A DNA stretch of 64,000 bases from positions 23,438,001 to 23,502,000 of the forward strand of contig CM119371.1 in assembly GCA_051294905.1 (NCBI GenBank). The letters run 5' to 3'. The position numbers were made by a program, and so were the translations under genes. Of the stretch, positions 1-64,000 are shown in pieces. Below the pieces are notes generated by a model. That model made no database searches. It was not told the origin of the DNA and saw only the letters and a program-made list of their open reading frames with translations. The stretch comes from Botryllus schlosseri (Eukaryota). How positions within the stretch are numbered: the first letter of the stretch is position 1; each line of letters begins with the position of its first letter.

Positions 1-27
1 CTAATCCATGTCGTTTGATATTTGACA
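1..27 (+). CDS. NLR gene: probable 3' end of an upstream exon (..NPCRLIFD); gene begins before the window
   Basis: Open frame ending in a phase-1 GTGAGT donor at 28, compatible with the acceptor at 113. Confidence 0.4.
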
Positions 28-113
28 GTGAGTCTATTTACTCATTCATATTAGCTGACCACTGCTCTCATCGCATCCACCACACCAACTTACGATTTTT
101 TTTCACTTTTTAG

Positions 114-188
114 ACAAGCAAAATATGATACATACTGGAAGAAGACGAATAAGAGAACCGACAGATTGTGTAACAACGCATGGTACAG
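114..188 (+). CDS. NLR gene: 75-nt phase 1-1 linker exon (KQNMIHTGRRRIREPTDCVTTHGT)
   Basis: Polypyrimidine-TAG acceptor, GTAATA donor, open frame in phase with downstream exons. Confidence 0.5.
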
Positions 189-3100
189 GTAATACATTCC
201 TAAATTACTCCCCCTCCAGTCAACTGGATTATCACACATATGACTTGATACATTCGTAAACTCTATATGATTTGAGTGTACTGTACGCAGGGAAAGGTTG
301 CAGTAATACTTGTACGTCGTAATAGCAAATTATTGAACATTCAGTAAATTGGATATTACACTCGGAGGTGGTGATTACCTCTTCTTTACTCTTTATTTTT
401 ACTGACTGGTTTTACACCTTGTTGTACAGTAACGAAATAATAACCAAAATTGCTTATAGTAGTAGTGTTATCATTCATATTAGTTTGTTGTAAAGAAGCG
501 TCCACCGCAGTTTTAAAAGCATCCTATACACTGTAAAAAATCTGGTAGATTTACTGGGAATTCTCTGCAAATTTTACAACGAATTACCGGTCGCAGCCAA
601 TAACTGTGCGTAGCTTTTAATTTTACATTTTGATATGTAATATTACCTTAGTTTAGCTGTGAAGTCAAGTTACCAGAATTTCTTCGCAAAATTACTGACA
701 GTTACTCGTAACTGCAGTTTACCTGACTATTGGGAAGATGGATTAGCTTCACAATCGCTGCAGCCAATATATACGTGGAACTGAATGTTACTGATATATC
801 TATAGAAATTAAACATGGAACCATAGTGTCATATATGGTGTCGACACAGCCAAATCTCACAGTTCAGTGAAATTGTAACACGTGACAATTTCCATTTGGC
901 TACAGGCAATTTGACAGCCATTTTTGACCGGCTTGCCAAGCATTAAATTTGGTAAAACGGGTATCAATCGAAAGCTGGCTCTGCACTGATTACGAAAATA
1001 TAAATTTTATTCCGCTCGTGGCCCTGGAACTCCCACAATCAGCCTCGAATTTTTCATTGTTATGAAGATTTGCATTGGGACGCAACAATGCTGAACAATG
1101 CTGTCTTGCTCTTTTTCTCTTGAGCTACTCTCTCGTTTCGCCAGACAGCATTGTTGCGTTCCAAGGGATGAGTCGCGAAGGGAATAATTCTGGAGCGAGA
1201 CGGCACCAGAGCAATCTTTTACTGTATATCTAATATTTGGTGAATTTGTTGCAATCATTATTTTTTCGCGCCAGGCGCGATTTCATGTGGATAAAAGTCG
1301 TTACCATACGATATGGCTTGATCATGAAAATGTGCCGCATTGCCGCAAGTTGGTTTGGATTCGTGATAAGATTTGTCCAACATTCTTTTCTTTAAAAAAC
1401 ACCGTCGGGGACCGTTACGATTCTTTGGTGTGCCGGTGTGCAACAAGCGGGTGCGGGAATATGATAGATTGGTATTTCGATGCCAACCCCTTCCGCCCCG
1501 GACACACGAGAACGCGAAGTTTTGGTCAGCATACCGATGGGATAAGTGCAGTGCCAAAAAGTTTGGAAGCAAAAAAATCCGTCATTAGTTGGTCAAAACC
1601 TTCTATATTGTATGTCCGGTAGTACCTATGTCCGGCAACAAATAGCCACGTCCTTGCAATCTGAGTAGACAGTAGTACAAATGCGAACCTAGTGGAAAAA
1701 AGATGTACTCCAATTTGGAATCGCGTGCACATGACATGATTCAAACGACTGCGTTGAGAACAACTGCTATCTGTGTGTTCTATGCCTGTAAAACGTTGCA
1801 TGTTAATATTAAAATTATTTGGGTCGCGGTCTGAAATGTTTAAGAACCACTGTTTGGCGGTTATTGAACTGCTATGAGCTTCCATTTCAACAATTTTCGG
1901 TTGGCGTGTGCGGATGGGTGCTCAAAAAGGTTAATAAGCATTGGTAGAGGTTATGTTAGTTCGTCCAGTGCTCCTAAATTAGGGTTACCATATTTTTGTT
2001 GAACAATTTTCGCACGCTCTTTATCGCCCACCATCGGATTTCAAAATGAGGTCTGAGCACATGTACCTTGTCAATTTCAAGAATTATTTGATCGAAAGCT
2101 TGCGCATAATATTCAGCTTTCTGTTTGCAAATATTTCGCGACTCTCTGCGGTCAGCTTTACCCGCAATCAGACGATAGCAGGAACGAAACAAGCTAAATG
2201 TGGGAAGTCAGCGAATTGTGCTTAGTCAACCAATCGATTATTTACATCAACTAAATTGATATAAAGATAGCATCGATGTCTAAGATAAAAAATTTATCGG
2301 GCTTACAGGATCTATCTAGATTTTATAACAGTATTGTATTATAAAAACCAAATCCGTTGGACTGGGGTGTTGCCTGCTGTATAACTTGTTTTTGAGATAA
2401 CACCTGGCGCAAGTATCGATACTGGTGTTATACTTTTGTGAATGCAACTGTCTGGTCTAGCCGACTCCTCGTCGAAATTGTCGGCAAAGCCACGGAGGAT
2501 ATTGATTGTGTGGAATTATTATAGCATTTGATTGTTCCAGTTGATACATTTGGTGACGTTTGAAATGTCACCATGTAGCCTTCTTCAGCATTGTGTCATA
2601 ATGTAGTATGAGTCGTCTCTATAGTTATCATGTATACGTTAAAATATATATTTACTGAATATTAGAACTGGAAATAGCAATATGACGTCGCGTGACGTCA
2701 TAAGTTCAAACATGTTCGCGTTCACACGAATCAGAACCTTTCTGGGGTTCGCACCACCCCTAGTCTACACCCGGACTAATACCTAGCGCACCGCGTTGCA
2801 CAAGCACAGCTTTCCAGCGTCCAGTCCGGACCCATCTGTTTCATGTCTGGCTTATCCATTATTATCATAGATTTGCAAAAACAATGTGAAAATTTTTAAT
2901 ATTTATCACCTGCTGAACAAAACAGTGCCATAAATTTTCACAACTGCCGTCGACTCGAGTTCTTAGACTTGACGACGAAATGAAGGAATGTAACCTCGTT
3001 TTGATCTTATATACGTTCGTACCTCCAATCATATGCATCGCATTTACATGCGAAAATTATTCGTCTTATAGTAGAGTCATTGTCCTGCTCAATGCATAGT

Positions 3101-3333
3101 TATCGCCTCGCCAATATGTATATTTTCTAAAATATGCCCATTTTTGATTACTGTTCTGTTCATAATAAAATGTCAAAACATGACATCGCGCGAAGTGCGC
3201 ATGAAAATTTCGAGTTTAATAAACCTCCTAAACGACGAAAAAAAGAAAATTCTGGGATCCCTTGGAGCTCCCCACATTGGGGTGTTTAGGATACGGCAGT
3301 TACGGTTCTGATACTCATATCGCGAAACACAAT

Positions 3334-3497
3334 GAGAGAGAGAAGGGGGGGATTCATTGAGATGCTTTTGACGACGGAGATGCGATACGAACGTTAGGTA
3401 ATCCAGTCAACATCCACGTTTGTTCTCCTCCTGCCGGGGATCGAACCACGGCGTACCAATCAAGTAGCCGGGCGCACACCATTACCGTATCTCGCTC
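3334..3497 (-). mobile_element. tRNA-derived SINE
   Basis: Minus strand shows A-box-like TACGGTAATGG and B-box GGTTCGATCCC, with a (TC)n tail. Confidence 0.6.
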
Positions 3498-5815
3498 GGT
3501 GATATAATCTACGCATCCACGAACTCAGAAAGCTGCGCGTATGTCTGTACGGAAGTTGCGATGTCAGAACATTCAATACAATGATACAATCAATTCAAGC
3601 AACTCTTACGTTACGTCCAACGATTTCAAGGCCGGACATTTTAGATCGGCTCCAAAGATTGATGAGCAACGCTAAATCCGCAATCCATTACGTTTCGTTG
3701 TGGCGCATACTTTAAGAACCCCGGGCTTAACCATTGGAGAGATGTGTTTCACCTCGAATTATACCAAATACAAAAACAAAAGTGAACCTTACTGTAATTC
3801 AGCAGATCGGGAATCCATAAAAATATTATCCTATTGGGTTTACTTGTAATGGCCAGTAATGTCGAAGCAACATTTGATTGATTTATAAAATAGTGGACCA
3901 CATTGCCATCACAATTGAAAAGTGGAAAATGGTAATGAGTTCACGAGATCGCAATCAACTATACTCATGATGTCAAAAGGTGACTTAAGTCAAGTCGAAA
4001 AACGTTCCATAGAAATTGAATCGAATCCAGTTGAGTCATGATAAAATTTATAATCGAGGCATTGCAAATATGGTATACGCCTCGCTTGTTATTGTCCCGA
4101 TGTTTTCAAATGCCTTACCTAGGATCATTGAGATTCATTGTTTCCTTAGTATTACGATTTTATCCCGATAATAAAACTTCCAATTCAGTATTTACAGAGA
4201 TCAATAATACTCACAATTAGCCATTCATTTGTTTACAGCTCACTTGTGGTTGGTTCATAAAACGGATGTTTTGAATGGATACAGTTAATGAAATGGATTA
4301 TTTCGTTATCCCTTTATATGAAGTGTTATCAAATCAGAAACTGTACATCATATTGATTGATATTTATTTAACAATTACATTGCAGCAGGGCTTTGGAGCC
4401 GGAGCCCCGGAGCCGGGCATTTTTACCGGAGCTGGAGCCGGAGCCGGAGCTCTATATAAAATTCAGCTGGAGCCGGAGCTGGAGCCAGTTATTTGAGGGG
4501 TAGCTCCGGCTCCGACGTATTTCATATGATGCTATTATATATGCAACAACCATATCTGCCGAGTTCACATAATTCAACAGCAGGCATTTGCGAAATTAAG
4601 AATCTTTTCCTCCTTGCCGCTAGCTTATCCGACTAACCATGTTCCTGGGAATTTAACAGCAGAGCAGTCATATGTTCAATGTTCAATTTTCATACATAAA
4701 TGCCGAACCTCGGTATGCTAGATATGCCTATGAATATTATGGGTATTCGGCATACCCGCAATTTCATCATCAGCACAACCTTGTTGGCCAATTGTACGGT
4801 TCAAAAATAATGATCACTATGCATTATGCGAAATGGGAGAGAGGATAAAAACGTGATATCGTTGCACAATGCACATGTCGATATGACGAGCACGAGCCGA
4901 GAAATTCCATCTCATTGTTGCTATGAATCGGATGAGCAAATACTCGTTCTTTCGTGATAGTTCGTTAATAGGGCCGCGAAATTGGACAGTGTTAGTGAGT
5001 ATGCAATTATGCATGCGAATTGGAATTCCTTACTGCGCATGATCGTTATTCACTCCAGTAAGGATTTTCGAGCGCGAATAGGGGATGGGAGAAGATTAAC
5101 CCAAAACGCGGTTACACTCAGCGAACAATTGTCGCGGTGCGAGCGACTCAATGCGAGCGACTCAATGCGATGTCAGTCAGGACCCCAGGGTGACAAATGT
5201 TGGAGACAAATTACTGATATGATACGCGATTTCCAGTTTGTAATCATCTGTTTCGTAAATTAATTCTTGATGTCTGCTTGATACTCTAGTATTTCCGGAT
5301 TATCGCTCGCTGTGACTTGTAAATGTGCATTGTCACAATGTGCAATGTGCAATGTGCATACTGCATATATTAATTCGTTATGGGCATGACGCAATGTGCA
5401 TGGCACAGTGTTTAATTCGATTATTCGATTCGTTTCAATGGGAAAATATTATATTCCGATAAACTTGATCGACACCGGATGGACTGGTAACGAGTGCACC
5501 AATATCGAAAGTCAAACCATTGGCCATTTGGTACAAATCGAATTTTTATTGATGTGGTCGTGATCTCCGCCCATATTGCTCTTACTACAGTTACAGTTGA
5601 ATAATAATCGCTTATTTAAAGATTGAATTGAGCTGGATGGCTTAATGTTAATGAGTACAGTGCCAGTGTTAAAACGCCGCATCAGAATTTTCATACCGTA
5701 CACAGCAATGGCATGAAGTAAAGTGCGTTCTGGTGCAACTATGATGTTAGCGACAATTGACAAGTATTCATTATGACGTCACAAGCCGACACGGCGGCAC
5801 CTTGAACCTCTATGT

Positions 5816-7560
5816 CAGGGGTTCTCAACCCGCGGCCTGCGGGCCGCATGCGGCCCGCAGAGGTATATTTTGCGGCCCGCGGCCTCTTTCATTACGAACG
5901 CAATTACTGCTGGTCCAGCATTGTTGCATATTAATTTAGCTACTTAGCTCTCTTATCGCACCGTCGCTGTTTCGTTTGATTACCCATTCTTTGACGTGTT
6001 CTGGTCTCTTGATATGTTCTCGAGTTCTCGAGATTGTTATTGTTCTGAATCAGTATTGGTATGAGCCTTCTTTAATTTTTCACTAGTGTGCGTGCACTCA
6101 CCAACTCGCCGCGCGCTCCCTTGGACGGCGGTGCGTGACGACTGGGAGAGGGATCGTCGCTTCGGCTTTTTTTTTGTGCGCGGCACGGATTTTCTGCGCG
6201 TGGCGACTTTGTCAGCAGTGTGCGGCCGCGCACGCGCGCATCTTGAATTTGGTGAATTTGTTTTCTCATATATAAATAGAAAACCTATATTTGTCATATT
6301 TGTCGAAGAGCAGTTGTCGTAACGAAGCGTAGAAGATTAAAACGATACCACTAAAGTTCATTCTAGGTTACATATCACCTGATCTTAGAAAAAACGTTAC
6401 TACCTCGGCGTCAAGCGCAGTAATCCGTAGTTCGGAAATTATTAAAATTGCCGACGACGTTACAGACGCTTTGGAATATCGCTAAACCCAAGAAATCTGC
6501 TAGAGAAGCTGTGATTTCACTAATACTTTAACATACTGTGCGAATATTTGCTGTTTCCGGGACTTTAGCAGCAATGTTCCCTCCAAGCTGGACACGTGCG
6601 CAAATGCGCAGTGCTGACACGATCTGTGCGCGCGGAGGATCTAAGTTGCGCACAGGAATCCGAGGTGGTGGCCTTTTTTGTAGTCGCAGTTGTCCGGGGG
6701 TCTGCGCGGTGGGTTGGTGAGTGTGCGCAGACTCGTCAAAAGTAGAGGGAACACTGCTTAGCAGCAAGGACAACATTACCCGACAAATTTTGAAGCTCAA
6801 GTTGTCCGATTCAACCGTGACCGGAAAAGTAGCCCGTCGACATTTTATCGCATGTTCTGAAACACGTTGCCGCGTATACTACTTTAGCCTAGCATTGGAC
6901 GAATCCACCGACTTCGCAGACATTGCATAGCTAATTTTCTTGATGCATTTTATCAGGGTGGACATATTTTCAGAACGAATGCTGGCATGGCAAACGTTGG
7001 GAGGTGGCCAGCGAAAAACATCAACTTGACAAAGTTTACTCATGTTACTATTGGTGGAGGGCTTCAGCCATGGAAGGAAAGGGCATGGGTTGATTGGTTT
7101 GCTCTGAAATTACCCCGAAACGCCAGAGTTCTTCTCATTTCACAGAGAGCTCAAAGTGATAATGGCCTCTGTTATAACAAAAAAGTGCCCGTGTTGTGAC
7201 GCACAAGGCCTAAACGGCGATAAGCGTCACAGTAATACCACGTGTAATATTAATAATAAGGTACATACCGACTTGGAAATGAATGCAATGCACGCTCCAT
7301 GAATTGATTTACTTGCGACGCCGGAAGAGACATATTCTCACAAAAACAGCGATTGAAAACTTACGATCGCTCTCCAAGTGACCATTAATGCTTTGAAATG
7401 CATGAAAATGGACTAGACGCCCGTATACGACTAATAGATAGGCTCCAGTAGCCTAAATTTGATAGAAGCCCACAAATGTATGGTAATAATGTATTGCGGC
7501 CCGCAGCGTCTTTTGCGGGCAAAATGCGGCCCGTTGTACATGCGAAGTTGAGAACCCCTG
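5816..7560 (+). mobile_element. hAT-Charlie deletion derivative with decayed transposase fragments
   Basis: TIR CAGGGGTTCTCAAC, perfect TSD CTCTATGT; remnant LKLSDSTV...FSLALDESTD typical of Charlie/GTF2IRD2-type transposases. Confidence 0.85.
6572..6756. mobile_element. hAT MITE (same family as 18484-18676)
   Basis: TIR CAATGTTCCCTC...GAGGGAACACTG; TSD TTTAGCAG/CTTAGCAG. Confidence 0.8.
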
Positions 7561-7659
7561 CTCTATGTCTTCGTTGCTGATCCGATGTTACTGACGGCTG
7601 ACAGACTCTAGATTACTATAGATAACTAACCTGCGGGTAAATTAGTAATCTATATAGAC

Positions 7660-8356
7660 CAGGGGTGGCCAACCTTTTCGGCTAAAGGGCCACGTGAAAT
7701 TGACGAACGAGTGCGCTACCCACTAGGCGCGCCAGGCGCGTAAAATTTTCAAAGTTAATAATATTTTCACTTGGGTATATTGCGGGTCAACTGTATACCG
7801 CCCGCTGGGCTCAGTTTGCAAGGACAGGACTATTCGGCATCTGGACATATCGATATCGAAGATTTCCGCTAATATACGACAATCATTTTGTGCCTACATT
7901 TCATCGTCGACGATGTTTCTGCGAGCGCAAACGCGAAAAGACTTTCTCTCGTAATTGCGAATATAGTTAGACTCAATCGGCTAAATCAGGCGTTTTTTTA
8001 ATTTTCAGGAGGGGGTAGGCTACAAAGCAAGAAATCGTGTGACAATTAAAACGCGAAGCGTGAAGAAAAATTTTACTACTCTTCTAGTTTATTGTAATGT
8101 ACGACAATTTACTTGAAATGTGACTTGACCCTGGATCTGCCAATGCGTCAGAACTGATATTTTAGTCATCAACATTCCAAGTGTTGCGGTCAGACTAATC
8201 ATATTTCTGGTTTGCCTTGCAAGTTCACAGTCTGAGCAATTCAATTTCGATAATATAACAGGATTTCGATAATATAATGGGAAATTACCTCGCGGGCTTC
8301 TCAAAACCTTCTCGCAGGCCACATATGGCCCGGAGACCGCGGGTTGCCCACCCCAG
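7660..8356. mobile_element. hAT MITE
   Basis: TIR CAGGGGTGGCCAACC...GGTTGCCCACCCCAG; TSD ATATAGAC/ATATACAC. Confidence 0.75.
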
Positions 8357-8776
8357 ATATACACAGGCACCTTCGATAGTTTACAGAGCCGGAGGCAGAG
8401 CTGGAGCCGGAGCAGTGGTAATAATGCGGATCCGGAGCTGGAGCCGGAGCTAGTGTATGATAGAAGAAAGCTCCGGAGCCGGAGCTGGAGCAATTCAAAT
8501 TTACGGCTGCTCCAAAGCCCTGCATTGCAGAGACAATACTGACTCAAATTATCAAGAATGACATGAGTGAATGATCCCGAACTAAAATCCAGGCTATAGG
8601 CTATATTTTTCTTGTCGCAACCCCATCTATATCATTCAGGGAAATTGGTATTCCTTTTGTATACATGGATGAATGTGTATTTATGCCTGTATAATGGTAA
8701 AAAGTACGCCATGCCACCGTACAATTAATGGAGTAACTGTGAGTAACCTGGAAATAAACTGCAATACTTTACACAG

Positions 8777-8851
8777 AAAACAACCACCAATCGCGATCTC
8801 CAGGAAGTGCAGCAAAAGTGTTCAAGAAAGATCCTCAAAAACTAAAATATG
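8777..8851 (+). CDS. NLR gene: 75-nt phase 1-1 linker exon (NNHQSRSPGSAAKVFKKDPQKLKY)
   Basis: ACACAG acceptor, GTGAGG donor, open in the phase required by downstream exons. Confidence 0.55.
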
Positions 8852-9219
8852 GTGAGGAGCAATTATATTTATTTTATTAAATTGACGAGACTCTTGACAA
8901 TTCAACGAATACATAGGTTTACATTAGGGCTATTCAAAAATCAGTTTTTTTATTTCAAATTTTACTGGCTGCTTGATAAAATTGTTAGGTTTCCGAAAAA
9001 ACGGCTGCACACCAATTTTGACTCAACTCCAACCTATAGGTAGAAGCATTGATACATAAGAAAAAGTTTTGGACACATCTTTTTGACATTTTTGTCGTAA
9101 TGTTTCCATCATGTCATGTCACAAGGCACTTTAATTATTAAAAAATTGAAATAATATTTACTCTTTATCAAGCAATTATACTGCAATCTACAATCGTCTA
9201 ACGGCTTCAATTTTTATAG

Positions 9220-9261
9220 GCGGTCATGATATCAACGCATTTACCGGACATAACATTGCAA
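9220..9261 (+). CDS. NLR gene: 42-nt phase 1-1 exon (GGHDINAFTGHNIA)
   Basis: TTTTTATAG acceptor, GTGAGT donor, open frame. Confidence 0.65.
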
Positions 9262-9593
9262 GTGAGTAGTCGTTGTTGATTGTCATAAGCTAGTGCTGGT
9301 ATAAATAACGAGAATGACCAATGGTTTGCTGGTCGTCCTGGGCAGTCACTCTCATCCATAAATTGATGCTCGTTGTACATTCTTCATTCTTAGTAGAGTA
9401 GTAACTATCATTTTCATTTTCTATTGATATTCGATACTGGAAGATCTGCTGGATGGGTATAGATTTACGCTGTTTAATCTGCAATAGATTCAATCAGTTC
9501 AGACTTGGAAAATTCTCAAGTTCTCGTATTTCTCGGCACAGAACGAAATACCAATTGAAATCCACTGACACACACTGTTTTTTTTCAACATAG

Positions 9594-9692
9594 GACATGC
9601 AATATTGGCTGAAGGTGACAACGTCATTCAAGATTTCCAAAATGCTACCGTGAACGTTGTTGCAGGAGACCAGTACACAACGGTGATTAACG
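9594..9692 (+). CDS. NLR gene: 99-nt phase 1-1 exon with amyloid/RHIM-like motif (HAILAEGDNVIQDFQNATVNVVAGDQYTTVIN)
   Basis: T-rich tract plus CATAG acceptor, GTAAGC donor, open frame. Confidence 0.7.
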
Positions 9693-10508
9693 GTAAGCAG
9701 ATGTGGTCAGTAACGCGGAAATTATAGTTTTTACTAGAACACGAGTAGGTTTTGCCTCATTGCACTATACTTGCTAAGGTTATTATTATTAAAACCTGAG
9801 TTGCCAAACATACGGCCAGACGATTTCGTCCCGGCCTCCAGACGATTTCATCCACCCCGTGAAGCCATTCTGAGCAAATGGAAAAATAAAGGTATTATCC
9901 AGCACCTTACCAACAAAAGTTGACTCTTTTAATAAGAATAAAGTTTCTGGTAAATATAATCCCGCATGACCAGGGGCGGGCAACATACGGCCCGCGGTTA
10001 TTTCGAATTCTATCACCCAGGATACTGTTTTAGCAGTTTATAACTGAGTCAAATCGGTCAATAATGGTAATTTTGGCAATTGCGTTTGCGAATAAACGTG
10101 TTACTAGAATAGAGCCCCTATGATCCCTAATATAATGCATCTGACTAATAACAAATCCTGAGAACGATCATTTCAATTCAAGTTGAAATTGAGACAGTGT
10201 GTTCAGGGTTTGCGGGGTAATTTTTGCTTACGCTTCGCAAGGAGTTTGCAACAAATGTCCGACACATAACAGCCCAATAAGAACGGGACAATCACCCTAC
10301 TCATCGGCAATGCCACGAATGCTGGTTCGAGTGTAGTGGTCTCATCTGCTTATTTTATCAGCTACGAAGTAGTGTCGCATATGCTTGACTGCGTGCCTTG
10401 ATTTAAATATTTATGATGTTATTTTCAAAATTACAACAAATATTCCCAACCCACCTGACAATTTGTGGAGGCATGCTGATGTGCCGCGTCACACAGTCTC
10501 CGAATCAC

Positions 10509-11060
10509 AAGGGTCGTAATGACTCGAGTCCGACTCGAGTCGCGAGTTTCTGACGACTCGACTTGACTCGAGTCATTTTCGCAAAATTGGGAAATGACCA
10601 GACTCGACTTGGAAACGAGTCATTGTGCATGACTCGAACCAAGTCATATGAGTCGAGACTCAGACGGCCAAGACCGACATTTCATTATTATTTCGAAGAA
10701 TAGTAAAGTACCCACACTATTAGGATTTCGTCTATTGGTACTGGTGCTTTAAATTACGACCAGAAACTGCTAAAAGTGAGGAAAATGAGTATATTATGAA
10801 TGTGAACCATTCGATATCACCAAACAGCGTATCACTAAGTGGGTTAACAAGACTTTAACTGAAAAATGAGTAGTCGTCACAATGACTTGGACTCGGACTC
10901 GAGTCATGATACCATGACTCGGACTCGACCCGCTGATCGTTGACTTGGACGCGGACTTGATTCGCTGCTGAATTGAAAATGACTCGACTTGACTCCAGTC
11001 AAAACTATAAAAGTGAGATTGACTTGTGACTCGGAGCCTTGTGACTTGGTTTCAACCCTG
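10509..11060. mobile_element. hAT-like MITE rich in GACTCGAGTC palindromes (same family at 43557-44096 and 52057-52601)
   Basis: Ends AGGGTCGTAA...TTTCAACCCTG, degenerate TSD CGAATCAC/AGAATCAG; colinear with 52057-52601. Confidence 0.75.
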
Positions 11061-11139
11061 AGAATCAGTGAAGTAGACTATAAAATGCAACACACGATAT
11101 GACCTGTATTACACATAAACACAGTCATATTTATTGCAG

Positions 11140-11208
11140 AGACCAATGTGGTTAATCCGTTTGGCAATTCGGAAAGTAAATTGGATGCGCAGACGCACTT
11201 AGGAGAAG
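11140..11208 (+). CDS. NLR gene: 69-nt phase 1-1 exon (TNVVNPFGNSESKLDAQTHLGE)
   Basis: TTATTGCAG acceptor, GTAAGT donor; splices in frame to the NACHT exon. Confidence 0.7.
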
Positions 11209-12149
11209 GTAAGTTAATATAAAACACCTGAATGGTTGATTAAGACTACATGATGGTTTAAGGGACAAATATACTACTTATAGAAAGTAAGCGTTTACCA
11301 ATATATGGGCATTACAAGCAAAAGGAAACGGCATGTCGTTCAAAAAGGTGGTCAGTGATGAAGTAGGCCTACTCCTAATTAAAGCTTATTCTACCTAATT
11401 CCACTACTTTCTAGACCGGTAATATCTTACACTGCTTCTACTTGAAAGAATTTAGTTTTCTATGCAAAATCAAGCCGAAAATGCTCAATTTTTTACATAT
11501 TCGTGAATCCCAACTTCTACTTCCTCATGAGTAGCAACTACACGCTACTAACAAAAATGACTATTTTGACCACTCTGGTCCAGCTCATCAATTTTATCCT
11601 TCAGTGACTTCCCACTTACTTCCAGACACGGGAGGTGTATCTCTATTGGCTACGGCTTAATCAAGGAACAGGGCATATCCAAGTAGCTTTGAACCCAAAT
11701 ATAGCTTTGCCACACCGACTTCACCTACGATCTCAACCATGTAGTCGACATTCCTTGTCATCAAGTAAAAAGGTCACAAGTAACTCGACGCGATGTACCC
11801 AAAGCCAATTATAGCCTACTCGACTCGGAGTCGAATTAGTTAACTCATTGAATTCACTTACTCACGAACTTCGAGTATCTTAGTATTTCGATTATACAAT
11901 AAAAGGATGTCAATACCCTATCGGCGAAATAACTATCTGGGTGCATGCTTTTTTTTCTTCTGAGGTGATGTCGAAGGCCATCATATTGATGCACGCGTTG
12001 CGAAGATGTAATACCTGAACGACCGCATACAATACCTTATACTTTTTAATGTCAATGGCTACTAAAAAGATCATAGTTGTGTTTTCAATATGGCACATAA
12101 GTAAATACATCGAATCTGCACGATCAGCTCATTTCCGACTATTTTTTAG

Positions 12150-13288
12150 AAATGTCATTTCTAGCAAAGACTAGGCTACATCTGCGAAATGAAGTTGGGG
12201 AAATCAAAATGCCAGCTCGTCCCACAACAATGGTGATAGATATGCAAAACGCTTCAAACGCCAATCCGAGAAATGGAAGTCACGGTACAGGCAAAACTGT
12301 ATTTGGTCGCGACGTTGAAGAAATCTCTCATGTCCAATTTCACGATCCCTTGAAGGACGAAGTTCCCAGACATGTTATGATTCTCGGAGAAGCGGGGGCG
12401 GGAAAATCAACCATTTCAGCAATGTATTGTTTGGCTGTAGCCGATGGAAATGTTGAGACGCTTCGTAGTGTACAACTTGTTCATTACGTCCAGGCAGCCC
12501 ACCTTCATAACCATAGTACCGCAAATGCATTTGATCTCTTATTCGCCGAACAAATGACTTGTGATCCTATGACTGAGCTGACTGAAAACGAGAGACGTGC
12601 TGGAGCAAAGTGGTTAAATGAGAATTCGGACAAACTATTATTGACAATTGACGGCCTTGATCAGTGCTTGGATAACTTTGCTGTGAATAATCTACCGAAA
12701 ACCGGTCAACAAAATAGTTCAAGAGTCAGTAAAACAATTGCTAGAATCATGGGCGGTAACATATGGCGTGGTGCATACATATTGACTACGTCGCGGTGGA
12801 ATATTTACTGGAACTTTACTGCCGAACAGAAACCCAACAAAGTAATCGGCTTGAGAGGACTCGACGACGAAAATCTAAGATTGGCGGCATCCGGACACTC
12901 TGTTAATGGTGATCTGATGATAGATCAACTCGTAAATACTTCGCTGAAATTATTGAATTTGTGTAGAAATCCCATGTTTCTTAAGTACATGACGAATGTA
13001 TTCCAAACCAATTCAGAAACCTTGCCTGATTGCATTTCTGACCTCATGTCAGCATTTTTTCGTAATCTCTTTCGCTTGTCCTCTGAAAAGTATGGTAATA
13101 TCACGAGACTCGCCTACCATGGAATGTTGGAAAATTTATTCGTTTTCTCCCGCTGTTACTTGGAAAACTTGGGAATCAATCCAAAAGACCTGAATGACTT
13201 CTTGTCTGCTGGAGCAAATCCGGAAAAAGATCAAGATATCGCCAATTCCTATGACGATATTTTTGCGTTCTCCCATCAGACGATGCAG
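12150..13288 (+). CDS. NLR gene: large NACHT NTPase exon
   Basis: Walker A HVMILGEAGAGKST, Walker B LLLTIDGLDQ, sensor-1 ILTTSR, LCRNPMFL motif; ends FSHQTMQ at a GT donor; TTTTTTAG acceptor at 12149. Confidence 0.95.
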
Positions 13289-14473
13289 GTCAGCGACGTT
13301 TATGTAACCAAAATGTCCCAATTCGATAATTGCAAAGCTACCCGTTCCAAACACTATGCACTTGGTATCAAATAACCTAGGGTAGGCATTTCTGGAACAT
13401 CGTTGTGTTGCCATCATGGAGATTGACCCAGCAAGAAGATGACCACGAAATTGTCCGATGTGTTTGGTTAAATTAATATTAATCACCCCTCTGTACACAT
13501 ATTGATGTGTCTTCTGAAAGCAGTAGAAACCAACATCACTGTACATGTTTACAACAATTCAGTTTCAGAATACATTGAAAATTTAGAATTGGATTGATAT
13601 TTAGAGATTTCGGAATCAGTGCGACAGTTACATTCGATTATTATCTGTTATTCTTATTTATTTACGAATAATTCCACTATCAATAGTGAGGCTTGGCACG
13701 TCTGCGCCTTATACCTCTCGTCTCTTGTGCGTCACTTGCCATCACTGACCCTACGTCCCTGAACTATCATACCTTGCAGTGGGTATATATTGTTGTGGTG
13801 ACCATGTTTGACTCCACCTGCTCATGGGATCATGCATTCCCTCATTAAAAACGAGCATCACAACGAACCGATGTTCTCGTATAAGTGATGAAAGTCTCAA
13901 ATTTTGTATGAAGCCTTTAACCGCTCCATTATCAACCAAGACAACAAAGATATCAGTAATACCAAAACAAGTATTAACTGCAAAAAAAAACGTGTCGATT
14001 GTAGATTCACAATTTTGCTCTTATCTACGTCTGTTGGAAATGTTCATTGTCTTGAGTTCCGAAAATTATCATATTACTCTCACTCTAATACGGTTAAAAG
14101 ATGTCACCTGCAAAAAATTTATTCAACTCAAGTATCGAATGTTCAAATACGGCATCCAGCATGATTAGAACGAGTGTTTACAGTGAAAATGTGTCGCAGA
14201 CAACTAATCCCATGTAGATAGTTCGAATGAGTGACACAATGACGTCACGGATTTTCAATTGTGACGTAACATTGTATTTACATGTATGGCTCTTTGGGAG
14301 TTAAAATGGTAAAATAGAGCCAATATTGCAGTTCGGGCGAAAAAGATTCCCGACCCCTGCATAGTGAAATACTGTTGATTGGAAAGTTTCACTTTTCCCT
14401 CATGTTTCGAAATTGGACGTATTGACCAATAATATACTTTCATTCTACGCGTATTTCTTGAACATGTGTTCAG

Positions 14474-14636
14474 GAATTTTGCTGCGCACTGCATGTAGCC
14501 AGTCTCGACCGATCGAATATGAAGAGATTAATTTCGAATGATCTAAATGAGAATAGATTGGAGTTGACTAGACAACTTTTTTACGGATTGATTCTCAATG
14601 ATAAAGTCACTAATTCAATGAGGAAGTTCCTGACGG
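14474..14636 (+). CDS. NLR gene: WH/HD2 exon (EFCCALHVASLD...LFYGLILND)
   Basis: Splicing gives FSHQTMQ|EFCCALHV, the canonical NLR FxHxxxQEFxAA motif; CAG and GTAAG sites. Confidence 0.9.
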
Positions 14637-15273
14637 GTAAGTGTGTGTATCCGCGTAATCCGAATGAACTTATATTCTTGCACATATTTCACCGTGTTTT
14701 CGCCCTGGTAGAAGTGACGGTAGAATGCACCACTCACCTCCCCATGTTTCCAGAAAGGGGGACAGTAAGATGCAATACTGTTTCGGTACGAAGATGAGAC
14801 CGTAACTATTATTATGACCGACATTTTGCTCCCACGAATTCCAGATTAATCGAGTCTAAGCAAAATATTATAGAGTGGTGACACCGCAAATACAAAATAC
14901 GTCGTACCTAAACTGTCTTAACTATAGGATAATAGCAGAAATTATATTAGGATAATTTCGTATACATAAACCGCCCTCTGTGGGATACTCGGTCGAAGTT
15001 GAGTATTTGCGTAGCTATGTTATATGCATTTAACTTATTTGTTTGAAAGGGAAGAATCCGATCTCATAATGGAAAATAGTCACGTTTCACAGTAGCCTAC
15101 TTGTTTGTATGATATATTAGATGGTAAAGTATTCCACCATCAGCCATGTAATTAATGTTAACGTCGTATAGATATGTTTGCGTGTAGAATTCGAACAGCG
15201 TTGCGTTTTAAAATGCATTAAATGGTTTCCCTACATCAATATTAATACTTTCATGGCCTTGTATGACTGGCAG

Positions 15274-15593
15274 GTCTCAAATCCCCAATCATGGATTGTC
15301 GCGAGATGTTGTTCGAAGAACTTCATAACATGGTAACCCATGGTACTATACGGGATATTTCAACTGTTCGTCTCCTGAACGAGTGCGGAGACGACACCAT
15401 TCAAAAAATGAAGCAACACGTTCAACGAGTTACAATCAATTCAGAAGACCTGCTTCACACTGACCAAATTTTACTAATAACAATGATAAAACGACTATCT
15501 CCCCTTAGAACGACGTTCATAGAGCGAATCGATCTTGATCCATCGATGATATTGTATGTGAAAGATTGTCTCGAATCTGCTGATATTTTTGAG
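15274..15593 (+). CDS. NLR gene: HD2/early LRR exon
   Basis: Phase-1 CAG acceptor in frame with ORF 15291; LLNECGD motif; GTATGT donor. Confidence 0.8.
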
Positions 15594-15704
15594 GTATGTG
15601 AAATTCGATCGAATCAAGTTTTCGAAGTTAAATTTATATTTTATCCTCCAAAATTGTTTTTTTTATGTTATATTGCATTTAATAAGCTTATATTTTGTCA
15701 AAAG

Positions 15705-15854
15705 GCCGGATACGAGATTATGGATTCCGTGAAACAAATGCATTTCTCTGATGTGATGACAATCCTAAACCAGTCGAAATTATGGTACGTCCGCCTTCGA
15801 TGTGATGATGATGTCAAACTTTTATTTCTCTCTGATTGGATAAAAAGATCTCAG
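15705..15854 (+). CDS. NLR gene: 150-nt phase-0 exon
   Basis: AAAG acceptor after a T-rich tract, GTATTC donor, same frame. Confidence 0.65.
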
Positions 15855-16419
15855 GTATTCCATTTTAAAATATTTGTTGTCAGATGTAGATAGGGCCTTC
15901 GGCAAAGGACTATACTATGAATCTCCAAATGCTGATATTTGGTTCGGCAGTTATGAATGAAATGAGATTGTTTCCGAATATGGGTTACTCACGGATCCCT
16001 GAATCGTTTAAATTTGCAATTGATTTCACAAAACCAAACACTTAACAGCAATGTATGACCTAAGCACGCGGACTATTGGTATCGCTAGGTTCAGGACTTC
16101 CACATTTATTTTGGGCAGTGACTCAACTTTATCCACTAATCCAGTAACTCATGACAATCTTGTAGTTTGGTATTTTTACTAAATTGTCGAATGCCTACAC
16201 CCTCTCCCTCCTTCTATACTTTTATATATTGTCGTACTAACTTTTCCGCACGTGTCAAGCATCGACTATAGTGTCCTACTCAAGAAAGTTAACCTAGACA
16301 ACCACAATATAAAAAGTATGAAAATATCGTTTTCATACGACAGGAATCCATATTTTGAGAACCAATATGATATAGTCCTAGAATCTGGATGATTTAAACA
16401 TTATCTTCATCTAATTCAG

Positions 16420-16593
16420 ATTCACCTGTATAACCTTGGCTTGTTAAGAATAACGCAAATTGACACTTTGAAATGTTTGTTCAAATTTCTGTCGATACAC
16501 TCATTACGAAATCTGCGTTTGAACATAAGTTCTGGCATAATTGGATCACAATTCAAAGATGTTGTTACGTCTCGTGGACCGATAACAAGGAAG
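16420..16593 (+). CDS. NLR gene: 174-nt phase-0 LRR-like exon (IHLYNLGLL...LRNLRLNIS)
   Basis: TTCAG acceptor, GTGAGA donor, LxxLxL motifs. Confidence 0.8.
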
Positions 16594-17104
16594 GTGAGAA
16601 CTTTGAATATTCAATGTTACTACTAAATTGCACCATGTAGTCTGTTTTTGTGTTTGCTAGTGGAGAAATACCAAGTTTGAATCGTCTGCGACTTTTAGTT
16701 TAGTAAACATGGGAGACTTCAATATTTCTTCACTATACAGCAGACAGTAGGTCACGAAATATTGACATGCAACGAAGTAACTAATTCAACAGGCCCGCAC
16801 GAATATGTTTATTATTTGTTACGTGCCCCTAATCTTCTAAGATGACAGCTCTCCCACAAAATCTGACAATTCTGATGAGAGGATACAAAATTTATAGCAA
16901 TATAGGCTACATGCAATTTCCAATATTATTTACCGATTCAGCCATGAATGATCGAAAATTCTCGCGATTGACGTGATTAGGCTATATAAACTCTCTGCTT
17001 ACACTGAGTAGAATGAATGTGCTCACACGTACTGGTTAAAACCCCATCCAACTGTGAGGTCTAGTGGCGACCCCCCCCCCCCCGCAGTTTGGCCCTGTGG
17101 GGCC

Positions 17105-17601
17105 CGGATTTTGTGGATGACCGGTATAGCTGTTAGCCAGATGTTTCGTGCGGCGCATTGTATTTGTAGTACCCAGCGTAGCCTATGCCGGTGGTAGTGA
17201 GCAATGAGCAAGGTAACACGATAAGGTGTTTGGTGCGACTATGAAACGCTTCTTCTCGCGATATTGTCAAAGAGAAGAATATTATTATTGGTCGGTTAAA
17301 TCCACAGCCTTCGGCTCGAAATACTGTAAACGGCTCTTGGCGGTAGCACGTTTATCTGGACACGGCAATTATAGGTCGACGCAGCAGACTAACTATACCG
17401 TAAAATCACATGGATGCGATTACGAACATAATTAATAACGGTCAAAACCCTTCTAATGTCACTCTCTAGCACCATATACTTGCAAAACACGGTTGCATAC
17501 ATTACATTTTGGGTTGATTTCAATTTTTAAGGCCCACCCGTCCGCCAAGTATCTCGTGAAAATTTACCGGTCAGCGAGGTGAAAAAAGTTGAGAACCACT
17601 G
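17105..17601 (-). mobile_element. Partial inverted copy of the hAT family at 17684-19520
   Basis: Ends GTTGAGAACCACTG; reverse complement matches 17684-17821 plus 18883-19235. Confidence 0.7.
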
Positions 17602-17821
17602 CTCGCGGGATCATCGTTTGCAAGCCTCATATAGATCATTTGTCCCCGCTAGCTCACACAGCACTAGATGTAGTGGCCTATAACAGTGGTTCTCAACCTT
17701 TTTCATCTCGCGGACCGGTAAAATTTCACAAGATTCTTGGCGGACCGGCGGGCCTTACAAAATTGAAATCAACCCAAAATGTAATGTATGCAGCCGTTTT
17801 TCTGCAAGTATGGTACTAGAG

Positions 17822-18882
17822 CAGGGGCGGCAAACCGTTCTCCATTGACGGCCGCGTTTCGATCACTCATATGTCCTACGGCCGCATTCCAGAACATAGT
17901 CGTAATGAACTAACTGGACGCGAAACGCCCATGTTAAACTGACCATGTCCATTTCTGGTGAATTCCGGGCTGATCCACTTTTTGATATCGCCTTACTAAA
18001 CGCACCGAAATCGCTACTTAGTGGTCATGTTATGACTTATTACTCGGAACGGTAACGGTCGCGCGACGGAAAGGAAAGGACGCGAAAAACTTTTCCGATT
18101 CACGAATGAAATTCGTCATTTCGTAGCTTCTTATATTACTATCAAATATTTATCCTTTCTCAGCCAATGCGATCAGATTCATCGGTAGAGTGGATGGAGG
18201 GAGTTCTTTCGAAAATTTAGGGCGAGTTCAAGTTATAAATGATGATGAATCTTCGGGTGGGCCAATTGTTATTATAGTCACTTTGTTGCGTGTTGTTTTT
18301 CTTAACGTCCCATTAGGATTGTCGGAATAGTGAAAAGATATTGGCATCTCCCAAACGTACCAGAAACAAATTTCTTTCGTGAGGAGCGCACGATTCCTAG
18401 TTCTTATTTCGATATGCGGTGCATGATTTCCTCCGCTGATTGCATCTGTACTGTGCGGCTCAGATTTCAAAGGGCGCTACGACCAATGTTCCCTCTAAGC
18501 TGCACACGTGCGCAAATGCGCAGTGCTGACACGGTCTCTGCGCACAGAAAATGCCAGTTGCGCACAACAAATCCGAAATGATGACCTTTTTTTAGTCGTT
18601 ACGCACTGTTGTCCAAGGGTCTGCGCAGTGAGTTGGTGAGTGTGCGCAGACTCGTCATAAATTAGAGGGAACATTGGCTACGACTATATTAAAATCGAGA
18701 AATGAAGTCTCACTGAAACCCGTCTAGCGAGAAAAAAATTTCAAGAATGATCAGAATATATCAAAAATTAGATAGTCAAGTCAGTTCAATTTTCTTGTCG
18801 ACTGCCGCCAACACATACTAATTGAATTACGTGTCCACGGCCGTACAAATTTCCTTCTACGACCTCAGGTTGGCCACCCCTG
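17822..18882. mobile_element. hAT MITE nested in 17684-19520
   Basis: TIR CAGGGGCGGCAAACC...GGTTGGCCACCCCTG; TSD TACTAGAG/TACTAAAG. Confidence 0.8.
18484..18676. mobile_element. hAT MITE (third nesting level)
   Basis: TIR CAATGTTCCCTCTAA; perfect TSD GCTACGAC. Confidence 0.85.
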
Positions 18883-19955
18883 TACTAAAGAGTGACATTT
18901 TGAGGGTTTTGTTCGTAATTAAATATGTTTAAGATGGTATTCATGTAATTTTACGGTATGATGTCTGCTGAGTGCTGAGTCGAGGTGAAATTGACTTGCC
19001 CAGATAAACATATAGGCTAATTTCGCGCCAAAGACCGTGGATTAACCGACTGCGTCAACTCGATTAATATTCTTCTCTTCGACAATATCCAAAGACGAAG
19101 CGTTTTCGAGTATTACCAAGCCCCTTGTCGATATATGTTGCTCATTTCCCACTACTAGCAGTCGTAGCCTACGAGTACAATGCGCCGCACGAAAACACCT
19201 GACAACAGCGATACCTGGCCATCCACAAAATTACGGAATCGAAAACGAATGATCGTACGAATTGTGCGGTTTAGCGAGTCAGCTGACACTTAGAGAGCCG
19301 CTCGCATGTCGTCACCGGAGACATGTTTCCGTGCCTAATCTTACCTCACGAAGTTCTGGATCAGTTTAAAATTTGACGTTTTATATATTTTACCGATGAA
19401 CAAGCCTTCAACATCTTGAATATTGACATTATGGTTTAAAATCCCAATATAACTCTCGGACCGGCAGGAAAGTCATCGCGGACCGTCACCGGTCCGTGGA
19501 CCGGTGGTTGAGAACCACTGGTCTATAATTCATCTAATAACCATACCGATCACCCATAAAACTATTAAATGTCGCCACCATTTGTTATCGGAATTTATAT
19601 GACAACAACATTGTAGGTAATTATCGAACGAGCGATAAATCAAAATATAATAATATTCACACGACAACGGCACCATAAGTTGAGACATGAAGCACTTTAT
19701 CTCGGGCATGATGAAAAATGTCAAAATTTTATCAATATTCATATGTGGCCAAGTGTATTGGAATCATTTACCTAACTTCTGTGTTCGTTCATTATGAAAT
19801 ATTCATGCCTCGATCTCTTTCTATAGCCTCAACTCTATTCTCCTGACTCTACGATATGCTGTATATTACTACCTATAGTAGTTGATATCCTATGTTGTAC
19901 CCCGCTTCCACTCCAACGCCATTACAATGTCAATACTATGAAACACTTCTTTTAG

Positions 19956-20123
19956 GTTGACCAAATGGCGATTGAAGATAAATCAATGACGTATGAAAAA
20001 GTTGAAGCTTATTTAGGTATTTTCCGGCGCTGCAAATTCACGAGTCTGGGTCTGGCTAATTGTGATCTCACACACAAAGATGTTGACATGATTTTACAAT
20101 TTTGTCGCGGTCACGGTATTAAG
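19956..20123 (+). CDS. NLR gene: 168-nt phase-0 LRR exon (..FTSLGLANCDLTHKDV..)
   Basis: TTTTAG acceptor, GTAAGG donor, ribonuclease-inhibitor-like LxLxNCxL motif. Confidence 0.85.
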
Positions 20124-21547
20124 GTAAGGACTCTGCTTATATTGAACTTTTATATGCTATAATATAGTGCTCATTTTGGAACAGAGAAAATTCATGAATA
20201 TATTAGATACATTTGTAAATCCGAAAGCTGAAATATCCGACGTGTTAAAATTGTCAAAATCGTTCAACTGATTAATTAATGTGGCGTATGGTATATTTTG
20301 AAATAATATAACTGCTGTCAGGTGGCGGGATTCTAATTATTCAGCCGTAATCTATCGTAAAGATATTTTTCTGGAAATAAACTGCGCGGCAGGACATCGT
20401 TTCGTAAAAATAAATTTGAGGCAAGGCCACAACAACATTAAAACGGCGATACATCTTAGCAGGTAATTGTGAAATTTAATTTATATGAACAGGTTTTCTC
20501 ACTCGAGGACTTGCTAACATCTGCTTTATTCGTCATCATATTTTTAAAAACCAAACTATCTAACAACATATTCAATTAGTTTTAGATTAAAATTGTTGTA
20601 TGAATATATTGTAACCCCAGGTTGCAACGAGTAGTGTGAGCGGGCTATGGCATATCATTGCTAACAAACACACTAAAAAGCAGCAGTCGTCCCGTAACTT
20701 CTATTCATTATGAAACCATTCCATATCAAGAAACACAATCACAAAAAAAAAATTGCTAATATTATACTAAATAACACAAATTGTAATTTTCACGTGCTAG
20801 CTTGACCGTATAGCAGATTAACACAATTTAAAGCTGCTACACTGGAACTTGGCCGTAGCAAATTTTGAAAAAAGCGTGAGCTACTTGGATCTTATAAATA
20901 CTCTGACATTATTCGAGTGCAACAAATATTCCGGAAACACCTGACAGTAGACATAAACAATCACCGTTTACTGTAACATAGCACTTTTTGTGCACTGGTA
21001 ACCAGTAAACTTCTACGAAAGGCTTAATGCACGCTATGCTGATCGTGCTAAATGTGTTTGTGACTTCGGTATTGGTGATCCAGAATCGAAAATGAGTTTT
21101 TTATAGCCAACAGGCCATTAAATTAGCAACGCATCGCTTACAGTCCAAACAGTGAACTGCATGGTAACCATTATCGTGGTGTTCCGCCTTGAAAGGCTAC
21201 AATGTATATGCCGTGCCATTGGTTTGGGAAGTGTGCCTGCTCCCCACCAGAAACCCCTTAATTTTTACAACTGGCGAGTTATCCACCGGCTAAGAACCAT
21301 TGATCTAGAGCTAATTAGCAATTTTAATTATCCTTTTTGGATTCATCGTAAAAAAATTGATAAAATTGATTCCGATACACTGCCGAACCAATATATGCAT
21401 CGCCTAAATATTTCCTTATATATTTCGTTCGAAGATTTTTATCGTATCCGTCAATTATTTCAGTCGACTCGAAATTAATGTCAGAAATTGCAGCGAGCAA
21501 TTATGTGTTCTCGTATATCACTATTGGGAAGTTTCATTATCATTCAG

Positions 21548-21715
21548 CTATCCGATCTGGTGATCTTCGATGGTACAATGATATCAGATGTCTACTGTGA
21601 CGTCGCGGATATTATCAGTATAACAGGATGTTCAAACGTAGATTTCAGAAACTGCGATTTGACGAAACAAAAGTTGGAACGTTTCACGTCAGCGTGCAAG
21701 AAAAAACAAATTTCT
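21548..21715 (+). CDS. NLR gene: 168-nt LRR exon A1
   Basis: CATTCAG/GTAAGT sites; LSDLVIFDGTM...VDFRNCDLT. Confidence 0.85.
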
Positions 21716-23599
21716 GTAAGTATGAAAATTTGCTGAAAGAATTACACAAATCATGACATGAAAATGCAGCTCAAATTTAGCAGTTGCATTCCTTTTGTCT
21801 GGGTATCAGTCTCCATTGTGCTACTATCTTCTGAAAGTTCTACTGTACCTGATAAATTTATTCCCTGTGTCAATTCAACTTGAGGATACTATACTAATCT
21901 CCATTTCCTATTTCCGAGATAATGTAACTCGATGAATGCAATGTAAATCCCCTGACGACTCTGTGTAAAGCACTGGGACTGTACATTGGGATGAACTTGC
22001 CAATTAGTTCGAACTACTTGGTGTCTCATATGAACGGCCGTATTCGATTCTATCATACGACGAACCCTCGGATTGGGCACATTGCACACTTTTTCTTATA
22101 AATAGGTGTTTACCGACCGTGTGTCGCAACGAGACTCACAGATTACAAGTAGGCTAAAACCTGAAGTGGAATGGAAGATATGTCGACACGAAGTCCCATC
22201 AATTGGATAATCTATTCATCCCAAAACAGTAATTTCCACATTATTTTTCTGCTATAATTTCGACAGATCATTATGGATTACCATTCTTAGATTCACGTGT
22301 CTAGTAACTGACCTAATTACAAATCGACGAATCTTATGATATCAGATTGCCTTGTTCAAGCACTGCGGCTGTCAATCATATGCTGAAATTTTGTCACTTC
22401 GTTTTGTCGACAAAATGACTGTCCACAACGTCAACAAAATGAATAAGTGAACGACTCTTGGACTCTTGTAATGCTTTTGATTACTACAACCAAATCCCGC
22501 AGGTCAGGAACAGTTATAAAATGTTGTTGACCTTGTTGCAAGGCACCGATAATAATTGCGATGATAGTTAGGGCAGACACGTATATCCGACGAGTAACTG
22601 AAAATGACAAAAGTATCGAGTGGCATGGAAATAAGTTCTGAATACGCCGCAACCACCAATAAGTATTGTACACTAAATTGTTAGATTTCCCAGATTAAAG
22701 TCCGATCCCGCAATTTCACTGAAAATGCATATGACGAATAATTGCGGGGGTTGGAAGAATACATGAACAAATTCTCAAACATGATGTTTTTAGTAGTCGT
22801 CATTTATCAGACATTTCTGACATCGGAATGGACAGATAAAATCGACATTATACGTTACTCTTGCTGTCGACGCAAGTAGCCCTAAACAGAAAAAAAAATC
22901 ATCTAGTGTTCTCAAACTTGGCATTTACTTTACTTTGATTTTGATATCTATCTTTAAGGTACTTTATTGTACACGAAACTTACAGATATGAATATAGTTT
23001 TCGCCAATTTGTTGACATATTTGATAGTGCAATTTCAATATCATCGAAAATAGAATTATTTCTTGCTGTCGACGGTGAATATCCCCGCACTAAAAAGCAT
23101 CTATTATTTTAAAGCATAATAGTTACAATACTGTTATCTTGGTATCAATGCGCATTCGACTCACGTAGAACAAACCCAAAAGAATCAAGTCCGATACTGG
23201 ATAATCCAGTATCGAAGTGGAATTGCCATATCCACCTACCACCATAGCACATTACAAAGAATACTAAGTGCATTTGTATCGAATGCGTAAAGAATTGTTT
23301 CAGAGCAGATCTTCACGGATGTACCGTCTCAAATTTGCTATAGTCTAGTAAGGAATGCATTCCCACCTCAAGGAAATGGTTCTATACGGAGCATTGAGTG
23401 GCTAATACACACTCGATAATCTTTCAACCATAGAAAATCACCGACTAAATATTTTTCGCTATATTTTCGTTCGATGATTTGCATGGACTCTCTCGAGTAT
23501 TTTAGGTGACTTCGCGAAATGAATGTCGGACATTCCAGCTAGCAATTATGTCATGGTCTCGAATAATCACTACTGACAAGTTGCATCATTATCATTCAG

Positions 23600-23767
23600 C
23601 TTGCCAAGCTGTTGATATGGGATGGTACGATGACGTCAGATATCTATGGTCAAGTTGCGGATATTATCCGCATCACGGGATGTTCGACGATATTATTTAG
23701 AGAATGCGATTTGAACAAACATAAGTTGCAAAGTTTCATCGGAACCGGCAAGAATGATAAAATTTCT
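23600..23767 (+). CDS. NLR gene: 168-nt LRR exon A2 (not in the ORF track)
   Basis: CATTCAG/GTAAGT sites; LAKLLIWDGTM...ILFRECDLN; paralog of A1 with a similar upstream intron. Confidence 0.85.
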
Positions 23768-23910
23768 GTAAGTTGCAAATTTTGCTGAATGATTTGTTTT
23801 GATATAAATAATTCGTATTATGAAAACAAGTACCAAGAAGTAAATCGCCCTTAAACTGTACACCGTGATTGTAAGTCAATTTGATATGTTGATTATATCT
23901 TATTTCCTAG

Positions 23911-24078
23911 CTCTCGCAGCTTCACATAAGAGATGCCGAAATGCCTGCTGAATGTTACCGCGAAATCGCAACTACACTCAAGTACATCTGTTGCAAACAG
24001 ATATTGTTCGAAAACTGTGAATTGACGAGTCTGAAGCTTTTTGAATTCTACACTGGATGTAAAGACAACGGTCTGTCT
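23911..24078 (+). CDS. NLR gene: 168-nt LRR exon B1
   Basis: TTCCTAG/GTACGT sites; LSQLHIRDAEM...ILFENCELT. Confidence 0.85.
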
Positions 24079-25338
24079 GTACGTTTAGTTAATATACAGA
24101 AAACGTGCATTGCTTGTAACACAGGTGCACGATAAGTTTTCGTTCGGTTTCTTATTTCTACCCGCATATTACGCAATAATACCAATCCCACAACATAATG
24201 CGTTTGATGAGTGATATTGAAAATACTTATTCCGGGGATTGGTAGATCAAAGTGACTTCTATGCTGGAAAAGTAGTCAGAAAACCTTCCAAATGATGAGC
24301 ACACAACACAAATTGACAAAATGAATAACTGAACAACTCGTGGACTATTGCAATGCTTTTGATTGCTGCAAGCAGATCACGCATGTGAGAAACAGTTGGA
24401 AAATGCCCTTTATTGTAACGAACTGATAAGAATTGCGATGATAGTTGGGGGTAGCCCAGTAAATAGGACTGGTAAGTGAAAATTAAATTAGTATCAAGAG
24501 CTATGCAAATCCGTTCTGGATACGTGCCCAACGATAATATAGCTTGCACACTAAATCGTTTGATTTCGTGGTTTAAAATGCGACACAATCATAATTTCAT
24601 TGAATAAGTTAATGACGACAAGAACTGTGGGGTGTAAGAAGAATAAAGCAGCAAAATCGTAGAAATTATGCTTATTTATTTCTCGACCTTTTTGACACTG
24701 GAAAGTACAGATAATCAGAATTGGAATCATTTCGCGCTCTCTACGTCAGTATCCCTGCGAAGAAACGCTTCTACTGTTCTGAAACTTGACTCAGATATCA
24801 GTTTTCATTGTGTGACAGCGTCTTGAAATTCTCCACTATGACTTACCGTTTGAACAGTGTGGTGTTTCATACATTTTCCGCACAATTGATTCCAAGGAAG
24901 TTCTACGAATAACATCATAAGCTGCTGCCGAGATTCGCATAAATACGGGACTGCAGTGTTTTTATTTCATTACGAGCTCGGAAGATGTTGATGAAAATAC
25001 AATTTACTAGAGATGTTGCAACCATTCATTTACGTTTGTGTCCGGCTTGGGAACCGTGAGCTACATGTCCACAGACTAATATTTGAGGTTTTCCCCTGTG
25101 AATATTTTGTATGAAGTACCAGTATTTTCCAATAATCTTAGCAATATTCGTAAACATTCTTGAGATAGTAACTGCACCGCGATGACAGCAAAGGAAGTTT
25201 AACCCAAGTCTAAGAGGTAAATTGAGACGTAATTAATTTTTAACAATTTCGATAAAGTTGCTTGACATATCACACCATAGTAATTCCTAATAATTAAATA
25301 GCTTTCAATACAACATCCATTGTAGGAAAATATTTATC

Positions 25339-25375
25339 AACTCGAAGACTTTTCGGGCCCCTCTTTTCAAGAGTT
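25339..25375 (-). ncRNA. Minimal type I hammerhead ribozyme motif, U3-A8 core variant
   Basis: AACTC-TTGAAAA-GAGGGGCCC-GAAA-AGTCTT-C-GAGTT on the minus strand, in the Penelope 3' UTR. Confidence 0.55.
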
Positions 25376-25832
25376 AACGGCACACTGAAGGGATTTAAAC
25401 AGAATGAAAAGCAAAACCAGAAAGGCGAAGTATGACGCAACAATCAGAAATTACACATCATGAAGTCCGCAAAGTAACAATGGCAACAATAACAAACTTT
25501 GAAGTGTACGGTACTATAGTAACATAGCAATTTGAAACTAAACAATAATAAACACGAATTAGAGCGCACTAACGGGAAATTTGTAAGTTATGCAGAAAAT
25601 CTTTTTGTCTACATAAAATAGGCTTGGTCAATTGGATGATTGTTGATTCTAAGGCTTTCAAATGAACAAGGATCTGCTTCGCGCAATGACAGTAAACATT
25701 TGGTCATTATAGTTTTGAGCACAAGAAGGGTTCTCACTTAAATGTTGGCCAATTGACGAAGCGTATGCTTGGTAATCGTCATAACAGTCGGTTTTTGCGG
25801 CTAATTTGCATTGTCGTGCGAACTCCGTGCGG

Positions 25833-27226
25833 CAGGGGTTCTCAACTCGCGGACCGCGGGCCGCATGCGTCCCACAGACGTTTGTTTATGTTGCGGCCCG
25901 CGACATCTTTCATTATGATCGCAATTATTAATGACAAGGTTAATATTAATTTAGCTACTTAGCTCTCTTATCGCATCGTCTCTGTTTCGCTTGATTACTC
26001 ATTTAGACGTGGTCTGATTTCATGATATATGCTCGAGTTAAGGTTGTTATTGTTTTGAATCTGTATTCGGCTGGACTCTAGTTCAAGTTAATCCCACTAC
26101 GTAGTAATTTTTTAAAGAGTGTTTCACTCGCCGCAAATGGTTTGAACGGTAACAAGAACAAGGAATGGGAAATTAAACGGCGAAAACTGGGTTTGTAACT
26201 CTGCGTGGAACAATCAATTTGATTTTGCAGATATAAATGGAAAACCGATGTGTCATATTTGTCGAAGAGCAGTTGTTGTAACGAAGCGTAGAAGCTTAAA
26301 ATGATACGACACTTTCGTCTGGAGTTATACATGTCGCCTGGTATTAGAAATTAACGTTGCCAGCTAGGTGTCAAGCCCAGCAATCCATATTTCAAGGCAT
26401 TGTTGAAATTGCCGATTACGTTACAGACGAATCGTTCAAAATTGCTGGGAATATCGCTAAGCTCAAGAATACTACTAGAGAATGTGTGATTTCAATAGAA
26501 CTATGCGAGTATTTGCTATTTCCGGAACTTAACAGCAAGAAAAACATCACCTGGCATACTTCGAAGCTACAGTTGTCTGATTCAACCGTGAATAAAAGAG
26601 TAACAGCAATATCAGTCGATCTTTTATCGCATTTTCTGAAACACGTTGCCGCGTAGACTACCGCAGCCTGGCAATGGACGAATTCACCGTCTACACATAC
26701 ATTACATAGCTGATTATCTGGGTGCATTTTATCAGAGTGGACAATCTGGACATATTTGTCGAGGAAATGCTGGCTGGGCAAACGAGGGAGGGGGATCAGC
26801 GAAAAACATCAACTTGACAAAGCTGACGTCTGTAACTAATGGTGCAGGGCCCCCGCTATGGAAATAAAGGAGAAGGGTTGATTGGTTTGCTCAGAAATGG
26901 CCCCGAACGCCAGACTTCTTCTGATATCACTGAGAGCTCAATGTGATAATGGCCTCTGTAACGAAAAAGTTACCGTAACTTTATACTTACTTGCTCGCTC
27001 ACGCATGCTCGCTTACGCATTGAACCAGAGAGTTCGGTTCTCTGGTGGTAGAGTTTAAAGGCTGGTGCATATACCGGCCCATATAGGCCTACGACTGCTG
27101 AATAGGCCTCACAGTAGCTGAAATTTAACAGTAGCCCACAAATACATGGTAATAATGTTCTGCGGCCCGCCGCCTCTTTTGCTGTTAAAATATGGCCCGT
27201 TATACAAGGGAAATTGAGAACCCCTG
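25833..27226 (+). mobile_element. hAT-Charlie derivative (same family as 5816-7560)
   Basis: TIR CAGGGGTTCTCAA; TSD CCGTGCGG/CCGTACGG; remnant KLQLSDSTVNKRVTAISVDL. Confidence 0.85.
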
Positions 27227-27688
27227 CCGTACGGTCATTTGCGCAAGTTTTTGAGCGAATCAATTTCGGAATATGTTGCGTTATCCGTTAAAACAATCGT
27301 TGTGATGTACGTCCCACATACCTACTATCACAAATTGATTCGCTCAAAAACTTGCGTAAATGACCGTACGGAGTTCGCACGACAATGCAAATTAGCCGCA
27401 AAATCCGACTGTTATGACGATTACCAAGCATACGCTTCGGCAATTGGCCAACATTTAAGTGAGAACCCTTCTTGTGCTCAAAACTATAATGACCAAATGT
27501 TTACTGTCATTGCGCGAGGCAGATCTTGTTTCATTTGAAAGCCTTAGAATCAACAATTCAACAATCATCCAATTGACCAAGCCCATTTTATGTAGACAAA
27601 AATACTTTCTGTATAACTTACAAATTTCCCATTAGTGCGTTCTAATTCGTGTTTGTTATTGTTTAGTTTCAAATTGCTATGTTACTAT

Positions 27689-30600
27689 TGGGCTCGAAAG
27701 TCACGTGACTTTTCATCATAGCAACCACCGTCTGGGGCCAAGCGCCTTTCTGGTGTATCTTCTCTGCGTCAGTAATCCATTTGTACGTCGCAATTTCTGC
27801 TACTACTGTGTTTGTGTTACGAAAGTGGCTGAAACAGGATTGTATATATTTTCGTGCAGATAGATGTCAATGTATAGTATTCAATTAATATGATTGAGTA
27901 GGGCAGTTTAGGGTAGCATACGTCAAACAAGTAATTCCATGGTTTAGTATTTTCAACTGGGCCTACTAACTATTCATCGTTTGGCTGCAGCATTATTATG
28001 CTTCAAGTGTATACTTATCGACACGGAGACAGTGATCAGTCAACATCGGAGATTAGTAATATTGTAACATTACCGTACCGTGTTAAATTTGATTTCAGAT
28101 GGATTTGGTTAAGCTATTTTTACGATTTGCGAGTTCTTCAAAATTATCCGAATTTGGTCAGAAGAAGTCCAAATGATTTAGACAACGACCATCCAATATC
28201 AGCAATGTATGGTAGAGATGGCAGAGAATTGGGACATATTCAGTTCAGCCATGAGTGGACAGTTTATGATGTAGAGGTTGGAAACTGCAAAATTACCTGA
28301 AAGATTGAGGAAGCGTTAGAAATGAGTTCGAATCCCACTTGACTCAAGTGGGTCAGAGTATTTTCTCGACTGCCCATTGCTTACCAAACTACATGAGCAT
28401 CGTCATGTAATCAAGCCCAGATGGCTAAGTAAAGCCGATGAGGCTCGAAAATCGGCATCACTGACGAGGACGTATGGAAGCAAGCAAGAGAAAAAAGATG
28501 GTGGACAAATGACAGGAATTCATCAGAAAAAGCTTATCAAAAAGCAAAGAGACCCGTGAACTTTAACGCATTCATGTTGTGGTACGAACAGAAGACGACC
28601 CAAAATTGTGTGTGTGGTGCAATAAAACAAACGAACTGAAAAGCTTGTAAAGAGATTTTTAATTTCTGGCTAAATACTTGAGAAATGCTGCATGCTAGTA
28701 TAAGAATGAGTTTCTTACAGAAGTATTCAGTAACGTAGTATTTCGACCTTTTCAGAGTACTAGGCCTATGTAATATTGCATACTTGCTAGAGCAGCGGTT
28801 CTCAACCGGGTAACCGGGTGACATGTTTGCAGCACTGTTGTGATGTGTGTATTGATAGATATCAAGTGTCCCTATTCTACCAAATCAAGATCATTAATAG
28901 ACTTGAGCGTTTAGGAGAAAATCTTCATTTTGAAATGAGTTGGTGATATTATAGTACTTGCCCAGAATCACAATAAGTACTTTGACCAGTGCGGGGCAGC
29001 TTACGCATTGTATACTTAAAACTTATGCCATTTATTCGATTTGGACCCCAGCAGAAGCGATGGTTCAGATGATACCGTAAGATTCTGAATAGAAGGACTA
29101 CCTAATTCTGATATAATAATATTTCCACAACAATACTTTCTTGAACTTGCATACTCTAGCTTGATTTTACAAAATTCTAAGAGAGCTCACGAAATAAATA
29201 ACTTGCCAATAAATTTGACAAATTCACAACTTGAGAATGTATTTCCTTTGTACCGAGAATGAAACAGATAGAATGTAGGTATTGGTCACAGATTAGGTAT
29301 TCCTGATTTATGTTGCCGACTTGCCATAAACGGATGCATTGACTCCTACAATGCTACTGTGGTGGTAGTCTTAAACTGACGACAAACTTGAACACACAGA
29401 GTTGGCTTGAAAATGGGCAGGCATAAGCAACACAATTGAGAGGACTGTGTTGGTAGCAGCAGCAGTTATATCGAAATTCATGCGAACGAGAATAACAGCA
29501 AGCAGTGTAACTGTAAGTAATCCATGGCAACCTGTAGTTATTGCGTTGCTGCATCGCGGCGACGTCAGTATCTTCCATTGACAAGCAAAGATCCTGAACG
29601 GCGTCTGTGTAATTTAGGGTGCTCTGGCTCGTGCACTGATACAGGTGTTGTTGGGTTCGTATGGTTACGAGGCTGGTCCCACATAAATGACCTACTGGTG
29701 GCGTTGATGCACCGTATGTCGACAACAATGTCAGTTCCTTCCCAGCGTTTTGGGTGGATTTCTACCAAGTTCAGGAAGTACGTGTAGTGCCGACTTTTAA
29801 GGCCGGTAGCGTCTTGAAGTGTTCGCTCCACCTCCCTACGGTGACGTCATTCCATAGACAGTTGAGCTGCAGTATCTCACGGTTCAGGGGGTAAATAGCG
29901 CGCGTGTGCTTCTTGTTCTTGCGATAAAGGATATGGTATCTTCTGGAGAGCAGTTTGTGGCAGAGTTACCAATTGCATCATACAAGATGCCCCGGATAAG
30001 GTTTACGTATAGCATACAGTGCAACTTCACTAGCACAGCAATTAGGTACAGATTAGTGAGGCTAACATCAATGTTTGCATTGATTTGTTAAACATCTTAA
30101 TGTATCTATAAAGAGAAAAAATGATTATGAATTACCCTATGATTTTTGTTCAAGAAATTTGTGTAGATTTTGTATAGAGCAATGCAAAAGCTACTGAAGG
30201 TGGAAAATTTTAAATTTGGCTCAACTAGCCAAATTTGCTATGTATTTTTTTGGAGAACTTGACAATTCCATGGCGTAGCCAGTAACATTTAATAAAACTA
30301 TTTCATTTTTTCAATAAATTCAATTTTTTTTTAAATCTGATAGCTTCATTTCTGCATGTTGGAATTGAGCCAAATCTAGTGTGCAACGTTTTTCAAGCCA
30401 ACCTAACAATTTTGCTCATGAGCCAGTGAAATTTGGAAAAAAAGTTATTTTTCAATAAGATCGATGTAGAAACTTGACCAAAATTTAGAAAAAAAACATT
30501 GGCAACAGTGCCAGTATTAAATTTTACGAAGTTGTGTCATGAGTAACAGCAAGACCTGGTCTCCCATTAAAAGAATATTTACATTTCATTCAGAATGATA

Positions 30601-31372
30601 CCAAATTGTAAATCGCTGCATCATCACAAAAACCAAGTCAAAAGTACGATACTCTTGCCCTTGTCCGGCAATAGCAGTCTTCTCAGCACTATCCTTGAAA
30701 CAATCAATTACTTGCTTCTGATTGGCATCGTTAAACTTAAATTTGGCTGACCGAAATTCTTGATTATATTTTTCGATAATGGCGCACATATCTTAATAGG
30801 TAACCAATGCCTGCAGTTGATGCATCTATTCTTAGGCCACTTTCACTATATAAACACAATTAAAAAAATTTAATAATTGTGGCTTATCTTAAATCATATG
30901 CTATTGAAGCTGACTCGATTACGCTGTCTTGGGGTACACAAGATACCGGTATGACATTTGATACCACCACACAAACAATTCAACATAGTTCAAATGTAAA
31001 TTATATTTATCATTCCCACTAGCTTTATTAATTTCAGTTACTTTCCTGTCGTTTTCTGGCAATTCAGAAGTCGATGGAAAGACTACGCCGAATTGTTTTC
31101 TCATCCATTATAACAAACTGGCACGTTATACCCTGGCATTTTGCGCGGCTGCAAAACAACATAAACCTACCTAGTTAGTATCTAAAAGTCCTGAAACTAG
31201 TTTAAAAGCCAACGAAGATAACATAAAACCCAGAACTGTACTTCAAACAACCTCACTAAGACAGAAAATACTAATTGAAAACCGACAAATATCGCAAATT
31301 ACCACGGGCCACGGCTATCTAGGATAGTTGTTTGGCCCCAGCGAACCACAAATCACGTGACTTTCGAGCCCA
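27689..31372. mobile_element. TIR DNA transposon with 2-bp AT TSD (ISL2EU-like), internally decayed
   Basis: TIR TGGGCTCGAAAGTCACGTGA at both ends; empty site GTTACTATAGTACC visible in the other palindrome arm; THAP-like remnant on the minus strand near 31139. Confidence 0.7.
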
Positions 31373-31500
31373 ATAGTACCATACACTTCAAAGTTTGTTA
31401 TTGTTGCCATTGTTACATTGCGGACTTCATAGTATGTAATTTCTGATCGTTGCGTCAAACTTCGCCTTTCTGGTTTTGCTTTTCATTCTGTTTAAATCCC

Positions 31501-31835
31501 GACAAGATAGCGTAATGGTTAAGCGTCCGGCTTCTTGATCGGTAGGTCGTGGGTTCGATTCCCGACCGGGTCAGACCAAAGACCTGATTAGTAACACCGG
31601 TATCCATGGCTTCCCTGCTTGGCGCTCATGCATTACTGGGATAGCATGGAGGGGTGGTGCATGACTTAGAAAGCCGTAAAGGCTATATCTGCACTTACTT
31701 GTCCAGCGGCATATGCTCATCATGCACTCATGGTATGCATATGCGCAGATCGTGTGTATGTGTATCATGAGTCGGTGTATATGCCACAAAAACATCAAGG
31801 ACAAAAATAAACTACGTCCTTTCCTTTCCTTTCCT
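31501..31835 (+). mobile_element. tRNA-derived SINE
   Basis: A box TAGCGTAATGG, B box GGTTCGATTCC, unique body, (TTTCC)n tail; absent from the opposite palindrome arm. Confidence 0.8.
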
Positions 31836-32990
31836 GCAGTGTGCCGTTAACCCGAAAAGTCTTCGAGTTGAATAAATATTTTACTGCAATGGATGTTGTA
31901 TTGAAAGCTATCTTCAAGTTCTGTACCACGAACCAACTGTTTAAATAATTAAATAACTCACTTCCGGTACTTCTATACGTATTGAACTATGCCTATATAT
32001 TTCTCTACAATTAAAAGATAAACTTTGTGTCATAACGAAGAACCAGTGTATTTGGGTATGTTTTGCAAACTAATTATTCGACTTTCTGGCTAAGCTATGG
32101 TAACATACTCTAAGCATTCATTCAATGCTTGCCTTAAATTCTTGGCACTTGCGGCGCAAAGTCACTAGGGTTCCATTATAATTTCGCGTACGAGTTGTTG
32201 GTATTACTGTGTCATGTGATAAGACACTCCGTTCGATCAATAACTGTTCCTACGCTAAATTTTAACGACTCCACCACCACAGCAGCTCCACCGATAACGC
32301 TGATAACGCGGGTGACAGATGATATATAATCTCAACAGTAATATATGCAACTACCATTACTTTTGTCAAATATACAACATTTTCCTTTGAAGTAATTTCC
32401 GGATCGCGCGGCTAAGAAATCGGTGGTGACTCATCTGAAAAATAGTGTTGTGATATGCGCGTATGCTGGCACTTTTTGTACGCTCATCGAATCGACTTTG
32501 ATCTGTGATATTGCTACAGCAGTAGGTCATTTTGCTGCAATCGAGTTCGCCTTGTAACCTCGTTTTCAATTATATATATATTTAAATACATCTGTTTATG
32601 GCGCGATAGAACAGGGTGATGGGGTGCATGCGTTCATCACAACAGCTTTTTGGGATCCCTAAATGCAGAAATATTTTTAAATAACCGTGTGTACATTAGA
32701 GAATCAGAATTTCGTTAAGCACAGGAATTTCCCTGCTATTTCCAGCTACGAATTAGGCAGATAGAGGCGCAAATATACTAAGACACGTGATTGACAATTT
32801 CCTATTCGACTGAATTCCTGAATCTGATAAGTTAATCGTTAATGTAAATCGTAATCGCATTGACATCGCTACGTGTATTGGTAATTCCTGTTTCGAAACC
32901 TTTCTTAAACGAAATGGTAAATAAACCATAATCCACTTTAGAGTATAGTTGCAAAGCAATCGGTAATGGAAAAGACTGCATATTTTGTAG

Positions 32991-33158
32991 CTCTCAACTC
33001 TGTTTATAATCGATGCCCAAATGCCTGCTGAAAGTTTTCGTGAAATCGCAATCACACTCAAGACCACTTGCTGCAAAGAGATATATTTCGAAAACTGCGA
33101 ATTGACGAGTCGGAAGCTTTTTGAATTCTACACTGGATGTAAAGACAACGATCTATCT
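32991..33158 (+). CDS. NLR gene: 168-nt LRR exon B2
   Basis: TTTTGTAG/GTAAGT sites; LSTLFIIDAQM...IYFENCELT. Confidence 0.85.
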
Positions 33159-33581
33159 GTAAGTTTATTTAGTGTACAAAAAACGCATAGTGCTTGTATC
33201 ATGAGTGCCCGCTAATTTTTCGTTAGGTTTCTACTTCCTACCCGCAGATCACGCAATAATACTAATCCCAGAATAAATTGTTTTTGACGAGGGATATTGA
33301 CAGTAGCCTACTTATTCCGGGGATTGGCAGATCTAAGTGACTTCTGTGCTGGAAAAGCAGTCACAAATCCATCAAAATAATGAGCACACACACAAAATTG
33401 ACAGAATGAATTACTGAGCGACTGGTGGACTCTAGTAATGCTTTTAATCACTGCAACCAAAGCCCGCATGTGGGGAACAGTTAATAAATGCAATTGACTT
33501 CATTGCAGCGCACTGATAAGAATTGCGATGATAGTTAGGGGTAGCACAGTAAATGAGACAAGTCAGTGAAAATGAAATTAG

Positions 33582-35808
33582 TAGGGGTGGTGTGAACCTA
33601 TAAAAGGTTCAGGTTCGTGTGAACGCGAACCTTTTTGAAAGGTTCTGTGTGAACGCGAACGCGAACCTCATAACGTAACGTGATGGTATATTGCTAATTC
33701 CAACCCTACATTTCAGTGAAGTAGTAGCCTATATTAATGTACACAATACCTAGTGACGACTCTGGCCTAATGTATCAACTGGGGCAATAAAATGATATAA
33801 TAATTCTATAAAATCAATATTTTCCGTCGCTTTGCCAACAATTACGATGACGATATGCAAGAGAATGTTAGCTTACGTTTTAACGGTCTAGGCCTGTCTG
33901 GGTATTTCTACTGTTGTGTTCTTGATCTTGTTTGAACAATAACTCAATGCGACGAGGTTGCAATAAGAAATAAGTATATTATCAGCAGTATAACTTTACG
34001 GCAGCGACACGATCCAGAGTGCAGTTAAATGAAAGACCCAGAGAACAGAACACAAAGGGTATAAATACAAGCGCGACACACGAGGAAATAATGATTGGCG
34101 GTAATTACTAGTCATATAGAAATTAGGAGTTGAACAACACTGAACGTAAATGCACGAACATAACAGTCCTCCCCTGTAAGTTAAAGGGTTGCCTGCATTT
34201 ACGTAGGTTTATAGAAATCGGTGGGTTTCCTATTCCTAAGAGGATATCGTCTGCCCGACGTACGGGCAGGACTAGCTGCAGGACCTTGTGCCCGGTTCCT
34301 AACCAATGGTTGCTCAGCTTGTGACTGTTGAGGCTGAGCAATTCCCTGCGTGGCTGTATTATTGCCAGCTGAAATCAAGCGTGGTTGGAGTTGGTTCTTG
34401 TTCCTTCTCCAATACCCATGATCTGTTTTTATAATGTACACAACACGCCCCCGTATTTTCGTCACCACGTCAGCAACCCACTTTGGTCCGCGTCGGTAAC
34501 TGCGAGCGTAAACAGAGGAACCAATCTCGAAATGAGTGCGGATTGTCTAGGCGTAACGGGTTTCGATTTATCGAAGGGCAAGCACAAACTTAACAAATTA
34601 AGCGGCTGCCGACCATGTAAAATCTCAGCAGGCGTTTTCCAGTCTATGCCCGGGTGCGGTGCACATCGGTAAGTAGCGAGAAGTGTTTGGAGCACGAAGT
34701 TGAGATCTTTCCACCCGTCGCAATTTTTTATCAGTCCAGCTTTCAAAGCCTGGACGAATCGCTCTGCTTCCCCGTTCGAGGCAGAGTGAAAAGACGGTGA
34801 TACGATATGGCTGATCGCCAAATTAGAACAAAACGTATCGAATTCATCCGATGTGAATTGCGGCCCGCCATCCATGACAAATGTTATGGGCAAGCCTTCG
34901 ATAGAGAAGACTTCCCTCAAAGCGTTGACCACACACAAGGTTGTGGTAGAACCGACATTCATTACTTTAACGAAAGGATATTTCGAATGCGCATCGACGA
35001 TGACAAGAAACATCTTATTTTTTATTGGACCTGCGAAATCCAAGTGAATCCGTTCAAAGCTTTCAGACGCTTTAGGCCATTCGCGATACTGACGATCAGG
35101 CGCTTTCATTACCTTACGGCAAGCGTCGAGATTTTCAATGTCGCGATTAATGGAAGGCCATGCGATGTAACGTCGAGCCATCTGCTTTATTTTCACGATA
35201 CCCCAATATCCTTCCTGCAACAATGATAAGACTCGCGAGCGAAGTGACCGCGGAATTACTACGCGCTGAAAACCATCAATATTGAGCATGACTATGTCTT
35301 CGTGCAGAGAAAGCGAATGTTTGCGAGTCGAAAACTAAGAAAAATCATCAATGTGCGTATTTGGATTCCAATTACCATGAGTGACAGATAATTTTACTAG
35401 TTTCATGGTTTTGTTGAATAAGCAACATTCGCTGACGACAGTCTATTTTGCACTTGATATTCTGTGATATACGATCAAGCTCACAGTAAAGAGTAACTAC
35501 CTATTCACTAACGGAAAGCTGAATATTTTGAGCAATTGTAACAAAGCAAGTAATATTTTGAGATTGGCAAGGTGCATGCTCGTTTAGTATAGATTCTTGT
35601 ATGCTGCCAGCGCCGAATACGTAGAATGGCCCGGAGTTGAAATGCAATAAATTTCAACCAAAGATGTTTTAATGTAGTGAAATCTGTGATATATGAAAAT
35701 GTTTGATGGGGTAGAACCTACCAGGGTGCGATTGTGAATGTGAACCTCTAAATTTTTAACGTTCACACACAGAACGCGAACGTGGACCTCACGTTCACTC
35801 AATCCCTA
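33582..35808. mobile_element. hAT-type element with TAGGG termini hosting the Gypsy remnant; related end at about 2540-2762
   Basis: TAGGGGTGGTGTGAAC...GTTCACTCAATCCCTA; TSD GAAATTAG/GAAATTAA; interrupts the duplicated intron sequence. Confidence 0.7.
33912..35420 (-). mobile_element. Truncated Ty3/Gypsy LTR retrotransposon: integrase remnant, PPT and 3' LTR (33912-34165)
   Basis: ORF 34462-35289 with RIHLDFAGP, GPQFTS, SNGEAERFV and a degenerate HHCC region; PPT AGGGGAGGAC next to a TG...CA LTR. Confidence 0.9.
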
Positions 35809-36144
35809 GAAATTAATATTAATATTAATATCAAGTGATATGCAAATCCGTTCTGAAAATTCCACCACTGACAATACAGCTTGTAGACTACGTTGTTGGA
35901 TTTCAAAGATTATAATGCTAAACAATCATAATTTCATTGAAGAAGTTGATAAGGGCACGAACTGTGTGGTGTGAGAAGAATAAATGAGCAATTTCGTAGA
36001 CATGACGCTTATTACTTGTCATCATTTTCTCGACATTTTTGACACTGGAATGGACATATAATCAATGTTGGAATCATTTTGTGCTATCTAAGTAGGTAGC
36101 TCTGCACAAAAAAACATCTACTGTTCTCAAACTTGATTCAGATA

Positions 36145-38349
36145 GCGCGATTCTTATCATTCTTTGACCTAGTTCGATTTTGCCGATATCTCGCATCAAT
36201 TGACGTGATCAAAGGGGATATTAATTTATCTAAAAACGAACGAAATTTGAATCGGCTAGTCATTGACCGCTTCGGAAGTGTCGCTTGTCCCGATGAGAAG
36301 AATATCATCAACTTATCGGACTACGCACTGTCCTCGACCGAAAAGTTTGCTCTATCGCATGGGTTAAATTTCTGTATTCCACCAATTAATGTCAAGAGTG
36401 AGGAGGTTTTCGCCGAATTTGAGATTCTATTAGCTCAATTGAAGCACCGTGAAGCAAAATCAATCGATGAAGTGCCAGCTCTCAAAGCAAGACTTACGGA
36501 TTTGGCACATTCGTATTGTGGATGTCCAGTTGACAAAGCGGATTTCTTGATGACAAAGGAATGCTTCCGTGCCATAAAATCTCTGCGAAGCAACCCCGAT
36601 ATTCACATAACGAAAGCAGATAAAGGTGCCGGCGTGGTAATTTTAAACAAGAAAGATTACATTGCAAAGATGATGACTATTCTCGAGTATAAATCCAAAT
36701 TCGTTGTACTTGGCCCGGTCTCGGAATACGACAATACTGCAAAGTCTGAAAGACGACTACAACGACGCCTTCGAATCTTGAAAAACGATGACGTAATATC
36801 CACTGAAGAATATGACTACATGAGGCCTGTTGGCTCCCAAAGACCGCGTATGTATGGATTACCAAAGACGCATAAAAACGATTTGCCACTCAGACCGATA
36901 CTCAGCATGACTTGGTCAATGCAACAGAAGTTGGCGAAGTGGTTGATCAACATACTGGAACCTGTTCGCGAACTTTACGGGTCGCATTGCGTACGCAATT
37001 CTTTTACCTTCGCTGATGAGATGCGTCGCTCACAGCTATCCGCGCGCGATAATTTCCTAGGCTCATTCGACATAAAGAGCCTTTTCACCAACGTACCACT
37101 AAATGAGACGTTGAATATTTGCGCTGATGCTCTATATAACGGTAAGCTAATACCCCCTCCTTTCTCGAGAGCTACCTTCATTGAATTGATGAGAAACGCT
37201 GTGTGTTCTGTTGAATTTAGTTTCAACAATATCATGTTCCGACAATCTGATGGTGTAGCAATGGGATCACCATTGGGTCCTATTCTAGCCAATATATTTG
37301 TAGGATTTCATGAAGATAAGCTCTTCTCTTCTTGTATTAGACCGCCCTTATCATACCATCGCTATGTCGATGACACGTTCGTGATATTCGATAATGAATC
37401 TGACTGTGATAGTTTCCTGGAAAATTTAAACAAACTACATCCAGCATTGCAATTCACGTCGAAAAAAGAAATTAACAGTCGCCTGGCATTCCTTCACGTT
37501 CTTGTGGAGAAACGGGATGGCAAATTCCTTACCTCCGTTTATAGGAAGCCCACATTTTCGGGTCATTACCTTCGATGGAGCTCTTTCAGCCCAAAAAGTC
37601 GTAAAATCAATTTAATCGGCACCTTGGTTCACCGGGCGTTGATGATTTGTTCCGAGGTCAAATTGAATAATGAACTTGACTATATCCGTAAAATTTTCAT
37701 TGACAACGGATACCCAGAGTATGTTATTAAGCGGACAATAAGTAAAAAGTTCAGTCATTGGAATGATACCATACCAGAAGAAACCCCCGAAGTAATTTCT
37801 CGTGAAAATAGGGATGTGTACATTCATCTTCCTTGGATTGGCCCGGTTTCTTATCGATTTGAGAAACAGATAACTTCAGCAGTCTACCGCTATTATCCAG
37901 CGGTGAAAACCAATGTTGTTTTTAACACGATACCAATGTTTCCTGCAACCCGAAGGGACGTTCTCCCGGCTATAAAACAAAGCAACGTAATTTATGAATT
38001 CAAGTGCCACTGCGATTGTCGGTACGTAGGGAGAACTTCCAAACGGTTGCAGGACCGTATCAAAGAACACATTCCACCGTCTGTCAAATCTTATATCTCA
38101 AATTCGCAGCTTAACAATCCGCTTGTTCTTGAACATAACCAGGCCATGGGTCAAAAATCTTCTATAGGCAAACATTTACTAGAAAATCATACGTGTGCTG
38201 CTAACTATCACGAGGACATGTTCTCTATATTGGCTAAGGGTCGCAATTTATTTCATTTGTCTGTTCTTGAGTCCACCATCATCACTATGAGCAAACCTAG
38301 TCTATGCCAACAGAAAGAATTTGTGTATCATTTGAAAATCGCGCATTAA
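36145..38349 (+). CDS. Penelope reverse transcriptase + GIY-YIG endonuclease (uninterrupted frame, native start missing)
   Basis: YGLPKTHK, PLRPILS, SFDIKSLFTNVP, GVAMGSPLGPILANIF, RYVDDTF; NVIYEFKCHCDCRYVGRT..LQDRIKEH. Confidence 0.9.
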   Translation, partial: ARFLSFFDLVRFCRYLASIDVIKGDINLSKNERNLNRLVIDRFGSVACPDEKNIINLSDYALSSTEKFALSHGLNFCIPPINVKSEEVFAEFEILLAQLKHREAKSIDEVPALKARLTDLAHSYCGCPVDKADFLMTKECFRAIKSLRSNPDIHITKADKGAGVVILNKKDYIAKMMTILEYKSKFVVLGPVSEYDNTAKSERRLQRRLRILKNDDVISTEEYDYMRPVGSQRPRMYGLPKTHKNDLPLRPILSMTWSMQQKLAKWLINILEPVRELYGSHCVRNSFTFADEMRRSQLSARDNFLGSFDIKSLFTNVPLNETLNICADALYNGKLIPPPFSRATFIELMRNAVCSVEFSFNNIMFRQSDGVAMGSPLGPILANIFVGFHEDKLFSSCIRPPLSYHRYVDDTFVIFDNESDCDSFLENLNKLHPALQFTSKKEINSRLAFLHVLVEKRDGKFLTSVYRKPTFSGHYLRWSSFSPKSRKINLIGTLVHRALMICSEVKLNNELDYIRKIFIDNGYPEYVIKRTISKKFSHWNDTIPEETPEVISRENRDVYIHLPWIGPVSYRFEKQITSAVYRYYPAVKTNVVFNTIPMFPATRRDVLPAIKQSNVIYEFKCHCDCRYVGRTSKRLQDRIKEHIPPSVKSYISNSQLNNPLVLEHNQAMGQKSSIGKHLLENHTCAANYHEDMFSILAKGRNLFHLSVLESTIITMSKPSLCQQKEFVYHLKIAH

Positions 38350-38483
38350 CTTGTTTTGCTTCGCTATCTCCATGCCAACGCTTCAGTTCTCTCGTGTTCC
38401 TAACTTTGTACATTTTCTGTGTGACGTCATAATTAGCGATATATATTGTTGCTGAACATAGTTATTCGAATTCTCGCATTATT

Positions 38484-38531
38484 GCTGACGATATTCCCCT
38501 GACGAGGGTCAGCCGAAAAGCTTCGGGAATA
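38484..38531 (+). ncRNA. Minimal type I hammerhead ribozyme with canonical core
   Basis: TATTCCC-CTGACGA-GGGTCAGCC-GAAA-AGCTT-C-GGGAATA; 7-bp stem I, palindromic AAGCTT stem III; predicted cleavage after C38524. Confidence 0.8.
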
Positions 38532-38849
38532 AAATGAATATTTTATTCAAATGTGTCAAATGTTATTGTGAAACAGCCAACTGAAATTATTGACTATTAG
38601 GTATTGTTTGAATCGTGTGTTGTTTCAAACATTCCTCGCACAGCTGAACCTGAGGACGTTTTGCGAATAGCACCATAAGATAAATTACGGTTAACATACG
38701 TCCTCTTCTAAGAAAAACAAGCCCAAAACAAGCAAATTAAAAAATCAAACAAGCCGAAAAACAAGCAACCCGCGACTCCTGAAAATAAACCGCGAATCGC
38801 GAAAACGACAAGCCCAAATTCGCGGGAAAACCGCGAGGTTGGCAACACT

Positions 38850-39300
38850 GGTTCCAAAATACCGATAAGCCACTTCTCGAGCTTGTGCTGCGCCGATCGA
38901 ATCGTAGAAAGAATCGGCCATGGCTTTGAACTCTGCCATCGGCAAGCATTTGGCTGAGAATGCAACTTACGCTAAAAACTATCGCCATGAAAGATCTTCT
39001 ATATTAGGTAGAGGCCGCACTAATTTCCATCTGTCTGCACTAGAATCGACTTATATTAAAATCCACCGACCGCACTTGTGTCAGCAGAAGGAATATTTAG
39101 TGAATCTAAAAATTGGCCACTAGCTGCGCTCGCGGTTTGCCTGTAATTCATGTTGTTTGTTTCTATGACGTCATAATTGGTTGTATGCAATGTAGCTAGA
39201 TCCATGTTTTGGAAATTCTCCATTTGCTGACGATTGCCCTTGAAAAGTGTCAGCTCGAAAAGCTTCGGGTTTTAATATGTTTTAGTATGAATATATTATT
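38850..39300 (+). mobile_element. Second Penelope 3' fragment (different family) preceded by an inverted RT fragment
   Basis: SAIGKHLAENATYAKNY...LCQQKEY on plus; PILSTIRSAQHKLEKWLIGILEPV on minus (about 38850-38915). Confidence 0.8.
39226..39270 (+). ncRNA. Minimal hammerhead motif, U3-A8 core variant
   Basis: GCCC-TTGAAAA-GTGTCAGCTC-GAAA-AGCTT-C-GGGT, positionally homologous to 38484-38531. Confidence 0.55.
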
Positions 39301-39316
39301 AAAATGTATATATACA

Positions 39317-40924
39317 TTAGGGTTGTCCATAATTTGGAAAATCTCAAAATTTATGCGTATCCATGTCTCATTCTATAGATTATAGTTAAAAAACGTCAAT
39401 GAACCTGCAATAAGCTCACGGGAAAGTCGTTAATATTTGTCTAAATGCGTTTGAAAGTAGATGCCGTAGAGTGGGCGTGTCAGCGACCATAGAACGGCAA
39501 GCAGACTAGTAATCACGCAATCACGGCGTTTGATTAGCTAATCTGCTACGCTTCAATGATCACAACATTGGCGGCTTGTTGATCAGCCGTTCAAGGAGTC
39601 GGCTAACGGCGGTGATTATGTAAGCGCATTATAGGTTGGTCCGCCAATAATGATTTAGGATTAATTCAGAACATGTTAATTAACGAAACACATGATGAAC
39701 AAAGAACAGCAGCTTCACAATATCTATGACTGGATGGCGGATTGTGAAGGTAACCGTTGTAGCCCCTACGCCTTGATTTCATTGGTGGAAAGAACAAAAA
39801 CAAGCGGAAAAATATTGCAAAGGCGCTTATGCAAGTGGCAAACGAATTTCTAGTCTCAGAGGGGATGTACCATCATTGAATACAAATATAAAGCTTGACA
39901 TTGACACTACTTTGTCTGATCTTATTAGGCTGTTGTCGTGGTATATAATTGAAGTCTTGAATGCTGTAAGGGCTGGATGAATCGGTCATTTATGCTTGGC
40001 ACTTGTCAGATTATTACAGCATAATGAATCATACCCGCAAGTGTTGTCAAAGTTCTCACTGATGCCGCGAAAAGAGGTCTAAAGATAAGCACAGGCTATG
40101 CTGGTAGTACCAGCAAAAAGACAGTTTGCTTGCATTGCTTAGCATGACATTAATGAATCTTAGATCATTACCGGCTGCATCACTACTTATGCTTGAATCA
40201 AACCAGACATGGACGCAAAAAAGGATGTATTGAAGCGGTGTGGTAGTTACCCTCTTCTTCTGAAATCCAATGTAAGCTACCTGGTCGGCCCACATATCTT
40301 CTGAGCATAAAGGATTGTGTCCAGAATCCATATTACATTGTATGCCGCACCAGTTCGGCGATGTCTAATATGCCTTACCTGCACCCAGAAAACAGGACCA
40401 CTTGGTGTAATCTCAAACATATCAGATATGTAGGCTATTTCTGGTATCTGTACTTACTTCTATAAGGTCACAATCATTCGCTGTTTCACCTCTGTCATGC
40501 CTGCAATAGGCTATTGTTGCACTAAAGCTATCGGTACATAGTTTAACACTAAAACATTCAATGACCAGATGTCTCATTTTATTATTAAATCACCAACGTA
40601 CAATGCGCTTACAGAATCATTGCCGTTAGCGAACTGCTCGAACTAGTATAAGCGCATAATCAGCAAGCCGCTGTGGTCGTGACGATTCAAGCATTGCTGA
40701 TTAACCAATCAAGAGACGTGATTTCGTTATTACTAGTTTCTCGCCGTTCTATGGTCGCTAACACGCCCACTCCGCTGCAGCTACTTTCAAACGTATTTAG
40801 ACAAATGTTAACGACTTCCCCGTGAGCTTATTGCTGGTTCATTGATGTTTTTTATCAATAATCTACAGAATGAGGCATGGATACGCATCTTTTTTGAGAT
40901 TTTCCAAATTATGGACAGCCCTAA
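39317..40924. mobile_element. Non-autonomous DNA transposon with about 320-bp imperfect TIRs (hATm-like)
   Basis: TTAGGGTTGTCCATAATTTGG...CCAAATTATGGACAGCCCTAA flanked by TATACA; remnants VWFDSSISSDAAGNDLRFI (minus) and TTLSDLI..SWYII (plus). Confidence 0.7.
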
Positions 40925-41370
40925 TATACATATTTAAATACATCTGTTTATGGCGTGAGAGAACAGGTGAAGGGGTGCATGCGTTCGTAACATCAGCTTT
41001 TAGGGATCGCGAAATACAAAAATATTGAAGAAACGTCGCAGAGTTTCATTAAATACCCTAATTTCACTGCTATTTCCAGCTACGAATTAGACAGCTCCAG
41101 GCGCAAATAAAGTAAGATAATGGTCACTTGATTGAATATTATCCAATTTGACCCAATTTTTTTCGAAAGTTGCGAGTGCATTTTTGTGATCAAATTGCTC
41201 AGCCTAATAATTAAATCATAAACATAAACCGTGAAGGCTGTCACATTTCTACGTATATTGGTGATTCATGTTTCGCGACCTTTATACAATGAGGAAGTAT
41301 AGAAACATTAATCTTCTCTACAGAGTTGTTGTAAAGTAATCTGTAATTGTGAAGAACGCTTATTTTGAAG

Positions 41371-41538
41371 CTCTCAAATCTGATCATTACCGATGACAAA
41401 ATGTCTGCTGAAAGTTTTCGTGAAATCGCAATCACACTCAAGACCACATGTTGCAAAGAGATACGTTTCAAAAACTGCGAATTGACGGCTTGGAAGCTCT
41501 CGCAATTCATCAATGGATGTAAAGACAACCATCTATCT
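41371..41538 (+). CDS. NLR gene: 168-nt LRR exon B3 (last exon I could identify; terminal exon not found)
   Basis: TTTTGAAG/GTAAGT sites; LSNLIITDDKM...IRFKNCELT. Confidence 0.8.
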
Positions 41539-42985
41539 GTAAGTTTGAATAATTTTCCTGAAAGGCGAATTATTTAGATTGGGTGTGAAAATAAGGGCGA
41601 TCGTGATTTGTCGGTCGATTGCGAGATCCAATCGAAAGCCACAAAACGATACTGATGGTAGGTCTTCTTGGGTGAAAGGGCAACATAGACTGAGATTTGC
41701 CATTACTCACGGGTCTGGAAGACCATAGGATGACTGCGATAACGATTTATAGAGTTCGTCGACATATTTGACGTTAGAATAGGCACTCAGGCGACACTGG
41801 AAATATTCTTTCTAGTAAACAGCGAGTATCACTGTAGTTAGAAATCAATAATGAGGCAAAAAAATTCTAAAAGTACTGAGTGCGTCACTTCAATGTCTTT
41901 CTAAGAGCTGCGGCATGGTCACTGTGTTGATTCAGTACCTTCTGACCACTAGGTGATGTTTATGCTGATTGCTTTGCTTTCTGATTACATTTATGTCGTG
42001 ACTATGAAGTTCATTATGTACTAGTTAGCTGCGGCATCGTTTTCGTTCGTTGTACCTGCGTTAACTCTGTTTCATTGCCATGTTGTATTCAGATACACTA
42101 GCTTACTTTTATGATAATAAAAACCTAGGAACCGATCTTATTGGGTTCTATCACAAGGTACAACAGTCAATAACCTAGTAGACCATGTATATATTCAATT
42201 CAAAAACCGGCGCCAATATGAGAAGCACTCAGATGTTGGCTGGCAAGAGCTGCTGAAATAAGCGAAAAACGTGATTTCTCACAGAAGATCTCTCACATAA
42301 CTACAAGTTGACTATACAACACGATTTTGAATTGACTAGAAACTTACATGAACCAAAAATCAGGTTTTCGATATTTCCAGTCCCAAGCAAAAACCGAAGT
42401 CTTGTACGATGAACCTATACAATTAATCATATTTAAAACATTGTATCGTTAACATGATGTAGTGACTCGCTTAAATATCGGAATTTAACTATACACGTTC
42501 ATCTGCGATTTAGTTATGTCGATGCGTAAGTATAGTTTCATACAATTTGAAACAGATATTTATCTTACTTATCTTAAGGTTCCAAATTCATTTCAAGGAT
42601 AAACGTTTATTAACTGACAGTGAAACGAAAGAGATGAATTTACTCAATTATTTTTTATAGGCCAACAATTAATATACGGTAGTCTTCTTTGGTAGTGTAA
42701 TCTCATACGAGAAAACGATTCTGGTTCTGATGAGTCATGCTATAGTGAATCAGTTTCGAAATTATTTTGTCCACTATTTGTATTTAGTGTTGTCTAATCG
42801 ACAACACTAATTTCCAGGTTATATTTGATTGCATGTTATTGTTTTGGTATTCATGGTAATAGTCGACTACCATGGTCATTTACACCAGGCCGATATTCCG
42901 TATCAGCCGACTTGTAGCACAGACCACTCCTAGGCTTTTGGTAAGACACCGCTTACGCGGATGAGATGGCTGAAAAAGCCTAGGT

Positions 42986-44502
42986 CAGTGGTTCCCAACC
43001 AGGGAGGAATTCCCCCCTTGGGGAAAATTTTTGCAATTTTTAGGGAGTTATTCCACTTTATAATTGTAACGGATTTCTCAAATTGTTCATGTCCGAACTG
43101 TCATGTAGTCAACCAGTTATATCCGAGCGTATGCTCCTTATAGCTGTTTTTTGCTGAAAGTATGTTCAAATGCTATTTGAAATCTCTTTTTCACATACGA
43201 ATTCCCCCTTGTTGTTTTTTAAACTAGTTTTTTTAAACTAAATTTTGTAGGACAGCGACGGCCTCTCAATCAAATATGTTTTAAGCGAACAAATGTCTTG
43301 CCGAATCTATCACAACAAAGCATCTAATGAAAGTATTTATCTTATATTTTCAAGTCAACATTTTCAGACAGTGACAGAATATTCTAACGTCACCGATTCA
43401 AGTCAAAGAGATCGCTAGCCCTGCTTTATTTTTAGTGAACAGCTACCCGACCGAAAAAAGATATGTTAAACTCGGTGCAATGTTGCTGAAACGGAATGGT
43501 TGTCCTAACTTTCCACGAGCTCCAGCAGGAAATCTGATCACTTGTATGTTATATATCAGGGCTGTAACCAAGTCACGAGGCTCCGAGTCACAAGTCAATC
43601 TCACTTTCATAGTTTTGACTCGAGTCAAGTCGAGTCATTTTCAATTCTACATTGAGTCAAGTCCGAGCCCAAGTCACCGAGCAGAGGGTCGAGTCCGAGT
43701 CATTATATTATGACTCGAGTCCGAGTCCAAGTCATTGTGTTGACTGCTCAGTTTCCAGTTGAAGTCTTGTTAAACCCACTTTTTATAACTCTTTTTGGTG
43801 ATATTGAATGATTTTGATTTACACTATACTAATTTTCCTCACTTTGAGCAGTTTCTTGTCGCATTTTCAAGTACCAGGACCAATATACAAAATTCCAATA
43901 CGAAGGCCACTTTACTGTTCTTCGAAATTACAATGGAATGTCGGTCTTGTCCGTCTTATAGTCTCGAGTCATGTGGCTTGGTTCCAGTCATGCACAATGA
44001 CTCGAGTACAAGTCGAGTCAATACACAGATTGTCTCTAGTCGAGTCGAGTCATTTCCCTATTTTGAAAAAATGGTGACTCGAGTCCGACTCGAGTCTGGT
44101 CAATCGTGCTATATATGAAAGCACCAATATTATTGTCCAAATGCATACGCAAACTTGAGAAAAAAATCGCGAGACCAGTAAATTTATGCATGCTGATTTT
44201 TCACAGCAGTTATATTAGCGATTGGTGCATGGTAAGCTGAAACACACAAATGGAAGTGTGGGGGTCTGTTGAATCAAGCCTTCCAGAATTTGTTTGATTG
44301 GGACCAATACCATTGTTTTTGGAGGTCTACAAAGTCCCGCTAGAAACAAACACTCCGTACCGCCAATCTTATTCTTCGGTCAACGGGTGTTTGCGCGGTA
44401 AAAATGATCTTTTTTAATCATCGGCAGATTTCTCCTAAGGGGGTATTTTGGCTCAAATTTAGGCCAAGAGAGGCAGGAGATGAAAAAGGTTGGGAACCAC
44501 TG
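42986..44502. mobile_element. hAT-Charlie MITE with a nested GACTCGAGTC-family MITE (43557-44096)
   Basis: TIR CAGTGGTTCCCAACC; TSD GCCTAGGT/GCCTAAGT. Confidence 0.8.
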
Positions 44503-44529
44503 GCCTAAGTAAACCTGCAACACTTAGGT

Positions 44530-45206
44530 CAGTGGTTCCCAACCGGGGGGAATTCCCTCCTTGGGGGGGGGGGGGTATTTTGAAAGTTTTAGGGGGGGAT
44601 CTGGCTTAAATTTTTTAGGGGGAATATGGCTTTGGCATTGTATCGGAAGATACACTGAATTCACAAGGTTTTTAGATTTTTGTGGTGTAGAACGGTTAAG
44701 TAGAAATTAGTTCTTTACAATTGTATGTTTCTTTGGCGGATTTCAAGCTAGGTGTATGTTTAAATACCTTTCGTAGATATTACACCCCCTGATAAAGTGT
44801 GACTCACGAGACGATTTCGTTGGGCCCGGGACAACCTCTCTACCAAATTGCTACTAAGCAGGAAAACGTCAAGCCGAATTCTGCACAAGGCCGCTAGTGT
44901 AATTGTTCAACTTTTTAAGCCAACATATGAGCTAACGTGAAAAACATACCAAATTCATCGTTCAACTCAAGTCCATAACAAGAAGACTTAATGATGTATT
45001 TTTCTTCAACGGCCAAAGTTTAGTGCGGTCCGCATTCGACGTAGTTCGGACATACCTGAATATGTTTGGCCATTAATTGCTCAGTCAACAAATGGTTGCG
45101 CGTTAAAAAGCTCATTTTTTAGTCACAGGCGACTTTTTATAGGGGGAAATTTTAGTTCAAATATCGACCAAGGGGGGAACGAGACGAAAAAGGTTGGGAA
45201 CCACTG
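44530..45206. mobile_element. hAT-Charlie MITE
   Basis: TIR CAGTGGTTCCCAACC; perfect TSD ACTTAGGT. Confidence 0.85.
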
Positions 45207-46059
45207 ACTTAGGTAGTAATTCTGAGTCGACCTCGGCCGGACTCGCACCCACAACACATTGTTGTTTTAGCTGTGGACAGGGCATGATATGGTATGGTAT
45301 GGTATGGTATAGAATGGTAATATTCGATACCCCATACCCGCCCAATCGTTCCATACAATACTTGACAATTTTCCATACCATAGCAACATTCCTCCATGCC
45401 ATATTTGATACTTTTTCCATACTTTCGCAACTTGCCCAACCACTCCAGTCCTATTCTATTTTTGTTGTGTGGAAATGTTCCGGCGTTTATATTATAATTA
45501 TTTTGGATGACATTATCCATTTAAGCAGCTTTGATGCACCAATGATATCCGCAGTTTCTTTATATCATATGTCGTCAGCGATGTAGGTTGCCTAATCATT
45601 GAATACGGAACGTACAATATATATACACGGGATTATTTGGAAATTACAACATAATCTCACGATATGTAAATTTAGTGTGGTAAAGTCCTGCTAGTAGTAA
45701 TATCATCTAGAAAATTACATAAAACAAAGGTATTGTCAAATTATAAGATAGGTTCCCAACCTTTTTTCTTCACTCATCGCAACATGAAATCGATTTATTA
45801 TGCCCTTTAAAATTGCTTCTCCAATAAAATTTGTTAGGACTTTGTTTTGTAAAGACTTGCTATTGGGGAAAGCTAAGACCCCAGAATTTAGCAGCAAGCA
45901 ATAAAGTTAATGAGCAGTGAGCTGGTAACCGTAAATGCAATGTTACGCCTCCGTAAAATCTACGTGTAAGGTAAGCTGACAGAAAACCATTTGCTTACAA
46001 CCCCATGTCAAGCGCGATAGCTAGTTCGTCTTCGATGACGGTTAATAGCTGATCACTTG

Positions 46060-46309
46060 TGTTATGTTCGTGCATTTACGTTTTGGTGTCGTACAACTCT
46101 TTCTTTCTATAGGATTAGTAATTACCGCCAATCATTATTTCCTCGTTTGCTTGTATTTACACCATGTGTTCTGTTGTCTAGTCGGCTTTCGTTTATGTGT
46201 ACTCTGGATCGTGTCGCTGCCTTAAATTTATTCTGCTGTATAATATACTGATTTCATATAGCAACCTCGTCGTATGAGTTATTGTTCAAACAAAATCAAG
46301 AACATAACA
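46060..46309 (+). mobile_element. Solo LTR of the Gypsy family at 33912-35420
   Basis: TGTTATGTT...AACATAACA; perfect 5-bp TSD ACTTG; matches the reverse complement of 33912-34165. Confidence 0.9.
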
Positions 46310-49300
46310 ACTTGATCAGCCCATTGCTCAATATATTTTACCAGTGGCGGCTCGTCCTATAGGGCAACTGGGGCATTGCCCCACCTAAAATTCTGTTCAA
46401 TAACAATTTAACCATTTATAGACGCACAGCAATCAATATATACCGAGATCACAGCGAAACCCGCGTTCTTCTTGTGCTTTCGCTTGCAAACGCCCATACA
46501 TAGCGAAGTCTCTGCGAAAATGAATTCTCTTCTGTGTTTTCGCTTTGTGAATGCCTAGCCGGGGCTTGCCCCGGTAGCGCTCATAACAAGCTTTCACTAT
46601 CTATTCTCTCAAAGCCGCGCACAATAAAGAAACGGTGATTTACTCTCTCCTATTCGTAAAATGGCCGAGCAACCGGGGCAAATATGCCTACTCGCCCCTA
46701 AGGTGTGATGTAACAATCGTTATCTATATCTGAACTCGGGTACCGTAATATGCGTTGAGTCGACCTTTGCTGGTATAGGTCGATTTTGACGGTGTTTCGC
46801 ACCATGATAATTCTTGAAACTTGGTATGATATGTCGTGAAGGTAGTATTTAACACTGCTCCAAGTTTCAGGCTTGCTACTTAAAGATAATGGTAGTAATT
46901 CCGTTTCCGAAGTTCAGTGTGTGCTGATCTATCATGTACATAGTACAGCAAACAGATTTTACTCAAAAGCCGGTATTGGTCTCCATTGATTTTGACGATG
47001 TTCTATACCGAGATCGGTCATGACATTTGGCACGGTAAGTGTTAGTATCGACCGCTGTAACAAGTTTTAAGTTTGTCACTGAACTATGTGGGTGGTAATT
47101 TCGTTTCCAAAGTCGAGTAAGAGCTGACTCTTCATTTATCGCCAACAAATTTACGCAAAAGCCGTTATTGGCCTCTATTGATTTTAACGATGTTCCATAC
47201 CTAGATCTGTCATGAGCTTTCACACGGTATGTCTTGATTTTAGTATCGAACGCGGTGCCAAGTCTTAAAGTTGACACTCAATGATTGAGGCAGTTATTTC
47301 GTTTTCGAGGTCGAGTATGGTAGAGATGCGCGCTGATCTGATACTTAGCCTACCTACGTCATTGCGGATCTCACGCAAAAGCCGGTGTCGGTCTGTGCTA
47401 ATCTATAGTCTGCGTTCCATAACGAGATCGGTGATGATATTTCCAATGGTATATCTCGATGATCGCATGAAACAGCTAACCAAGATTCTCGGTTTGCATT
47501 CAAATATTCACATAATTTTATGTTCGCCAATGTCCATTTCACTGTGAAATTGTGGCCTTCAAACCATTTGCTTACAATCCCCTGTCAATTGCGATAGCTA
47601 TTTCATTTTCGATGTCGGCTAACAGCTGATCGTTCGATCAGCCTATTCCTCGATCTATTTTACTCAAAGTTCGGTGTTCGTCTGTTTGCATTGATTTTGA
47701 CAGTGTACCATACCGGAATGGGTTATGAGATTGCGTATGCTACTTCTCGATGATTTCTTGTAACAGTATACTAAGTTACGGCTTTTATTCATGTATTTAT
47801 ATATTAATATATTTTCCAACGGCGATTTCGCAGCAGACTTATAGACAGTAAGCCGTATGTGTTGTGTCACAGTCTCCAGTTTCAAGGCCAAAATGTCCTA
47901 CGTTGCTCCGAGACCGAAGTTCCGAGGCTGCTGTCTTCTTCAAAGACCATTCAAATTGATGTTCTGGATTCAATATGACAGGCCCAATCTATGAGATAAC
48001 AATTGCGTATGTGTCCGAACTCGTTGACCTTTCCAGTTAGGCTTACGCAATCTCTCGAGTTCTAGTCATTGGAATTAGTCAGGTCAAGTCAAGTGCGAAC
48101 ATGAATCGTATTGAATCTTTATTCCGTACGTAGTTTACGCAGTTGCCTTTAGAGCGAAAATGAGAGGCCTAGAAGTTGTCCAGTCTATTGATCCAATCGT
48201 ACGCCGCACTGTAAATCTAAAAGGTGGAAAAAATGGTAGGAAAATGGAGGAAGATACTTTCTCCCCATTTATCCACCGTATCTCCACCACATATGGAGGA
48301 ATTTAGAGGGTGGAAAGAGGGAGGAATGAATAGTCTACCATATTTGGTGGAAAACAGTTATTGACATGGTGGAAATCAGAAATGACTGTTCGCAAACTGT
48401 CGTATTGCCTAATTAAAACATAACAGTCGATGCTGGCTCATAGTTAATAACGTCATCAGACACGAATTCGGAGTCGAGTGTTGTTTTTTCACTCAATATA
48501 TAAATTATAAAGTCATAGTCGCATGCATTTTGGAATATTGATTGATAAAATATTAAACAGTTTTATTCAAGTGGTTTAGCCAGTAGAGGGATTAGTAAAT
48601 TTGAAAATGTCTGACTGCTATAATGGATTGTGATAATTATTTCAAGATCCTGCACGACCGTAGCATAACCAAAACCGTATATTATTATTGCCAATATTCT
48701 CACCAATGAACCGTGACCGGCGGTAATTCAGCATCCGGGACTCTGACAATTTGCTATTTCGAATATACGGGGAAGCGCTCTCCGTCGTCAGTCAGTCAGT
48801 CGACAGAAAAAGATATCTATATTCATTGATTTTGAGTTAATCACAGTTATGATTATTGTTGAGTTTAGTTCATAAGTTGTGTCATCTGCTTAATCGATTT
48901 CTTATGAAGTACCGGTATCGCTCGTGACTAAAAAGACAATGAACTTGCGGCTTGCCATAAGCAGTACCTGAGAGATGAGAATGATGCATCTGATGACCCG
49001 ATACTGGTTTTCTGCTGATATCTTGTTTGGTGGGAAGGTAATTCAAGTAACCCAACGGGTGAATATAATGCAAGAAATTAGCTAGGAAGAATACATTTTC
49101 ATATTCATGTATACTATAGATAGAGCTATTGGGTATTCAAACTGGTTCTGTATTTAATTTTACCATCAGTAGGTGCATATTTATAATTTGGATTTTCATT
49201 GCGGCTGTTGAAAGGAGAGATCTCGTTTAAATGAAAGGGAATCTTCTGATATATTTCTGGCGTCACAATTTTTGTAAATGTGAGAATTTACTATGAATAC

Positions 49301-50969
49301 ATTCAGTATAATTCTGCCAATACTAAACGACGGATCACGGTCACGGACGATGCATAACTTGTCTTCAGTCCCGCTCAGTCCGAAGTTTAGTATTACAGTA
49401 TCTGTGGTTAATCAATATAGTGTTAGACTGTCATTCAGCATAATAATTGATACCAGTGCGTTTTAGGTATAAATTGAATGTTAAAATGTAAAATGTATGA
49501 CTTAACAGGACATCAGTAGAGAAATTACTATGAATGTGTTGAAATGTCCTATCCTTGCATGCATGAACCAGTACTTGGACAGGCAGTCTCTATTGGCTCA
49601 TGTTCGGCGCTGCCACTATATGTGTACAAACTTCAAGTGTTACGGGTGAGTTTAGGCTTGACTTCATTTATCAATTTTTTCACCTCTATACCCAATTTTC
49701 CTAGAAAAAGTACAAAGCGTTTGCGACAGCAGCATCACTAGCGACTCCCTAACTGTGGATTCATCTGAACGTGATCTGATGGATGATTCAGTTGAATCAT
49801 CACTTTCACGTTCACACCAACAATGGCCTGTGGTCTACAACATCCCAACTTTTCCGCAATATACCTGGTGCAACGCATCAAACACCTAGTACCTGGGAGC
49901 GCTGGCAATATCGTAATTCCATCAAGACTGAGAAAAGAGATCAGGACAATTCTCTTTCAAGATCATTTGCAATATACTTTGTAAGTATAATTCTATTCAA
50001 TTCATCCATGGTATTTTGTTTTGAAACTCGTGCATGCATTTCGTTAGTTTGGATAGATATCAGCTAACTACATGCCGATCTATCTAACAGGTACCCCACT
50101 GCGCATCAGTATCAAGAAGTATGCTCGGCATTATTAAGAAACTATCCAGTTTTGAAAGACAATAACGAAGAAAATTCCAGCTATGTAAGTCCGCTGCATG
50201 TACCTGTAGTCCTGGGCAAATATCCATAGCAAACTGTCCTTGCCCATTACAGGTGAATTCCGGACTACTGTATGTTTTCATATCAGCGTATTATACGCAA
50301 TATACCAATATCGACGGCCGCTAACACATACTAATTGAATTACATGTTGACGCCCACACAAATTTCCGCACATTGCCCAGGCCTGATGTAATCTATTCTT
50401 GTTGACGATTTTTGGCGTATGATAAGCTTGCCAAAGAGTCTGGAAGCGCTGCCAATTAGCGAGTAACTGATGTCTGGTGAACAATTAAATACGCGCTGGT
50501 ATTACGCAGCCTCGGCGACAGTTTTTGCAAATCAAAGTGTCCGAACCTGCGCCACCTCGTAACCTCGTAAGTCGGCGCCTATGGTCTCTTTTGTCATGAC
50601 TATACCTGTACACTGCACGCAGCTTCAATGTAGTTCTGAAGGCAATAATCACAATTCCAGAATAACAACAAGATAAGCCGAGTCCAAGTCGTTATGTTCA
50701 ATGTTAGGTTTTCAGTTCAATCCACTTTTTGTCAATTCTGCTAAAGTGATTGACTCCCATCCAGAATACAGTAATTTTCCTCAGTCTTAACAGTTTCTGG
50801 CCCTATTTTGCCAAGTATCAGGACCCATACTCGAAATAACTATTCTTCGAAGTTGCAATGAAAAATTGATTAAAGTCGAGTCATTCAACGTATTTGTAAA
50901 AAAAAAAGAATTGAGTCAAGTCGAGTCACCCAAAAATCGCGACTTGAGTCCATGCAATGGAACCACCTC

Positions 50970-51102
50970 AAAACAGCCCTTAAAGTCTGAAAATCGGCAT
51001 TGTTCCCAACAATCGCTCAACGAAATTGACCATTGTTATGTTCATTGTGTCGTGGGCTGCCAGTGTTGAAACAATGCCGATTTTCAGACTTTGCGGGCTG
51101 TT
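50970..51102. repeat. Short hairpin or MITE-like inverted repeat
   Basis: AAACAGCCC..AAAGTCTGAAAATCGGCATTGTT is mirrored by AACAATGCCGATTTTCAGACTTT..GGGCTGTTT. Confidence 0.6.
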
Positions 51103-52056
51103 TAGGGTTTTTTTCTTGCTTCTAGTATTGGTACCCTCTGCAGAGTTGAGTGTAGCAATAATTGCAATTTCTTCAGGGCTTGTGGCATATTGCCTTTAAG
51201 CAGAAGTTCAAGGACTATCGAAAACCGTTACAAGCTAAATTGGTGAATCTGATGAAGCAGAAGTATGGTACAAAACGAAAGAATGTTATTGAGGAAGAAG
51301 AAGAAACTAGCAGCTCAAGATGCAAAAGAGCCAGGGCTGTAAGTCCAATTAATTTTTATCTTGGTTTCGAGATGAGCTAGTTGAATTCTAATTTTTCAGG
51401 ATAATTTCCGTCCGGATCTTGTCGAAGATCAACACAGCATTGATAATCACATAAAAGATATACAACAAGAAGTGATAAAAGAGGGAACCAAACCAAGTCA
51501 CGCTCCTAGATTGAATGAAGAGGACCCACCAACACCGCAGAAATCAGATTTTAGAAGGGGCTCAGTTATCGGAGATACTCCTGACCTATCCAGCACTATG
51601 GGATGCTCAATGGGTAAGTACAGTAGTCTATAGTATGAATTGTCATTGCACAGGTGTATCATATTTTATGTAACATATTAAGATGTTGAAAGAGGCTGAA
51701 ACCTTGATTGGGTTTGATATTTTGAAGCACACAACACAGAGCCGCTACAATGTAGCTCAGGGCAAGATAAAGTGGCCTAAAGTTCCCGAGACTATTCAAG
51801 GGTTACTTGGTGAGAATATTATTTCCTGAAATTGTGTGGCATTGCAAATTTTCCGCTAACAACTTTTTTCGAATGAATTCAAGTGCAGTGGCTCTCTAAC
51901 TTCCGCCGTTGCGAGGCAATTGTAGAAACTTGTTTGAATTGCGCCTCACCAATAATCGTGGCTTTCACAATAACATTGTCTCGTACCAGCCGGTTACAGT
52001 TGGATTTATTTCCGAAAATTACACGCATTCAAAATAAATATCGGAACACTAGAAGT

Positions 52057-52601
52057 CAGGGTTGTAATGACTCGAGTCATGACTCGACTCGAGTCAAAAT
52101 TTTCTGATGACTCGAGTCAATTTTTCAAAATACGGAGATGACTCGACTCGAGTCAATCTGTGTATTGACTCGACTTGGACTCGAGTCATCGCACATGACT
52201 CGGACCAAGTCATTGACTCGAGACTCAGACGACCAAGACCGACATTTCATTGTAATTTCGTAGAATTGAGAAGTAACCATCCTACTGGGATTTCGTCTGA
52301 TTGGTACTGGTACTTGAAAATGCGACCAGAAACTGCTAAAAGGGAGGAAAATTAGTATATTATAAATGCTAAACATTCGATATCACCAAACATAGTTGTA
52401 TAAAGTGAGTTTAACAAGACTTTAACTGGAAACTGAGGAGTCAACATAATGACTTGGACTCGGACTCGAGTCATGATATCATGACTCGGACTTGACCCTC
52501 TGCTCGATGACTTGGACTCGGTGGTGAATTGGAAATGACTCGACTTGACTCGAGTCAAAATATTGAAAGTGAAATTGACTTGTGACTTGGTTACAACCCT
52601 G
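52057..52601. mobile_element. hAT-like GACTCGAGTC-family MITE
   Basis: TIR CAGGGTTGTAA...TTACAACCCTG; TSD CTAGAAGT/CAAGAAGT. Confidence 0.85.
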
Positions 52602-52832
52602 CAAGAAGTAATCATCGATGGTTCTAATAACCTGCGTCTGCTTTATAGGTGATGGAGTGGTGGATTGGCGTGCTGGTATACCATCCATGTTTGGAGAAGG
52701 ATATGACAATTTTCTTAATTCATATTGGAGAGGTAAGCTGTTCGTAGATAGATGATGTATTATGTATAATACACATTGTTAAAACTAAACAATGAGTTAG
52801 TTGATCGTAAACTAACTAAGGTTTATTTTTAT

Positions 52833-53310
52833 CTGATTTTGAAAATTCAGTAGTTGTAGTTCTAGTTGCTGATTTTGAAAATTCAGTAGTTGTAGTTCTA
52901 GTTGCTGATTTTGAAAATTCAGTAGTTGTAGTTCTAGTTCAGTGCTTCTCAACCGGAGGTCCGGGAAGCATTTTCAGGGGGTCCGCGAAGCCTCTAAATT
53001 TATACCAATGTTGATAACGTAATTTGTGTTTGTTTTTTTAATTCGGAAAATCACGAGGCCGTCTCGCTTCATTAAAAACTCCAAACTCACATCAACAGAA
53101 TGGCCGTCTGATATGAAATTTCCAGCTGTGAGACTCATTTTAATTGCTAAATTGCCAAGAGCCTACTGATACAAATATTTTCAAGAAAAGTCTTTTTTTT
53201 GCACGCTCCCGCGGGTCCTTGACGGTCCAAAAGGGGTCCGAGAAGACAAAAAGGTTGATAACCACTGTTGTAGTGGCTGATTTTGAAAATTCAGTAGTTG
53301 TAGTTCTAGT
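52833..53310. repeat. 36-bp tandem repeat (about 4 copies) interrupted by a hAT MITE at 52940-53267
   Basis: Unit CTGATTTTGAAAATTCAGTAGTTGTAGTTCTAGTTG; MITE ends CAGTGCTTCTCAACC...GGTTGATAACCACTG. Confidence 0.8.
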
Positions 53311-56300
53311 CTGGTTTCTACCTCGCCATCTCATCCGCGTAAGCGGTGTCTTACAAAATTACGAGAAGTGGCCCGTGCTACAAGTCGGCAAATACAGAAT
53401 GAAAAATAAATAATACCGGCCCGGTGTAAATGACCATAGTGGTAGACCAGTGTTTCATAACCGAGTCACGAGTCAATCCATATTTCTGATATGCCCCAAC
53501 AATTTCTACCAATAGAAAGTGTCAAAATTGCTCAATTAAATAGTTTCATAGACCTGGTACAGGCGTCGCATAGCTTTAGTAATGGATTGGAGCTCATGAG
53601 ATTGAAATACATACTTCATCGCGACTGAAATATATACTTCATCGCGACCAAAGCAGGCTGACTTGACAAGATTATTTTTAAAAGTATAAATCAAATGAGC
53701 AACACTTCGTGACACAAAGTCATGTTTATAACTTGTGCATTGGTAATATAAATTGTCCTATGTACTAAACCTATCTCGATATCATGATGATCTGAAGTCC
53801 GAAGATTTCATAGTAATATATCTTTCAGGTTTCTATTTCTCCATATCCAACGATGGTCTACAATTTGCAATGGAGCCTGCACTTGGATGGACTCGTCTTC
53901 TCAAAAAACATTGAAAGTTTTGATGAAGCACTTGCTCTTCTGATCGCAGCTCATTGGATATTTAACATCAAGTTTCAGAAGATTATCAAGCACACTCTCA
54001 CCTTCATTTCGTCATACCTGCTAAAGCTGCCTGGCGTAGAGCTGACAAATTCCGTTGTGAGGACTACCAATATGTTGCCATAAACAATGGAACTGTCATC
54101 ATAGTTATGTAGGGTTACCATACGGAGGTTCGAGCGGGTCATTCGGAAGTCGATTGTAAGTGCCTACTTTTAATTTTAGTCAAAACCACTAAATTTAAGT
54201 AAAAAGATGGTAATTCTGGAGTCATCACTTTCATTCAACACCAAAAGTTTTCCAGCAAAAAATAGCAAAATCTGCTGTCATTCTTGATCAACTAACTTTC
54301 CTGAATTGGTAAAATTGTCCTCCTTTTTGATTCCGTAATATGGTAACCCTACAGTAATGGCTGTTTGAATTCGCTTAATAAAATGCATGAAATACTATAC
54401 TTGTATGTTTTCAATTGGATTTGTATTTTTCGGTATTGCATATAGCGCAGCGATGTGTGGCAGCTGACAGATAGGTTGGGGTGGAAGGTATGTCCCCCAT
54501 ATAGGGTGGAGGGTATTCCCCCATATAGGGAGGAAGGTATTTCCACCATGATGGGGGTGGATTTTCATTCCACCATAAATGGTCAAAAGCGTGAACCACT
54601 TTTAATGGAGGAAATCTCCACCTTTTAGATTTACAGTGCGGGTGCCTCCGCTTTGGTTGCCTATTATCACCTGGTCGTAACCAGAGATGGCCACAGTCCG
54701 GTTCAGGAGCCGGAGCAGGATTTCAATGTTTTTTTTACCTGGCCGGACTGGATCCGGATTTCGAATTTGGGATGACGGTCGGATTTTAGGGTCTATCGAT
54801 TTGCGTAATCTATAACTCTACCATGAAATCAAAACGCATGCTACTAAGGATGACCTGATACTTGATTCGTGGCATAGGGACGATTCTTGGTTCACGTACA
54901 TTTTGTAAAATATTCCTTTGAATAAAAATAAATGAATAAAACATTTGTTACCACACTTCAAGTCACGGCTCACCGGCAAACCTCTCGCGGCACCTACGTT
55001 AAAATCACTGTTGTCGGGAAATTCATGTGACCATCATAAAGTTACTTTTTTACGTTGGAAAACGCCATTGTGACGTCATGTTGATAAAAGTCGCTCGCAG
55101 CCCTTGCCCCACCACCCGATATTGTCACGAGCCGCCACTGTATTTTACGCAAAATTCGGTGTTTTTACGCAAGACTCGGTCCTTATCGGAATAGATATTG
55201 TCCATTGATCTAATCGAACGCGGGAGGAAAGCGCACTATTACCATTTCCCAACGTATCTCGATAAAAATGAATGGCTGACGTATGAGAGAGGATAAGGAC
55301 GCCTTGCTATACACTTTTACACTGCTGTTGCCAGTGGCAGTGTCTCGAGTTCGACCAAAATTGGGTATCGTGATCTTGATCATGTGGTCTACTGCAAACG
55401 GTGTCTCGATATTACCCAATATTCGACATTGCTTAGCTCGAGTTGACTTGTTTATATTCCAATACAACCTTTCCGAAGTAGTAACCACTAGTGAACTTTT
55501 AAAATTCCCAAGTTGAAAATCGCTCTCCATCAACTTTACTGCAGTAATTAGGCTCGAGGCGTTAGATGTGCTCACGATTCTCAATGCTGTCATTCTGGGT
55601 ATTCCAGATTTCAATGAACTTGTCAATGAACATTTTTCAACTTTGAAATCACGCCGCGCGCAATAGGCCTACCGACACAAACGTTAAAATATGCAGGTAT
55701 GAACTACTGTACTTTTTACTGTACTCTTTTGAATAATTTGAAATACGTAAGCCTTTGTAGCTGCCCCGTTACGGTGTATACTCGTAGCAATGACGGGATC
55801 GCGAGTGTGTTACTGGCCTCGGGACCTCGTCAGTAGTAGTATAGTATAGATCGCTCGCGATTCGTAATGGGTTCTTATGGGCCCGCTGGTGACTCGCCGC
55901 GAAACTCGTGTTGGTGATTCGCCCTTTTTACTATAGGCGGTGGCGGTGATTCGCCTGTCATGTATTCTGACGCGGTCTCTGGTGACTCGCCATGTGTTCT
56001 TATGGGTGCGGCCGTGAATCGCTCTTTCGGGTATAGACATCTGTCGCACGGTGTTGAATATGCATCAAGTAAATAGGCACGTGGTTGGTCCTTAGTTAAT
56101 GTGTATATCCCAAATTATTATATATGACCGATTCGAGTTAATCCTAACGTTGACGGCGAGTGCGACTTTAATATATCGTTATTCTTATGGGCGCGGCGAT
56201 GATTCGTACTTTCGTTTATAGACTGCGGGTGGCATGTCGTACTTTCACCAAAAAGGGGGTGAAGTAGTTTGCTAAATCTAGGAATCAGTCGCTTGGTTTT

Positions 56301-56653
56301 AGTTTACCACAGAACCGGCGTAGACGGCGATTCGAATACCAACAATAGCCGCGTTCGCAACCTAACACTCCAAAAAGATGTGAAATATTCCCTACAAGCG
56401 CTCGCAAGATAACACATCAGAATAGCCATCTCTCGTGGTTTGATGTTACAAAGGTAGGAATTACGCACAAGTAATATTTTGGTAATTAGTTTACCACAGA
56501 GCCGACGTAGACGGCGATTCAAATATCGACAATAGCTGCGTTCACATACTAACACTTCAAAAAGGGGTGAAATATTTGTAAAACCCCGCGATCACTGACA
56601 AGATAATGTCTCGGACATAACCATCTTTCGCGACTTGGTGTCATAACCATACC

Positions 56654-59518
56654 GATCGCTCACGCGGTGAAATTTTAGTAATCAGTTTGTCACAGAACTT
56701 GATTTCGCTGGTAAGATTTAACAAGTAACGAATAACAGACCGCCAGTGTCGGTAACTTGAATAGCGACAAATTGTCACTTATTTCCGCTCTAACCCTAAT
56801 CCTCTGTGAAGTGAACGCTTATTCAAAAGGGTGTGATATAATTTTAAAATCCAACGACCACTCACCGGATAATGCTTCAGACATATCAATCCCTCATGCC
56901 CGCTCACAAGGTAATATTTCGGTAATTAGTTTGTCCCAGAACCGTCGCAGACGGTGATTCGAAAACCAACATTTTGTCACTTGCCTGCGATCGCTATATG
57001 TTTCACGCCTCGCGAATAGTGGCTGACTTTAGTTGCGTGATAAGATCCATGAAAATATTCAATCAATGTGTTAGTTTGTCAACTTGAGATGTAACTCACT
57101 ACACAAATCAAGTTGAATCGTATTTGAATGTATTGATTCGACCCAACTCAAAGCCTTTGACAAATCCTATTAACGCGATCTGTTGAATCGAACGTAACCT
57201 GAATATTACTGACGCCAACATTCACCCGCATCGGATCATTCACACATTCCACACCGCTGTTTTAACACTTATAGAATCAATACCAACTATCTCTAACCCG
57301 ATAATATTAAATCATTTTGGTAATTTGCCAACTTTAAATCCATTCACGGGATGTACTAAAGGTAAATCCAAATAATCCAGAATGAAATATTTGAACTTTG
57401 ACATTGCGCGAATTGAAATAGGTTTGACAAACATGACTACCAACTTTCACCCAGTCACATTTCAAGATTATACTTCGAAACAATCCTTGAAACTGACAAC
57501 TCTATTCACGACTCCGTTTCCGTTTGTAAAATAGAGTTTCAGAAATACTATCGCGATATTTTAATGTGTTACTACACACAATACAATCAATCAATGAAAT
57601 AACACCTGTTGTAAATATTTCTAACTTGACAACCACTTGTGCATACCGCGATCGACTTGTGACGCGATGAGTTAAATCGGAATATTTCAATCTATTTGTC
57701 GAAACCTTGAACAAACTATCAGGTTATTTTTTGTTGCAATCGAGTGAACGGAAATAGTATTACGTCTCAACATTTTAACATCTTCCCATACACAAAAGAG
57801 TAAATTACAAAAAACCTTGTCAAGTCAATCCGTTTGTAACTTACCCAACCAAAGCAAAAAGTATCCTTATGAAAAGTAGACGAGACTACGCGAGTAATCA
57901 CCACAATCAAAAATCCATAGCAAGTTTGGTTGTATTCATAGTCCACCAACTCGTATTTTTATTCAACCGTAAAAGTCGTTACTATTCCGCAAGACAAAGA
58001 AATTACTATGTGGTATATTTTGTAAGACAAAAGTAATTACTTCTCAGTGTCGGCGACTTGAGATTAACATATGTTTTGAGTATATGATATTTGAATGTCT
58101 GACCAACGTAGTTAAAAATTCATTTCTTACGATCGAACACCGGTGTTACATTGAAAGTTATCATACTGTAAACATAGGATTGACACATCGATTTGACATA
58201 TGTAATAGTTGATCATGACTTGATTATTAAATTATTCGCGTTAATTAGACCCGGCGTTGTGGTAAATGTTATGACAGCAACAAACTTTTCACTACCGTGG
58301 TTATTAACATATTGATTTGTAAAACTATACTTGTCTGAAATGTTCTTGATTTGAAAGATATTCCGTGTTGGTACAAATCACTCTGCGTATTACGGATATC
58401 AGAAAATATTTTTACAAATGTAGTTGTTTCCAGTAACCAAGACTAAAGATGACACAACAATTTTGTTATTCAAACATTGAACACCCGATGCAAGATGCTT
58501 TATTGGTCAAATTCGCAACGGGTAATTGAAACGACTAAGTGTAGAGTCGGTATATCACAGTGGCACGTCGTTACTATTGAATCCAGCAATTGATACGATT
58601 TATTGTCGGGATTTGTGACAGCGCATTGAAACATACACAACTTACAGAGTGTGAAAATATCACTTTGGGTATCGAGTACCGTTTGAAGCGTGCGATAAAT
58701 ACATAATTCCGTTCGCACTCTCTAAGGCGTTGTGAAGTCTACAGATTTACACTTCAAGACTTTGATCAACACAGAAGTAATTTGGAATATCTTTACTGGA
58801 CGCATCCTATTCTACTAGACTTGAGTAATACACAAAACTCATAGCATTAACAAAATCGCAATAGGCGCTACACTGAAATCTACAAAATGTGTTTGTATTG
58901 TTACTCAAAGTAGTGATCATAAATTATCATTTGAATAAGTAATTATAATCATAAAACCAAACTTGCGAAAGTCATTACCATAACAAAAGAATATTGTAGG
59001 TTGCTTGCTAAATGTATACCGGAAATATTTGTAGAACGCTCACGACCAAAGAAATCGGAAATTTCCCGCCATTGTCATTCATCAAAGTATATGTTGTCAC
59101 AATACTCAGCCCGTAAAAGATCTTACTTGTATGTGATTGAATCGCTGGTAATTAACTCGCTAAATCAAACCATAAGGAAATTTCACTCACTCATCGGATT
59201 ATGATATTAAACAGCGTCGCTTAATCGGCGTAGATCGTTTTTTCTAAATGCGAATCATACCCGCCCAACAGAAAACAATTTTCACTCACCTGATAATGAA
59301 ACCGAAGTCTTCATTCAATATTTTGTTTGTGTCAAATACTTTTCAATGAACACACTGGAGTGGTTGAGCTTTACATCATCAGACTGTCATCTGTAAATCA
59401 AGCTTACATCCGATTTGTAACTGTATTGTTTACCTAACCGAGTTGTATGCACAGTTTGATATTTTTGTCATTTAGTGATTGTTGAACATACCACCTTGAA
59501 ATACTGCGTTGATCATAA
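56654..59518. repeat. Left arm of giant inverted repeat (probably extends left to about 55832)
   Basis: Reverse complement of 61136-64000; mirrored ORFs all have coordinate sum 120654. Confidence 0.95.
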
Positions 59519-60948
59519 TTTCCATCATCATGATAAGCGAAGTACATTTGTTTTGAATTCATAACAATCGGCTTTTCTATGACATGATAAATTTTTGACA
59601 AGTTATGCTTAGAATATTGGTGCATACCGCGAAAAATAATATACCACTCATATTAATACTGTTACTCCATTCATCGGTATTTTTGTCGTTGTCGATTTTC
59701 AAACGAGTAAAATTTATTACTTGAGTTGTTCTGCTTACTATATTTAAATGTAAACTCGCCCGTCTTTCAACAACAAACAATGTTAAAAAAGTATGCAATC
59801 AAACACAACAAGTTTTACTGTAGGACACTAATTATTATCCCACATAACTCATTTCTTACCGAAGACATATGAAATATATTCATGTTACACGAAAATATTC
59901 GCTCATGCTACAAACCTGTACAGTGATTGGTGATACTTTCAAACTGTTTCGATACCTCAAGAACTTTATTGTCTGAATGGTTGGTCACGTATCTTAATAA
60001 TCAAGTAGTTCAACACAGAAGTAGTATTAACAGAAACACCAGAGTTGTTTACACAAAAGTTTGTATGTGTACAGTATGCGAATACCATGTGTAAGTCCAG
60101 CACAATTGCGCTATCCATCCGAGTTTAGTTAACACAATTTACGACACCGAGGTCGCCTCATCTTTCGTAAGACAACAAACCAAGGCTTCAGGATATGTCC
60201 ATGTCATAGCAATAAATCAGCTACTCCAACAACAGAGTACATATGTTTTCTAGTTACGGTACTTACATCTTACACACAAATCAATCTACTTTGCTAACGA
60301 AAAGTGCTGAGTCAACACATGGTTGTCCTCACAACAATACAACTAAAACATACTATCATACAAAATGGTCGTTATAGTTTGCACACCAATGGTACATCGT
60401 ACAAGTAACAAGTCTCGAGAATCCAGTTATTCAAAAAACGTGAAAGTATTTCTACACCAAGTCGTTATGTTGACGAAGAAGTATATTGTAATATCATGAT
60501 CGATTTGTATTCGTTGACCGCAAAATGTCACTACTCTAAATAATTATTTTTCACTCAAACACAAAAACCTACTTGTCGCCATTCGTTTTCATCAAGCACG
60601 AGTTCAAGAAACTTACTTACTACGACAGGAATTGTTATTTTTATGTTGTGTAAATAGGTAATAATTAATTTTAGTAACACTATATCAACATCATGGAGTT
60701 GTGCGAATAGATTTACACGTGGTCTTGTGGTTTTGATCGAAGTACACAGCACGGTCTAATGTAGAGTCATCTCTATTGTACAGCAACTCGGTAATCGAAA
60801 CGCATTCATTAACATTTAAACAGCGATCTTGTTTCATCACACGAAAAATATGTTCACTATCGCGATAATCCTTTTCACACTCGTAATAGTATACCAACAG
60901 CTACCGGCGACAACGTTTAACAATACCAACGACACTAAACATACGATA

Positions 60949-61135
60949 CCTACCCAAGTAAAATTACCATTTTCACCTGGAGGTCAGCCGTTACCTGAGT
61001 AAAAATACCATTGTCCTTTGGGGATTTATCGTTTACTCAGAGTAACAATACATTTTCACTTGGGGGTCTACCGTTTCCTAGAGTAACAAACCCCTTTTCC
61101 TTTGGAAATCTATTTTTCCCTGGGTAACAAACCTT
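60949..61135. repeat. Degenerate tandem repeat of about 41 bp (about 4.5 copies) at the spacer/right-arm junction
   Basis: Recurring GAGTAA(A/C)AATACCATTTTCAC(C/T)TGG(A/G)GGTC..CCGTT-like units. Confidence 0.7.
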
Positions 61136-64000
61136 TTATGATCAACCCAGTATTTCAAGGTGGTATGTTCAACAATCACTAAATGACAAAAATATCAAAC
61201 TGTGCATACAACTCGGTTAGGTAAACAATACAGTTACAAATCGGATGTAAGCTTGATTTACAGATGACAGTCTGATGATGTAAAGCTCAACCACTCCAGT
61301 GTGTTCATTGAAAAGTATTTGACACAAACAAAATATTGAATGAAGACTTCGGTTTCATTATCAGGTGAGTGAAAATTGTTTTCTGTTGGGCGGGTATGAT
61401 TCGCATTTAGAAAAAACGATCTACGCCGATTAAGCGACGCTGTTTAATACCATAATCCGATGAGTGAGTGAAATTTCCTTATGGTTTTATTTAGCGAGTT
61501 AATTACCAGCGATTCAATCACATACAAGTAAGATCTTTTACGGGCTGAGTATTGTGACAACATATACTTTGATGAATGACAATGGCGGGAAATTTCCGAT
61601 TTCTTTGGTCGTGAGCGTTCTACAAATATTTCCGGTATACATTTAGCAAGCAACCTACAATATTCTTTTGTTATGGTAATGACTTTCGCAAGTTTGGTTT
61701 TATGATTATAATTACTTATTCAAATGATAATTTATGATCACTACTTTGAGTAACAATACAAACACATTTTGTAGATTTCAGTGTAGCGCCTATTGCGATT
61801 TTGTTAATGCTATGAGTTTTGTGTATTACTCAAGTCTAGTAGAATAGGATGCGTCCAGTAAAGATATTCCAAATTACTTCTGTGTTGATCAAAGTCTTGA
61901 AGTGTAAATCTGTAGACTTCACAACGCCTTAGAGAATGCGAACGGAATTATGTATTTATCGCACGCTTCAAACGGTACTCGATACCCAAAGTGATATTTT
62001 CACACTCTGTAAGTTGTGTATGTTTCAATGCGCTGTCACAAATCCCGACAACAAATCGTATCAATTGCTGGATTCAATAGTAACGACGTGCCACTGTGAT
62101 ATACCGACTCTACACTTAGTCGTTTCAATTACCCGTTGCGAATTTGACCAATAAAGCATCTTGCATCGGGTGTTCAATGTTTGAATAACAAAATTGTTGT
62201 GTCATCTTTAGTCTTGGTTACTGGAAACAACTACATTTGTAAAAATATTTTCTGATATCCGTAATACGCAGAGTGATTTGTACCAACACGGAATATCTTT
62301 CAAATCAAGAACATTTCAGACAAGTATAGTTTTACAAATCAATATGTTAATAACCACGGTAGTGAAAAGTTTGTTGCTGTCATAACATTTACCACAACGC
62401 CGGGTCTAATTAACGCGAATAATTTAATAATCAAGTCATGATCAACTATTACATATGTCAAATCGATGTGTCAATCCTATGTTTACAGTATGATAACTTT
62501 CAATGTAACACCGGTGTTCGATCGTAAGAAATGAATTTTTAACTACGTTGGTCAGACATTCAAATATCATATACTCAAAACATATGTTAATCTCAAGTCG
62601 CCGACACTGAGAAGTAATTACTTTTGTCTTACAAAATATACCACATAGTAATTTCTTTGTCTTGCGGAATAGTAACGACTTTTACAGTTGAATAAAAATA
62701 CGAGTTGGTGGACTATGAATACAACCAAACTTGCTATGGATTTTTGATTGTGGTGATTACTCGCGTAGTCTCGTCTACTTTTCATAAGGATACTTTTTGC
62801 TTTGGTTGGGTAAGTTACAAACGGATTGACTTGACAAGGTTTTTTGTAATTTACTCTTTTGTGTATGGGAAGATGTTAAAATGTTGAGACGTAATACTAT
62901 TTCCGTTCACTCGATTGCAACAAAAAATAACCTGATAGTTTGTTCAAGGTTTCGACAAATAGATTGAAATATTCCGATTTAACTCATCGCGTCACAAGTC
63001 GATCGCGGTATGCACAAGTGGTTGTCAAGTTAGAAATATTTACAACAGGTGTTATTTCATTGATTGATTCTATTGTGTGTAGTAACACATTAAAATATCG
63101 CGATAGTATTTCTGAAACTCTATTTTACAAACGGAAACGGAGTCGTGAATAGAGTTGTCAGTTTCAAGGATTGTTTCGAAGTATAATCTTGAAATGTGAC
63201 TGGGTGAAAGTTGGTAGTCATGTTTGTCAAACCTATTTCAATTCGCGCAATGTCAAAGTCCAAATATTTCATTCTGGATTATTTGGATTTACCTTTAGTA
63301 CATCCCGTGAATGGATTTAAAGTTGGCAAATTACCAAAATGATTTAATATTATCGGGTTAGAGATAGTTGGTATTGATTCTATAAGTGTTAAAACAGCGG
63401 TGTGGAATGTGTGAATGATCCGATGCGGGTGAATGTTGGCGTCAGTAATATTCAGGTTACGTTCGATTCAACAGATCGCGTTAATAGGATTTGTCAAAGG
63501 CTTTGAGTTGGGTCGAATCAATACATTCAAATACGATTCAACTTGATTTGTGTAGTGAGTTACATCTCAAGTTGACAAACTAACACATTGATTGAATATT
63601 TTCATGGATCTTATCACGCAACTAAAGTCAGCCACTATTCGCGAGGCGTGAAACATATAGCGATCGCAGGCAAGTGACAAATTGTTGGTTTTCGAATCAC
63701 CGTCTGCGACGGTTCTGGGACAAACTAATTACCGAAATATTACCTTGTGAGCGGGCATGAGGGATTGATATGTCTGAAGCATTATCCGGTGAGTGGTCGT
63801 TGGATTTTAAAATTATATCACACCCTTTTGAATAAGCGTTCACTTCACAGAGGATTAGGGTTAGAGCGGAAATAAGTGACAATTTGTCGCTATTCAAGTT
63901 ACCGACACTGGCGGTCTGTCATTCGTTACTTGTTAAATCTTACCAGCGAAATCAAGTTCTGTGACAAACTGATTACTAAAATTTCACCGCGTGAGCGATC
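61136..64000. repeat. Right arm of giant inverted repeat (runs off the window)
   Basis: Near-identical to the left arm, with about ten substitutions seen by eye and no indels. Confidence 0.95.

Follow-up and report, generated by a model that had tools for sequence, protein, structure and literature searches.

The 64,000-nucleotide stretch of the Botryllus schlosseri genome analysed here (the window) carries a series of leucine-rich repeat (LRR) exons of a single length, which raises the question of how the array grew and whether the differences between its copies were shaped by selection. We hold with reasonable confidence that it is the LRR part of a likely ascidian NLR, grown by germ-line unequal crossing-over between two-repeat exons, with a face that was then probably diversified by selection.

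Gene model and predicted fold

The six phase-0 LRR exons described in an earlier note were verified in start, length, splice borders and frame (Table 1): each is exactly 168 nt, is bordered by AG on its 5' side and GT on its 3' side, and is open in phase 0. Searches of both strands with an HMM, nhmmer and tblastn found no further or decayed copies in the window. Two more frame-preserving exons (exons 4 and 5) lie upstream. The six exons continue a gene model of 11 exons and 998 codons, a NACHT-LRR frame free of stops, frameshifts and lost splice sites. The NACHT exon encodes a Walker A motif (GEAGAGKS) and a WH region, ends in FSHQTMQ, and matched Pfam NACHT (PF05729, E 3.8e-13, 50 bits against a cut-off of 26.7), with a weak NOD2_WH match. 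In the model alignment, VRLRCDD of exon 4 aligned with VHLKCDE of Styela; exon 5, without a significant homolog match of its own, is the weakest exon of the model.

Table 1. Positions of the exons, introns and intronic elements in the window.
Feature	Position	Strand	Remarks
NACHT exon	12128..13288	+	acceptor AG 12126-7; first ATG 12152; phase 0 donor
Exon 2 (HD2 start)	14474..14636	+	phase 0-1; open frame; tblastn Styela P0003/P0006/P0012, E 2e-3 to 5e-5
Exon 3	15274..15593	+	phase 1-0; in model; tblastn Styela P0003/P0005/P0006, E about 1e-4
Exon 4, degenerate first repeats	15687..15854	+	168 nt; phase 0-0; weak donor
Exon 5, degenerate repeat	16420..16593	+	174 nt; phase 0-0; splice signals and open frame
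LRR-pair exon 1, divergent	19956..20123	+	repeat HMM E 0.0015
LRR-pair exon A1	21548..21715	+	family A
Intron A1-A2 segment	22434..22920	+	68% to intron downstream of B1
LRR-pair exon A2	23600..23767	+	family A
LRR-pair exon B1	23911..24078	+	family B
Intron B1-B2	24079..32990	+	homologous to intron B2-B3 from donor to acceptor (five collinear blocks, 70-79% identity)
LRR-pair exon B2, B3/B1 chimera	32991..33158	+	crossover inferred at exon nt 109-117, about 33099-33107 in the window
Intron B2-B3	33159..41370	+	duplicated copy; retroelements inserted later
Integrase remnant	34465-35334	minus	within intron B2-B3
RT ORF	36100-38346		within intron B2-B3
LRR-pair exon B3, last found	41371..41538	+	ends at GT donor

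The model aligned collinearly with Styela clava XP_039248824 (over 2-997, E 7e-107) and with XP_077976001. The joining of its exons was derived from the open frame and this collinearity, not from RNA, and on these grounds the six exons likely belong to a NACHT-LRR (NLR) gene. An exhaustive protein search gave Styela clava proteins as the best named relatives of the NACHT exon (~33% identity); word-index protein searches returned no relative for the NACHT exon among longer proteins, or for the exon alignment among longer and near-length ones. The Styela proteins XP_039248824 (2508 aa), XP_077976001 (1650 aa) and XP_077966284 (1118 aa) share the NACHT subfamily (~33%) and a 56-57-aa unit present in 1 to 31 copies among paralogs (HMM domains of the 56-aa unit: 31 in P0005, 11 in P0003 and 1, weak, in P0006). 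They differ in being uncharacterized database models, two of them with N-terminal Death domains, and were compared as proteins alone. According to the accessible text of PMC11508797, CARD is lacking in ascidian NLRs.

Searches of the 22 kb between 41538 and the end of the window at 64000 did not reveal a terminal (capping) exon; exon-like ORFs at 51177, 51400 and 53829 were rejected as part of the gene, being neither LRR-like nor matched in Pfam. The Styela Death-domain proteins gave no tblastn match upstream of the NACHT exon, and no PYD was found, although a head exon may exist because an AG precedes the NACHT exon. Since neither a terminal nor an N-terminal effector exon was found, this may be an incomplete or a dying gene.

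Each 168-nt exon encodes two ribonuclease-inhibitor-type repeats; these were first taken as 2 x 28 aa, but in the predicted structure, whose strands lie at 3-7 and 30-34, they measure 27+29 aa. An AlphaFold2 model of exon 32991 alone gave E3-7 H13-26 E30-34 H40-52 (beta-alpha-beta-alpha) with pLDDT 89.6, and a model of five Styela units reached pLDDT 96. The best matches of the Styela model in the VIA search were RanGAP, ribonuclease inhibitor, NLRP3, NLRP9 and NOD2 (Z 15.9-17.8, rmsd 5-7 A), with Z 17.0 to ribonuclease inhibitor and 16.7 to NLRP3. In the Foldseek ranking by E-value, TIM barrels (TMq about 0.3, rmsd 12 A) stood above ribonuclease inhibitor and NLRPs (TMq 0.57-0.65); in light of the VIA result, the barrels were discarded. 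Pfam LRR models matched none of the six exons and only one of the five homologs; ESM Atlas matches for exon 21548 were pentapeptide-like, all under 0.9, and were discarded. The LRR identity proposed from the letters alone is supported by the beta-alpha pattern of the exon model and the ribonuclease-inhibitor-like fold of the Styela model, and the structure confirmed 3, 5, 7, 30, 32 and 34 as outward strand sites.

Duplicated introns and the origin of exon 32991

The two exon families proposed earlier hold by nucleotide identity, which is 72% within family A (21548/23600), 75-86% within family B (23911/32991/41371) and 45-55% between them. The intron homologies described with them were also present, namely 22434-22920 / 24316-24788, 24079-24493 / 33159-33583, 24474-24797 / 35810-36144 and 32572-32783 / 40924-41117. 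Growth by duplication of exons together with their introns is thus backed by homologous, collinear intron blocks, and the A1-A2 intron segment is the trace of a block duplication that is older. A candidate decayed B exon after A1 was rejected, its best score of 33 equalling the null maximum of 33. The intron copies have diverged by 16-31%, with indels, indicating that they are old; "expanding", the word first used for the array, therefore describes its historical growth. The introns also carry a heavy retroelement load.

Exon 32991 (B2) groups with family B but is not a plain copy of it. In codons 1-36 and the upstream intron it matches B3 (41371), with identities of 0.86-0.91 (nt 1-111) and 0.69-0.71, respectively; in codons 40-56 and the downstream intron it matches B1 (23911), at 0.95 (nt 112-168) and 0.76-0.82. 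A max-chi permutation test supported the mosaic (p = 0.004 with sites as units, 0.04 with codons), and the likelihood was higher under a two-tree model (lnL -756.9) than under any single tree (best lnL -763.7). B1 and B3 are identical over the 9 nt in which the switch falls. The introns of B1 and B3 were only 0.50-0.59 identical (random mean 0.50, maximum 0.60), so the exon was the sole homology available for a crossover. This mosaic points to unequal crossing-over inside the exon as the likely origin of B2, and the chimeric origin of exon 32991 is new here.

In the mechanism that we propose, germ-line unequal crossing-over between neighbouring two-repeat exons would enlarge the array, each misaligned crossover between two exons adding or removing exactly one repeat pair. 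Because the exons are all of one length and phase 0-0, such a crossover would preserve both frame and fold.

Variation and probable selection on the predicted concave face

In the first strand of the five A and B copies, positions 3, 5 and 7 were all different and positions 1, 4, 6 and 8 invariant, just as noted before. The second strand, said to behave similarly, does vary, but less so, with 4, 4 and 3 states at 30, 32 and 34. Outside the strands, positions 41 and 54 likewise differ in all five copies, and variation was strong at 47 and 48 as well. The six outward sites accumulated 20 parsimony changes, or 3.3 per site, compared with 2.0 at non-core sites (permutation p = 0.002) and 1.5 over all 56 (p = 0.0002). 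Comparisons of sister copies likewise back an excess of amino-acid change at these residues: in the youngest segment (B2 and B3), change was seen at 5/6 outward sites and 3/31 others (p = 0.0007), in a further comparison at 6/6 and 15/50 (p = 0.002), and in the A pair at 5/6 and 19/50 (p = 0.046). In Styela P0003, the six homologous sites were also the more variable ones among its six units (p = 0.025).

Codon models were fitted to five sequences, exon 19956 being left out because its dS was saturated. The six-site set, which had been chosen by eye before the structure and in which multi-base codon changes can inflate w, gave w = 2.9 against a background of 0.35 (p = 0.007 against w = 1). The B copies alone gave w = 4.5 (p = 0.002) at these sites, and w stayed at 2.2-3.2 (p 0.008-0.053) when the chimera was removed. 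The A pair alone was not above w = 1 (p = 0.33), a 10-site xxLxLxx set gave w = 1.18 (p = 0.61), the site-free comparison of M2a with M1a gave p = 0.067, and whole-exon dN/dS was 0.3-0.9. The positive selection anticipated in the earlier note was thus recovered in the six-site set and the B copies but not in the A pair, the 10-site set or the M2a/M1a comparison. Because the six-site w is 2.9 but the 10-site value is 1.2 and the site-free p is 0.067, positive selection on the outward strand residues is probable, not proven.

Relaxed constraint, under which the same duplications took place but exposed strand residues drift neutrally (w about 1) without specific binding, is unlikely. It accommodates the 10-site, M2a/M1a, A-pair and whole-exon results, but it agrees poorly with a six-site w of 2.2-5.0 in every model variant that included the B copies, with the change at five of six outward sites between B2 and B3 when only 3 of the 37 codons compared are silent-only, and with the smaller amount of change at other exposed (non-core) sites (p = 0.002). 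If duplication was instead followed by selection, as we prefer, the hydrophobic core would have stayed under purifying selection (w about 0.35) and the outward strand residues would have changed faster than silent sites.

Transcripts, related systems and significance

In contigs of the RNA-like runs X5 and X6, coverage of exon bins was 4-65, compared with 0-2.2 in four neighbouring unique-intron bins, a hint of expression, although these runs are not recorded as RNA and paralogs can contribute at 85% likeness. The raw RNA run X21, about 6% of which was read, had a depth of 0-0.5 on exon bins. No exon-exon joint was present among the 15 of 685 joints listed, the mapping being swamped by intronic repeats. 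A run from another individual, likely DNA, contained the intron-exon junctions of both 32991 and 41371. Run X10 reached a depth of 488 at 23998, which hints at many copies like B in its genome; this value is no copy number and was set aside.

Probably, all exons are spliced in series. A combinatorial array, Dscam-like or Ectocarpus-ROCO-like, in which cassettes are skipped or mutually exclusive so that one gene yields many receptors, is improbable. The exons all share symmetric phases (0-0) and a single length, as such an array would need, but this does not discriminate because germ-line duplication needs symmetry too. Skipping of an LRR exon in human NLRP3 (PMC6642158) and alternative splicing of Ectocarpus ROCO LRR exons (PMC11378527) are described in the accessible parts of those papers, and a weak hint comes from the lower X5/X6 contig depth of B3 (9-24) than of B1 (80-111), contig depth being a poor measure. 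Against it, the five A and B exons have strong consensus splice sites, Styela RefSeq models string 11-31 units in series, and the listed P0003 isoforms differ by one residue or end early. Skipping of the NLRP3 kind may occur, and is not needed to explain anything observed. More speculative still is a large tunicate NLR repertoire of recombining, spliceable two-repeat cassettes, in which intra-exon crossovers would alter repeat number and hybridise alleles, selection would rewrite the face and skipping would multiply receptors; if true, VLR/Dscam diversification would have an intracellular counterpart in invertebrate chordates, with possible use in pathogen sensing or allorecognition. A decaying gene, its distal exons remnants of a truncated NLR whose protein is no longer made, would fit the missing terminal exon, the retroelement-loaded introns and the near-zero X21 depth, but is very unlikely given 11 intact exons, a background w of 0.35 beside flanking introns that diverged by 16-31% with indels, and exon-restricted X5/X6 coverage.

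Several known systems resemble the array of duplicated exons that we favour. Ectocarpus ROCO genes, as far as the accessible text of PMC3341825 and Teng et al. 2024 (PMC11378527) goes, likewise carry a single repeat module on each symmetric exon and have duplicated exons and a proposed immune role; a repeat module in a symmetric exon duplicated within the gene was found here too. Diversifying selection is described there on alternating solvent-exposed concave-face residues (sites 15, 17, 19 and 20), where it is probable here. Their exons, however, are phase-2 units of 72 nt with a single LRR, next to a ROC-COR or NB-ARC core, and alternative splicing is reported for them (PMC11378527), whereas ours follow an animal NACHT, hold two repeats in 168 nt and are in phase 0. 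Vertebrate NLRP/NLRC proteins and ribonuclease inhibitor share frame-preserving exons of two ribonuclease-inhibitor-type repeats, after NACHT in the former; in the available text of Hoss et al. 2019 (PMC6642158), NLRP exons measure 171 nt (28+29 aa) and their border falls within the beta-sheet, whereas the present 168-nt exons (27+29) have it two residues ahead of the strand. The NLRP pairing of 171-nt exons with an N-terminal PYD was not seen at this locus, where the copies are paralogous duplicates with a diversified face. In Podospora NWD genes (het-D/het-E, NACHT-WD40), the accessible text of PMC1805685 describes repeat number altered by unequal crossing-over, together with positive selection at alternating positions on either side of a conserved residue, comparable to the likely growth and probable selection here. 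Concerted evolution has homogenised its WD40 repeats, however, to as much as 100% identity, whereas the present LRR units have long introns and 14-55% nucleotide divergence. Zebrafish NLR-B30.2 genes also form a large NLR family, with single-exon LRR domains and 0-6 or over 20 LRRs; according to the text available for PMC4852459, their LRRs are not particularly variable and positive selection lies in B30.2, whereas here the LRR face varies.

Brown algae, fungi, plants and vertebrates already provide examples of the exon-modular, concave-face-diversifying design. No description of tunicate LRR-exon arrays of this kind was found in the literature searched, whose coverage mostly excluded subscription journals. 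Adaptive receptors are, to our knowledge, lacking in tunicates, the sister group of vertebrates. By analogy with known NLRs, the gene may encode an intracellular immune sensor, with repeat number and concave surface setting its ligand or partner specificity. The locus would record both the birth of a cassette, by intra-exon crossover, and its later change (5/6 face residues as against 3/31 others), and an NLR family with repeats missed by Pfam and a diversified predicted concave face is a candidate for specific innate recognition in tunicates.

The repeat-exon array and its host gene

The six-exon LRR feature is real. All six exon starts proposed in the earlier note were correct; each exon was preceded by AG, followed by GT and open in phase 0, and a seventh LRR-pair copy was sought on either strand of the window with profiles and at the nucleotide level, and none was found. 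The division into families A and B was borne out by nucleotide identities, which were 72% for the two A copies, 75-86% among the three B copies and 45-55% across families, and the intron homologies listed with it were genuine. Whole-exon dN/dS between copies, where measurable, was 0.3-0.9.

Features in and around the repeat-exon array (single figures are exon or ORF starts)
Feature	Coordinates	Description
NACHT exon		1,161 nt, upstream of repeat exons; Pfam NACHT E 3.8e-13
Further exons of gene model	14474-14636, 15274-15593, 15687-15854, 16420-16593	Between NACHT exon and repeat exons
First repeat exon	19956	168 nt, divergent
A1, A2	21548, 23600	168 nt each
B1, B2, B3	23911, 32991, 41371	168 nt each
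Nested elements	25298-31911	Inverted ends 93-95% identical: 25298-25357/31851-31911; 25390-25517/31373-31500; 25516-25832/27364-27688
Repeat	31499-31827	In intron B1-B2
Integrase remnant	34465-35334 (-)	LTR-type; adjoins reverse-transcriptase ORF
Reverse-transcriptase ORF	36100-38346 (+)	Intact, 749 codons, GIY-YIG-like tail, RVT_1 E 3e-10; in intron B2-B3
Exon-like ORFs	51177-54080 (+)	At 51177, 51400, 51728, 53829; good splice sites, not LRR-like
Inverted repeat	56654-59518/61136-64000	2,865 nt, 99.65% identity; second arm passes window end

The gene model, comprising the NACHT exon, four further exons and the six repeat exons (11 in total), had 998 codons, no stops and canonical splice ends. 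An exhaustive search returned 125 protein relatives, and the seven with names among ten checked were all Styela clava "uncharacterized proteins", which makes an ascidian host probable. The model matched XP_039248824 across residues 2-997 (E 7e-107), and XP_077976001 aligned as well. The 56-57-aa unit of these exons was present in approximately 31 copies in one of these two Styela clava proteins (P0005), 11 in the other (P0003) and one, weak, in a third paralog (P0006). In P0005, two unit types alternate in long near-identical runs, indicating that two-exon block duplication occurs there too. No head exon was identified upstream of the NACHT exon and no terminal cap exon of the Styela type was found in 41539-64000; probably the gene end lies past the window or the gene is truncated.

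Among neighbouring features, the reverse-transcriptase ORF is presumably Penelope-like. None of three scanned ORFs of 51177-54080 matched Pfam, and these ORFs probably belong to another gene, or to one derived from a DNA transposon. The inverted repeat is either an assembly artefact, a long-TIR element or an inverted duplication of very recent origin. RNA depth from run X21 reached about 1,000 per strand in the bin of the 31499-31827 repeat, with reads carrying an oligo and GGG ahead of 31499-31503 and poly(A) past 31826-7, which suggests that a SINE-like element gives rise to an abundant transcript some 330 nt long. At the nested elements, contigs of run X10 jumped about 6.5 kb between 25337 and 31857, as would be seen if the site were empty or held a shorter member of the family.

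Diversification of the predicted concave face

The AlphaFold2 model of exon 32991 (pLDDT 89.6) contained strands at residues 3-7 and 30-34 and helices at 13-26 and 40-52, a layout that gives repeats of 27 and 29 residues instead of the two of 28 previously assumed. The predicted structure of a five-unit stretch from a Styela homolog (pLDDT 96) matched RanGAP, ribonuclease inhibitor, NLRP3, NLRP9 and NOD2 (Z 15.9-17.8, rmsd 5-7 Å). Since hydrophobic residues occupy positions 4, 6, 31 and 33 almost without variation, residues 3, 5, 7, 30, 32 and 34 would point outward on the concave sheet, judging from this alternation and known LRR architecture.

Face residues changed faster than the rest, as the earlier note had observed. 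In the youngest sister segment, codons 1-37 of B2 and B3, five of six outward sites differed, against three of the remaining 31 (Fisher p=0.0007), and three codons had silent changes only. The corresponding values were 6/6 and 15/50 for B1 and B3 (p=0.002) and 5/6 and 19/50 for A1 and A2 (p=0.046); outward sites were enriched in parsimony changes even relative to non-core sites (p=0.002). When the codon model was given a different tree to either side of the B2 breakpoint, with exon 19956 excluded as saturated, dN/dS was 2.9 at the six outward sites (p=0.007 against 1) and 0.35 elsewhere. The positive selection suggested earlier was supported for these six sites, but not for a broader 10-site set (1.18, p=0.61) or by M2a against M1a (p=0.067; posterior >0.5 at sites 32, 7, 47, 3, 5, 48 and 41). 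Removing the chimera B2 left the six-site value at 2.2-3.2 (p 0.008-0.053); B copies alone gave 4.5-5.0 (p about 0.002, star tree), and the A pair alone 1.8-2.0, which was not significant. Positive selection on the face is probable, judged from five short sequences and a site set first spotted by eye in the earlier note.

A chimeric exon and growth of the array

Exon B2 is a mosaic of B3 and B1. Its upstream intron and nt 1-111 resembled B3 (identity 0.69-0.91), whereas nt 112-168 and the downstream intron resembled B1 (0.76-0.95); B1 and B3 introns showed no similarity to each other beyond the random range. The switch was significant when either sites (p=0.004) or codons (p=0.04) were permuted, and it fell in a 9-nt stretch identical in B1 and B3 (exon nt 109-117). 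Introns B1-B2 and B2-B3 shared five collinear homologous blocks from donor through acceptor, with separate later insertions in each. A single unequal crossover between B1 and B3, with the exon as homology, would yield both the chimera and the duplicated collinear introns and would explain all of these data. A1 had A-type sequence upstream and a B1-type intron downstream, probably reflecting an older event in which an A+B block was duplicated and one B copy then lost; no remnant of that copy was detectable near A1. Flanking introns of the copies had diverged by 16-31%, indicating that these events are old.

Four runs were aligned to 21545-41544 at 85% likeness. X10, which behaves as DNA from another individual, yielded contigs running from intron into exon at B2 and likewise at B3 (86-89% identity), so that an assembly artefact is an unlikely source of the duplication. 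Part of the NACHT region was matched by 18 of 24 runs, none of the 18 being on record as RNA. Contigs of runs X5 and X6 had depths of 4-65 in exon-bearing bins and 0-2.2 in four adjoining unique-intron bins, which fits RNA of this gene or close paralogs; depth in X21, a raw RNA run, was 0-0.5. No exon-exon joint was present among the 15 listed of 685; exon skipping may occur. Eight exonic variants were among the 40 listed of 2,399; taken singly, seven altered an amino acid, and in three cases the residue faced outward (A2 32, A2 34, B1 30), which is a hint only, the rows having been picked by support and possibly being of paralog origin. We favour, with reasonable confidence, germ-line crossover plus selection as the explanation of the array, and regard combinatorial splicing of the exons, raised earlier as a possibility, as improbable.

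Comparison with known systems

In vertebrate NLRs, RI-type repeats are as a rule carried on exon modules, and NLRP3 shows skipping (PMC6642158); LRR exon number varies in zebrafish NLRs (PMC4852459). Brown algal ROCO genes contain arrays with one repeat per exon, with alternating concave-face residues under selection and alternative splicing described later (PMC3341825, PMC11378527), and Podospora NWD repeats are shaped by unequal crossover and positive selection (PMC1805685). Passages from PMC11508797 and PMC9505182 added little on tunicate NLRs, and the literature searches, at the level of listings for all other papers, turned up no description of exon arrays in the present tunicate family. 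The locus holds a likely tunicate NLR gene whose two-repeat exons have been duplicated and whose predicted concave face is diversifying; systems of this kind are already known.

What the first reader, a model, noticed from the sequence alone, without database searches (positions are those of the whole stretch)
55832..64000. Giant near-perfect inverted repeat, possibly a copy-back defective Polinton/foldback element
Seen: arms 56654-59518 and 61136-64000 (at least 2865 bp each, about ten substitutions, no indels) surround a 1617-bp spacer, with no recognisable protein. AGTAGTAGTATAG begins at 55832, where a repeat-rich segment starts. Known: Polinton/Maverick termini start with AG in short tandem repeats (for protein-primed replication) and make 6-bp TSDs, but their TIRs are usually well under this size. 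Inference: an element of about 9 kb whose right end was made by template-switch copying of the left end, like viral copy-back defective genomes. Prediction: the right terminus lies at about window position 64822 and is followed by CTCGTC.
Basis: partly seen in the sequence, partly recalled or inferred. Interest (0 to 1): 0.7.

Follow-up and report, generated by a model that had tools for sequence, protein, structure and literature searches.

The report
Centre-deleted palindromic Maverick-ended repeat copy
This is a real, young, gene-less piece of mobile DNA built as a mirror image of itself; it belongs to a very abundant repeat family, has lost its middle, and starts with the end signature of virus-like Maverick/Polinton transposons, whose enzymes it probably borrows.

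Summary
The inverted repeat is real: arms 56654-59518 and 61136-64000, 10 substitutions, no gaps. No gene was found in any frame. Contigs of three public DNA runs show abundant family sequence from just after an AGTAGTAGT end at 55832. The 1.6-kb "spacer" is covered at least as deeply as the arm, and the right arm begins in the middle of a tandem-repeat unit. So the spacer is most likely unpaired arm left by an off-centre deletion in a longer palindrome. At 12 of 12 listed arm sites where this copy departs from the family majority, both arms carry the same letter: one arm was copied from the other. The right end and target-site duplication lie outside the window and were not tested; no helper element could be checked. 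The scan found such 13-16 kb palindromes, and centre-deleted copies, before on other DNA of this genome; I could not confirm identity by sequence. Verdict: probably a helper-dependent Maverick satellite copy; a copy-back origin or a foldback transposon is not excluded.

The parts
55826..55831 (+). CTCGTC, candidate left copy of a 6-bp target-site duplication. If the true end is one AGT further in (55835), the candidate is 55829-55834.
   Evidence: Sequence. Right copy lies outside the window; untested.
55832..55840 (+). AGTAGTAGT, Maverick/Polinton-type left end
   Evidence: Matches the (AGT)2 end motif in PMC8097293 (passage). Summed contig depth in X1 is 50 at 55716 and an implied 18,000 over 55832-55903, so family sequence starts between 55717 and 55903.
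55851..56223 (+). Subterminal short degenerate direct repeats (35-47 nt motifs)
   Evidence: Families D4, D6, D7, D8.
56284..56971 (+). Subterminal longer repeats, 187-nt period near 56299-56696 with a further partial copy near 56905-56971; varies between family copies
   Evidence: joints that skip 175-630 nt here in family contigs (table 5).
55832..59518 (+). Left arm, 3687 nt; the mirror is verified for 56654-59518 only
59519..61135 (.). Unpaired 1617-nt stretch; abundant family sequence that continues the left arm, most likely inner arm that lost its partner
   Evidence: Median summed depth 1.34, 1.54 and 1.55 times that of the arm in X1, X4, X13. A diverged contig crosses 59518/59519 in line (59440-59567, 12 other letters). 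No ATG frame above 63 codons overlaps it.
60956..61137 (+). Tandem array of four 41-43 nt units and a fifth unit cut after 16 nt
   Evidence: X4 contigs run on from 61063 with a different unit variant (table 7).
61120..61149 (.). Inner junction at 61135/61136: two letters fit either side; a 6-bp stem CTGGGT/ACCCAG spans it and includes one of the 10 arm mismatches
   Evidence: The stem is weak (-3.6 kcal/mol) and may be chance.
61136..64000 (-). Right arm, cut by the window end; predicted to run to about 64822

Best explanation
One recently inserted copy of an abundant gene-less DNA element that is normally a longer near-perfect palindrome and depends on a Maverick/Polinton helper. Shown: giant near-identical arms, no genes, abundant family sequence through arm and spacer, an AGT end, lineage-specific letters mirrored in both arms, a junction that cuts a tandem unit. 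Inferred: (1) the helper's protein-primed polymerase starts at the AGT end and displaces a strand that folds back on itself, so one arm serves as template for the other and the arms are reset to identity at each round; (2) the helper's integrase inserts the product with a 6-bp duplication; (3) after insertion the long palindrome broke near its centre and was repaired with an off-centre deletion, which removed the original loop, the inner end of the left arm and more of the right arm (4.0-5.5 kb if the parent was 13-14.5 kb, a size taken from earlier notes) and left 1.6 kb of arm unpaired; (4) the 10 substitutions are drift since the last reset.
For: Arms and divergence. No coding signal. Depth step at the AGT end and deep cover of 55904-61135 in 3 of 3 DNA runs, by the listing three studies. 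Spacer depth is not half the arm's, as a true once-per-element loop would give (ratios 1.34-1.55). No drop in depth at 59518; a diverged contig crosses it. Fifth tandem unit cut at the junction. None of the 15 joints shown is a strand change at 61135. Mirrored letters at 12 of 12 listed arm sites; at two of them the depth left for this copy's letter is only 21.5 and 26.9, about three times a single-copy contig. End motif as in PMC8097293. Off-centre deletions are reported at most palindromic transgene junctions (PMC8701086, passage). Strand displacement by a Polinton polymerase is reported (PMC5499653, passage).
Against: The right end, the target-site duplication and any helper were not seen. 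Summed contig depth is stated by the tool not to be a copy number. Only 40 of 661 variant rows, 15 of 175 joints and 24 of 2744 loose ends were shown, chosen by support, so the missing strand-change joint and the 12 of 12 rest on a selected subset; a contig over the junction may also have been counted as running over the end of the laid stretch. The in-line contig at 59518 fits a 9-kb subfamily as well. The longer parent is known only from earlier AI notes, and two sequence look-ups found no look-alike. The X1 contig over the left junction runs to 55870 at single-copy depth, 9 nt further than expected if another identical end existed (inference from 31-letter words). A six-letter end motif is weak alone: AGTAGT occurs 23 times on the + strand of the window.
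Confidence: 0.6

Rival explanations
1. Copy-back before insertion: while a family member was being copied outside the chromosome, the polymerase left the template in the tandem array at 61135 and resumed on its own new strand at 59518, giving a 9-kb asymmetric snap-back molecule that was then inserted and may have founded a subfamily.
For: Same final layout as the deletion model. Mirrored letters. Two-letter overlap and a 6-bp stem at the junction. Asymmetric snap-back genomes with a single-stranded loop exist in AAV (PMC8235507, passages).
Against: No strand-change joint at 61135 among the 15 joints shown, the weakest-supported of which have summed depth near 100 where family depth exceeds 200,000, so no sign of an amplified subfamily. 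Earlier notes report centre-deleted copies of several lengths (8.3, 9.3, 12.4 kb, unchecked).
Confidence: 0.2
2. A foldback-type cut-and-paste transposon (FB/Tetris kind, Mutator-related) with very long repeat-bearing arms; the AGT end is coincidence and the arms are kept alike by gene conversion.
For: Long arms with internal tandem repeats and a non-coding middle are the foldback layout (PMC4079207, passages; here). No helper was shown here.
Against: Tetris arms reach 1,735 bp with 8-10 bp duplications; these arms are at least 2865 nt. The family boundary coincides with AGTAGTAGT, which occurs only twice in 64 kb.
Confidence: 0.1
3. Local inverted duplication made in place (fold-back repair of a break inside a one-armed repeat copy), so the right arm is not an element end and symmetry stops short of, or runs past, 64822.
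For: Junction overlap and stem; the left-junction contig hints that no letter-identical second end exists in X1.
Against: It needs no family of palindromes, yet earlier notes report many in this genome (unchecked); symmetry holds without a gap to the window end.
Confidence: 0.06
4. Assembly artefact: fold-back chimeric reads or a wrong join between two family copies.
For: The family is very abundant and no listed contig spans the stretch or the inner junction.
Against: Ten evenly spread substitutions without homopolymer gaps are not what a folded read gives; rare letters shared by both arms are not what a join of two unrelated copies gives; the left junction stands with 0 differences over 186 nt in X1, though X1 may be the source sample.
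Confidence: 0.04

Closest known systems
Maverick/Polinton elements of animals (PMC8097293, passages; PMC3014272, passages; PMC6431247, passages)
   Same: Left end of the (AGT)2 type; long inverted arms; insertion in an animal genome.
   Different: No polymerase, integrase, ATPase, protease or capsid frames. Arms of at least 2865 nt against 46-1,447 bp in intact vertebrate elements. About 82% of the predicted length is arm. Right end and 6-bp duplication unseen.
Non-autonomous Polintons such as zebrafish Polinton-1N1_DR (name seen in one passage of PMC9341505; Kapitonov and Jurka 2006 recalled, not read)
   Same: Gene-less or gene-poor elements classed as Polinton-dependent exist.
   Different: Their structure could not be read here. 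I recall, without any call, that one zebrafish non-autonomous Polinton has arms of several kb; if true the palindromic form is already described and the novelty falls.
Foldback transposons, e.g. Tetris of Drosophila virilis (PMC4079207, passages)
   Same: Long arms holding tandem repeats, non-coding middle, no transposase in the copies.
   Different: Shorter arms (up to 1,735 bp), 8-10 bp duplications; no AGT end is described in the passages seen.
AAV snap-back defective genomes (PMC8235507, passages)
   Same: Self-complementary, one end region duplicated, asymmetric forms with a loop, replicate only with helper proteins.
   Different: Those keep part of the parent's genes and are packaged virus genomes; this has no trace of helper genes and is an integrated, abundant repeat.

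Membership tests
Maverick/Polinton (autonomous) | Encodes protein-primed DNA polymerase and retroviral-type integrase (definition in PMC5499653) | tested here: not met
   0 Pfam families in 6 of 6 read-through frames of 55832-61200, while the same call found RVT_1, NACHT and rve in 3 of 5 other frames of the window; longest frame 95 codons.
Maverick/Polinton (autonomous) | Capsid, ATPase and protease genes | tested here: not met
   No Maverick-specific profiles were on hand, so very decayed remains could be missed.
Maverick/Polinton (ends) | 5'-(AGT)2 ... (ACT)2-3' end motifs | tested here: inconclusive
   Left end met at the family boundary; right end outside the window.
Maverick/Polinton (ends) | Terminal inverted repeats | tested here: met
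   2865 of a predicted 3687 nt verified; longer than the 46-1,447 bp of intact vertebrate elements.
Maverick/Polinton (ends) | 6-bp target-site duplication | not testable with these tools
   No genome; loose ends at 55832 were not among the 24 of 2744 shown.
Non-autonomous Maverick derivative | Ends shared with a gene-bearing Maverick of the same genome | not testable with these tools
   No genome; no match of the element in the rest of the window by blastn or tblastx. Claimed only in earlier notes.
Non-autonomous Maverick derivative | Amplified as a gene-less family | tested here: met
   130,052, 8,331 and 1,251 contigs laid on 54000-61135 from X1, X4, X13 (flank repeats included), with depth far above the unique flank over all of 55904-61135; no copy number can be read from this.
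Foldback (FB/Tetris, Mutator-related) | Long arms with internal tandem repeats and a non-coding middle | tested here: met
Foldback (FB/Tetris, Mutator-related) | 8-10 bp target-site duplication | not testable with these tools
   Right flank outside the window.
Snap-back / copy-back defective genome | Self-complementary with one end region duplicated | tested here: met
   (for the part inside the window).
Snap-back / copy-back defective genome | Sequence is a piece of the helper's own genome, genes included | tested here: inconclusive

The most novel reading that the evidence does not exclude
The family is a natural satellite genome of an animal Polinton virus: a gene-less hairpin that replicates outside the chromosome by a fold-back route in which one arm templates the other at every round. 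The mirrored lineage-specific letters seen here would then be a genomic record of the never-observed Polinton replication intermediate, and centre-deleted copies like this one would be the host's palindrome repair acting on it.
Probability: 0.35. Interest if true: 0.75.

Novelty: new variant of a known kind. Interest (0 to 1): 0.48.

Why it matters
A 2016 paper says the Polinton life cycle still awaits experimental characterisation (PMC5499653, passage). A gene-less family whose two multi-kilobase arms share even rare private letters points to arm-to-arm copying during spread, and offers many natural copies on which to test replication models and find the minimal end sequences. It also matters for annotation: such copies look like assembly fold-backs or unique inverted duplications, and the apparent loop of a damaged copy is not the family's loop. 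This single copy is damaged and cut by the window, so it adds support for the pattern more than a new system.

Tried and rejected
Whole genome: none held, so the right end, the duplication, copy number and helper could not be read.

Genes: Pfam 0 of 6 frames, PHROGs 0 of 6, Rfam 0 matches in the window. Stop-poor stretches are at chance level (187 of 200 shuffles as good). The 91-residue loop gene and the arm gene of earlier notes are not present as open frames here: longest ATG frame wholly inside the element 63 codons, longest stop-free frame 95 codons.

Relatives elsewhere: the 23-letter end pattern had 0 matches in metagenome contigs. An internal 20-letter pattern had 1 (L021), which shares only 25 nt. 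An 18-letter end pattern had 20 matches in viral contigs; 20 of 20 share only 18-20 nt. All rejected as chance. No match of the element in the first 55.8 kb of the window.

Earlier notes: none near this place; none by sequence for arm or spacer; none by words for a described zebrafish form.

Expression: no RNA holder listed. In one RNA run, about 6 in 100 of it read, depth over the element was 0-8 on both strands, and 494 of 525 laid reads fitted only in part; no conclusion drawn.

Runs: 4 of 24 listed were laid. The other 20 were not and are not used as evidence.

Host: the NACHT protein's nearest clusters are animal, mostly chordate or cnidarian; the group was not settled.

Literature: searches listed no paper on palindromic gene-less Mavericks; searches gave background. 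The library lacks most subscription journals, and Kapitonov and Jurka 2006 was not read. No supplements were opened.
Full report
Observation. The arms differ by 10 substitutions (6 transitions, 4 transversions) and no gap, or 0.35% (95% interval 0.17-0.64%), spread evenly. The right arm is cut by the window end. AGTAGTAGT starts at 55832 after CTCGTC; its mirror position is 64822, which gives 8991 nt with 3687-nt arms. No genome is held for this window, so the right end and the predicted duplication stay unread.

Setting. The window is animal DNA: a NACHT-domain exon, a reverse-transcriptase element and an LTR integrase fragment lie upstream. No part of the element recurs in the first 55.8 kb.

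No genes. All six frames of 55832-61200, read through their stops, gave 0 Pfam and 0 PHROG families. The window has no Rfam match. The longest stop-free frame is 95 codons, and 165 of 200 local shuffles did as well. So this is not an autonomous Maverick, which by definition encodes a polymerase and an integrase (PMC5499653, passage). Maverick-specific profiles were not available, so very decayed remains could be missed.

It is a member of an abundant family. Twenty of 24 listed runs, from 9 studies, hold part of the stretch. I laid 4 of them on 54000-61135: three DNA contig sets and one RNA read set. In X1 the summed depth is 50 at 55716 and 79,000-496,000 in every bin from 55904 to 61135; X4 and X13 show the same step. 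The depth implied for 55832-55903 is about 18,000, 6,300 and 50, lower than the next bin but well above the unique flank. The boundary therefore lies between 55717 and 55903, around the AGT motif, which is the commonest end type of vertebrate Mavericks (PMC8097293, passage). The tool warns that summed depth is no copy number, and I use it only to compare places. One X1 contig covers the left junction (55685-55870) with no difference at depth 8.29; X1 may be the source sample.

The spacer is not a true loop. A loop present once per element should show about half the depth of an arm present twice. The spacer's median depth is 1.34, 1.54 and 1.55 times the arm's in the three DNA runs. Depth does not fall at 59518, and a diverged contig crosses that point in line. 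At the other side, the right arm begins inside the fifth unit of a 41-43 nt tandem array, cut after 16 nt with two letters fitting either side; X4 contigs carry another unit variant there. None of the 15 joints shown is a strand change at 61135. The simplest reading is that 59519-61135 is inner left arm whose partner was lost with the centre of a longer palindrome. Limits: 160 joints were not shown, the laid stretch ended at 61135, and the in-line contig also fits a 9-kb subfamily.

One arm was copied from the other. Of the 40 variant rows shown (of 661), 12 fall in the verified arm; at these 79-99.96% of X1 depth carries another letter than this copy. At 12 of 12 the two arms of this copy carry the same letter, and none is among the 10 mismatches. 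At 58560 and 58697 the depth left for this copy's letter is 26.9 and 21.5, about three single-copy contigs' worth, so these letters are rare or private and still mirrored. Arms that had drifted apart separately from a family ancestor would differ at such sites. This shows arm-to-arm copying after those changes arose. It does not tell replication from gene conversion, and the rows were chosen by support.

How it most likely works (0.6). A helper Maverick's protein-primed polymerase starts at the AGT end; such polymerases displace strands (PMC5499653, passage). A displaced strand of a palindromic element folds into a long hairpin, and one arm templates the other, which resets identity at each round. 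The helper's integrase inserts the product. In the chromosome the palindrome is unstable, and off-centre deletions are reported at most palindromic transgene junctions (PMC8701086, passage). Such a deletion gave the present layout. Steps shown: arms, mirroring, lack of genes, family abundance, left end motif, cut tandem unit. Steps inferred: helper, replication route, duplication, timing of the deletion.

Rivals. Copy-back during replication (0.2) gives the same layout, as in asymmetric AAV snap-back genomes (PMC8235507, passages). A weak 6-bp stem across the junction, which includes one arm mismatch, could be its trace or chance. A foldback transposon (0.1) fits the repeat-bearing arms, but Tetris has arms up to 1,735 bp and 8-10 bp duplications (PMC4079207, passages). 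A local inverted duplication (0.06) gains a little from the left-junction contig, which runs 9 nt further at single-copy depth than an identical second end would allow (inference). An assembly artefact (0.04) does not explain evenly spread substitutions without gaps or rare letters shared by both arms, but no listed contig spans the inner junction.

What the scan and the literature already hold. Earlier notes on other DNA of this genome describe many 13-16 kb Maverick-ended palindromes with arms of 6.3-6.8 kb, some with a 91-residue loop gene, and centre-deleted copies of 8.3, 9.3 and 12.4 kb. The notes gave me the idea of a longer parent before I laid the runs; those on deleted copies came after. 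They are unchecked AI notes, and two sequence look-ups returned nothing, so membership of that family is likely but not shown. If the parent was 13-14.5 kb, 4.0-5.5 kb are missing, and the absence of the loop gene here fits. In print, intact vertebrate Mavericks have arms of 46-1,447 bp; the anole survey reports no non-autonomous copies (PMC3014272, passages); nematode Polintons have 744-bp arms (10.1101/2024.01.15.575659, passages); a zebrafish non-autonomous Polinton is named in PMC9341505 (one passage). Searches listed no description of palindromic gene-less Mavericks, but the library is partial. I did not read Kapitonov and Jurka 2006, and I recall without any call that a zebrafish non-autonomous Polinton has arms of several kb.

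Verdict. A real feature, and a new variant of a known kind at most: a damaged copy of an abundant gene-less palindromic element with a Maverick-type left end. It works like a helper-dependent snap-back satellite; membership of the Maverick-dependent class is not established because the right end, the duplication and the helper could not be tested. Interest 0.48: the mirroring is a real clue to Polinton replication, but this copy is incomplete and the decisive features lie outside the window.

Noticed in passing
window 12101-13375 (+): 424-codon frame with a NACHT domain (Pfam E 4.5e-13) and a NOD2-type winged helix: an exon of an animal NLR-like immune gene.
   Followed up: partly
window 36100-38349 (+): 749-codon frame with a reverse transcriptase domain (RVT_1, E 3.1e-10). 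Its C-terminal part looks to me like a GIY-YIG nuclease, which would make it Penelope-like; that label is recalled and comes from no call.
   Followed up: partly
window 34462-35334 (-): Fragment of an LTR-retrotransposon integrase (rve, E 1.6e-09).
   Followed up: partly
window about 54476-55189 and 55141-55714: Two other repeats lie just left of the element: a very abundant one (summed depth up to 387,000 in X1) and a moderate one (about 9,000). Only about 117 nt of near-unique DNA separate them from the AGT end.
   Followed up: partly
window 55685-55870: The X1 contig over the left junction has 0 differences at depth 8.29 and ends at 55870, not near 55861 as expected if an identical end existed elsewhere. 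The first 9 nt of this end may be private, so the predicted right end may be off by a few letters (inference).
   Followed up: partly
window 56723-58800, run X13: A run labelled as another organism holds family contigs with only 2-3 other letters in 175-265 nt. Related species, mixed sample or label error cannot be told apart.
   Followed up: no
window 57552-57766, 58463-58781, 59930-60089: Other family copies lack stretches of about 205-213, 315 and 158 nt here, so subfamilies differ by internal gaps (table 5).
   Followed up: no
window 59950-60425: Deepest-covered part of the element in the DNA runs, with the highest RNA depth inside it (8.0 on one strand, 1.8 on the other, 59950-60187). No open frame; possibly the best-conserved part of the family.
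   Followed up: partly
window 25516-27688 and 39308-40933: Two smaller inverted-repeat elements with arms of about 320-340 nt (93% and 82% alike), probably ordinary non-autonomous DNA transposons.
   Followed up: no
window 10510-11061, 43556-44085, 52058-52590: Three copies of a roughly 500-nt repeat, 78-84% alike, in both orientations.
   Followed up: no
window 52833-52939: Three exact tandem copies of a 36-nt unit.
   Followed up: no
window 55832-61135: CpG observed/expected is 1.31 in the element and 1.07 in the rest of the window, and only 1 of the 6 arm transitions is at a CpG: no sign of methylation-driven decay.
   Followed up: no
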